A DNA stretch of 32,000 bases, taken from NCBI GenBank assembly GCA_003144275.1, contig NJBF01000035.1, positions 9,288 to 41,287 of the forward strand, given 5' to 3'. The notes below the pieces were generated by a model that worked only from the letters and a program-made list of their open reading frames with translations, was not told the origin of the DNA and did no database searches. This document shows, piece after piece, positions 1-32,000 of this stretch. Within the stretch, counting starts at the first letter, position 1. The number at the start of each line of letters is the position of its first letter. Origin of the DNA: Candidatus Heimdallarchaeota archaeon B3_Heim. GTDB taxonomy: Archaea > Asgardarchaeota > Heimdallarchaeia > Hodarchaeales > Hodarchaeaceae. The position numbers were made by a program, and so were the translations under genes.

Positions 1-189
1 TATGAATATTTTATTTGTAAGCTTTTCAAGGTACTTTACTAGGACACTGAACCTCATGAAATTAAATTTAATTCGTTTATTGTTGTAAAGGATATTTGCC
101 CCATCAACAATAAATGATATGCTCTTCTCTTTCTCCCACTTTTTCTTGAGATATTGTGTTATCTCATTAAAATCTTTCACTATCGACAT
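1..189 (-). CDS. NYN/PIN-like ribonuclease domain protein, N-terminal part (runs off window start; absent from ORF track)
   Basis: Manually translated open frame from ATG at 189: MSIVKDFNEITQYLKKKWEKEKSISFIVDGANILYNNKRIKFNFMRF..., with AGGTGA SD upstream. 'FIVDGANI' matches the first catalytic DGxN motif of NYN/PIN-like RNases. Confidence 0.6.
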   Translation of the reverse strand, partial: MSIVKDFNEITQYLKKKWEKEKSISFIVDGANILYNNKRIKFNFMRFSVLVKYLEKLTNKIFI

Positions 190-211
190 AATGGTCACCT
201 AATAATGATCG

Positions 212-296
212 AATCAATGAAATGCCATGTCTATGACACTGGTCTGCCAGGTGACTAGCAAGTTACGTCATAGTCGCATATGTAAATTCATTGATT
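212..296 (+). other. Intergenic structured element (three-way junction on a long closing stem)
   Basis: AATCAATGAA(212-221)/TTCATTGATT(287-296); CTATGAC/GTCATAG; inner hairpins CTGG-TCTG-CCAG and GTGACT-AGCA-AGTTAC. The G-U pair favours the + strand. Function unknown. Confidence 0.5.
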
Positions 297-476
297 ATAT
301 CACTAGTATTGTTTTCAGTAAATTGTCAGTTTAAATCGCTTATGTAATTACATAATTGGGTGACATAAAATTGCTTTATCAAAATGGGCAACATACTTAA
401 TTTGTACACTGGAATTTCATATTTTGAAATGTGATCGAAGTTTTTGTAACACTTTCTTCTATGAAGAAACTTTTTT

Positions 477-504
477 TCGTCGTCAAACCAGCCTTATCGA
501 TGAT
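477..504 (+). repeat. CCAGCC-core 11-6-11 site S1
   Basis: TCGTCGTCAAA-CCAGCC-TTATCGATGAT. Left arm and core match S2 at 16 consecutive nt (CGTCGTCAAACCAGCC). Confidence 0.75.
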
Positions 505-579
505 TCTTATCAATGGATTTTTCAAAAGAATGTCATTATGCATATATTTTTAGATACCGAAGGACGGAAGAAGAATTAG

Positions 580-686
580 TGAAGCTGGTGGGATTTGAAC
601 CCACGCCCCCCCTTGAGGAACGTGTAAATGTTGCTCAAAATTGCACTTTCCTCAAGGAGGGTGTTCTGCCACTAAACTACAGCTTC
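580..686 (-). tRNA. tRNA-like RNA with extended anticodon arm, anticodon undetermined
   Basis: Minus strand: acceptor GAAGCTG/CAGCTTC plus discriminator A; D-arm GTTT-AGTGGCA-GAAC; T-arm GTGGG-TTCAAAT-CCCAC. The anticodon arm is a ~14-bp uninterrupted stem CCCTCCTTGAGGAA/TTCCTCAAGGGGGG enclosing 27 nt. No CCA encoded. Confidence 0.8.
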
Positions 687-688
687 TC

Positions 689-1723
689 TTAATCATATTG
701 GAATTTCATATATTCCATGATTTCGTGAGATTTAATATTATATTGTTCCTCGGCATATTTAATAAATTTGTTCTTGAATCTCTTCTCTTGATTAGGATCT
801 TCGAAAATATATTTCTTCTTTGTTTTATATTTTTCAAGCACGTGAGCTATAATCGTATCTTTATCTAAAGCTTCTAATACATTTTTATCAATTATAGAAG
901 ATAATTCTCTTATAAGGACTAATATTTCAACCATTTCTGCTTCGTCCATCTTTTCTTTAATCATTTTTGCCTCTTTTTTACCCTTATTTGCTTCTCTTCC
1001 GTTCTTTTTCTGCACTACCTTATGCATAATCGGTTTAGCAAAATTTATGTTGGAAAACCTTTTCTTTTTCTTATTTCTTCTAATTTCACTCCAATATTGA
1101 TTAAGCAAAACACCTTTAGATGAGATTAATTCTGCAAGGGATTTTGTTTGCTTTTTTCTATCATGGACGATATGATTCCTCCTTTTTCTAATATAGTCAT
1201 TTGTGTCAATTATATTTTGATCAAAGCATCTTTGATCTTCACAATCCCTTTCTGGGAAGAGATAATTACTTAGAGATAATAATATGGTATTACATTTCTT
1301 TTCTGGATTTCCTTCTTGAGAATTCGGGTTGACAATTGAGTTTGTTTGAGATCCTGTCCGTATCTTCTTAATGAATTTGAAGAGCGACAATAAATAGTCT
1401 TCAAAAATTGAATACGTAAAAACGAAGGTAGATTCAAATGTAAATTCTCTCGATTTACTAAAATCGGTGTCAAAATCATTAAGTTTTACATTATATTTCT
1501 TAGAACGAGCTATAGAGGAAAAACAATCCTCGGTTAAACAATCAGGTTGAGACTTGATTAGAACCTCATTCTTCATTATGAAAAAGTCTTGAACGAACAG
1601 TGTTAATTGGAGATCTCTGTTGATTTGTGAAATTTTTTTTCTTAATTTCAGAATTTCTTTGGATCTCATTTCTTTCTCATCAACTTCAAATAATATGTGT
1701 AATTTGATAATGTAAAAGCTCAT
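689..1723 (-). CDS. HEPN-domain protein (predicted RNase; RiboL-PSP/MAE_28990-like type)
   Basis: 344-aa ORF with R-x4-H motif (RKRRNHIVH) and an upstream 'YSIFEDYL' motif typical of HEPN folds. Confidence 0.7.
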   Translation of the reverse strand: MSFYIIKLHILFEVDEKEMRSKEILKLRKKISQINRDLQLTLFVQDFFIMKNEVLIKSQPDCLTEDCFSSIARSKKYNVKLNDFDTDFSKSREFTFESTFVFTYSIFEDYLLSLFKFIKKIRTGSQTNSIVNPNSQEGNPEKKCNTILLSLSNYLFPERDCEDQRCFDQNIIDTNDYIRKRRNHIVHDRKKQTKSLAELISSKGVLLNQYWSEIRRNKKKKRFSNINFAKPIMHKVVQKKNGREANKGKKEAKMIKEKMDEAEMVEILVLIRELSSIIDKNVLEALDKDTIIAHVLEKYKTKKKYIFEDPNQEKRFKNKFIKYAEEQYNIKSHEIMEYMKFQYD

Positions 1724-1847
1724 TGGCGAATGGATATTTATTTATTTTTTCTGATAGATTGGGAAGTGATGATTAAAAGACTAGCATTTAGCCTAATTAA
1801 ATGAATCAGAGGAAATATGCATATGAATAAATGGAGATGTTTTCCAT

Positions 1848-2444
1848 ATGTCTAAAATTATAGAAAAATTTCAGCAATTTTCTTTCAGTAAAGAAAAATT
1901 CCTAAAAAGGAGTGAATATAGAAAACTAGATAGGAGATGGAGGGAGATAATCTACAAAATTCCAATTGTTGATAACATCAACGAATTTATTCTCATCAAA
2001 TTCTTACTGCATTTCCAAACTCAAATCAAACAGATACAAAAATTCCCTTTTGTTTTTGCTTATGAATTTCCCATAGATCCAGAAATGAGTAATAAAGGTA
2101 AGTTGGATTTAATTTTAGTAAATCAAGATAAGAATAGAGTTGAATATTTAATAGTTGAGGTAAAATACCTTCAAAATAGGACGGGACCTACTTCTCGTGA
2201 AAGCAGAAGACGGAAACGCCGAAAAGTAGAACAACAGTCTTCGATTAATAGGATAAAATTCCAAGCATTATTCCCCAAAGCAATCGTAAATTCGATATTT
2301 ATAACAAATGAGAGCTTCTCACAAGTGAGAAATTTGCATCAAGAGTATGGAGATTTTGCTGAAAAGGAATGGCAAAAGATCTACAATATCTACCCAGTTT
2401 TGAAGGATCAAAGAATATCTAATGAAGAAAATCCAATAAAATAA
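1848..2444 (+). CDS. PD-(D/E)XK superfamily nuclease
   Basis: 198 aa; motif pattern YEF...GKLDLIL...LIVEVKY...VEQQ (E, D, ExK, Q). Confidence 0.65.
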   Translation: MSKIIEKFQQFSFSKEKFLKRSEYRKLDRRWREIIYKIPIVDNINEFILIKFLLHFQTQIKQIQKFPFVFAYEFPIDPEMSNKGKLDLILVNQDKNRVEYLIVEVKYLQNRTGPTSRESRRRKRRKVEQQSSINRIKFQALFPKAIVNSIFITNESFSQVRNLHQEYGDFAEKEWQKIYNIYPVLKDQRISNEENPIK

Positions 2445-2670
2445 TAGGAATTGAATTAAATTATAAACTGGAACCGGACAGTATAAGGGGGATTTAGTAA
2501 ATTCGGAAAAACAAGTGATTTTAATGACCCCTAAATCTTAGGTGATTACTAATGAATCATTCCATTGATCAGGATCAGCAGGTTAGATGTTGTATGTAAG
2601 TTTTATGATTTTTCTTTTTTAATTATCATTAAAACGGTATTTTTACATCTATGAATTGACTCAAACCGAA

Positions 2671-2686
2671 ACGTCGTCAAACCAGC
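2671..2686 (+). repeat. Site S2, left half (interrupted by IS)
   Basis: ACGTCGTCAAA-CCAGC. Removing the IS and one CAGC copy restores ACGTCGTCAAA-CCAGCC-TTTGACGGAGT. Confidence 0.85.
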
Positions 2687-3965
2687 CAGTTCTTCGTATC
2701 ACCTCCTTGAAAACTCCTCCTGTCTTCTAAAAAGTGCTTGATGCCATGATGTGACAATGAATTCGCAGAAATCGTTCGCTGAATAAACAAAATCGGCTCG
2801 ACATCGCCGACTAGCTGATTTTAAGATGTGAATCGGTGATTTAAAGTAGGCCCAGAAATTACACAACCAAAATGCAATGAGAACAAGAATGAATCTAAGA
2901 GTTGGGTTTTGAGAACAACTAAAGATTTGAAATCGGTGCATCTGACGATAATAGGTCTCAATCGTGAATCTTCGACGGTAAAGTAAAGCTATCTTCTTTC
3001 CTGAAAGATTACATGTAGTGGGAACAACTAAAGCTATAACACGAGTACCCTCTTGACACAGAGCAAGTTTTACTGGAAATCTCTCGCGGGTGTGACCTTT
3101 ATTCAATTTATAATTCACGATTAGGGCATCCCCTTTTTGAAGTAACTTTTCTTTATGTTTTTGTACTAAAGGTTTGACTCCCGAATTGACACGTCCACGA
3201 ATAATGAAGAAGACCTGTTCACTAACAAGCCACTTAATGAAATCCCAGTTATAGAAGCTACCGTCCGCCAATATTCCAACAATTCGTTCTTGAGTGAGTA
3301 AAGGCATCAAAAGGTTCTGAGCTGTCTTGAAAACAGAATGCTTTGTAGGAACGAGTTGAACCCCTAACGTGATTGGTTCGGGTGCATTTATCCAAATAAC
3401 CGTTATATACTGATAAAATTTATGAGTACTGGCCTTTTTCTTACCTTTACAGATGTAAGGAGAAACCGTCCTTGCATAGTTAGGATCAGTATGAAAATCG
3501 ATCGCTAACAACATTCCTTGCTTTCTTGCGCTTTGAAAGTTCTCGGGAAGACTTTCAAGAAACTTAAGAAAGCCGATTTGTTGTGAGAGCGTAATTTCCT
3601 CAACAGAATTTGTTCTTAACCATGCCAGGGTAGCTTCCCCAGAGGGAATTGGGAGATGTAGCTCGCGAAGATCTCGAGCCTTCCGAGAAATGGAGGTTCG
3701 ATCGAGTGCGGTAAGTAAAAGTAATTTTAACCTGCCTTTCATAGTAAACGGTGATTTAGCAGGAATGGGGGTTGACAAGAATTGAAATCTATCCAACCAG
3801 CGTACCATAAAGTTTATAAGAGTCGGAGTTTTTCTAGCTTTACGTGGCGGAAAGCGAGGTAACTTAAGTTTGGTCATTTGAGTGATTCCTCGCTGGAATC
3901 CACTTTTAAAGGTTTCCCCTCCTTTTTTTTCATCCCGCTCAAAAAAATGAAGTTACGAAGTACTG
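2687..3965 (-). mobile_element. ISH3-family insertion sequence, 1279 bp, apparently intact
   Basis: TIRs CAGTTCTTCGTA (2687-2698) and CAGTACTTCGTA (reverse complement of 3954-3965), 11/12 identical. 4-bp target duplication CAGC (2683-2686, 3966-3969). Contains one DDE transposase. Confidence 0.9.
2699..3877 (-). CDS. ISH3-family DDE transposase
   Basis: 392 aa; motifs LAIDFHTDPNY, ILADGSFY and YRRRFTIETYY (D, D, E triad with YxxRxxIE). The stop abuts the TIR. Confidence 0.9.
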   Translation of the reverse strand: MTKLKLPRFPPRKARKTPTLINFMVRWLDRFQFLSTPIPAKSPFTMKGRLKLLLLTALDRTSISRKARDLRELHLPIPSGEATLAWLRTNSVEEITLSQQIGFLKFLESLPENFQSARKQGMLLAIDFHTDPNYARTVSPYICKGKKKASTHKFYQYITVIWINAPEPITLGVQLVPTKHSVFKTAQNLLMPLLTQERIVGILADGSFYNWDFIKWLVSEQVFFIIRGRVNSGVKPLVQKHKEKLLQKGDALIVNYKLNKGHTRERFPVKLALCQEGTRVIALVVPTTCNLSGKKIALLYRRRFTIETYYRQMHRFQIFSCSQNPTLRFILVLIAFWLCNFWAYFKSPIHILKSASRRCRADFVYSANDFCEFIVTSWHQALFRRQEEFSRR

Positions 3966-3981
3966 CAGCCTTTGACGGAGT
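3966..3981 (+). repeat. Site S2, right half
   Basis: CAGCC-TTTGACGGAGT, identical to the right part of S3. Confidence 0.85.
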
Positions 3982-4044
3982 TCATAAGTTAGAATAATTA
4001 CTTGAGTAGGGAGTGTGTTGAATCCAATCCTATTCGCGAAATTC

Positions 4045-4362
4045 CTAGAACCATTTACTAACCCATTTGTTCAGCCATCTTATCTCAAATAATATTTTCC
4101 CCCAGTGCCAATATCTACGTGGCTTATAGATTTTGACTTGCGGTACAGGTTCCGCATAGAAATTCCCTCTACCAAAACCAGCTTTACCCCCTCCAATTTC
4201 GACAAAACAAGAACCAAAACCATTGTATCGTGTGGTTTTACCTTTTCCAGTTATTTTAACGGCAAGATTATGGGCAAGTACTTCTCTTTGATAATGAGCG
4301 AATACTCCTGCTTTGGGAAGTGGTTTCCCGAGTTTACTACTTTTTCTAAAATTTGGGTACAC
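4045..4362 (-). pseudogene. C-terminal remnant of sulfide:quinone oxidoreductase-like FAD oxidoreductase
   Basis: GKPLPKAGVFAH...GSCFVEIGGGKAGFGRGNFYAEP...WHWGKILFE matches SQR-type C-termini. The N-terminal Rossmann fold and GD motif are absent; only ~100 aa remain. Confidence 0.8.
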
Positions 4363-4434
4363 ATGAAGATTTAAAAATATTCAGTGTTCTGATTGTACAG
4401 TTGTAGCCTTTAATTCTAAAAGGAGAAAAATAAA

Positions 4435-5022
4435 ATGGAAAATTCAAATATTATAGGAAGCTTACTTTTGATTATACTAGTGCCAACAACAATGTTCGTT
4501 GGTATGCCTATTATTTATCCAAGTCTTCAAGCTGACCCCAATTCAACGGGGATTTTAATCCAGGAAAAACATAAATCTGTGAATACAATTGCAGCAATTT
4601 CCGATTGGGCAACGATTTAATATTGTGATGTTCAGGATACTCATTTGGCAATAACTATCCAAAATAATTCTAAAATTCTGGCAATGTTTTCTTCTCCGTA
4701 CTTATTAGTTATATCAGACGACTTTGGACCAAATGAAGCATTAATTTTTAATATCGCATTGAATATTGGTACCGGTACAAAACGAGATACACGAATTGAA
4801 TATACAGAATTAGGAAATGATCTAGCCAGTGCCAGACATATTGGAGGAAATATGTTTATACTCTGTGAAACTGAAAATTTACCTGCTGGGACTTATAATG
4901 TGACTGTATCTTGGATTTCCAAATCTACAGTGAATAATCCTGTTGGAACTAATCAATTACAATTTTCATCCATGTTTCAAAAACCCCAACGAACTTTATT
5001 GGTTCAAGAAATTAAAGGTTAG
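4435..5022 (+). pseudogene. Secreted/membrane-anchored hypothetical protein split by one in-frame TAA (4618-4620)
   Basis: ORFs 4435-4620 and 4645-5022 are in the same frame with an open 24-nt linker (YCDVQDTH). N-terminal hydrophobic segment; AAGGAG SD. Confidence 0.65.
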
Positions 5023-5045
5023 TTTATTAGTTATTTTTAATATGA

Positions 5046-5069
5046 GAGGGTTTTTCCCTTACTTTTTTT
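5046..5069 (+). terminator. Hairpin plus T-tract terminator
   Basis: AGGG-TTTTT-CCCT followed by TACTTTTTTT, just after the 5022 stop. Confidence 0.45.
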
Positions 5070-5256
5070 ATAAATTACTCAAGCAGATTCTTAAATTTTC
5101 ATTAGATTTATGATATTGATATGATCTGATCAGTAATAAATTTCTGATTAGTAATAGATATACAAAAAAAAGGTTATTGGTTCCGAAAATAAAGATTTAC
5201 TACTATCTCGTCCCTAACGAAAGGGAAATGAGTATCTTACTAAAAACGGCGCTGCT

Positions 5257-5420
5257 CCAGTGAGTAATCCGGCTTCTGTTCCCTCTGTTTCGTTACCTTT
5301 ACAGAGTTCCTGACATTAACCTTAGCGCTACTCTCCACAATCTCCGAAGAGATATGTTTTTCAGCTTGCATTCGCTGAGGATGCTCGTTTCACCGTTTCC
5401 CTATTCTTCCTCTGAAGATT
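5257..5420 (-). ncRNA. rnpB: RNase P RNA, 3' half only (truncated copy)
   Basis: Minus strand, in correct order: GGAAACGGTGAAACG (CR-III-like, 5400-5386), TGCAAG, ATCTC-TTCG-GAGAT hairpin, GCGCTAAGGTTAATG (CR-IV-like), CTCTGT/ACAGAG stem, AACAGAAGCCGGATTA (CR-V). No GAGGAAAG-type CR-I upstream. Confidence 0.75.
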
Positions 5421-5423
5421 ATC

Positions 5424-5561
5424 TTATCATCTGTTACCAGTGACTTCACCGCTTCTACTGAGGAACAGACAGCTTCTATGAGTGAAATGACCGATACAGC
5501 TCAAAATCTAACTGAAATGGCTTTAGAATTGTCTAGTCTGGCCTCAAGGTTTAAAGTTTAA
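5424..5561 (+). pseudogene. C-terminal remnant of methyl-accepting chemotaxis protein
   Basis: Translation ...ASTEEQTASMSEMTDTAQNLTEMALELSSLASRFKV* is the typical MCP C-terminus. A pyrimidine-rich terminator follows. No N-terminal part; the 5' boundary is approximate. Confidence 0.8.
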
Positions 5562-5757
5562 ACCTTCCTTCTCTCTTTTCTTTATTATTTCATTTTCAAC
5601 GGAAATGTTTGACGAATTTTCAGAACTAACCTATTCGGGATATTCTGGGCATCTTTTGATGATATTTAAATGAGAAAGCCTAGTAGGTATTCAGAGGTAA
5701 GTTTATCTCTAATTACAATCTCTTTATAGGTTTTTAACTTCAATAGAGGATAAGTAG

Positions 5758-6114
5758 ATGTTTCGGAATCTCCCAATAATAAAACCGATTGAATATACTA
5801 ATAGTCATCTGAAACCTGTTGAAAAACAAAATATTCACCTTTTTTGTGTACAAACCCATCCTGATAAACTCCACCCCATTCCTTTCTCTTCAGAACCATT
5901 GAATGAGGATATGGTTTATCTTTTCATTAATGATGTCTTGCGAAAAATCTTTTTGTGGGTTGGTACGACTGCTTCGATCCGATCCAAATTCGTTGGCGCA
6001 CATTCAGCTATCGTACTCCAACGAAAAACAGGGATTACTTATCGAGTAGAAAATATTGATGAGGATCATGAGTCGGCTGACTTTCGTAGGACTATATCGG
6101 TATTTGAAGCCTAA
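5758..6114 (+). CDS. Single-domain gelsolin-like protein
   Basis: 118 aa; LNEDMVYLF...KIFLWVGTTAS...KFVG...VENIDEDHESADF follows the gelsolin-domain consensus. GAGGA SD. Confidence 0.75.
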   Translation: MFRNLPIIKPIEYTNSHLKPVEKQNIHLFCVQTHPDKLHPIPFSSEPLNEDMVYLFINDVLRKIFLWVGTTASIRSKFVGAHSAIVLQRKTGITYRVENIDEDHESADFRRTISVFEA

Positions 6115-6197
6115 TTAACCACAGAGATTTCTTTCTACAAAAGTGGGAGCTTTGCGTTGTTTATATTAGAAAAAGAATATACTCGGGTATATATTTT

Positions 6198-6225
6198 TCT
6201 TATCTAAACCAGCCTTTGACGGAGT
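6198..6225 (+). repeat. Site S3, preceded by imperfect hairpin 6154-6213
   Basis: TCTTATCTAAA-CCAGCC-TTTGACGGAGT; 21 nt (AAACCAGCCTTTGACGGAGTT) identical to reconstituted S2. Confidence 0.85.
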
Positions 6226-6404
6226 TGGTGAAAAAAAATCATTTTACTAAGCCCTCAAGGGAAAAATAGAATATACAATCTAAGTTTGAACCCCCCTACT
6301 TTTAAGTCTTAATTGTCAAGACGTTGGCTATTACTGAATTTCATAGATGGCTTTATTATTCAGAAAGTATAAAATTGAAGTTGAATAACAATAAGGGAAA
6401 TATT

Positions 6405-6563
6405 ATGTCAAAAAGATTATGTAATACTTGTGAGGAAGAAAAAGGACCTCAAAACGGGAAAGAATGCCCCAATGGTCACTTTATTTGTAAAGATTGCCTC
6501 TATAGTGGAATGATTTTATCAGAACAGCCATTTTGCTCCTTCTGTGGTGAAGCTTTAGAATAA
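6405..6563 (+). CDS. Stand-alone RING-HC (C3HC4) zinc finger protein
   Basis: From ATG 6405 (in frame with track ORF 6324): C-x2-C-x11-C-x3-H-x2-C-x2-C-x12-C-x2-C (CNTC...CPNGHFICKDC...CSFC). Confidence 0.75.
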   Translation: MSKRLCNTCEEEKGPQNGKECPNGHFICKDCLYSGMILSEQPFCSFCGEALE

Positions 6564-6659
6564 AAATGATAATAATCCAATTAACCATTAAACGATGCCT
6601 ACAAGAGACTGAAGAATTTTAGATCTTCCTGTTAACTGCAAACGTTGATTTGGTCTTCT

Positions 6660-7529
6660 TTATTTTCTTTTCATATTCTGGACTTTTATTCGTTTTGTGA
6701 GTTCTTCCGCAAATTTCTTGTCAGTGGACGCGGTCAATCGTTTCATAGTTGTATCATATCCATTGATCTGTTCTTCTTCCAATGTCCTAGAATAGTTTTC
6801 TGACGGATCGATTTCCTCCAGCATTTCAATTAAGGTGTTTCTCTCCTCTTTCGACATGACTCTTGGATCAGTCATAGCTGCTGCTCTAGTATAAATCTTT
6901 TCATCCAATAGGGATTTTAATGCTTTGAAGGGAAGTTTGAAATATTTACCTATGGCACCCGTTACCTGAGTGAAGGTTTCTGGAGTGGCTGCTTTAAATG
7001 ATACTCGTACGTAGAGTTTATCTTTAAATTCAGCTAGTTGCTTCACATAGTTCAAGTCATTACCAAGAAGAATTCCGTTTGTTTCCAGGATGAAAAGAGA
7101 ATACTTCGAGGTCATTATATAAGGCAATAGGGCTAGTAAATGTTCTTTTCCTAACGTTGGTTCACTCCCTGATAAGCGAAGCTTCTCAATTTTGATATTT
7201 TTAAAACGCTGCCATCCTTTAGCAGTAATTCCTTCTTCTGCTGCTTTAAACAACCTCTTTGCTACCTTTTCTGGTGAGTGAAATGATCCATATGTCTCGG
7301 GGAAGTCCCTCGACCAATTCCCCCAACAATAAATACAGCGTAAACAACATCCCACAGCATACCCTGTCGCGATTCCACCATAAACGGGAGCTGAATAAAT
7401 ACTTACATACTTCCTCTCCAATCCCGCAGAACCTGTTCTCGTCACTATCTTCTCTGTTTTTTTTGCCAGCTCTAATGGATCAAACGGTCGAAAACCTGGA
7501 ATCAAAAAACGTTGATACTTGTTCTGCAC
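6660..7529 (-). CDS. Radical SAM protein (archaeal YGGIAT-type, uncharacterised)
   Basis: CxxxCxxC (CCLRCIYCW) preceded by YGGIATG; RLSGSEP motif; GTG start with GGTGA SD. Confidence 0.85.
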   Translation of the reverse strand: MQNKYQRFLIPGFRPFDPLELAKKTEKIVTRTGSAGLERKYVSIYSAPVYGGIATGYAVGCCLRCIYCWGNWSRDFPETYGSFHSPEKVAKRLFKAAEEGITAKGWQRFKNIKIEKLRLSGSEPTLGKEHLLALLPYIMTSKYSLFILETNGILLGNDLNYVKQLAEFKDKLYVRVSFKAATPETFTQVTGAIGKYFKLPFKALKSLLDEKIYTRAAAMTDPRVMSKEERNTLIEMLEEIDPSENYSRTLEEEQINGYDTTMKRLTASTDKKFAEELTKRIKVQNMKRK

Positions 7530-7635
7530 TTAATATCACCTACCTTGAGCTTGTCACAAAAGGTTTTTTTCAAGTAGATTTTACTATGTGTTGGTAATAT
7601 TCCTGTTAATCAGGGTATACTGGCATATATACTTT

Positions 7636-7663
7636 TCCTAGGTAAGCCAGCCATGGACGACAT
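7636..7663 (+). repeat. Site S4
   Basis: TCCTAGGTAAG-CCAGCC-ATGGACGACAT; 18 nt identical to S7 (CCAGCCATGGACGACATT). Confidence 0.8.
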
Positions 7664-7788
7664 TGATTTCTTATAAATGGACTATCAATGAGGGTAGAAT
7701 GTCCAAATTATTCATGAATATCAAATATCCAAGCACTCATTCCTTTTTCTTAGCTTATCGCTCTAATAATTTTCCTAAATAGATACTT

Positions 7789-7838
7789 TTTTATATGAAT
7801 GTTAGAAATATTTAACATGATGTTAGAAATATCTAACG
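7789..7838 (+). promoter_or_regulatory. TATA box followed by two tandem palindromic operators
   Basis: TTTTATAT at 7789-7796; TGTTAGAAATATTTAACA (7800-7817) and TGTTAGAAATATCTAACG (7821-7838), 21 bp apart. Confidence 0.6.
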
Positions 7839-7867
7839 TGTAAACCGAAGGAGAAATATGAAAAAAA

Positions 7868-8593
7868 ATGATCAAGGTCAAAAATCTAACAAAAGAATTT
7901 AATGGTATAACTGCTGTTAATGATATCAGTTTTCAGGTTGAGGAAGGAGAAGTGTTTGCTTTTCTTGGTCCTAATGGTGCTGGAAAGACTACTACTGTGA
8001 ATATATTATCAACACTGTTAGCACCGACTTCTGGTAAAGCTATAGTTGCTGGGTATGATGTTTCAAAAAAGGGAATAAAAATCAGGCGTTTGATAGGTTA
8101 CTTACCAGAGGATTTCGGATTATACCCAGGTTTAACAATTATTCAAAACCTTGATTTTTTCGGAGGATTGTATAAAATCAGTAAGAATGAAAGAAAAGTC
8201 AGAATTGAGGAATTGCTTGAGTTTTTCGATATATGGGAAAAGAAGAATGCTCCTGTTTCAACCCTTTCCAAAGGAACAAAACAAAAAGTTAGTTTAGCGA
8301 AAGCTATGATTCATAATCCAGAGATTCTTTTTTTAGATGAACCTACCTCAGGTCTTGACCCTATGATAGCAAAAGAAGTTTTAGACATGATAACTGAACT
8401 GAAAAAAGATGGTAAAACGATACTCATGACAACACATCTCTTAGCTAGAGCAGAAAAGGTTTGTGACTCTGTAGCACTCATAAGTGAGGGTGAAATTCTT
8501 TGTGTAGGAAAAATAGCTGAAATTAAGTCTGAATTGAAAACCTCGACACTAGAAGATGTTTATTTTGCGGTGATAGGTGAGAATCATGGTTGA
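7868..8593 (+). CDS. ABC transporter ATP-binding protein
   Basis: Walker A GPNGAGKTT, signature LSKG, Walker B LFLDEP, H-loop. Confidence 0.95.
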   Translation: MIKVKNLTKEFNGITAVNDISFQVEEGEVFAFLGPNGAGKTTTVNILSTLLAPTSGKAIVAGYDVSKKGIKIRRLIGYLPEDFGLYPGLTIIQNLDFFGGLYKISKNERKVRIEELLEFFDIWEKKNAPVSTLSKGTKQKVSLAKAMIHNPEILFLDEPTSGLDPMIAKEVLDMITELKKDGKTILMTTHLLARAEKVCDSVALISEGEILCVGKIAEIKSELKTSTLEDVYFAVIGENHG

Positions 8594-9272
8594 GGTAGAG
8601 ATAGAAATTTGTAAGAAGGAGTTAAGAACACGATTTGGGTCAAAGAGTGTTGTTCTCCCTATATTGCTTGCCATGGGAATACCAATACTAGTATTTATTC
8701 CTCAATTACTGGAAGTTATGAATCAGGCTGAACCTGGAAGCGAATACTTAAGCTTAATGTTTTTTTTAGTTATTCCAGTTATGATTACGACTCTTGTTGG
8801 AATACATACTTTCATTAACGAAATTAGATGGAAAACAATAAAATCAATCCTTGCAGCTCCAATCTCAGAAGGGGAGATTTTTATTGGTAAAAGCATGGCA
8901 TGTATCATTGTAGGATTACTGGTAGAAGCATTTCTTTCCGTGATAGTGCTTATTTTTGTAGATGATGTTGCTGTTTCAATATTACTTTTAATATTTTTAA
9001 TTGGACCACTTTCAGTGATATTTACGACTTTTATCTTTATTCTAGGAACATTGAGATTCCCAGCAATTGCAGAGAATGGAGGAGCTGTATTAATGCCGAT
9101 GGGTGGACTCTTAATTATTTTCTTGGTTTCTATATTCCTGAAAGAATTTCTTGGCACCAATCCGATGTTACATGGTATGTTGTTATCGCTTATTATTACG
9201 ATCTTTACAGGTGGGGCTTATTACATATCAAAAAAATGGTTTAACAGAGAGAGGTTAGTACTTGCTGTTTAG
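8577..9272 (+). CDS. ABC-2 type exporter permease (start may be ATG 8586)
   Basis: ~6 hydrophobic helices; 'E...TIKSILAAPISEGEIFIGK' ABC-2 motif; overlaps the ATPase gene. Confidence 0.85.
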   Translation: MRIMVEVEIEICKKELRTRFGSKSVVLPILLAMGIPILVFIPQLLEVMNQAEPGSEYLSLMFFLVIPVMITTLVGIHTFINEIRWKTIKSILAAPISEGEIFIGKSMACIIVGLLVEAFLSVIVLIFVDDVAVSILLLIFLIGPLSVIFTTFIFILGTLRFPAIAENGGAVLMPMGGLLIIFLVSIFLKEFLGTNPMLHGMLLSLIITIFTGGAYYISKKWFNRERLVLAV

Positions 9273-9284
9273 GGGTTAAAGAAT

Positions 9285-9704
9285 ATGGCATCGGAAGCTC
9301 TCAATCAAAAAACCTTTCCATTAGTAATTCCTATTCTACTAGGTGGAGTTTTAATTTTAATGGGAGGCCTAGGGGTTTATACAAGTGAAAACAATAATGA
9401 AATTTTATTGAGCGGATTCATTATCATACTTGGAACTTCGCTCTTACTCTATTCATTCAGGGAGTTCAAACGAAGACATGAAAACGTCTCAATTATTAGT
9501 CACGATGAGAGATCAATAACTAACAGGTTAAAGGCTACAGATTGGAGTTTTAGATTCCTTTACATCTCTCTAATGGTTCTGATCGTACTAAATGCCATGA
9601 ATCTCCTCAACAATATATCTTTTATTGCTTTAACTGGTCCTATTATTGCAGTAGGGGTTTCTTTACAATATTTTCTGTATTATTGGTATGAGCAGAGAGG
9701 ATGA
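9285..9704 (+). CDS. Membrane protein, DUF2178-like
   Basis: 4 TM segments with '[11 protein letters not shown]' motif; sits upstream of an XRE gene as typical for this family. Confidence 0.6.
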
Positions 9705-9916
9705 GCGGAAAATCTATGAAAACCTGGATTAAAGAGTTAAGAGCAAGGGAAAACCTAACTCAGAAGGAACTTGCAGATAAGGTAGGTGTGAGAAGGGAAA
9801 CTATAGTATTCTTGGAGAAGGGAAAATATAATCCCTCACTTAAATTGGCATACAACATCGCAAAGGTTTTCAAAACACCAATTGAGGAAGTTTTTTTCTT
9901 TGAACAAGATGATTAG
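9701..9916 (+). CDS. XRE-family helix-turn-helix regulator
   Basis: [32 protein letters not shown]...IEEVF. Confidence 0.9.
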
Positions 9917-9958
9917 CTTTAACCGTAATCCTAGCAAGGAAATATTAGTATATACTTT

Positions 9959-9986
9959 TGTAATCTAAACCAGCCATGGACGGAGT
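9959..9986 (+). repeat. Site S5
   Basis: TGTAATCTAAA-CCAGCC-ATGGACGGAGT; 27 nt (9956-9982) identical to 22076-22102. Confidence 0.85.
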
Positions 9987-10153
9987 TCAGACATTACCAA
10001 ATTTATTCAATCCGATTTTGTCTCCATTATCAAGGCATTACTCCTGATAGTTACCTTACATCATCTTAGAATTATTTCATCTAATCTGACTTTATTACTT
10101 CATTCGACTCTCTTTTCTATTATAATGAGAATTTTAGATCCATATAGGTTTAA

Positions 10154-10228
10154 ATGTTCTCAAATGTGAAGATTACCAATTTTATATGTTCTCAAACGTC
10201 AAGAACATAAACCTTATATGTTTTCAAG
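10154..10228 (+). promoter_or_regulatory. Three direct repeats at 32-bp period upstream of ABC operon
   Basis: ATGTTCTCAAA at 10154 and 10186, ATGTTTTCAAG at 10218. The middle copy forms the palindrome ATGTTCT-N9-AGAACAT. Confidence 0.5.
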
Positions 10229-10284
10229 GAAACAATCTCATTAAACATTGATAAGTGCTTAAAAGTGCTCAAGAGTTGGTTTAA

Positions 10285-11193
10285 ATGACTGAACAAATAG
10301 TTCTTGAAATCAATAATCTCAGCAAATATTATGGAAAACTCCTTGCTGTAAATAATGTAAATATTACTGTTAAAACAGGAACAGTTTACGGATTTTTAGG
10401 CCCAAATGGAGCAGGAAAAACCACCACTATTAGAATTATTCTTAGTATCCTCAAACCATCAAGTGGGGAGGTAAAATTATTTGGAATTCCTGTTGATCGA
10501 TCTAATGTTCAAATTCATGATAGAATTGGATATATTCCCGGTGATGTAGCTTTATATGGACATTTAACTGTCAAACAAATGCTTGATTATTTTGCTTCTC
10601 TTAGATCAAATCGGCCCTCATCGCGAATGGAAGAAATGGTGAAATTATTTGATTTGGATGTTACAAAAAATACTAAAACGTTAAGCAGGGGCAATAGGCA
10701 AAAGGTTGCCATAGTTCAAGCGTTTATGCATGATCCTGATTTTTATATTTTTGATGAACCTTCGAGTGGATTAGATCCTTTAATGCAACAGGTTCTATAT
10801 GATTTAATCACTGAAGAAGTAGAAAATGGAAAAACTTTTTTTATTTCTAGTCATTATCTAGGAGAAATCCAAAAAATTGCTAATCTAGTGTCAATAATTC
10901 GAGAGGGTGAAATTATCTCAACCATGGATGTTTCTAAACTTGACCAACAGGTAGTACAGAAAGTCCATATTGATTTTAAATCCGAGGTTAATCCGTCATT
11001 ACTTCAGGATCCGAATATAACGGTATTATCTCAGGACAAAAATGAGTTAATTTTGATAGTAAAGGGTGATTTTCATACTTTTCTTGAAAAAATTTCCAGA
11101 TTTCCCATAGAAAGATTTTATGCACCAGAACCGTCTCTTGAAGACTATTTTATGCATTTTTATGATCTTAAGAATAGATCTGGGGGGAAGTAA
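10285..11193 (+). CDS. ABC transporter ATP-binding protein
   Basis: GPNGAGKTT, LSRGN, IFDEP, SSH; C-terminal 'EPSLEDYF'. Confidence 0.95.
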   Translation: MTEQIVLEINNLSKYYGKLLAVNNVNITVKTGTVYGFLGPNGAGKTTTIRIILSILKPSSGEVKLFGIPVDRSNVQIHDRIGYIPGDVALYGHLTVKQMLDYFASLRSNRPSSRMEEMVKLFDLDVTKNTKTLSRGNRQKVAIVQAFMHDPDFYIFDEPSSGLDPLMQQVLYDLITEEVENGKTFFISSHYLGEIQKIANLVSIIREGEIISTMDVSKLDQQVVQKVHIDFKSEVNPSLLQDPNITVLSQDKNELILIVKGDFHTFLEKISRFPIERFYAPEPSLEDYFMHFYDLKNRSGGK

Positions 11194-12879
11194 ATGAAGG
11201 TTTTTTTTGATAGCATCAGACAAGAAAAAGGATTAATGCTTGCTTTTTTATTCTTTTCAACAGTATTTATCGTATTAATGATCATGATTTATCCAGGTGA
11301 TGAAGCAGCTGTTGAACAAATCACTGGTTTAGAGGATATGGGAGACTGGGAGGCGATTTATGGGATCGTTTATGGAGAGGGAGGTGAATATCGATTCTGG
11401 TTGGCATTGTTTCTTTTTAGTTATATTGGAATTTTATATACAGCAATACCTGCACTCGTGGGTACAAACGTCTTTTCAAAGGATAATGATGATAATACAA
11501 TTGATTTATTAATGTCCAATCCGATAACCAGAAGAAAAATCTTACTAGAAAAAATGTTAGCTGTCTTATCATTGTCTTTTGGATCGATACTTTATTTATT
11601 TCTTGTTATTTATCTTTTATCACTTGTAATTGGCCAAAATATTTCCATTGAATTATTATTTGCATCATGTATTCAATTATTTATACTACTTGTCTTTATA
11701 GGGCTAATCAGTATCTTATTTGCTGTTTTATTCTTAGATTCTGGTCGTGCAAAACGTTATATTGGTATTATAATTGTAGGATCATTCATAATTGGTCTTA
11801 TTGTGTTATTTTCTGAAGAATTAGAATTCCTCAAATATTTTCAAGTTTTCTATTATTATGATAGTGCATCTACAATTCTAAAACCTTCTATTGGACAAGT
11901 TGTGTGGGATAAGGCTCTTTATCTTCTTATTTTCTCTATCCTAATATTTGGAATAATCCTTGTAATAAATGATCGGAAAGATCTTATTCCTCATTTTTCT
12001 CATGAAATTGACGAAAAAAAATCTAAAGAAAAAGGAATTCCATTGCTTTTCTTTTTTGTTGGAAGATTCCAACACCGATTTCCCAGTTTTGTTGAGCAAC
12101 TTCAATCAGATAAGGCATTCATTTACCTGTTTGCATTGTTATTGACAATTTCAGGTCTTGTTACACCATCAATGTATCCTGGAGATGAAGCGTGGGTCGG
12201 TCTTTCAAAGACCTATAGTTCAATGGATGTCTTGATGAGCGCAATTTTACGAGATCATGGTGTTGCAAACTCATTTATTGGATATATTGCTACTGAAGGT
12301 TTTGGAGAGTATTTCCTTTATTCAGGAATAATTTCAATGTTTTTGGGCTCAAAAATTATTATTAGAGATCAGAAATCAAACACCCTAGATTTATTATTTG
12401 CACATTCAAGATCCACCTCTAAAATATTAAAAGAAAGGTTAGCTGCGATAACCTTAGAAATTTTTACCGTCTTTTCATTAAATTATATTGCATATATTGT
12501 AGGTATAAGTTTATATGGAAACGGTTTCAATTATATTCCAATTTTGGGAATTGGAATCTTTCTTACATTTCTAATAGTAATTACAATGACATTTTTAGTT
12601 GTATTGCTTTCCATATTCATAAAAAATCCCAGTAAAGCAATTGCGATTTCAGGAATGACTTATTTTGGAATTCTATTGGTATTTATGCTGGCATATACTA
12701 TTGATCAAATTAAGTTCCTCTCCACTCTGACCCCCTTTTACTGGATTGATAGAATTAGGATCCTTTATGAAGAAACAATTATTTTCGAAGATATTTTTAT
12801 CATTAGTCTATATTTGTGCTTTATTTGTATTATATATTTTATCTGTATTAGGAAAATTAATGGCCGTGAATATTTCTAG
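11194..12879 (+). CDS. ABC-2 permease with internally duplicated domain
   Basis: Two homologous halves, each with YPGDEA and 'NT(I/L)DLL' motifs; ~12 TM. Confidence 0.85.
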   Translation: MKVFFDSIRQEKGLMLAFLFFSTVFIVLMIMIYPGDEAAVEQITGLEDMGDWEAIYGIVYGEGGEYRFWLALFLFSYIGILYTAIPALVGTNVFSKDNDDNTIDLLMSNPITRRKILLEKMLAVLSLSFGSILYLFLVIYLLSLVIGQNISIELLFASCIQLFILLVFIGLISILFAVLFLDSGRAKRYIGIIIVGSFIIGLIVLFSEELEFLKYFQVFYYYDSASTILKPSIGQVVWDKALYLLIFSILIFGIILVINDRKDLIPHFSHEIDEKKSKEKGIPLLFFFVGRFQHRFPSFVEQLQSDKAFIYLFALLLTISGLVTPSMYPGDEAWVGLSKTYSSMDVLMSAILRDHGVANSFIGYIATEGFGEYFLYSGIISMFLGSKIIIRDQKSNTLDLLFAHSRSTSKILKERLAAITLEIFTVFSLNYIAYIVGISLYGNGFNYIPILGIGIFLTFLIVITMTFLVVLLSIFIKNPSKAIAISGMTYFGILLVFMLAYTIDQIKFLSTLTPFYWIDRIRILYEETIIFEDIFIISLYLCFICIIYFICIRKINGREYF

Positions 12880-13008
12880 TTAGCTTTCTAGATGTTTAGA
12901 AAATGATTAGTTTTGATCATCATCCTTTAGTATAAGCTTTCAAATTCTTAATTAGCCTAAATCTCTTTTGAATATCAAAGTAAATAAAATCTCAGATTAT
13001 ATACCAGA

Positions 13009-13048
13009 GTGAGATGTGCGCGAAATTTTATTTTTCGCTGTTTTGACA
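13009..13048 (+). repeat. 40-bp repeat (copy 1), probable mobile-element end
   Basis: GTGAGATGTGCGCGAAATTTTATTTTTCGCTGTTTTGACA; 39/40 identical to 31846-31885. Confidence 0.85.
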
Positions 13049-14902
13049 GATGGGGAAGAAACAGACGCAAGATACATAGCTGACGTTGCTGATATGATTA
13101 CGAACAATCATACACAAGTCCATGTCATTTTATTAGGTGTGGACACAGAAGCTTCTGAACTACAAGAGCTAGCGTATGCTACACAAGGGTCGATTCATTT
13201 TGCTTTTGATCCTGCATCAGGTACTTTAACCTCTGATCTAGCAGATATTTATCGTTCTATCGCAGAGCAAACAACCAATGAACAACGAGTCTTTTCAAAC
13301 TCAGCAGTACTTAAAGGGACTAATTGGAATATAGAGGATTCATTTTCTCTCGACCAAGCGAAAAAAGCTACAATAGTCCTTAACTATAAAGCCAGTTCTC
13401 CTCTTGTTGGGCAACCAGTAGTGGTACAAACGCCTGGAGGTGCAAATATTTCAGCAACGTTTACAGGAGGAAAACAAGGGGTAACAAACTACTATGGCCA
13501 TTACGTTTGGATTTTAAACCAACCTATTGCAGGTATTTACAAAATAATAGTTGGTCAGGGATCAGGAGATATTGAATATTTCACAGAAGCTTCTGTTGAA
13601 GGCCCCGTCTCAATGAATATCTATTTTCCTCTCCCTGATCGACGATCTTTAAAAGAACCTAGTTTAAGAGTAACTGGGTGTGAATTTCCGATTCTTGTGT
13701 CACTTGCTGATGATACTCCTATTATTGACGCTCGTATTAATGCTTCCATTATAACTGGAACGAGTTATACGAATTATGAATCATGGAATTTAATGCTTTA
13801 TGATGATGGACATCATGGAGATGGTTTACCTGCTGATGGAGTCTATGGAAATTGGTTTACAAGGACAATGAACCCAGGAACATATTCTGTCAAAGTTCAA
13901 GCCACTGGATATTCCTCTATTACTGGAGATTTCACGCGTGAAGTAAATCAAGCATTTCATCTAACTCCTGATGAGGATTTGGATAAAGATGGCTTGCCTG
14001 ATGGATGGGAAACACGATTTGGGATGAATACCCAAACTGTGGTTGGTGAAGACGGTGGAAAAGGGGATCAAGACCTTGATGGTTTAGAAAATCTTGATGA
14101 GCTAATGTACGGGACGAGTCCAATAACAGCAGATACAGATCGCGGAGGAGAAAGTGATTTCTCAGAGGTCAATGGCAGTCGTGATCCCTACTTCATGGAA
14201 GATGATAATCTTGTTCTACCCCACTTTCTGGCCATTCCTGGGAACCAGAATGTTACGATTCGATTCCAACCAAGACCTGGAGTAGTCCAATTTAAGCTTT
14301 ATCGTGCTGATAACATTAGTAAAAGCTTTGTGCTTATAGACGATTCGATAGACGCGAGTACACTCGAGTTTATTGATTCTGGTTTGACTAACGGTGAAAT
14401 TTATTACTATCGAATGATTGCTGTGAATTCAGGAGGGGCTGAAAGTGGTTATAGTCCGATAATGAGTGTTATCCCTAGGATTGATACAATTCGACCTGTT
14501 GCATTTGTTTTTATTAACAATGGAGATCAATACACTAATAATCCTACAGTAACATTAAAAATGATCACTAATGAAACAGATATCACACACATGCGAGTTT
14601 CGCAAACATCGTCATTTGAAGGAGGTTCATGGGTACACTTTCAAAATACTATTATGTTCACATTGATGGGTATAGGGCCACAATTTGTATTTGTAGAATT
14701 CAAAGATACGTTCGGGAATATAGGCGGGAATGATCGTGGTATATATGCTTATGATGGAATAATCATTGATCCCAGCTATTCACCCCCAAGTTCATCCAGT
14801 ACTACTCAAAATGCAGATTGGGCTTCTTTCGATATTGTTGTTTATGGGTTGATTATCTCATCAATAATTCTTTACAGGAAGAAAAAGAAATTAAAAAGGT
14901 GA
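13016..14902 (+). CDS. 5'-truncated VWA / CLCA-like surface protein with Ca-binding repeats, FN3-like domain and C-terminal TM anchor
   Basis: VWA second half (LTDGEE, no DxSxS); LYDDGHHGDGLPADGVY (CLCA/choice-of-anchor X-like); DLDKDGLPDGWE repeats; FN3-like YYYRMIAVN; Ser/Thr linker, TM, RKKKK tail. No signal peptide; the first codons derive from the 40-bp repeat. Confidence 0.7.
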   Translation: MREILFFAVLTDGEETDARYIADVADMITNNHTQVHVILLGVDTEASELQELAYATQGSIHFAFDPASGTLTSDLADIYRSIAEQTTNEQRVFSNSAVLKGTNWNIEDSFSLDQAKKATIVLNYKASSPLVGQPVVVQTPGGANISATFTGGKQGVTNYYGHYVWILNQPIAGIYKIIVGQGSGDIEYFTEASVEGPVSMNIYFPLPDRRSLKEPSLRVTGCEFPILVSLADDTPIIDARINASIITGTSYTNYESWNLMLYDDGHHGDGLPADGVYGNWFTRTMNPGTYSVKVQATGYSSITGDFTREVNQAFHLTPDEDLDKDGLPDGWETRFGMNTQTVVGEDGGKGDQDLDGLENLDELMYGTSPITADTDRGGESDFSEVNGSRDPYFMEDDNLVLPHFLAIPGNQNVTIRFQPRPGVVQFKLYRADNISKSFVLIDDSIDASTLEFIDSGLTNGEIYYYRMIAVNSGGAESGYSPIMSVIPRIDTIRPVAFVFINNGDQYTNNPTVTLKMITNETDITHMRVSQTSSFEGGSWVHFQNTIMFTLMGIGPQFVFVEFKDTFGNIGGNDRGIYAYDGIIIDPSYSPPSSSSTTQNADWASFDIVVYGLIISSIILYRKKKKLKR

Positions 14903-15079
14903 AAAATTCCCCGTACCACTTTTAACTTACTTATCACCTCTTTTTATCTGCAAATCCCCCTCTTTTCAGATTGGTGCTATCCAAGTTATCTATTTTATGT
15001 TAGCTAGAGATTCCATATAAGAAACAGAAACGGGTATTTAGACATTTACTTATAAGATTAAAATCTATGTGGAAAAAAC

Positions 15080-15784
15080 ATGGTGTGTATAGAACTAGAA
15101 CCGTGGATAGAAAAACAAATCCCTCCGAATTTGGTAGATCACTTCAAAAATCTACGTAAAGATCAATTAGCATTACAAAAAAGGGTGATTATTGAGGATC
15201 ATCCTTCTTTATCAAGGATTTCCCTCGTGGCGGGTTGTGATGTTTCATATTTTTCTAATGGTGATGCTTGTGCTGGTATAGCGGTTCTAGAAATCCCTAG
15301 CTTAACTCAGGTAGAATATGTGTTCTATATCTACACACCCAAAATTGACTATGTTCCTACATTTCTAGCATATCGAGAGGCACCAGGGATAGTGGAGGCA
15401 TATAAGAAACTACAAAACAAACCAGATCTTATTGTGGTTGATGGAAATGGTATTCTTCACCCTCACAAGTTGGGTATTGCATCTCATTTAGGAATTATTC
15501 TGAATAAACCAACCATAGGGGTTGCCAAGCGACTCTTAATAGGGAGCTTTGATGAACAAATCCTATTAGAAAATAAATTCTCTCCTGTTATGTATAAAAA
15601 TCAAGAAATCGGAGCAGCAGTGGTTACTAATCAAAGCTACAAACCGATTTATATTTCACCTGGAAATCTCCTCTCCATTCAGACTGCAAGATCCCTTATC
15701 TCACGCTATACACGTCAACGTTTACCAGAGCCCATTAGATTAGCAGATAAACTTACTCGAGATACCGTGAAGGATTTAGAATAA
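15080..15784 (+). CDS. nfi: Endonuclease V
   Basis: VAGCDVSY, YVPTFLAYRE, LIVVDGNGILHP, LGIASHLG, PEPIRLAD motifs. Confidence 0.95.
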   Translation: MVCIELEPWIEKQIPPNLVDHFKNLRKDQLALQKRVIIEDHPSLSRISLVAGCDVSYFSNGDACAGIAVLEIPSLTQVEYVFYIYTPKIDYVPTFLAYREAPGIVEAYKKLQNKPDLIVVDGNGILHPHKLGIASHLGIILNKPTIGVAKRLLIGSFDEQILLENKFSPVMYKNQEIGAAVVTNQSYKPIYISPGNLLSIQTARSLISRYTRQRLPEPIRLADKLTRDTVKDLE

Positions 15785-15823
15785 TCTGTAGTTTCCTGAA
15801 GATAAACCGATCATTAAGATTGT

Positions 15824-15851
15824 CAAAAACTAAACCAGCCTTTTACGGAGG
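15824..15851 (+). repeat. Site S6
   Basis: CAAAAACTAAA-CCAGCC-TTTTACGGAGG; right arm 9/11 identical to S2/S3. Confidence 0.7.
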
Positions 15852-16002
15852 TAGAGAAAAAACCATTCATTCGTCTAACCTGTACTTATTAGAGTTTATT
15901 TTTGAAATTGATTTATTCTTTTGAAGGTTGACGGAGATAATCATACCTGAATCCCAAGTAAAGAAAAAAGAAATTTAATCTCCACTCTGAATTTGATTTA
16001 TA

Positions 16003-16686
16003 TTGGTTGTGAAGATTCTGACAGAAGATTATCCATTTATTCCTTATTTTCCGGAGACTATTGTAGAAGAAGAAATGATGACTAGGTCAAGAGGTTTCTA
16101 CCACCATGCAAATAAGCGTCGTTCGATTCGACATTTTTCTAATCGACCAATTCCTAGGCAAATCGTTGAAAATATTGTTAGAACTGCTGGAACTGCACCC
16201 TCAGGAGCGAATAAACAACCTTGGACTTTTGTTGTGGTTTCTGATCCTAAACTTAAATCGAAGATTCGAATCGCTGCAGAAATCGAAGAAAAAGAATTTT
16301 ATAAACGTAAAATTACTGATGAATGGCGTAAAGACCTAGCTCCATTAGGTACTGACTGGAAAAAACCTTATTTGGATATAGCACCCATCATTATTGTTGT
16401 TTTCCGACAAGTTTACTCTTTTGATACAAATAAAACTAAACGAAAGCATTATTTCGTAATGGAAAGTATAGGGATAGCTGTTGGAATGCTTATTACTGCG
16501 ATTCATAATTCAGGCTTAGTGACACTAACGCATACCCCCAGTCCAATGAAGTTCCTACGGGAGATATTAAAACGTCCTATCAATGAAAAACCATTTGTAT
16601 TAATGCCCGTTGGTTACCCTGCTGAAAATGTAACTGTACCCGATATAAAAAGGAAAAAACTCTCTGAAATACTAGTGTGGAAATAA
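16003..16686 (+). CDS. Nitroreductase family, iodotyrosine deiodinase-like
   Basis: RRSIRHFS, TAPSGANKQPW, AAEIEEKEFY, LVTLTHTPSPM and PVGYPA match the IYD subfamily. Confidence 0.85.
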   Translation: MVVKILTEDYPFIPYFPETIVEEEMMTRSRGFYHHANKRRSIRHFSNRPIPRQIVENIVRTAGTAPSGANKQPWTFVVVSDPKLKSKIRIAAEIEEKEFYKRKITDEWRKDLAPLGTDWKKPYLDIAPIIIVVFRQVYSFDTNKTKRKHYFVMESIGIAVGMLITAIHNSGLVTLTHTPSPMKFLREILKRPINEKPFVLMPVGYPAENVTVPDIKRKKLSEILVWK

Positions 16687-16942
16687 TCTTTTCTTAAAAA
16701 TGGTGTACTTGGATATTTTGAACTATAAGAACGGGATATTTATTATTGAATATATTCTTGAATTTATTTAATGTCTTTTATTGAAATTGCTTTTTTCTGG
16801 TTCTCTTCAGATAAACCTTGGAATAATCTGTAATTGAATAAATATTAACCAATAAATTGATACCCATTCTTAGTGGAATATTCACAAATCTGTAAATTAC
16901 ACAGTAGGCTAATCTATGCAAACAGAAAACACTTATTAGTCA

Positions 16943-16973
16943 TTGTCTTACAATTCAACCGTTTTGTCTTACA
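16943..16973 (+). promoter_or_regulatory. Candidate NikR operator
   Basis: TTGTCTTACA repeated at 16943 and 16964 (21-bp spacing) directly upstream of an operon that ends in nikR. Confidence 0.4.
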
Positions 16974-17008
16974 CATGAAAATTCCGACATATGAAAGGCG
17001 GAGAAGAA

Positions 17009-17692
17009 ATGCATATACCTGATGGTTGGGTTGATCCTTTTTTTTTAATGATCACCTGGATCGTGACAATTATCATTATCATGGCAAGTATTAGAAAAAT
17101 GAAAGATATTGATGAAACAAGATTGACTTACATGGCAGTTCTTGCTGGAACTATTTTTGCTGCTCAAATGTTGAACTTTCCGATTCTTGGCGGTACTTCT
17201 GGGCATCTTCTAGGAGGTGCTCTTGCTGCATCAATTGTAGGTTTATGGGGTGGGTGTTTAGTCATCTCTGTGGTTTTAATCATTCAGGCCTTCCTTTTCG
17301 CTGATGGTGGGATAATTGCCCTTGGAGCCAATATTTTTAATATGGCTATTGTTGGAGTTTTTGTAGCGTATCTAATTTTACGTTTTTTTATGATCAATAA
17401 AACTCCTAAAAATCGATATCGATACTATGGAGGAGTATTTTTAGGTTCATTCCTCTCAGTAATAATAGCTTCCGTTTTTGCAGCGATAGAAATAGGAATT
17501 CCAGTAATAAATAGTGTATCACAAGTAAATTTTGCGGACTCCTTCTTGATTATCTTATTCTATCACTTACTGATTGGTATTGGAGAGGGGATAATCACAC
17601 TCATAATTGTGAGTTATTTCAATACTATTCAAATGAATATATTTTTTGAGATTAATAATCCCTCAACTACCCACAATTTTTCCAAAAGGTAA
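17009..17692 (+). CDS. cbiM: ECF Ni/Co transporter S component CbiM/NikM
   Basis: Starts MHIPDG if ATG 17009 is used (metal-binding N-terminus); GTSGHLLGG and GIGEG motifs. Confidence 0.9.
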   Translation: MHIPDGWVDPFFLMITWIVTIIIIMASIRKMKDIDETRLTYMAVLAGTIFAAQMLNFPILGGTSGHLLGGALAASIVGLWGGCLVISVVLIIQAFLFADGGIIALGANIFNMAIVGVFVAYLILRFFMINKTPKNRYRYYGGVFLGSFLSVIIASVFAAIEIGIPVINSVSQVNFADSFLIILFYHLLIGIGEGIITLIIVSYFNTIQMNIFFEINNPSTTHNFSKR

Positions 17693-17698
17693 TAGAAA

Positions 17699-18004
17699 AT
17701 GGAGAATCGTTCGAAAATTTTGATTGGATCAATATTTATTGTCATTCTTATGCTTACCTTGAGTCCATTTGCTGATCCTAATCCTGATGGTTTAGAAAGC
17801 GCTGCCGGCGAGGGAAACTACGAAGGAAGTGCATTTGATTTAGGCTTCTTAACCGATTATGGATCTGAAGACTCGCTAATTTATCAATTGATCCAGAATG
17901 ACATGATAGCAACCATTGTTTCCGGTTTAATTGGAGTAATTATAGTTGTTTGCTTATTCAGTCTACCTCTTCTATTCTTACGAATAAAAAAGAGCAATTC
18001 TTAA
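17699..18004 (+). CDS. PDGLE-domain ECF accessory component (NikN-like)
   Basis: FADPNPDGLE motif, two TM segments. Confidence 0.85.
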   Translation: MENRSKILIGSIFIVILMLTLSPFADPNPDGLESAAGEGNYEGSAFDLGFLTDYGSEDSLIYQLIQNDMIATIVSGLIGVIIVVCLFSLPLLFLRIKKSNS

Positions 18005-18802
18005 ATGACAGATATACACCATTACTGTAGTGCTCTACGGACTCAGAAGCAAGTATTAGATATTAGGAGTAAGCTTATCGGCTTAGTTCTTATTGTCCTT
18101 GGATGTTCATTCCTTGTTGATTTCTCTCAAGTCTCCTGGTATGCAATTCTTCTTCTCCTTCTCGTCCTCATTTTAAAGCCTCGAAAGACATTTTTAAAAC
18201 AAATTGTTTTAACACTCCCTTTGATTATTTCACTATCACTCATTTCATTTTTTTCTTTTGATCCTCCAACTTATAGCAATTTTTTGTTTGAAGCAACACA
18301 TAACAAAGTTTCATTTGCTTTTTTTACTGCTTTTCGTAGCATTGTAATTATCTCCTACATCTTGGTGATCGTTAGTTCTGAGGAGTCATTTTTCGAAATT
18401 ATTTACGGGTTAGATGATTTAAAATTTCCAGGGTTACTTACAAACTTGTTATTTTTAACCTATCGTTTTTTTAGTCTTATCCAAGAGGAATTTTCGCGAA
18501 TTTTAGATGCTCGTTCGAATCGAATGTATAGTGAGAGTCCTATCATGCAATTAAGATCATTAAAACTTATCGGTAACATTTTAGGAGCCTCACTTGCTCG
18601 ATCGTTTAAACGCGCTGAATACATTTCAGCTTCGTTGTCTGCAAGAGGATTTTCAGGCACCAGTAAATTCTCTCATCCCGAAAAACCATGGACACGAAGT
18701 GGTTTCTTATTTGTTATCTTTACAACAAATATCAGCATTTTTATTGGATTTTATGGACAGAATTCACCTATTGATTTGCTTTTAGGATTGTTATTCCTAT
18801 GA
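18005..18802 (+). CDS. cbiQ: ECF transporter T component CbiQ/NikQ
   Basis: Hydrophobic; LTYRFF...ARSNR and RAEYISASLSARGF motifs. Confidence 0.9.
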   Translation: MTDIHHYCSALRTQKQVLDIRSKLIGLVLIVLGCSFLVDFSQVSWYAILLLLLVLILKPRKTFLKQIVLTLPLIISLSLISFFSFDPPTYSNFLFEATHNKVSFAFFTAFRSIVIISYILVIVSSEESFFEIIYGLDDLKFPGLLTNLLFLTYRFFSLIQEEFSRILDARSNRMYSESPIMQLRSLKLIGNILGASLARSFKRAEYISASLSARGFSGTSKFSHPEKPWTRSGFLFVIFTTNISIFIGFYGQNSPIDLLLGLLFL

Positions 18803-19509
18803 AATTGGATTCAGAATACGCATTGAGTGTACGTAATTTAAGTTTTAAATATATGAAAAACCAGCCTGAGGTTTTGAGGAACATTTCTGTTAATTTTCCT
18901 CTTCATAAAATCACAGCTATTGTCGGGCCTAATGGATCAGGTAAGACTACTCTGATGAAGCATTTTAATGGCCTTTTTTTGGCTCAAAATGGTGAAATCT
19001 TCGTAAACGGCCAAGTTCTAACTAAGAAAACTCGTAAAACCATTCAAAAACAGATTGGTATTGTTTTTCAGAATCCAGATGAACAGATTTTTTATCCAAA
19101 AGTCTATGATGATGTGGCATTTGGCCCAAGGAATATGAACTTGAGCATAGCTGAAATCCATGAAAGAGTCGTTCAAGCTGGAAAATCAGCACATATCTCA
19201 CATTTAATGGATCGAATCACTTTCAATTTGTCCTTTGGCGAAAAAAAGAAAGTAGCTTTTGCTGGTATCTTAGCTATGCGACCTGATATACTTGTATTAG
19301 ATGAACCCACCATCGGTATAGATCCATGGTCGAAAAACCATTTTATTACTCTCATCAGATCTTTTAGCCCTGAAAAAACAGTGATAGTAATAACCCATGA
19401 TTTTGAAATAATGAAATTTGTTGATTACATTATACTAATAAAAGAAGGCGAAGTAAAGGGTAAGTATACTGACTTTAACTCCTTTTTTCAAGAAGAATTT
19501 GCTAATTAA
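18799..19509 (+). CDS. cbiO: ECF transporter ATPase CbiO/NikO
   Basis: GPNGSGKTT, VFQNPDEQIF, LSFGEKKK, LDEP. Confidence 0.9.
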   Translation: MKLDSEYALSVRNLSFKYMKNQPEVLRNISVNFPLHKITAIVGPNGSGKTTLMKHFNGLFLAQNGEIFVNGQVLTKKTRKTIQKQIGIVFQNPDEQIFYPKVYDDVAFGPRNMNLSIAEIHERVVQAGKSAHISHLMDRITFNLSFGEKKKVAFAGILAMRPDILVLDEPTIGIDPWSKNHFITLIRSFSPEKTVIVITHDFEIMKFVDYIILIKEGEVKGKYTDFNSFFQEEFAN

Positions 19510-19518
19510 GGTGATTTA

Positions 19519-19935
19519 ATGACTTTAAAAGAAATTCGTGAGACAATTACATTTTCTTGTGATCCACGATTCAAAAAATTACTCTCTACAAAGAAGCAAG
19601 AATTTGGATATCAAACCAAATCTCAAATGATACGGGATGCACTAAAATACTTTTTCGATTCAGAAAAGATGCTAGAGAAGATTTCTGATACTGATATGAT
19701 CGTAACATTGATTTCAGTAATTTACAATCATCATGATTCAACTACACTAGAAGAATATTTGCGTGTACAACATCAATCTAATGTAACCTTCTCTTCACAT
19801 TTTCATCTCTCCTCTGGAGACTGTATTGAAATTTTAATGATAAATGATCAAGCAAAAAACGTTAAAAAGCTAATTCAAGAGTTACGTGGCATTAATGGTT
19901 TGAAAAATATATCTTTCAAATTAAACCTTATTTAG
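19519..19935 (+). CDS. nikR: NikR-family nickel-responsive regulator
   Basis: N-terminal ribbon-helix-helix; YNHH, QH, HFHL and DCIE metal-site pattern. Confidence 0.8.
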   Translation: MTLKEIRETITFSCDPRFKKLLSTKKQEFGYQTKSQMIRDALKYFFDSEKMLEKISDTDMIVTLISVIYNHHDSTTLEEYLRVQHQSNVTFSSHFHLSSGDCIEILMINDQAKNVKKLIQELRGINGLKNISFKLNLI

Positions 19936-20650
19936 CGGAGTTGGAGGATTTTATCTTTAAGGCTCTTCTTGAAAGCAATCGATCCAGATTCGGGAAATCT
20001 CAAAGTAATTTCTTCCCTGTTAACAAGAATTTTTCGTACTTCAATTGAAATCTTTTCTTCCTCATTCTCTATAAACGGAATGACCCGATCACGAGGAATG
20101 GATTCAAGCCCTTCAAATCCTGCTCCACTTAATGCCTGATAACTACTGACATAAACGTTTTTAATTTGTTGAACTTGTCTGATCTCATTTAATAGCATTG
20201 CAAGTCCAGAAACAGTACAATTAGAGTTTGTGACAATAAATCCATTATTATTAAACGAATCTTGATGTGTAATGATCTCAAGATGTTTAGCATTTATTTC
20301 AGGTATTAAGATAGGAACTTTTGGTTCACAGCGATGCGCAGAAGCATTTGAGAAAACTGGTCTCCATTCTGGGCTAATTTTAACTCAATATCTTTTGCTA
20401 TTGATGCAGGGAGTGCACTGAACACTATATCATAACTATTAGGGGTTAAATTACGAAGTGAACTCAATTTTAAATTAGCAAACATATCTGGAATTTCAAA
20501 TGACGGCAAGTTCCATTTACTCTTGAGTGATTGACCCTCAGATTTATCTGATGCAACCACTTCTGTTAATTCAAAATATGGGTGTGTATCTAAAAGCCGT
20601 ACAAATTGCTGTCCTATTAACCCTGTCCCTAATATAACGCAACGTTTCAC
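19932..20650 (-). pseudogene. asd: Aspartate-semialdehyde dehydrogenase, frameshifted and 3'-truncated
   Basis: GTGLIGQQFV...HPYFEL start. A 1-nt deletion near 20362 (GGA GA CCA GTT) shifts the frame; the second frame reads PVFSNASAHR...TNSNCT...YQALSGAG. Similarity ends near 20000. Confidence 0.85.
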
Positions 20651-20864
20651 TTGTTGTACTCCTATCTTTAAGTTATTTAGCTCAATTCAACACGATCAGT
20701 TCCTAGTACAGATACTTAAATTAACATTTTTGTCTTCTACTTAAATATGTGGTGAATTTTTGCCTTGATGTTCGTAGAAAACAGAAATGTCTTGTATTTT
20801 CGAACAATAATTCATACCAATAACGATATATACCAAAAACGGTATATGTTTCTCCTGATGAAGC

Positions 20865-22019
20865 ATGAAAATACAAGAAGAAACTATACAACAATCATAC
20901 TCTAATGCCTTGAAACGAAAGAAATACAACTCAGAGTCTTCCTGTTGTGCACCGCAGACTCAATCTCAGAGCTGTTGTCCTCCATCAACAACATCAGGCT
21001 TAAATGAACCTGTTTCATTTGGATGCATATATTTAAAGCCTATTCTGATGGATTACATTGAACAAGGAATGACTGTTATTGATTTGGGCTCAGGTGCTGG
21101 TCATGATCTCATGATAGCAGCAGAGCTAGTAGGGCCAAATGGTAAAGCTATTGGTGTGGATTTTACTGATGATATGATTAGAGAGGCAAGGGAGAATGCC
21201 CAAAAAAATAATCATTCTAATGTCACCTTAGTGAAGGCAAATATAAGAGATATTCCTCTTCCTGATAATAGTGCAGATGTAATTATCAGTAATTGTGTCA
21301 TCAATCTTGCCTTAGATAAAAAACAGGTGTTTAATGAAGTATTCAGATTGTTAAAACCTGGTGGAATTATGATAGATGCAGATGTCATCGCAACTAAACC
21401 TTTAAGACGTGAAATTAGAGAAAATTCCAGTCTGTGGTGTGGTTGTGTTGGAGGGGCACTTACTAAAGATGAACATAAAGAAATATTGAACAAAATAGGA
21501 TTTACAAATATATCTGTAAAACTTGGGGAAAAAGAGGAAGTTCAATTCGAAGCACCTGAACTAATAGTCGAATCTGGAATAATTCTAGCAATAAACCCGA
21601 TGAGTGAGAGAATGAAATATTCCTGTTGTAATCTTACTTCTAAGGAAGTTGAAAATCTAGCCAATCCTGAACTCCCAGATGAACTCGGGATTAGAATTTT
21701 AAAAACTGTAGGTCATCCTTTAAGATTAAAAATCCTGCGTCTACTCTTAAATCAGCAAGAATTATGTACTTGCGATTTAACTTCGGTGTTTGAAGAACAA
21801 CAACCAATTATTACGAAGCAATTGGCAAGATTAAAGGAGGAAAATTTGATAATTGGACGTAAGATAACTTTTAGTAAAGAAGGATTGATGGAATCAAAAC
21901 TAAATGGAAAATGGACTGCCTATCGGATCAACCCTGATAAACATGAATTCCTAACCCATCTTCTTTCTCCTTTTATTTCATCTCCGCAAAAGCGAGCAGA
22001 GAATAGGTGTGACTGTTGA
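20865..22019 (+). CDS. arsM: Arsenite methyltransferase (ArsM) fused to C-terminal ArsR-type HTH
   Basis: DLGSGAGHD SAM motif, SFGC, SNCVINL, WCGCVGGAL, N-terminal CC pairs; then GHPLRLKIL...ELCTCDL...QPIITKQLARL...GKWTAY (ArsR/SmtB). Confidence 0.85.
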   Translation: MKIQEETIQQSYSNALKRKKYNSESSCCAPQTQSQSCCPPSTTSGLNEPVSFGCIYLKPILMDYIEQGMTVIDLGSGAGHDLMIAAELVGPNGKAIGVDFTDDMIREARENAQKNNHSNVTLVKANIRDIPLPDNSADVIISNCVINLALDKKQVFNEVFRLLKPGGIMIDADVIATKPLRREIRENSSLWCGCVGGALTKDEHKEILNKIGFTNISVKLGEKEEVQFEAPELIVESGIILAINPMSERMKYSCCNLTSKEVENLANPELPDELGIRILKTVGHPLRLKILRLLLNQQELCTCDLTSVFEEQQPIITKQLARLKEENLIIGRKITFSKEGLMESKLNGKWTAYRINPDKHEFLTHLLSPFISSPQKRAENRCDC

Positions 22020-22078
22020 TATTTTAAATTTACAATTAACGGTGGATTCATGAAGGAATATACCCTGGTATATATTTT

Positions 22079-22106
22079 TGTAATCTAAACCAGCCATGGA
22101 CGACAT
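22079..22106 (+). repeat. Site S7, preceded by imperfect hairpin 22041-22091
   Basis: TGTAATCTAAA-CCAGCC-ATGGACGACAT; last site seen in the window. Confidence 0.85.
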
Positions 22107-22253
22107 TTTTCTTCCGTAATCAATCACTTCTTTTCCGAGATCTACTATCTTTCATATCTTCTTAATTTTCATATTAGTAGTAATCAAAAAAATTAGTAGA
22201 TTTTAAAAAATAAAGTATTCTTTATATAATCACCAGAATAGAGTTGAATCGCA

Positions 22254-23375
22254 ATGAAAAATCTTTTAGATGGTATTGAAGAGATTTTATTAATGGGTCC
22301 AGGGCCTTCACACGTCCCTCCTGAAATATATGATGCAATGACTCGCAAAACCCTAGGTTATCTCGATCCCTACTTTATTGAAATCATGGATGATATCCAG
22401 ATTCTATTAAGAAAATTACTGAATACAAAGAATACGGTGACTTTTCCTGTATCAGGTACTGGTTCTTCGGGAATGGAAACTTGTTTTGTAAATTTGATCG
22501 AACCCAAAGATTCAGTCCTCATATTGGTGAACGGTGTTTTTGGAAAACGAATGATTGAAGTGGCCTCAAGACTTAGAGCTCATGTTACTCCCATTGAATT
22601 TGAATGGGGGACACCGATATTAGAAGAAAAAGTTGAAACAGAGATTTTCAAACAGGATTACAAGATTGTTGCAGCTGTGCATGCAGAAACATCAACAGGT
22701 GTTAAAAATCCCATTGAGAATATCGCTAAAATTGTTAAAAACACAAACTCACTATTCTTGGTGGATTGTGTTACTAGTTTGGGTGGTATTCAGGTTAACG
22801 TGGACGATTGGGGGTTAGATGCGGTGTACAGTGGTTCCCAGAAGTGTTTATCCTGTCCACCTGGTTTAGCACCAGTGACCTTCTCTGAAGAAGCGTTTTC
22901 AACAGTTCTCAATCGTAATCAAAAAGTTCCCAATTTTTATCTTGATGTAAGTCTGATAAGTGAATATTGGAGTGGAGAGAAAAAACGTACATACCATCAT
23001 ACAGCCCCCTCTAACATGCTTTATGCATTCTATCAAGCATTACAGCTCATATTTAATGAGGGTATTGAGAATGTATTCAAAAGACACAATGATAGTCATA
23101 AAGAATTAGTGAAAAGGTTAGAAGAAATGGATCTGCAATTAATTGTAGAAAAGCCTTACCGTTTGCCAATGCTTAATGCTGTACGTATTCCTGATAATGT
23201 TGATGATGTAAAGACTCGTCAATTCCTTCGTGATAATTACAAGATAGAAATTGGAGGAGGTTTAGGTACACTTGCAGGAAAAATTTGGCGGATTGGATTA
23301 ATGGGTTCTACTGCTAGGCTAGAAAATGTGGAAAGACTAAGTAGGGCCCTGATACAAATACTCAAAAATAAATAA
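22254..23375 (+). CDS. Class V PLP aminotransferase (alanine-glyoxylate/serine-pyruvate type)
   Basis: LLMGPGPS, VHAETSTGV, VDCVTSLGG, SGSQKCLS (PLP lysine), WRIGLMG. Confidence 0.9.
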   Translation: MKNLLDGIEEILLMGPGPSHVPPEIYDAMTRKTLGYLDPYFIEIMDDIQILLRKLLNTKNTVTFPVSGTGSSGMETCFVNLIEPKDSVLILVNGVFGKRMIEVASRLRAHVTPIEFEWGTPILEEKVETEIFKQDYKIVAAVHAETSTGVKNPIENIAKIVKNTNSLFLVDCVTSLGGIQVNVDDWGLDAVYSGSQKCLSCPPGLAPVTFSEEAFSTVLNRNQKVPNFYLDVSLISEYWSGEKKRTYHHTAPSNMLYAFYQALQLIFNEGIENVFKRHNDSHKELVKRLEEMDLQLIVEKPYRLPMLNAVRIPDNVDDVKTRQFLRDNYKIEIGGGLGTLAGKIWRIGLMGSTARLENVERLSRALIQILKNK

Positions 23376-23487
23376 GGTCTATCAACATTGTGATCTGTTA
23401 CTAAGTTGTACACCAAAAATAAATACAATCCGTTGCTCGTTTGAGAAGGTTAATAAAAAATTTATATGACAATTCACCTGAGGAGAA

Positions 23488-23844
23488 TTGGAAAGAAGAT
23501 ACTTTATCTGTCCAAGAGGAGAAAAGTCAGGCTTTTGTCAAGAATGTCCGCTTTTCAAACTCTATAAGGACTGTGTGGTTCGTTCAGAACGAATTGAATC
23601 GCGAAGGTTTACAAAAAGTCCCCTTGTAAACCAGACTAGTGACAGACACCTAGTTTATGAACAGAACGATTCAGTTAGCGAAAAAATTCTGAAAATTTTT
23701 CTTATCGTAGCAAGCGTGGCCCCTACGATCCTTATTAGTCTATGGGAGCCCTTTTTTGCCCCTGTTTTAGTTTTTTGTCTTATTATTTCTATTCTTATAA
23801 TAAAAGCGAGGATTAAAACCAGCTTAAGACTAGAAGGAAGCTAA
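23488..23844 (+). CDS. Hypothetical protein, N-terminal Cys cluster and two C-terminal TM helices
   Basis: GAGGAG SD plus TTG start; four Cys followed by a hydrophobic hairpin. Confidence 0.45.
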   Translation: MERRYFICPRGEKSGFCQECPLFKLYKDCVVRSERIESRRFTKSPLVNQTSDRHLVYEQNDSVSEKILKIFLIVASVAPTILISLWEPFFAPVLVFCLIISILIIKARIKTSLRLEGS

Positions 23845-24210
23845 AGATAAAGGAAAAGTAACCGATCCCGATCTTTCTCACATGCGTGAAAACCTTCGTT
23901 TTTCTGATGTAAAACCTTGGTCTAATAAGTATATTTTAGCACAACGGCTTTCTTTAATGTAAGGTGATTGCGATGCACCCAGATTTTTCGTTAGTTTCAA
24001 ACCGCTCAAGATTCACAAGCTACTCATCATTCGAGTTTTCTAGAATTCTTCTAGTTGCTAATACATTAGCATCAACGTAACAATTGGATAATGCTATCTC
24101 GACTTAAATTATCCCCAGTAATTTTTTATACTATCATAGTACGTTTTATCTAATGAGTTAAAATCTAGTATCATTGGAGAAAAGTCGTAAACATTGATGA
24201 GGGTAATGAA

Positions 24211-24507
24211 ATGTCCGAGATAGGAGAAAACACTCCCAATAAGGAAGAAGAAGAACCAAAGGGGATTCGAGCTTCCGTTAAACGGCTTGTCTATGGAGCA
24301 GCGATGCACGGAATGAGCAGACAGGCTTTAAAAAGTAGGATGTATTTTGAACACATGTTTATGCTGATTACCCTCGGTGACCTTATGGGTATCCCTATTT
24401 TACCACCATATTACTCATTACGTATTTTACCTTATGTTGTACCCCAGATTAAGACTTGGAAAAGAAGAATGCTCAAAGAAAGGGATCTTACCGACGCTTT
24501 CTATTAA
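24211..24507 (+). CDS. Small CstA/ArsA-associated protein (CC-star-like)
   Basis: FMLITLGDLMGIPILPPYYSLRILPY...WKRRM resembles small proteins found beside cstA and ArsA-family ATPases; here it precedes two such ATPases. Confidence 0.6.
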   Translation: MSEIGENTPNKEEEEPKGIRASVKRLVYGAAMHGMSRQALKSRMYFEHMFMLITLGDLMGIPILPPYYSLRILPYVVPQIKTWKRRMLKERDLTDAFY

Positions 24508-24545
24508 AGAAATCGGCTTGATAGATTTCTATTTGCTTTTAGGGC

Positions 24546-25571
24546 ATGGTGAAACTGATGTCAAATACTTATTCAACCTATACAGAATTCTTTGACCAAA
24601 AGAAAGATATTCGAACTCTTATATTTGCAGGAAAGGGGGGATTAGGAAAAACCACTCTTAGTGCAGCGACTTCTATACACTTCTCTAATGAGAGAATAAC
24701 GAAGACACTTGTTTTTTCTACAGACCCTCAAGCATCGTTAAGTGACGTATTCGAAAAGGATGTATTTGGAAAAGGGGAGATCAAGCTCGCAGATAATCTC
24801 TATGTCACTGAGATTGATGCTGATAGAGAGATAGAGCTATATACTCAAAGCGTAAGACAAAAAATCTTTGACTTATACCAGCTTGAGGAGATACCTGAAG
24901 AGATAGAGGAGTACATAGAGAGTGCAAAAGCCGAACCTGCTATGCATGAAAGTGCTACTTATGATGCCATGGTTTCTCTGGTTTCTAGGGGAGACTACAA
25001 ACTCTATATATTTGACATGCCTCCCTTTGGACATGGAGTTCGTTTTGTATCCACTGCGGATGTTTTGGACAATTGGATTCATAAAATTACAGATATGAGA
25101 GAGAAGTCAGAAGAATACGAGGAAGTAGCAGCCAAATTTACGGGAAAAACTAAGCAAGACCTAGCTGAAGATGCCATAATGGGTGAACTCACAGAGATAC
25201 GTGACAGACTTACCTTTTTCAGTTCGATGTTGAAGAATGAAGATCAGACTGGTTTCTTCATGATACTGGTTCCTGAAAAGATGGCAATTCTAGACACCGA
25301 GCGTGCAATCACCATGTTTGAGCAATTTGGAATAAGTATTTCAGGCATAATTGTGAACCAAGTCTACCCTCCAGAATTGCTGGAAGATGAAGATCTTTCT
25401 GATTTTCTTAAACACAAGATCGAGATGCAACAAACCCATCTCGAAACGATATATAAGCGGTTTGGAGATAGAGTTTTGGCAGTAATCCCTATGTATGATC
25501 GAGAACCTAAGGGCATAGAACTTCTATCAAAGGTCGCAAAGGATCTGTTTATGTGGGAAAAACCCGATTAA
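24546..25571 (+). CDS. ArsA/Get3(TRC40)-family ATPase, single domain
   Basis: GKGGLGKTT, STDPQASL, variant switch II DMPPFGH, IVNQV. Confidence 0.9.
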   Translation: MVKLMSNTYSTYTEFFDQKKDIRTLIFAGKGGLGKTTLSAATSIHFSNERITKTLVFSTDPQASLSDVFEKDVFGKGEIKLADNLYVTEIDADREIELYTQSVRQKIFDLYQLEEIPEEIEEYIESAKAEPAMHESATYDAMVSLVSRGDYKLYIFDMPPFGHGVRFVSTADVLDNWIHKITDMREKSEEYEEVAAKFTGKTKQDLAEDAIMGELTEIRDRLTFFSSMLKNEDQTGFFMILVPEKMAILDTERAITMFEQFGISISGIIVNQVYPPELLEDEDLSDFLKHKIEMQQTHLETIYKRFGDRVLAVIPMYDREPKGIELLSKVAKDLFMWEKPD

Positions 25572-25591
25572 CCAATATGGAGAGACTCTAA

Positions 25592-26590
25592 ATGGCAACA
25601 TCCTACAGGGATTTCATACAGAAGAAACCAAATTTGAAATACATTTTTACGGGGGGAAAAGGAGGTGTTGGGAAGACTATAAGTGCTGCTGCGATAGCCT
25701 TGGACTTCGCAAGAAAAGGAAAGCGCGTCTTGCTATCCAGCCTTAACCCAGTTCACTCACTGAGCAGTCTTTTTGATCAAAACCTTCCTGGAGGAAAAGT
25801 GGCTAAGATAGAAGGCTTGGATGGCCTTTGGGTTTGCGAAATAGAAATTACAGAGACTGTGGAACGTTACAAGAAAGAGCTCAAGCGTAAAATAGATTTC
25901 TTCCTAAAATATGCCGACATACCAGTCAAGACTGAGACCTTCGTTGAAATCGCTACTACAAATCCCAGTTTTGAGGAAAGCGCTCAGTTCGACCAAATGA
26001 CGACTTTAATGATCGAAAAACAAGACGAGTTCGATGTGATGGTTTTCGATACTGCAGCTGTAGCAAATGCTGTCCGTCTTATTGGTCTATCCAAGCTCTA
26101 TGATCTTTGGCTCAGCAGGATGATCGAGTCTAGAAAGGAAGCTCTCTCTCTTCGGATGAAGCTCAGCTTTCGAAAGGAGAAAATAAAGGAGGAAATCTCC
26201 AAAGACCCTTTAATGGCTGATCTTCTCAAAACAAAGCGAAGAACAGATGCAGCGAAGAAGCTTCTCACAGACTCCGAAAAAACAGCCTTCTTCTTTATTA
26301 CTCTTCCCTTAGCTCTTCCTATTGCTGTCGTTGAAAGATTTATCACCATGGTATCCAGTTTTGATATCCCAGTGGGTGGTATCATTGTCAACAAGGTCAT
26401 TCTGGAAGATATTGTAGAGAAAGAAACGACAACAGACTATCTGAGAAATGCCTACAACCAGCAGGAGACTCACCTCAATTATATTCACGAAAATCTTGGA
26501 AACCTTCTTCGAGCGAATATTTCACTTTTTGAGACAGAGATTCTTGGCCTTAAGGCAGTAGAAGAAGTCGCTGACATGATTACAATTTGA
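25592..26590 (+). CDS. ArsA/Get3(TRC40)-family ATPase with degenerate switch motifs
   Basis: GKGGVGKT, SLNPVHSL (Asn in place of the switch I Asp), DTAAVAN, IVNKV. Confidence 0.9.
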   Translation: MATSYRDFIQKKPNLKYIFTGGKGGVGKTISAAAIALDFARKGKRVLLSSLNPVHSLSSLFDQNLPGGKVAKIEGLDGLWVCEIEITETVERYKKELKRKIDFFLKYADIPVKTETFVEIATTNPSFEESAQFDQMTTLMIEKQDEFDVMVFDTAAVANAVRLIGLSKLYDLWLSRMIESRKEALSLRMKLSFRKEKIKEEISKDPLMADLLKTKRRTDAAKKLLTDSEKTAFFFITLPLALPIAVVERFITMVSSFDIPVGGIIVNKVILEDIVEKETTTDYLRNAYNQQETHLNYIHENLGNLLRANISLFETEILGLKAVEEVADMITI

Positions 26591-26661
26591 TAGTTTAGAC
26601 TTTCCTAGGTACGCTATCTCCCCTTATCATACAGCGAGATACATACTTTATAGGGATTTCA

Positions 26662-27030
26662 CTAGAAAAAGACATTATCTATGAGCACACAAGCAGGACA
26701 GGTGTGTGGGGAGAGTAATTTTCCTGAATTCGCAAGCCACATTGCTTTTTCGAGGGTCCAAATCCATCCCCAATTGGTGGTCGTGTGTCTGAATTCAATT
26801 CCTCCCTCTACAGCCTGATTTTCCATCTTCTCAAGATAAATTGGAATGTCATTCTCTGAGATTTTTACTTCGAACCCAAAAACTGGAATATCAAAACTCT
26901 CATTCAGATATATTTTACCAAAGATAGCTGCTATTCCCTTTTTCACCCTAATTCTCAAATCCATACGCTCGATGTCAGAGAATGAGATTCCAGAAAAGAT
27001 CTCCGTGCTGGTAGTAGTACCTTGACTCAT
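26662..27030 (-). CDS. Hypothetical protein
   Basis: 122-aa ORF with ATG start and C-terminal HTCPAC motif; no family recognised. Confidence 0.55.
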   Translation of the reverse strand: MSQGTTTSTEIFSGISFSDIERMDLRIRVKKGIAAIFGKIYLNESFDIPVFGFEVKISENDIPIYLEKMENQAVEGGIEFRHTTTNWGWIWTLEKAMWLANSGKLLSPHTCPACVLIDNVFF

Positions 27031-27536
27031 AATAAAAAGATTGTTGTAGATGGTTTAAAAGCGTACTTCCAGAGTTCCAAATAGGCTTTAATCCCTCGAC
27101 GGGGAGTGAATTGAAACAGGAGAGACCTTTATTGTGTCTATTATCGATAGAGGGGTTTAAGAGAATTAATGGATGACTAGAGCCTCGAAAAAGCCTAATA
27201 ACCAGCTTATTAGTTGTATAATAGGTTATGTCACAAAAATTCTAAGAAATCGTTTTGAAAATCCCCGTTTAACTGCGGAACGTATCGAAGTCATGTCTTT
27301 GGAGTTTGAACCTCTACTGTGACTTGTCTTGTGGCTCTCATAGAAAATCTAGTATATGAACAAGGAAACCCATAGACTTTAGTACGAGTAGTTCATTGGA
27401 AAGTTAATTTATTTGATCCCACTAAATAGAAGTGCATGAAGATAGAAACGTATTAGTTCCAGCATAATTTAAAAGAGTGCTGACATCCTCTGTGAAGGAG
27501 AATTGCAGAAAATGATATTTAATCTGAGGTGATATC

Positions 27537-28076
27537 TTAGCGATCAAAAAAGACATTTTTACCTGTACCAGAAATTGGAATCGCTAAGGAGACTGAAACA
27601 TCAGTCATAATTCCAATCCTAATCGCAGCTGTAGCTGCACGATACATGATTCTACTATCAGCATTCAGAATTCCTGCTGTTTTTGCAGCAGATCCGAGAG
27701 CGATTCCCAAATCTAGAAGCTTATAGACGCAATTAGGGCCATAATAATCTAATCCCTGTTTCTTATGATACTTTAATTCATCACAGTCAAAGCCACAAGC
27801 ACCGCATTTTAGATTGATGGTACCTGCATCCTTTCTAATACCTATAAGGAGTATTCCATGACTTCTCTCAATACTACGAGCGTCCCGGTTAAAGTTCGCA
27901 ATTCCTCTTTCCTGTGCAAGCTTGTGCATTTCCTCTACTATTCTCCCCTTTTCTTCTCCTACCACAACTTTTAGTACAATGTCATCAATGCCCGCTGTTT
28001 TCGGACTAGTTCGGGCAGATAGACTCATTAGCCTGAGTACTTGGTCCATCGCTTCCTTTTCTGGAGAATCGTTCAT
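27537..28076 (-). CDS. DUF2148 ferredoxin-like domain protein
   Basis: SARTSPKT.G.DDI, CGACGFDC, GPNC, DLGIALGSA, GKNVFFDR. Start moved to ATG 28076 (GGTGA SD). Confidence 0.85.
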   Translation of the reverse strand: MNDSPEKEAMDQVLRLMSLSARTSPKTAGIDDIVLKVVVGEEKGRIVEEMHKLAQERGIANFNRDARSIERSHGILLIGIRKDAGTINLKCGACGFDCDELKYHKKQGLDYYGPNCVYKLLDLGIALGSAAKTAGILNADSRIMYRAATAAIRIGIMTDVSVSLAIPISGTGKNVFFDR

Positions 28077-28360
28077 GTAAGTCACCTTAGAACAGTTCAG
28101 AATATAGGACTTAAAAACTTTTAGTTTGTACTCGGAAATCCTGAATAAAGAGTAGGCTGATATTAACAACTAAAGTTCTCGTTATTTAAGATAAAACTTT
28201 GATTCCCTCTAAATTTACTGGATAATAATATCGTTGCTTGTGTAACATGATCTGAGAAACTTTCTCTTGCAATATGTCACCCTACAATCAATATTTTTCG
28301 TTTCAAAAAGAAATTCCACCGTAGAGGAGTTGGATTTTTGGAGTGCAATCTGTTTTGAGT

Positions 28361-28417
28361 AAAAATAAAAAAAGGGAACCTGCTGTTTATCGGAATTCCG
28401 ATAGAAAGCAACAGGTT
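28361..28417 (-). terminator. Hairpin plus T-tract terminator of cstA
   Basis: AACCTG...TATCGGAATTCCGATA...CAGGTT stem; on the minus strand it is followed by CCCTTTTTTTATTTTT. Confidence 0.7.
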
Positions 28418-28442
28418 TTGTCTTTGTTCTGTTTATGATGGT

Positions 28443-30353
28443 TTATCCTGCAGTTGGAGCAGGTTTGGATTCAGCTTCTGCTTTGCTTTTTTTGAAGGCT
28501 TTATATGAATCCCACGCGAGGATAACTGCTAGTATTACTAGGATCAATGCAAGGGCGAGAAATAGTACGCTCATGAACACGACCATGGTCTCTGTCAGCG
28601 CACCACCAGTTCTACCGGCGAGAGTTGTTCCGATGGCTCCGATTAAACCACTGGTTAGTGCTGCACCTGGATCCAGAGCGAAAAGTGCGAAGTTATAAGC
28701 AGTCAATAATAACGCTGCAACGCAGGTAACGAACATAAATATCGCAGGAATGCCAGAAACGAACCATTGAGGCTTTTTCTCTTTTACTAGCCAAAGTGTC
28801 ACTAAGATCAGAGCCAGAGATGCCAGTAACTGGTTTGCGCCTCCGAAGAGTATCCACATCCAAACAAACGCTTTTGTCTCTGCAAATATGAACATTAGAA
28901 TTGTTCCCACGAATGCGCCAATGTATACATTCTTTGCTGATCCGCCCAGTGGTCCTACTGGCTCAAGAAGCTCAGCCAAAGCCATACGGAAAAATCTCAA
29001 AGCAATGTACATGATTGTAACCGCGAAAAGAATTACCAGGGTTGACATTATTACTGCTGTCCCTGTTTGGTTAACTAGGCCAAGAGTTATAATATCGAAC
29101 AGTGGATGAGTCATCATTGTTGCACCATTGACAAACGATCCTGCAGCAAGAGGACCGAATGTCGCTCCTGGAACCACAGTGAACGCAGCCAAAGCTACTA
29201 GCGCTAGTACTCCTTCACTAAGCATGCTGCCTGCAGCAACTGGAAGTGCGTCAGTCTCCAGATTTAACTGTTTTGCAGTTCCACTGGAGCCTACTAAGCT
29301 ATGCCAACCACTAATTGCACCACAAGCAATTGCGACAAATAATATAGGCCAAAAGAGTGTCAACGCACCAGTGGCACTATCTTCTACTAAAAGCTCTCCA
29401 ATTGCAGGGGCTTGAATTGTTAGCTCTTGGCTCACATAATCGACACCAGCGATTGTTCCAGTAAATTTTAGAAAAGGTGTAAGCAACGATGCTACTAAAA
29501 GAAGAAGAAGGCCTCCATAGCACACATAGAATGATAGGTAGTTAATTGGTTGGGCATACGATCCAATTGGAAGGACAGCTCCCAGGAACACAATCACGCA
29601 GACTAAGAGCAAAAGCACGTCAAACCAACGTAGTGTCATAAAACCCAAATCCACAATTTCCTGAGTGTCATTTGTAAGGGAAGTTAGTGTGAAATCATCC
29701 CATATAATCGCCACGAAGAATCCAACAGCAATGAGTGCAAGTCCTATAATTGTAACTTGCATTACTGGCATCTTTCGTTTATACAGAAGATTGCCAACAA
29801 CCACTCCAGCTATGACAACCGCTAATGTTGGAAAGATCGTAGGCATCCAGAGATCCAGGAGTAAAGCAACGACGTAAGCAAAGAGACTAAGGAGGATGAT
29901 GAGGTACCCAACTATGTATCCAACCATTACATAGCGAGAACGAGGACTTATGTATTCATAAGCCAGTGGGCCAAAGGACTTTCCGTCATGTCGTACTGAT
30001 AGCATAGTAGAGGAGTAATCCTGCACCCAACCGATGAAGAAGTTACCAAGCACAATCCATAGAAATGCTGGAAGCCAACCAAAGAGGAGAGCTATAAAAG
30101 GACCCAAAATAGGCCCTGTTGCAGCAATTGTTTTGAATTGGAATCCAAAAAGTACAGATTTTTGTGTTGGGAAGAATTCAACTCCATCCATATACATATT
30201 TGCTGGTGTTGTTTTCTTTGGATCTGTTTGGATGACTTTTCTATCAAACCATCGAGCATAGACCAGATAGGCAAAAATAAAGATAACCAGTCCAACTACG
30301 ACGAAGTAGAGAGGATATAAACCAGATATTTCGAGTATAGCGTCATTTATCAT
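28443..30353 (-). CDS. cstA: Carbon starvation protein A family transporter
   Basis: LFGFQFKTIAATGPILGP, GWLPAFLWI, IACGAISGWHSLVGS, GSMLSEG, FGGANQLLA; many TM helices. Confidence 0.92.
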   Translation of the reverse strand: MINDAILEISGLYPLYFVVVGLVIFIFAYLVYARWFDRKVIQTDPKKTTPANMYMDGVEFFPTQKSVLFGFQFKTIAATGPILGPFIALLFGWLPAFLWIVLGNFFIGWVQDYSSTMLSVRHDGKSFGPLAYEYISPRSRYVMVGYIVGYLIILLSLFAYVVALLLDLWMPTIFPTLAVVIAGVVVGNLLYKRKMPVMQVTIIGLALIAVGFFVAIIWDDFTLTSLTNDTQEIVDLGFMTLRWFDVLLLLVCVIVFLGAVLPIGSYAQPINYLSFYVCYGGLLLLLVASLLTPFLKFTGTIAGVDYVSQELTIQAPAIGELLVEDSATGALTLFWPILFVAIACGAISGWHSLVGSSGTAKQLNLETDALPVAAGSMLSEGVLALVALAAFTVVPGATFGPLAAGSFVNGATMMTHPLFDIITLGLVNQTGTAVIMSTLVILFAVTIMYIALRFFRMALAELLEPVGPLGGSAKNVYIGAFVGTILMFIFAETKAFVWMWILFGGANQLLASLALILVTLWLVKEKKPQWFVSGIPAIFMFVTCVAALLLTAYNFALFALDPGAALTSGLIGAIGTTLAGRTGGALTETMVVFMSVLFLALALILVILAVILAWDSYKAFKKSKAEAESKPAPTAG

Positions 30354-30882
30354 TTTCCATCACAAATTTCTTTTTGATTTTTTTTTATCAATCGACACAT
30401 AGTGTCTATAGTCAAAGTTATTCGATATATCACAAAAGAACAACTCTACCTATGGGAACTTCCATATAAATAAGGTTTTCTACTGTCAAGTTTGATTTTG
30501 TTTTCCTTACAAAAAAATTGCTTCTTTTGAACAATGTTTTTTTCAGCATACTTCGATGAGGTCGTTTTCCTCTACCATTTTAGTTTGAATATATTTCGCT
30601 TTAAATATCCTTATAAGCATCTAATTGAAGTAAAAATTTCCTAATTGTCTTTTACACAAGGTTATATTCTACTAAGAGAATTCGTCGATTTTCCGTGAAA
30701 AAATACAAAAACCTAAATTCGTTTCTTAGTAGAGGAGTTATTGAAAAATACTTGTTTAGAGTTAATACATGCAAGGAAAACCAAGAAGTTTAACATAAAT
30801 CTAGGGGGCAACTAAAAATAATTGAGGATAAGTAAAAGGATATTTGTTAAGATTTTCTCCTCCTTAGATTAAGAGTACGCTA

Positions 30883-31608
30883 TTAGCTTTTATCTACAAA
30901 GGTGTTAGTGAAAGAAAAAACAAAGTTTACCATATTCGTAATCAGGTCTGGCTCTTCTAATCGCCACAAAGTGAATATATGGGGATTATCAGGGCCAATA
31001 GAAATACGAATGAGATGATCAGCCAATTCTGATGATAATGACTTAATAGACTGTGCCATGAGCTTCCCATTGTTAGTTCTTACAATGAACCTATCCTCTG
31101 GAAGAACATCAAGATTGTACGAAGACAAAGAAGAGAGACGTTTTGCTAACCGTTTCTGAGTCCTTTTATCCGTTACTGAAATAATTTCTAACTCCGATTT
31201 CTTCACTTTACCATGTACTTTGTTCCCGAATGAGCCTTGGATGAGCAATTTATCATAGTCTGGACGAAAAAGCTTAAGAACATAATGAAACGCATTATCA
31301 CGGTCCTCTAGGATTACCATAAATTCAACCTTTTCTAATTTCCAGTCCTTAGGATCAGTAGAGACAGAAATCTTCAAACGTCTGTAACCACCCGAGTGTC
31401 CAACCTTATCTCCATATATCTTGATAGATTTTACTAAAACAGCCCACAACTCTTTCATACGCTGCCGATTCTTCCGATTTCCATATAACATAACAACGAC
31501 GACGATAATCAGTGCAATTGCGGTAGCATAAATTAAAAGTGGGGAATTTATGAGCTCATCAACCCAAGACATTATCATCAACCAGGCAATTCTCCGATAA
31601 GAGTTCAT
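30883..31608 (-). CDS. Single-pass membrane protein resembling CCDC47/DUF1682
   Basis: TM helix then YGNRKN...LW, VILEDRDN...LFRPDYDKL, KRLAKRLSSLSSY, LPED; colinear with my recollection of the eukaryotic CCDC47 core. Not verified by search. Confidence 0.5.
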   Translation of the reverse strand: MNSYRRIAWLMIMSWVDELINSPLLIYATAIALIIVVVVMLYGNRKNRQRMKELWAVLVKSIKIYGDKVGHSGGYRRLKISVSTDPKDWKLEKVEFMVILEDRDNAFHYVLKLFRPDYDKLLIQGSFGNKVHGKVKKSELEIISVTDKRTQKRLAKRLSSLSSYNLDVLPEDRFIVRTNNGKLMAQSIKSLSSELADHLIRISIGPDNPHIFTLWRLEEPDLITNMVNFVFSFTNTFVDKS

Positions 31609-31845
31609 AAGTGTGAAAAACGGCCGAACTTTTCTCTTTTTCTATCCCAAAAAAAATCTCTGATTGTAAACATATCCAATTGTTACTACAATACAGAAAA
31701 AAAATCTTTGAACTTTGTGATAGTTGTAATCAAAAATACTAGAGATGTGCGATTAACGAAAAATTCTTCTACTGAGGTAAAAGGTGTTCTGAAGTTGTTC
31801 CCTTAATAAATCTCTATTTCTCCATTCTCCACGGTATATACAATG

Positions 31846-31885
31846 GTGAGATGTGCGCGAAATTTTATTTTTCGTTGTTTTGACA
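31846..31885 (+). repeat. 40-bp repeat (copy 2), probable end of an element extending beyond the window
   Basis: 39/40 identical to 13009-13048; a 10-nt partial GAGATGTGCG also occurs at 31742-31751. Confidence 0.8.
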
Positions 31886-31959
31886 TTTCGGGGAAGAGTG
31901 GACTGTAATAATCCGACAATAATATGATTATTATTGAACAAGAGAGGTGAGGAGAACAT

Positions 31960-32000
31960 TTGACCAAAAATGACCCTAACACTACTCTTGTTCGGTTATG
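31960..32000 (+). CDS. Probable gene start running off the window (product unknown, possibly a transposase)
   Basis: Strong SD GAGGTGAGGAG then TTG ACC AAA AAT... open to the window end; an alternative ATG lies at 31970. Confidence 0.3.
   Translation, partial: MTKNDPNTTLVRL

Follow-up and report, generated by a model that had tools for sequence, protein, structure and literature searches.

Co-oriented CCAGCC-core sites in a genus of Hodarchaeales: what looks like a new kind of integron-like gene shuffling, without an integrase gene alongside

Described recombination systems and the CCAGCC site

The IMEX elements and the pdif modules of Acinetobacter plasmids are hitch-hikers of the Xer/dif system: the modules are bounded by sites, the housekeeping recombinase is encoded elsewhere, and the sites of pdif modules stand in alternating orientation. 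In CIME-type tandem accretion, elements flanked by att sites and devoid of an integrase accumulate at tRNA or tmRNA genes. Ghaly et al. 2022 (PMC9668308) reported integrons and CALINs (clusters of attC sites without an integrase) from Asgard archaea. In the shufflon of IncI plasmids, the sfx site has one arm that varies, while its short core and its other arm, of 12 bp, are conserved, and it is bound asymmetrically by the tyrosine recombinase Rci (PMC11852207).

Here, we analyzed a window of 32,000 nt (contig NJBF01000035.1; "the window" means this whole stretch of DNA) from the Hodarchaeales genome B3_Heim, and compared it with other genomes. In the sites that it carries, the left arm varies, the 6 bp of the core read CCAGCC, and the 12-bp right arm, TTTKACGRMRTT, is conserved. 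The left arm occurs in two forms: TATCTAAA, with two GTATATAC palindromes in front of it, and GGTGTTAAT.

The arrays resemble integrons and CALINs in that co-oriented short sites separate unrelated modules, each with one gene or a few as cargo (toxin-antitoxin pairs, transporters, enzymes), cassettes common to several species appear in different orders, and most arrays have no nearby integrase. Conversely, the site is a simple duplex-type arm/6-bp core/arm and not the 57-141-nt attC hairpin with its R''/L''/L'/R' boxes, the crossover falls at CCAGCC and not between G and TTRRRY, and the cargo lies on either strand. No attC hairpin was found: single-strand folds of four sites, on both strands, gave z-scores from -2.6 to +1.1, and the only structure was the local TATATAC hairpin, with the GGTGTTAAT-arm sites unstructured. 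The only IntI-like match (TIGR02249) is a truncated, frameshifted fragment on contig C77 of this genome alone (185.8 bits vs a cut-off of 265); the other 21 genomes of the genus hold no IntI-like gene, their best matches (93-97 bits) being XerA-type genes. Furthermore, the site-bearing contigs are absent from the Asgard CALIN contigs in the supplement of PMC9668308.

The layout of variable arm, core and 12-bp arm, as derived from 61 sites with the P arm and 37 with the G arm, is the same as that of the shufflon sfx site. However, sfx sites are inverted, produce only inversions and lie at the 3' end of one gene beside rci, whereas CCAGCC sites are direct repeats over many kb, bound genes or whole operons, and have no linked Rci-like gene. 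The 11/12-6-11/12 geometry with an asymmetric 6-bp spacer resembles that of archaeal XerA/dif (PMC2958812), and a XerA ortholog is present in the genome; unlike in Xer/dif, the arms differ from those of Pyrococcus dif, most CCAGCC sites have a single good arm, and a genome can have several perfect palindromes with differing spacers. A Pyrococcus-like dif pattern was not enriched, this pattern being that of Pyrococcus and possibly not the dif of the genus. In contrast to pdif modules, the R-type sites of any given locus are direct repeats without exception.

Rows of small modules with direct repeats between them and no recombinase of their own are also seen in CIME-type accretion, but CCAGCC arrays have no single conserved gene as their anchor, and no tRNA or rRNA end is duplicated in the site: no stable-RNA match was found in eight array loci (Rfam). 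The tRNA-Leu(GAG) gene of the window was rejected as source of the repeat. This genome also holds 23S-tail repeats, on contig C65, with a sequence different from that of the CCAGCC site.

The seven sites of the window and their cargo

All seven sites of the original prediction were found where it had placed them, co-oriented on the + strand (Table 1), in a number far above chance. Indeed, AAACCAGCC occurs seven times in the window, always on the + strand, against 0.15 expected, and none of 100 shuffles reached seven. Six of these copies are S1-S3 and S5-S7; the seventh, at 18858, was rejected as a site, being an armless chance match within a cbiO-like ABC ATPase gene. S4 has AAG before the core, unlike the AAACCAGCC match of the other six. 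The proposed 28-bp length holds only in part, since S3, S4, S5 and S7 are longer, with two GTATATAC palindromes 12-35 bp left of the core.

Table 1. Coordinates of the sites and of their cargo in the window
Feature	Position	Strand	Description
S1	477..504	+	L-type; strong arm TCGTCGTCAAA left of CCAGCC, right arm degenerate
tRNA-Leu(GAG)	580..686	-	36-nt intron; inside S1-S2 interval
S1-S2 cargo	689..2444	.	344-aa protein with Rx4H (HEPN-like) motif (-); 198-aa PD-(D/E)XK-like protein (+)
S2 left half	2671..2686	+	Strong arm ACGTCGTCAAA and CCAGC of core
IS in S2 core	2687..3965	-	1,279 bp; DDE_Tnp_1 transposase, 392 aa
S2 right half	3966..3981	+	Duplicated CAGC, C, right arm TTTGACGGAGT
S2-S3 cassette	3982..6197	+	Small ORFs, including gelsolin-repeat protein 5758-6114
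S3	6198..6225	+	P-arm; two TATATAC-type palindromes before, ~6174-6196
S3-S4 cassette	6226..7635	.	79-aa Cys-rich protein (+); radical-SAM protein (-)
S4	7636..7663	+	P-arm variant (GGTAAG); right arm ATGGACGACAT
S4-S5 cassette	7868..9916	+	Four-gene ABC-2 exporter
S5	9959..9986	+	P-arm; homology with G018 cassette stops exactly at S5 core
S5-S6 interval	10285..15784	+	Second ABC-2 exporter, 628-aa protein, endonuclease V
S6	15824..15851	+	Left arm degenerate; without palindromes
S6-S7 interval	16003..22019	.	Nitroreductase; CbiM/N-like/Q/O and NikR; ArsR-fused methyltransferase; aspartate-semialdehyde dehydrogenase gene in two fragments (-)
S7	22079..22106	+	Last site; borders conserved region 22229-31581, syntenic with G001

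S2 is interrupted by an insertion sequence that is bounded by 12-bp inverted repeats (CAGTTCTTCGTA / CAGTACTTCGTA) and has duplicated 4 bp of its target, CAGC; a second copy of this IS lies on contig C103, outside any site. The two halves together make a full palindromic site: as expected, removal of the IS restores a clean inverted-arm sequence, ...GTCGTCAAA-CCAGCC-TTTGACGGAGT. The region right of S7 is free of sites, in line with the original prediction, which saw none after 22.1 kb, and the related genome syntenic with it has no site there either. In this genome as a whole, the composite site is present on six contigs only, mostly short ones or close to a contig end.

Both proteins of the S1-S2 interval are unique to that locus. 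The ABC-2 exporter cassette between S4 and S5 recurs between two sites in G018, with 92% DNA identity. The S5-S6 interval apparently consists of two or three fused cassettes, and its endonuclease V is found as a single-gene cassette in G013 and G020; the CbiM/N-like/Q/O and NikR genes of the S6-S7 interval form a site-bounded cassette in G013.

Architecture, distribution and breakpoints of the sites in the genus

The site family counts at least 128 sites, in at least 14 species, all of this genus. The main form is present in 13 of the 21 other species (reversed control, 0 matches), and the other families searched yielded nothing except one single match. Most sites are intergenic (114/128, ~89%), with a median spacing of 2.3 kb, and the cargo, up to 11 kb long and including operons, lies on either strand. 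Two near-complete genomes that encode XerA, G010 and G015, have no CCAGCC sites.

Within their own locus, all 84 R-type sites are co-oriented, across 29 loci. In L-type sites, of which the genus has many, the left arm repeats the conserved right arm in inverted form, as in S1 and S2. Of these sites, 14 of 14 lie on the strand opposite to the array; the strong arm therefore keeps one polarity, and these sites are not array heads. The attI-like and attC-like labels of the original prediction consequently find no support. Its assignment to integrons or pdif modules finds none either, given the lack of attC hairpins, of IntI and of alternating site orientation.

A search by arms only gave a spacer of 6 bp without exception. 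The core was CCAGCC in 44 of 55 sites with a TCTAAA arm, the other 11 comprising ten with one or two base changes and one unrelated sequence, and in 19 of the 22 matches of a second arms-only set; thus, the claim that the core never varies is too strict. In this genome, CCAGCC is the only 6-mer that recurs before the arm. Empty units (right arm plus left arm, free of cargo), with two cores 63-73 bp apart, were found in three genomes and one metagenome contig.

Full inverted arms are present in S2, on contig C82 of G018 and in 17 other palindromes with other spacers. The palindrome GTCGTCAAA-N6-TTTGACGAC was found 18 times, in 11 of 22 genomes of the genus (control, 0), and never outside the genus, in 49 genomes from elsewhere in the class; relaxed copies in this genome were seven, against none in the control. 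The occurrence across the genus of perfect strong-arm palindromes with other spacers implies a genus-wide protein that binds this arm, and the solitary palindromes might just as well serve a transcription factor as its operators.

Several modules (ABC-2 exporter, CbiMNQO-NikR, endonuclease V, PIN, DUF3368/UPF0175), with toxin-antitoxin pairs among them, lie between sites in different species with different neighbors, and keep their orientation relative to the sites. The expected separation of unrelated modules by co-oriented sites was thus observed, with cassettes shared between species in varying contexts. We found 24 informative site pairs, 17 sharing only the downstream cassette and seven only the upstream one. 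In all of them homology starts or stops at the core or at most 4 nt to its right, even between sites of unrelated left-arm classes. This pattern of modules and limits indicates site-specific recombination and not a promoter motif or an IS end.

From this comparison of genomes we infer that recombination occurs at the sites. No event was seen directly, either as a circle junction or as a strain pair differing by exactly one cassette, and the sole read-level hint is a single metagenome contig at a depth of 5.8.

Proposed recombination and alternative readings

We consider it probable that a site-specific recombination system assembles and rearranges the cassette arrays of this genus, with these sites as its points of crossover. 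A cassette runs from the right arm TTTKACGRMRTT through the cargo to the left arm, with exchange in or at the 6-bp core, so that left and right arms assort freely. The enzyme would be a tyrosine recombinase acting in trans, which, comparably to Rci at sfx, may bind tightly to the conserved 12-bp arm and weakly to the variable one. If it requires identical spacers, CCAGCC sites would recombine with one another, and the solitary palindromes, alike in their arms but different in their spacers, would be no partners for them. Direct repeats would allow the excision and integration of cassette circles, and inversions would follow where the core of a site is flipped. A role as portable promoters is possible for the palindromic TATA-like boxes. 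Of the undescribed Asgard cassette array originally proposed, the co-oriented 11/12-6-11/12 sites, the exchange at the core and a recombinase encoded elsewhere are retained, and the attI/attC and integron/pdif parts are not.

Coherently with a recombinase encoded outside the array, no genome had such a gene (PF00589) on a contig that carries sites. XerA, of which this genome has an ortholog (PDB 4A8E, E = 1.4e-58) and 20 of 21 relatives as well, is the only tyrosine recombinase present in nearly all genomes of the genus, and G013, with at least 12 sites, has no PF00589 match besides it. The chromosomal XerA is the best candidate enzyme, a proposal to which we give appreciably less than an even chance. 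The metagenome-assembled genomes are incomplete, and a dedicated, unlinked recombinase could have been missed.

The absence of an integrase from every array contig is also what would be expected if the arrays were fossil scars of serial integration, that is, of elements with their own integrase that stacked at one attachment site and later lost it, as in CIME-like tandem accretion. The core is mutated in about a fifth of the sites, and L-type, R-type and full sites could be read as attR, attL and attP. Furthermore, some intervals of the window hold cassettes fused where sites decayed, so part of this array may be fossil. We nevertheless regard such an origin as unlikely, since conservation of the arms and the core is strong over at least 13 species, the same cassettes occur in new contexts with breakpoints at the core, the strand of the L-type sites does not match an attL...attR layout, and neither genomes nor viral or metagenome contigs yielded an element with a full site and an integrase.

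It appears still less probable that the sites are a shared promoter with its 5' leader, or a regulatory or insulator module, and that shuffling is a by-product of homologous recombination between repeats of ~60 bp. In S3, S4, S5 and S7, TATA-like palindromes do precede the core by ~25-30 bp, the gene directly downstream of each site in the window is always on the + strand, and a palindrome at 13000 immediately precedes the 628-aa gene. However, the GGTGTTAAT-arm and L-type sites are without palindromes, about one downstream gene in two is antisense in relatives, and site co-orientation is independent of gene direction. The empty units, with their two closely spaced cores, also speak against it, and the breakpoints fall at the core instead of spreading across the repeat; they join sites whose common sequence is limited to the core and one arm, a length insufficient for homologous recombination. 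Very improbable, in our judgment, is that the arms are transposon or MITE ends, with TTTGACGACATT / AATGTCGTCAAA as terminal inverted repeats and CCAGCC as duplicated target. The strong arm adjoins the same 6-mer in both orientations, and S2 contains an IS, but the ends of that IS are unrelated, its duplication measures 4 bp, and its second copy lies outside any site. Moreover, the strong arm has one polarity per locus with no inward-facing pairs, no transposase recurs in the arrays, no Y1/RAYT transposase gene was found, and the length of the cargo and its operons do not fit.

Returning to site-specific recombination at CCAGCC, its fullest form is that Hodarchaeota-type archaea have a previously unknown cassette platform, in which XerA or an unrecognized genus-specific recombinase captures, excises, inverts and reorders cassettes at duplex sites sharing one arm, spacer identity sets the partners, and many cassettes bring their own palindromic TATA promoter. 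To such a platform, integron-like and independently invented, we give slightly under an even chance.

Hodarchaeota-type Asgard archaea are among the closest archaeal relatives of eukaryotes, and gene flow in Asgard archaea bears on models of the origin of the eukaryotic gene set. To our knowledge, few mobile-element mechanisms are known in Asgard archaea. The sites described here offer a sequence-defined candidate for one in Hodarchaeales, with more than 100 sites, precise exchange points and a cargo that ranges from toxin-antitoxin pairs, metal-uptake operons and DNA-repair genes to a gelsolin-domain gene, a eukaryote signature. The arrays account for metagenome assembly breaks at these regions and give a way to recognize them, and the system might serve as a recombination tool with compatibility classes set by the spacer. 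If confirmed, it would be a second, independent answer to the problem that integrons solve, the capture and reordering of cassettes.

Anatomy and distribution of the CCAGCC sites

The sequence AAACCAGCC was found seven times in the window, on the + strand only, against 0.15 copies expected, and no shuffle gave seven. Six of these copies belong to the sites S1-S3 and S5-S7, and in S4 the same core is preceded by AAG; the remaining copy, which lies without arms within an ABC ATPase gene, is a chance occurrence. All seven co-oriented sites of the original prediction were thus recovered on the + strand, and their distribution was extended to the whole genus. S2 is split by an insertion sequence (IS), whose removal restores the perfectly inverted arms that had been proposed. 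Two GTATATAC-type palindromes, 12-35 bp left of the core, are common to S3, S4, S5 and S7, so that at these sites the conserved element is ~60 bp long and the 28-bp site initially described has to be enlarged.

The conserved part of the site is the core CCAGCC followed by the right ("strong") arm TTTKACGRMRTT, and the left arms fall into three classes: P (TATCTAAA preceded by a pair of palindromes, TTTT and two variable bases), G (GGTGTTAAT) and L (AATGTCGTCAAA, which is the right arm inverted). In a search based on the arms only, the spacer was 6 bp long in every case; its sequence was CCAGCC in 44 of the 55 P-arm matches (10 of the remaining 11 were one or two bases off) and in 19/22 G-arm matches. 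The core, described as invariant, is therefore constant in length and variable in a minority of matches in sequence. No other recurrent 6-mer precedes the arm in the source genome (G000). L-type sites, with the strong arm on the left and a variable right flank, are present in 11/22 genomes and in 14/14 cases are found on the other strand than the array, S1 being the exception. The polarity of the strong arm is therefore constant and only the core is flipped. Single-strand folding of the sites gave no attC-like hairpin. The attI and attC labels were not borne out, the left arm of S1 and S2 being the right arm inverted.

The source genome (3.95 Mb, 103 contigs, 36% G+C) carries the composite site on six contigs only: that of the window (C84, positions 9288-41287), two short ones (C22 and C103), and C4, C20 and C48, where the sites have the second left arm GGTGTTAAT. 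Most of them are close to contig ends. Among the 21 other species of the genus, 13 carry AACCAGCCWTKKACG, always in same-strand clusters (0 matches for the reversed control), and the other families searched gave nothing except one single match. Bacterial matches to the site pattern were singletons, as by chance. The fetched loci contain 128 unique sites, 114 of which are not deep within an open frame, with a median spacing of 2.3 kb (interquartile range 1.25-3.7 kb, minimum 63 bp). Co-orientation was complete (84/84 sites) in the 29 loci with at least two sites.

Viral contigs scanned with three site patterns gave coding or chance matches only, or none, and a metagenome scan for full sites gave only high-GC chance matches; public runs cover small shares of the window, as contigs only, and the uncovered parts are uninformative. 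A tRNA-derived att site was rejected: S1 is 75 bp from a tRNA-Leu yet outside it, and eight array loci from relatives contain no Rfam RNA. Leaderless ORFs starting from an ATG after the core were also discarded, as every frame (3/3) closes within a few codons. The tRNA-Leu(GAG) gene was found by Rfam and by the intron mode of ARAGORN, and missed by default ARAGORN. On contig C65 (loci L019 and L020), the source genome carries the terminal ~250 nt of the 23S rRNA, with the trailer, as two orphan copies; their sequence is not related to that of the CCAGCC site.

Positions of sites and features in the window and in loci of the genus
Feature	Location	Strand	Description
S1	window 477	+	
tRNA-Leu(GAG)	window 580-686	-	36-nt intron at 37/38; long helix formed by the intron
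344-aa protein	window 689-1723	-	RRNHIVH (Rx4H, HEPN-like) motif; between S1 and S2
Small PD-(D/E)XK-like protein	window 1848-2444	+	between S1 and S2
S2	window 2671/3981	+	
IS splitting S2	window 2687-3965		DDE_Tnp_1 transposase; 12-bp inverted repeats; 4-bp duplication CAGC
Gelsolin-repeat protein	window 5758-6114	+	118 aa; Pfam E = 2.2e-6; inside the S2-S3 cassette
S3	window 6198	+	
S4	window 7636	+	
S5	window 9959	+	
TGAGATGTGCGCGAAATTTTATTTTTCG	window 13011-13038		reads towards the 628-aa gene
TGAGATGTGCGCGAAATTTTATTTTTCG, G013	L007 near 730-760 and 12850-12880		inverted, just left of two sites
S6	window 15824	+	
Armless AAACCAGCC copy	window 18858	+	
Aspartate-semialdehyde dehydrogenase fragments	window 19932-20650	-	two, 88 + 114 aa
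Aspartate-semialdehyde dehydrogenase, G013	L007:2705-3748		347 aa, full length; within a cassette
S7	window 22079	+	
Right flank	window 22229-31581		collinear with G001 contig C25
Unit, G007:C63	L025:2864-3022		160 bp
Unit, G007:C63	L025:7519-9161		1.6 kb, with a GNAT gene
IntI-like fragment, G000 C77	L140:6991-9400		includes the integron-specific insert
9-6-9 palindrome, G017:C56	L165:3788		between radA and pyrF; spacer GAAGGA
9-6-9 palindrome, G008:C23	L167:4986		between radA and pyrF; spacer CTTGGA

Cassette content, breakpoints and array boundaries

The genes between sites are mutually unrelated. Among their products are ABC-2 exporters, CbiMNQO-NikR, endonuclease V, nitroreductase, methyltransferases, aspartate kinase, MgtE, TPR, beta-helix and LVIVD proteins, a C25 peptidase, HerA-NurA, PIN, DUF3368/UPF0175 and nucleotidyltransferase pairs and, in the window, a gelsolin-repeat protein. 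The same modules occur between sites in other species of the genus with different neighbours: the S4-S5 cassette corresponds to positions 6496-4229 in G018 (92% identity), Cbi/NikR is exactly bounded by sites in G013, and endonuclease V forms a cassette by itself in G013 and G020. The orientation of modules relative to the sites is constant, with internal genes on either strand.

The position of the breakpoint is the key discriminator between site-specific exchange and either homologous recombination or a shared promoter, and it was compared among 114 sites with 300-bp flanks. We found 17 pairs having the downstream flank alone in common and 7 pairs having the upstream flank alone, and in all of them identity starts or stops at the core or at most 4 nt to its right. 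These pairs include different left-arm classes, in which the common sequence is the core and arm consensus only. Furthermore, cargo-less units of 63-73 bp (right arm plus left arm) are present in G000, G020, G003 and one metagenome contig. From these comparisons we judge site-specific cassette recombination at CCAGCC to be reasonably probable.

The array is bounded on the right by a flank with 74-81% DNA identity to G001, where the aminotransferase is preceded by another gene and by no site, in agreement with the proposed absence of sites beyond S7. The region to the left of S1 contains a glycan-synthesis cluster that is free of sites; no ortholog block of the left flank was found in five genomes tried. 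Sites have also decayed within the array, and none is left before endonuclease V or cbiM. The match between the window and one contig of metagenome run X1 (depth 5.8) extends to 13010, beyond which the contig has a canonical left arm and core in place of the 628-aa gene. This gene has no cover in run X1, and its neighbours are matched at ~99% by other X1 contigs; the contig is a weak hint of a strain-level difference at a site.

Several single loci deserve mention. The conserved ~28 nt of TGAGATGTGCGCGAAATTTTATTTTTCG abut a TATATAC palindrome, which points to a common 5' leader under the control of that palindrome as a TATA box, or else to an inversion through it. The gelsolin repeat, a eukaryote-signature domain, is found here in a mobile-looking context. 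Considering the full-length counterpart in G013, the aspartate-semialdehyde dehydrogenase fragments are a pseudogene remnant within the S6-S7 interval. The two proteins between S1 and S2, without relatives in other loci, may form a defence or toxin pair. In G007, the two units have both ends in common and lie between cores of inverted orientation (GGCTGG ... CCAGCC); they resemble a pair of cassettes that is invertible or arose by deletion.

Candidate recombinases and the predicted arm-binding protein

No recombinase was found in or beside the arrays: the recurrent proteins in ~100 site-bearing loci are cargo only, and no site-bearing contig of the 22 genomes has a PF00589 match, as had been noted for the window. 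When tyrosine recombinases were listed per genome, the XerA ortholog (PDB 4A8E, E = 1.4e-58) was the sole near-universal one in the genus, and the sole PF00589 match in G013, which has at least 12 sites, and in G003 and G005, each with fewer sites. In the source genome the XerA ortholog is on contig C27 (L155:3240-4190, - strand). A single serine recombinase was found there, on an unrelated contig; Y1 transposases are absent. Two proteins, P0001 and P0002, were rejected as array-head recombinases, both being unique to their locus and P0001 lacking a relevant PDB match. The IS in S2 was also rejected as the agent (unrelated ends, 4-bp duplication, second copy outside any site). Contig C77 of the source genome carries an IntI-like sequence that is absent from the other 21 genomes. 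It makes up the C-terminal portion of a 773-aa frame, whose N-terminal 570 aa are unrelated and in frame with it; it has a frameshift near 9290, and next to come is an IS21-like element with repeated ends, which encodes IstA (522 aa) and IstB (249 aa). This fragment may be the "In0" reported by Ghaly et al. (PMC9668308) for a Hodarchaeum MAG.

The CCAGCC arrays resemble integrons and CALINs in function, shufflon sfx sites in site layout, and Xer-dependent modules in the simplicity of the site and perhaps in the use of a housekeeping recombinase. The defining tests of integrons, CALINs and shufflons set the arrays apart from these families, and the direct orientation of the sites sets them apart from pdif modules; of the two inverted arms of a Xer/dif-type site, most array sites have only one good one. 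None of the CCAGCC-site contigs figures in the Asgard CALIN list of Ghaly et al. (PMC9668308), and Aloposons, giant-gene transposons at tRNA sites (PMC8813620), are unrelated. A literature search found no publication describing the CCAGCC cassette site. Overall, the cassette-array interpretation was largely right, the attI/attC labels excepted.

Perfect palindromes GTCGTCAAA-N6-TTTGACGAC with other 6-bp spacers occur in 18 copies in 11/22 genomes of the genus, with 0 control matches and 0 in 49 genomes from other genera of the class; at up to two mismatches, the source genome has 7 copies vs 0 for the control. Three palindromes with spacer CAAGAC are coding, and others are intergenic at conserved places. 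Those between radA and pyrF have identical arms and different spacers; they may act as a dif-like site, a terminator hairpin or an operator. The solitary palindromes as a single conserved dif were rejected, given differing contexts, several copies per genome and the three coding ones. A Pyrococcus-like dif pattern gave matches only at control level, and the likeness of TCCTATCTAAA to the right arm of P. abyssi (9/11) was treated as a coincidence because of its wrong register relative to the crossover.

Tyrosine recombinases bind the arms of their sites, and the spacers must match. The arm/spacer pattern fits this logic, which favours XerA as the most economical candidate; a genus-specific recombinase unlinked to the arrays may act in its place, or the arm-binding protein may be a DNA-binding regulator. 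With XerA as the favoured candidate, cassettes would be exchanged at the CCAGCC core by a tyrosine recombinase acting from elsewhere, provided that the spacers match. As the palindromes occur across the genus, the arm is the predicted binding site of a protein that all its species have, also those that lack CCAGCC arrays, and CCAGCC would be one spacer class that spread as a cassette junction.

Follow-up and report, generated by a model that had tools for sequence, protein, structure and literature searches.

HEPN RNases are among the most common effectors of prokaryotic immunity and toxin-antitoxin (TA) systems, and many of them cut tRNA anticodon loops. The anticodon nucleases PrrC, RloC, ApeA and HepS belong to defence systems and are regulated by proteins, peptides or small molecules, not by an RNA partner. 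How stand-alone HEPN enzymes are kept silent is often unknown. A HEPN RNase that is paired with a dedicated RNA is AbiF, an Abi_2-family toxin with a cis-encoded structured ncRNA, AbiFr. In this type III-like TA system, the proposed root of Cas13, the toxin is neutralised by direct binding of the RNA to the HEPN dimer, with bulged nucleotides blocking the active site (10.1101/2025.04.15.648962; PMC12737573). In the classical type III systems ToxIN, CptIN and TenpIN a protein endoRNase is likewise encoded next to a non-coding RNA, in defence and mobile contexts. However, these toxins are not HEPN proteins, and their antitoxins are tandem repeats upstream of the toxin, separated from it by a terminator and processed by the toxin itself.

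tRNA-shaped RNAs without a decoding function are known as well. In the bacterial Y RNA YrlA, the tRNA-like domain of tmRNA, the MALAT1 mascRNA and viral 3' tRNA-like structures, an acceptor/T-arm mimic is attached to a non-tRNA helix and is processed by tRNA enzymes. In the mascRNA case, RNase P cleavage defines the 3' end of the upstream transcript. Archaeal pre-tRNAs, in turn, may carry an insert at the anticodon region that is bounded by a bulge-helix-bulge (BHB) motif.

Here we analysed a stretch of 32,000 nt from Candidatus Heimdallarchaeota archaeon B3_Heim (contig NJBF01000035.1; from here: the window), in which a predicted HEPN RNase gene is followed directly by a single tRNA-shaped RNA. 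The pair recurs in unrelated places, mostly bacterial defence regions, and looks like a two-part toxin/RNA module that this archaeon picked up from elsewhere. We found no description of a HEPN protein combined with a tRNA-like antitoxin or partner RNA in the papers searched; the mentions of 'tRNA-like' in the CoCoNuT paper concern tmRNA and tRNA fragments.

The predicted HEPN gene and the tRNA-shaped RNA

The elements of the locus are the following:
689..1723 (-), predicted HEPN RNase gene of the RiboL-PSP-HEPN kind; the longest ORF has 344 aa, but the homologues begin at its Met19, so that the likely CDS is 689-1669
1163..1180 (-), predicted catalytic HEPN motif R182-N183-H-I-V-H187 (R-N-x3-H)
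687..691 (-), stop codon TAA (691-689) plus a 2-nt spacer GA before the first base of the RNA
580..686 (-), tRNA-shaped RNA gene of 107 nt, with the acceptor stem 686-680/587-581, the discriminator A at 580, the D arm 677-663 and the T arm 604-588
607..661 (-), rod replacing the anticodon stem-loop, a 14-bp unbulged helix (661-648 with 620-607) around 27 nt (647-621), containing the family-conserved CUUG...CAAG core
2699..3877 (-), DDE transposase (IS) beside the module (Pfam DDE_Tnp_1, E 4.7e-11), consistent with an acquired islet

The preliminary description of a tRNA fold with a sealed anticodon arm 2 nt after the stop codon was confirmed. The Rfam tRNA model (RF00005) scores the element with 53 bits against a gathering score of 29 (E 7e-9 over the whole window), matching all 71 model positions with a 41-nt insertion at the anticodon loop. 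RNAfold predicted a 7-bp acceptor stem, a 4-bp D stem, a 5-bp T stem with a UUCAAAU loop and the continuous 14-bp helix in place of the 5-bp anticodon stem with its 7-nt loop. It is therefore a tRNA-like RNA and not a decoding tRNA. The very short variable region noted previously depends on the register: it is 2 nt if all 14 pairs form, and 4-5 nt if the run of seven Gs slips. The statement that both genes lie in an S1-S2 module could not be reproduced; the repeated intergenic motif we found has copies at 3962 and to the right, and none to the left of the module.

With default settings ARAGORN misses the gene; with introns allowed it calls Leu(GAG), which is not credible because there is no long variable arm. 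Deleting every possible single intron before running ARAGORN yielded many incompatible calls (Glu, Gly, Arg, Ser and others) and was not informative. A strict, exhaustive scan for BHB motifs found no splice pair compatible with the cloverleaf, except for a weak slipped form (exon ends at tRNA nt 39/75) whose outer helix has three G-U pairs. In contrast, other tRNA genes of the same genome have clean hBHBh' motifs.

The HEPN assignment rests on the homologues, as the window protein itself has no Pfam hit at E<=0.01 and no PADLOC hit. A word-indexed search recovered only the protein itself, whereas an exhaustive HMMER search of 1.84 billion cluster representatives matched 66 protein clusters (one representative each at 50% identity) at E<=1e-3, most aligning from residue 19. 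R182, N183 and H187 are invariant in 38 aligned homologues, of which 13 hit Pfam PF18735 (best E 2.5e-6). The profile of this alignment gave nothing meaningful against PDB sequences. While a single-sequence AF2 model was useless (pLDDT 37), the AF2 model used here is all-helical with pLDDT 85 and pTM 0.85, and its top AFDB cluster is a RiboL-PSP-HEPN protein (E 2.3e-9, TM 0.62/0.73 over residues 19-342). Foldseek gave no hit against the PDB at E<=0.001. Solved HEPN domains top the VIA list at Z 7-8.2 (3o10, 2hsb, 5yep_B, 7ae2, 9oik and 8xdj at Z 7.3-8.2), but Z-scores of 7-8 are in the range that helical bundles reach by chance.

Conservation of the gene-RNA pair in homologous loci

We next inspected the 3' flanks of the homologues. 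In all 19 homologue loci of the core family with a readable 3' flank (25-32% identity, mostly AT-rich bacterial defence-island contexts), the HEPN gene is followed on the same strand by a similarly built RNA of 95-110 nt that abuts or overlaps the stop codon. Together with the window, this amounts to 20 distinct loci, each with one copy of the RNA at a spacing of +2 to -48 nt (0 to -48 nt in the homologues). Three loci without it are uninformative, since two have an IS-truncated gene and in one the contig ends. One borderline homologue (P0061, E 1e-4) has no such RNA within 254 nt, hence the pair is found in 20 of 21 informative loci. Among the 20 neighbourhoods only the HEPN protein is shared, so the pair is the unit. 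The context in the homologue loci is defence-like and mobile, including HNH, NOV_C, RT, Schlafen/AlbA_2 with N6_Mtase, HEPN/RES, GmrSD, AAA_15/21 ATPase and integrases. In two loci the HEPN gene is truncated but the RNA is intact, a pattern that TA systems often show when the toxin decays first.

The RNA is under structural selection. In the alignment 96.5% of cells are paired and 22 of 27 base pairs show compensatory changes, which occur in all five helices; 0 of 500 shuffles reach this. All 20 RNAs have a rod of 38-64 nt (13-26 bp) instead of the anticodon stem-loop, with conserved CCCUUGG/CCAAGG columns, at which most members have a bulged C, while the distal rod varies in sequence but stays paired. 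The covariance model of the family (R1) scores the window RNA with 64 bits (E 7e-16). Rfam scans at gathering threshold of the window and of 18 homologue loci returned only tRNA hits, thus no abiF RNA motif, and Abi_2 is not among the 25 most-matched of the 31 Pfam families hit by the alignment members. RiboL-PSP-HEPN is nevertheless described as distantly related to AbiF/AbiD (PMC3710099). No Ro/Rsr or SmpB partner is present.

The copy in this Asgard-type archaeon (gelsolin genes, tRNA introns) is the only one found among 400 genomes of its phylum (0 of 399 other genomes), and it sits between native genes next to the IS. BLAST of the RNA against 40 relatives gave only generic T-arm hits to tRNA-Ala, tRNA-Pro and others. 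An exact 24-nt pattern of the 5' half gave nothing in metagenome contigs, and a 20-nt D-arm pattern hit unrelated tRNAs of many isotypes in genome and viral contigs. A search of viral contigs with a second family alignment confirmed no relative of the HEPN protein, and tblastn with protein P0009 found no match in the plasmid and phage collections. A structured pattern for the RNA gave one hit in viral contigs, which lies inside an 858-aa ORF, does not match R1 and is a chance match.

Possible functions of the tRNA-shaped RNA

These results support the previous proposal of a new module of a HEPN gene and a tRNA-shaped RNA. For its mechanism, the preliminary description offered a decoy antitoxin or a processing element. 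In the absence of expression, processing or binding evidence, we consider it about as likely as not that the RNA is a type III-like antitoxin, analogous to AbiFr. In this hypothesis, a horizontally acquired module encodes both parts on one transcript, and RNase P should cut the RNA free at the end of the coding region, as the RNA keeps the features recognised by the tRNA-processing machinery, namely a 7-bp acceptor stem, a T arm and a D arm with GG. The freed RNA would bind the HEPN dimer as a pseudo-substrate, offering a tRNA body but no cleavable anticodon loop, and so keep the nuclease silent. When its supply or binding is disturbed, for example by phage infection or loss of the module, the enzyme would cut cellular RNA, probably tRNA anticodon loops. 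If so, this would be a second, independent case besides AbiF/AbiFr of a HEPN enzyme paired with a dedicated structured RNA. Some features fit less well: the order with the toxin first and one RNA copy second differs from classical type III systems, a stable tRNA-like fold is not obviously the labile partner that addiction models need, and in 15 of 18 intact genes the stop codon lies inside the RNA or overlaps it, so that RNase P cutting would remove it. The latter points to an additional or alternative cis-regulatory role.

Alternatively, though less likely, the RNA may be only a cis-acting RNase P handle that defines the 3' end of the toxin mRNA and does not bind the protein. In most members the toxin would then be made from a non-stop mRNA and, in bacteria, be tagged and degraded by trans-translation unless that system or RNase P is disturbed. 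In favour of this, the 5' end of the RNA coincides with the end of the conserved coding region in every locus, the stop codon is often the tRNA's own U8-A9-G10 or D-loop UAA, and the acceptor and T-arm features that RNase P needs are the best-conserved parts. However, an ordinary tRNA would serve this purpose, leaving the conserved CCCUUGG/CCAAGG rod with its bulged C and the absence of any anticodon loop unexplained. Moreover, the stop codon is intact upstream of the RNA in the window and in loci L038 and L056, archaea are not known to have tmRNA, and two loci keep the RNA although the HEPN gene is truncated. It is also possible, but doubtful, that the RNA is a cofactor, sensor or substrate, needed for assembly or targeting, or cut symmetrically in the rod so that a ligase produces a functional small RNA or tRNA in the manner of Ire1-type HEPN splicing. 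The strict pairing of protein and RNA is in favour of this, the near-palindromic rod core (CCUUGG/CCAAGG) would suit a symmetric dimer, and removing the hairpin between CUUG and CAA would leave a 7-nt loop, CUUGCAA. On the other hand, no ligase (RtcB or similar) is conserved nearby, HEPN sites usually cut single-stranded RNA, and pair 3:70 is U:A or A:U and not the G:U needed for the alanine identity that the UGC anticodon would imply.

An ordinary archaeal intron-containing tRNA gene that merely sits next to the ORF is very unlikely. This genome is rich in tRNA introns, and the slipped BHB (cut after tRNA nt 39 and before nt 75) would give a 72-nt cloverleaf of canonical dimensions with anticodon UGA. 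Yet this motif competes with a perfect 14-bp helix, its product would be a Ser-anticodon tRNA without the long variable arm and with a C31-A39 mismatch, 40 relatives have no orthologue, and the RNA design accompanies HEPN homologues mostly in bacterial contexts, where BHB splicing is not known. Least probable is a decayed tRNA or att-site remnant with a chance insertion, linked to the ORF only because islands integrate at tRNA genes. An IS and other accessory genes are adjacent and some homologue loci contain integrases, but the compensatory changes, the conserved rod, and the constant strand and near-zero spacing in 20 loci with otherwise unrelated neighbours strongly disfavour this reading, and the genome has no second copy of the 5' half.

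A combination of two of these roles is speculative and rather unlikely, but not excluded. RNase P cleavage would strip the stop codon from the toxin mRNA in most members, so that in healthy bacteria the toxin would be made from a non-stop message and destroyed, while the released RNA would act as an uncleavable tRNA decoy for any enzyme that escapes. A phage that perturbs RNase P, tRNA maturation or trans-translation would then unleash an anticodon nuclease. This would be a new sensing logic for abortive infection and the first RNA antitoxin that is a tRNA mimic.

The NYN/PRORP-like gene downstream is not part of the module: in a genus relative (G004) its homologue sits next to the same-length 317-aa ORF (the epimerase's position), with no match to R1 in the locus. 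Although absent from the window, an imperfect palindrome of about 130-150 nt (...GCTGCTAAC... / ...GTTACCAGC...) is shared by several bacterial homologue loci, where it follows the RNA.

A tRNA fold behind the ORF

The region under study comprises the following elements, all read on the minus strand:

1723->689 (-), ORF, ending in the stop codon TAA at 691-689 and followed by GA
686-580 (-), tRNA fold of 107 nt
661-648 with 620-607 (-), uninterrupted 14-bp helix around 27 nt, within the tRNA fold

The Rfam tRNA model scored 53 bits against a gathering score of 29, with an E value of 7e-9 for the whole window, and tRNA was the only Rfam family above threshold in the 32 kb. All 71 model positions were matched, while 41 nt were inserted where the anticodon loop should be. 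In the minimum-energy fold, a 7-bp acceptor stem, a D arm and a T arm were present in addition to the 14-bp helix. ARAGORN with default settings reported nothing. With introns allowed, it called Leu(GAG), which cannot be right without a long variable arm.

The genome (G000; 3.95 Mb, 36% GC, 94% complete) has gelsolin-domain genes, suggesting an Asgard-type archaeon, and it is rich in intron-bearing tRNA genes. Many of these, on contigs C57, C80, C55, C88 and others, carry one or more introns, some at non-canonical positions. ARAGORN with the intron option mislabels several of them (calls such as 'Pyl', 'Stop' and Ile-tat), while Rfam detects only 26 tRNAs in this genome. In our scan for splice motifs, several genes showed clean hBHBh' motifs at 37/38, namely Thr-CGT and two Lys genes. 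The same scan found no splice pair compatible with the cloverleaf in the RNA studied here, with the exception of one slipped form. This form needs three G-U pairs and competes with the perfect 14-bp helix, and its product would carry a Ser anticodon without the long variable arm. An ordinary archaeal intron is therefore a very unlikely explanation of the insert. The RNA has no orthologue in 40 relatives, in which only generic T-arm hits appeared, and as an exact word its 5′ half is absent from metagenome contigs.

Homologues of the HEPN protein and their 3′ flanks

Taken alone, the protein has no Pfam or PADLOC hit. It has no relative in 60 genomes of its class and none was found in a word-indexed search of 5.8 billion proteins. 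Its identification as a HEPN RNase is supported by its homologues. An exhaustive HMMER search yielded 66 relatives at E<=1e-3, which are about 280 aa long and 25-32% identical, most of them aligning from Met19 of the window protein. In an alignment of 38 sequences, R182, N183 and H187 were invariant, which is the R-N-x3-H HEPN signature, and 13 members hit Pfam HEPN_RiboL-PSP. With this alignment, AlphaFold2 gave a model with a pLDDT of 85 and a pTM of 0.85, for which the best AlphaFold DB cluster was a RiboL-PSP-HEPN protein (E 2.3e-9, whole length). A Foldseek-independent search placed solved HEPN domains and HEPN toxins at the top at Z 7.3-8.2, values that are modest for helical proteins. 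RiboL-PSP-HEPN was described as distantly related to AbiF/AbiD by Anantharaman et al. (PMC3710099).

To investigate whether the RNA accompanies the protein, we retrieved 16 metagenome loci with the conserved TxDYIRLRRN stretch of the family and further loci by exact-protein look-up. The Rfam tRNA model hit the same strand directly behind the HEPN gene in 15 of the first 18 loci, and every hit was 95-110 nt long. The three loci without a hit are uninformative, because in L040 and L052 the gene is cut by an inserted element and in L048 the contig ends. The two interrupted genes are soil-metagenome copies with these features:

L040:925-1691 and L052:280-1300, HEPN genes cut at the same point (about residue 209) by the same GC-rich insert, which carries an opposite-strand ORF and is probably an IS

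A covariance model built from these RNAs (R1) found the RNA in all further core-family loci, and in total 20 distinct loci carry it. The only readable exception is L064, encoding a borderline homologue (E 1e-4), in which nothing was found within 254 nt. In two loci the RNA is intact although the HEPN gene is not:

L054:2862-3399 and L055:3001-3530, HEPN gene truncated or fragmented (145-aa and 97-aa ORFs), tRNA-like RNA intact at 80 and 82 bits

The RNA family, its junction with the ORF and possible mechanism

All members of the RNA family share a 7-bp acceptor stem, U8-A9-G10, a D arm with GG, a 4-5 nt variable region and a T arm with GGUUC.A.UCC. In place of the anticodon stem-loop they possess a rod of 38-64 nt (13-26 bp). 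The rod begins with about 5 proximal pairs, followed by the conserved CCCUUGG on the 5′ strand and CCAAGG on the 3′ strand. In most members one C is left bulged, whereas in the window an extra G pairs with it. Next there is usually a 1x1 mismatch, and the rod ends in a distal hairpin that varies in sequence and length but stays paired. The core can be read as an anticodon loop, CUUG and CAA, split by a hairpin. However, pair 3:70 is not G:U, so alanine identity is not indicated.

In the alignment of 20 sequences, 96.5% of cells form standard pairs and 22 of 27 pairs show changes on both sides. None of 500 shuffles reached these values, and sliding the 3′ partners dropped pairing to 41-58%. The alignment was fitted to the model, which favours the structure; an independent MAFFT/RNAalifold run had already given 19 covarying pairs.

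The position of the first base of the RNA relative to the end of the stop codon varies between loci.

Table. Spacing between the end of the stop codon and the first base of the RNA.
Spacing (nt): Loci
+2: window
0: 2 loci
-1: 1 locus
-2: 1 locus
-10: 7 loci
-15: 4 loci
-21: 1 locus
-48: 1 locus

In 15 of 18 intact genes the stop codon is inside or overlaps the RNA, and often it is the tRNA's own UAG at positions 8-10 or UAA in the D loop. We therefore infer that the two genes must be one transcript. RNase P generally recognizes the acceptor/T-arm stack, and a cut at the 5′ end of the RNA would trim the message exactly at the end of the conserved coding region, usually removing the stop codon.

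The best-supported reading, in which co-transcription, release by RNase P, binding and inhibition as well as the cellular target are inferred, is a type III-like toxin/RNA-antitoxin or abortive-infection pair with an RNA that is a tRNA mimic with a sealed anticodon arm. The closest characterized analogue is AbiF, a HEPN toxin that is neutralized through direct binding by a cis-encoded structured RNA, whose bulged nucleotides block the active site. Several stand-alone HEPN defense enzymes, such as ApeA and HepS, are anticodon nucleases, which makes a tRNA body without a cleavable loop a plausible pseudo-substrate. In addition or alternatively, the overlap with the stop codon suggests a second, cis-regulatory layer, which may be a rival explanation or, more speculatively, act together with the proposed antitoxin function. 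An RNase toxin with a dedicated RNA partner is a known arrangement, from which the pair reported here differs in the tRNA-like shape of the RNA. No paper describing a HEPN gene with a tRNA-like partner RNA was found in the literature searched, and Rfam holds no family for this RNA other than tRNA itself.

Genomic context of the module

An all-against-all comparison of the ORFs in the 20 neighbourhoods found only the HEPN protein in common. Neighbours include HNH, NOV_C, reverse transcriptases, Schlafen/AlbA_2 with N6_Mtase, HEPN/RES, a MutS-like protein, GmrSD, an AAA_15/21 ATPase, a D12 methylase, integrases and transposases, i.e. the contexts are those of defense and mobile elements. One locus has a Por_Secre_tail protein, which points to Bacteroidota, and most loci are AT-rich. 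No copy was found in the plasmid or phage collections, nor in viral contigs. In several bacterial homologue loci the RNA is followed by a shared sequence:

L042:2567-2716 and L046:3929-4078 (also L041, L044, L049, L053 and L055), AAAATTACGGCTGCTAAC..., pairing with a distal ...GTTACCAGC to form an imperfect palindrome of about 130-150 nt

This palindrome resembles an integron attC site, and the HEPN gene and RNA may travel together as an integron cassette.

A profile of the family found no other copy in 399 sampled genomes of the phylum. The following features surround the copy in the window:

1-198 (-), continuing to G000:C84:9006 (L021:9006-9485), 159-aa NYN-domain RNase (Pfam RNase_Zc3h12a, E 2e-14; weak PRORP hit), about 380 nt downstream of the tRNA-like RNA on the same strand
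5758-6114, gelsolin ORF
6660-7529 (-), radical SAM ORF with weak matches to prokaryotic viperin (pVip) models (E 6.6e-7)

Both flanks are native to the genus. The gelsolin ORF has 86-88% identical orthologues in three genus members. To the left, the NYN gene and an epimerase form a pair. In the genus member G004, a 51%-identical homologue of the NYN protein is followed by an ORF of the same length (317 aa) as the epimerase, and model R1 found no match in that locus. The NYN gene therefore seems independent of the module. The module lies next to a weak PD-(D/E)XK-like ORF and a DDE transposase, and its GC content is about 29-31%, against 36% for the genome. We interpret this as a horizontally acquired islet from an unknown donor lineage, the nearest protein being only 32% identical. 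Together with the HEPN module and the IS, the radical SAM ORF suggests a small defense or accessory region.

Two types of repeats were noticed in the window:

3960-3992, 6187-6236, 7625-7659, 9948-9997, 15830-15862 and 22068-22105 (+), repeated intergenic element, GTATATAYTTTT..CTAAACCAGCCWTKGACGGAG
12998-13055 and 31835-31892, 58-nt direct repeat, 88% identical, starting with TATATAC

The core of the intergenic element has 5 matches within 3 mismatches, against 0.03 expected by chance, and all are on the + strand. It may be a promoter plus leader or a small repeat family. It may also correspond to the 'S' elements of the preliminary description, which placed both genes in an S1-S2 module, but no copy lies to the left of the HEPN module. 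The 58-nt repeat lies just upstream of long + strand ORFs and may be a shared promoter or 5′ leader.

Follow-up and report, generated by a model that had tools for sequence, protein, structure and literature searches.

An RNase P RNA gene fragment abutting a chemoreceptor gene remnant in a Hodarchaeales genome is probably a relic of DNA exchange between species

We analyzed a 32,000-nucleotide (nt) stretch of the genome of Candidatus Heimdallarchaeota archaeon B3_Heim (G000; contig NJBF01000035.1, positions 9,288 to 41,287), hereafter called the window. The assembly is a metagenome-assembled genome (MAG) of 103 contigs, which is 94% complete and has 3.9% contamination. On the minus strand, positions 5253-5449 carry the 3' part of rnpB, the RNase P RNA gene, truncated at its 5' side and identified by blastn and by the Rfam model RF00373. 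Its 197 nt correspond to gene positions ~167-363 of 363. A 5-nt P1 extension (GCGCC, 5248-5252), seen in the alignment, adjoins this rnpB tail. At its other end, the breakpoint between rnpB-derived and chemoreceptor (MCP)-derived DNA lies at 5449-5450, and the plus strand then encodes the last ~36 codons and the stop of an MCP gene (5450-5561; detected by tblastn), a remnant without a usable start codon. The sequence-only reading had described the 3' half of an RNase P RNA lying back-to-back with a chemoreceptor tail, and this observation was confirmed by BLAST, by an RF00373 match of 37.5 bits and by the MCP alignment.

The junction is located in one module (~3981-6198) of an array of co-oriented sites. 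In order, its parts are a gene tail with 87% identity to G004:C284, a promoter-like 56-nt box, a gene which we call X, the tails of rnpB and of the MCP gene, an orphan spacer (5562-5621) that follows the MCP stop and has no relative in the genus, and a gelsolin-repeat gene unit on the plus strand (5622-6142; ORF 5758-6114, Pfam Gelsolin E 2e-6). Gene X (4435-5022, plus strand, 195 codons) is predicted to encode a membrane or secreted protein and runs convergently toward the rnpB tail. An in-frame TAA at 4618-4620 breaks its reading frame, and it has no Pfam match.

The minus strand at ~5254-5449 matched positions 164-359 of the resident rnpB of this genome at 143 of 197 positions (72.6%; E 1e-27, blastn), and the tail matched positions 167-363 of rnpB in the congener G004 at 94.4% (E 5e-84, blastn). 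The similarity to bona fide rnpB genes is thus significant, and the tail belongs to RF00373 as a homologous fragment. Rfam cmscan detected no RNase P match when given the whole window or 4700-6100, even with matches of E≤10 admitted. When 5250-5450 was given alone, the match was regained, because Infernal truncation mode then applies (5253-5450, minus strand, E 1.1e-9, model positions 130-288 of 288, flagged as 5'-truncated). The null result in the window is an artefact, since truncation mode does not apply to a copy that is cut short inside the searched sequence. The sequence-only reading had named the lack of a significant Rfam hit as grounds for rejection, and we first accepted the null as a refutation. 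It was overturned by BLAST against the genome's own rnpB, showing that the proposed test was falsely negative for a correct observation. Covariance-model scans thus overlook internally truncated RNA genes, and an Rfam null does not refute a fragment. A functional member of the family is a full-length match from P1 5' to P1 3', with a gathering score of 84 bits; the window tail, with 37.5 bits and model positions 130-288 only, stays below this.

The alignments show the blocks GUGAAGUC..GGUAACA, GAAUGCAAGC and ACAGAAGCCGGAUUAC in the tail, comprising the CR-IV and CR-V equivalents, and lack of the GAGGAAAUUCC block (CR-I, the P4 5' strand). The claim of ordered RNase P regions III-V on the minus strand was therefore about right. 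At the 3' limit, the alignment reaches the last base of rnpB and the 5-nt P1 extension, and the terminator region follows. In comparison with the archaeal (type A) RNase P RNA of RF00373, the tail is homologous over the second part of the model and has the CR-IV/CR-V equivalents and intact local hairpins, but it lacks model positions 1-129 (P1-P3, CR-I and the P4 5' strand) and has no catalytic core.

The state of the fragment was assessed by aligning it to 13 working rnpB genes and computing an RNAalifold consensus with 87 pairs. Thirty of these pairs depend on the absent 5' half, including the partner of the CR-V-like ACAGAAGCCGGAUUAC block; helix P4, which needs both CR-I and CR-V, retains ACAGAAGCCGGAUUAC and is missing GAGGAAAUUCC. 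Among the 28 wholly internal pairs, three are noncanonical in the fragment, compared with zero to three in the working genes. Eleven positions separate the fragment from G004. Four of them make up two compensatory swaps in one hairpin (CUCUGU..ACAGAG vs. CUUUGC..GCAAAG in the comparison of the fragment with G004), and only one difference breaks a pair. The two compensatory swaps, the single broken pair and the largely intact local helices show that the source, a lineage ~5% diverged from G004, had a functional rnpB and that the truncation is recent. The fragment itself has neither a native promoter nor CR-I. Without the promoter, CR-I and the 5' strands of P1-P4, no catalytic RNase P RNA fold is possible, and we infer that the fragment is inactive and not expressed.

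The window follows G004 rnpB as far as ...CAGTGACTTCAC. Beyond this point, G004 continues with the rnpB 5' half, whereas the window continues with CGCTTCTACTGAGG, which encodes TASTEEQ. The junction is sharp at 5449|5450, and the sequences are unrelated to G004 from 5450 on. An earlier estimate of 5420-5450, made from the letters alone, was correct, and the alignment to G004 narrows it to this single step. The open plus-strand frame (5379-5561) ends with ...TASTEEQTASMSEMTDTAQNLTEMALELSSLASRFKV and a stop (TAA at 5559-5561). Residues to the left of 5450 (..SSVTSDF) come from rnpB-derived bases, and thus the true MCP remnant is limited to ~36 codons and the stop.

In tblastn comparisons, the frame matched the C-termini of 389-423 amino acid (aa) proteins in G020, G018 and G012 at 41-44% over 36-51 aa. 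These proteins have the NILALNAAIEAARAGE chemoreceptor hairpin. The list of ORFs of at least 30 aa with a start codon contains none at the MCP tail, and Pfam MCPsignal (PF00015) gave no score for the 60-aa frame alone: only the last ~36-45 residues align, and a signalling domain with the NILALNAAIEAARAGE tip above the Pfam cut-off is not present. A PDB sequence search with the MCP tail returned weak coiled-coil matches only. In the 22 genus genomes, we found no parent gene or near DNA relative of the MCP tail, only matches to a conserved ~40-nt motif. MCPsignal PF00015 above the Pfam cut-off is absent from the G000 genome, and chemoreceptors seem to have been lost from it. The MCP tail is an old remnant, and its origin is unrelated to that of the rnpB patch. 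We also considered whether the divergent gene upstream of rnpB in congeners is an MCP gene, so that a deletion would explain the junction; these genes encode an M20 peptidase or unknown proteins. Exact-pattern scans of genome, metagenome and viral collections yielded no second copy of the junction or of the tail's diagnostic hairpin.

Other MCP remnants exist in the genus. A second orphan C-terminal remnant is located at G000:C82:105307-105591 (94 aa from stop to stop). MCP tails of ~100 aa were also found in G020 and G010, the one in G020 adjoining a full MCP gene.

The earlier reading had called for a genome-wide RF00373 search for a full or 5'-half copy of rnpB. This search gave one match, a full gene at G000:C91:21523-21882 (128 bits, model positions 1-288), and no 5' half. 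The resident gene lies among housekeeping genes, in the order RsmB/F methyltransferase gene, PUA-domain gene, rnpB and ABCE1, the last 60 nt downstream. Its identity to the G013 rnpB is 96.9%, and the 3.4-kb locus as a whole matches that of G013 at 96%. When the 5' halves (nt 1-170) of 14 full-length rnpB genes of the genus were used as queries, they matched the C91 locus only; the 3' halves of the same 14 genes matched both the C91 gene and the window fragment.

Split and permuted archaeal RNA genes exist, for example the split tRNA genes of Nanoarchaeum. The window resembles them in carrying an isolated half of a structural-RNA gene. However, this half has neither a partner nor a complementary leader, and the genome has a complete gene at another locus. 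The suggestion of a split RNase P RNA is thus not supported: rnpB is complete on C91, and the 94%-complete assembly contains no separate locus with a complementary, orphan 5' half.

The position of rnpB between RsmB and ABCE1 is shared by both clades (G000:C91; G004:C215 and G009:C1:2626000-2639000). In G004 and G009, rnpB is inverted relative to these flanking genes, and extra genes are present on both sides. The 289-aa ORFs found beside the fragment and beside the true rnpB were considered as paralogues that would mark a duplicated locus; their sequences are unrelated.

The similarity to G004 extends beyond the gene. Positions 4827-5449, which comprise the rnpB tail and 426 nt of the G004 rnpB downstream flank, are identical to G004:C215:1-623 at 580 of 624 positions (93%). 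The G004 contig starts there, so 4827 need not be the true left limit of the patch. The 3' part of gene X is common to G004 as well (93% identical). The baseline identity between G000 and G004 is only 64-72% (ABCE1, 72%; rnpB, 71%; RsmB, 67%; other window genes, 64-68%), and the contig backbone is 90-98% identical to G013 (insertion sequence [IS], 98%; several modules, 90-96%) and 84-88% identical to G003 and G020. The window rnpB tail is absent from these three closest relatives.

A foreign and not a native-duplicate origin follows from the identity of 94.4% to G004, compared with 72.6% to the resident gene, and from the continuation of the homology into the flank. The patch is, as judged from these identities, a recent import from a G004-like lineage. 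The donor proper was not found; G004, the nearest genome, differs at 11 of the 197 positions. A decaying duplicate of the resident rnpB could account for the homology to that gene, but it is hardly credible given 73% identity to the resident gene vs. 94% to G004, the compensatory pairs and the G004 homology in the flank. The earlier label of a captured duplicate thus holds in one part: the copy was captured, being foreign (94% to G004 rnpB), and it does not duplicate the resident gene (73%).

The array in which the patch lies comprises seven co-oriented sites, at ~488, 2682/3966, 6209, 7647, 9970, 15835 and 22090, which partition the window into gene modules. In each, a CCAGCC core is enclosed by inverted arms (for example, GTCAAA-CCAGCC-TTTGAC), and several have an ATATAC/GTATAT hairpin just before them. 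A 16-nt form of the site is clustered in 12 of the 22 genus genomes, G004 among them; with the pattern reversed as a control, there were 0 matches. The module with the junction is bordered on the left by the right half of an IS-split, dif-like CCAGCC site (3966-3980, plus strand; left half at ~2668-2686) and on the right by a CCAGCC site with a hairpin before it (6199-6226, plus strand; families D1 and D3). It resembles pdif/Xer-site modules and integron-like arrays in being enclosed by co-oriented sites with inverted-repeat arms and a CCAGCC core. In contrast to the recombination sites of such modules, the rnpB tail is cargo or debris within the module. The 3' end of rnpB (TAATCCAGC, reverse strand) was compared with the CCAGCC site, but the resemblance is too weak, and the window copy reads CCGGC.

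The gelsolin gene, together with ~130 nt upstream of it, is 88% identical to G003:C78 and 84% to G020:C211, where the flanks on both sides are unrelated. The gene and its upstream stretch apparently behave as a unit.

Two further elements of the array were recorded. The IS that interrupts the CCAGCC core at 2673-3965 encodes a DDE transposase and is 98% identical to a G013 copy; G004 has multiple copies, at 73-79%. The 56-nt box (4336-4391) is 93% identical to G000:C22:5132-5187 and carries a TATA-like TTTAAAAATA. The C22 copy lies ~60 nt past a CCAGCC site, and the box may be a shared cassette promoter.

The contrast between patch and backbone bears on whether the contig was assembled correctly. 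Reads of a co-occurring G004-like population could have been joined in during assembly or binning, so that the junction exists in no cell. Mixing of populations is possible in a MAG of this contig number and contamination, the patch is much nearer to another species than the remaining contig is, and the junction occurs in no independent assembly. We nevertheless regard such a chimera as unlikely. At 5449|5450, the two sides share no repeat or k-mer that could have led an assembler from one to the other, and native-clade DNA flanks the patch on both sides (the IS, 98% to G013; the gelsolin unit, 88% to G003; modules, 90-96% to G013), so that two independent mis-joins would be needed. In addition, such tails and mosaics are often seen in congeners with a complete genome in one contig, such as G009.

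When the window fragment was used as a query, matches were obtained in 15 of the 21 congeners. Seven of them (G007, G011, G014, G012, G002, G009 and G017) contain extra rnpB tails of 33-211 nt. In G007, G011, G014 and G009, the tails are co-oriented with an intact rnpB and lie downstream of it on the same contig. The same is probably true of G012, in which the tails lie downstream of a first rnpB copy that is cut by the contig start. The tails of G002 and G017 are on contigs without an intact rnpB. The rnpB 3' end, the 5-nt P1 extension and a T-rich stretch are reached by 14 of the 16 tails (the other two end ~30 nt short), and the 5' limits vary between gene positions 153 and 331. Tail arrays are located at G007:C52:476000-492000, G011:C49, G014:C452, G012:C66, G002:C82 (tails only) and G009:C1.

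Each tail in an array closes a cargo block and is followed by a T-rich terminator of its own. The cargo between the tails includes genes for PadR and a 505-aa protein, for a radical-SAM/SPASM protein and a methyltransferase-like protein, for an ABC ATPase and a 280-aa protein, and for a GNAT-thioredoxin protein, NadA, a ClC channel and a DUF4145 protein. Identical cargo blocks hold different ranks in different genomes. No CCAGCC sites were found inside the congeners' arrays, indicating that the rnpB-tail arrays and the CCAGCC system are separate. No rnpB tails were detected in the G000-clade relatives G013, G020 and G003, and the window tail apparently derives from the tail-making clade. Since seven congeners carry such tails, recombination in the donor clade produces them repeatedly. 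Together with the window fragment, this supports the idea that the rnpB 3' end is a recombination hotspot in Asgard archaea. Our literature search found no publication on rnpB as an integration target or recombination hotspot. Reverse transcription was considered as a source of 5'-truncated tails and is unneeded; integration at the gene's 3' end gives the identical geometry.

Tails in the congeners lie 2-90 nt past cargo genes. With their T-rich terminators, a terminator role is conceivable there, and the local helices of the window fragment are intact. Some role as a read-through transcript or terminator is conceivable for the window fragment as well. A functional RNA piece in the window (a split RNase P half, a specificity-domain decoy, or a terminator or processing element for neighbouring genes) is still very improbable. 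The window fragment has no 5' half, no native promoter and no co-oriented gene directly upstream, and the MCP tail is antisense to it. Moreover, it is missing in the closest relatives, and the neighbouring gene X is broken.

The congener tails resemble scars of genomic islands. Islands that have integrated into a genome reportedly have, at their borders, 3' fragments displaced from tRNA and tmRNA genes (the Williams 2002 model; Islander/TIGER-type elements). Like those scars, the rnpB tails are 5'-truncated copies of a structural-RNA gene that reach its exact 3' end and terminator, and such copies often match the gene of another species better than the resident gene. In the congeners, they are also arranged in tandem, co-oriented behind the intact gene, with cargo between them. 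They differ in that the target is rnpB, that no integrase (PF00589) is nearby, and that the 5' limits are variable and the tails are long (33-211 nt). Tyrosine integrase PF00589, the only family searched, was found neither on the window's contig, C84, nor on the array contigs of G007, G011, G014 and G002. The window copy deviates further, since it lies in another array on another contig, away from the intact rnpB. It ends exactly at the gene's 3' end, but downstream co-orientation with an intact rnpB is seen only in the congeners (G007, G011, G014, G009 and probably G012).

One could ask whether a mobile element entered the genome's own rnpB and left the old 3' end at this place. The geometry of the congener tails fits such an attachment-type fragment, with the exact 3' end and terminator, the co-orientation and the position downstream of the intact gene. 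For the window, we consider this origin quite improbable: the intact rnpB is on C91, followed by ABCE1 after 60 nt as in G013; the fragment and its flank are G004-like and not native; C84 and four congeners' array contigs gave no PF00589 match; and the G000 clade (G013, G020 and G003) is devoid of rnpB tails.

The fragment is, in our view, probably a nonfunctional relic, left when species within one Hodarchaeales genus exchanged DNA, and neither a working nor a split ribozyme. According to this explanation, a piece of the rnpB locus of a G004-like congener would have entered the G000 lineage, bringing gene X, the terminator region between the genes and the final 197 nt of rnpB. The imported piece would now lie in a cassette array of accessory genes, within one module that is enclosed by two dif-like CCAGCC sites. 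Where rnpB is broken, after position ~166, illegitimate recombination would have joined it to the older, unrelated chemoreceptor-tail remnant. This join may have been made in the donor, with the fragment as the tail that closed a packet behind rnpB, or else in G000 on arrival. Both the direction and the mechanism of the transfer are, we infer, as outlined here. Homologous recombination at the resident rnpB is implausible, because the tail is too diverged (73%), and this fits its location elsewhere. The patchwork history is backed by the neighbours, which are also remnants or patches: gene X with its stop, the orphan MCP tail, and the gelsolin unit, which has other flanks elsewhere. Of the readings first offered, that of a rearrangement scar is supported.

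On this explanation, the fragment itself is debris. Its value is that it dates, and gives a direction to, a recent transfer between two Hodarchaeales species that are ~30% apart at the nucleotide level, with pieces of an essential ribozyme gene travelling along with accessory DNA. Together with the arrays in seven congeners, the window tail forms a tie to an undescribed rnpB-tail cassette phenomenon. A further reading, which we consider doubtful, is that the rnpB tail serves as a portable landing pad, carried along with gene packets from one Hodarchaeales species to another. The window copy would then show such a tail, together with its flank, passing a species boundary (93% vs. a baseline of 64-72%) and coming to rest in the second, independent CCAGCC cassette system. 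If true, this would mean cross-talk of two undescribed, integrase-less gene-shuffling systems in the archaeal lineage closest to eukaryotes.

The relic reading leaves tRNA processing to the full-length rnpB on C91, which would serve it. A link between the fragment and a tRNA-like gene 4.6 kb away had been raised on the basis of the letters alone and is unsupported: that gene lies in a different site-bounded module, beside a HEPN-type gene, and the resident rnpB is available for its processing. The tRNA-like gene (580-686) scores 53 bits with the Rfam tRNA model, has a 41-nt insert in the anticodon region and is not called by ARAGORN. It directly follows a 344-aa ORF without a Pfam match.

Elsewhere in the window, positions 10120-12879, which contain genes for an ABC ATPase and an ABC-2 permease, are 92% identical to G007:C3:2777-5536; other matches between G000 and G007 are at ~65-76%. 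This segment is apparently another recent transfer between species.
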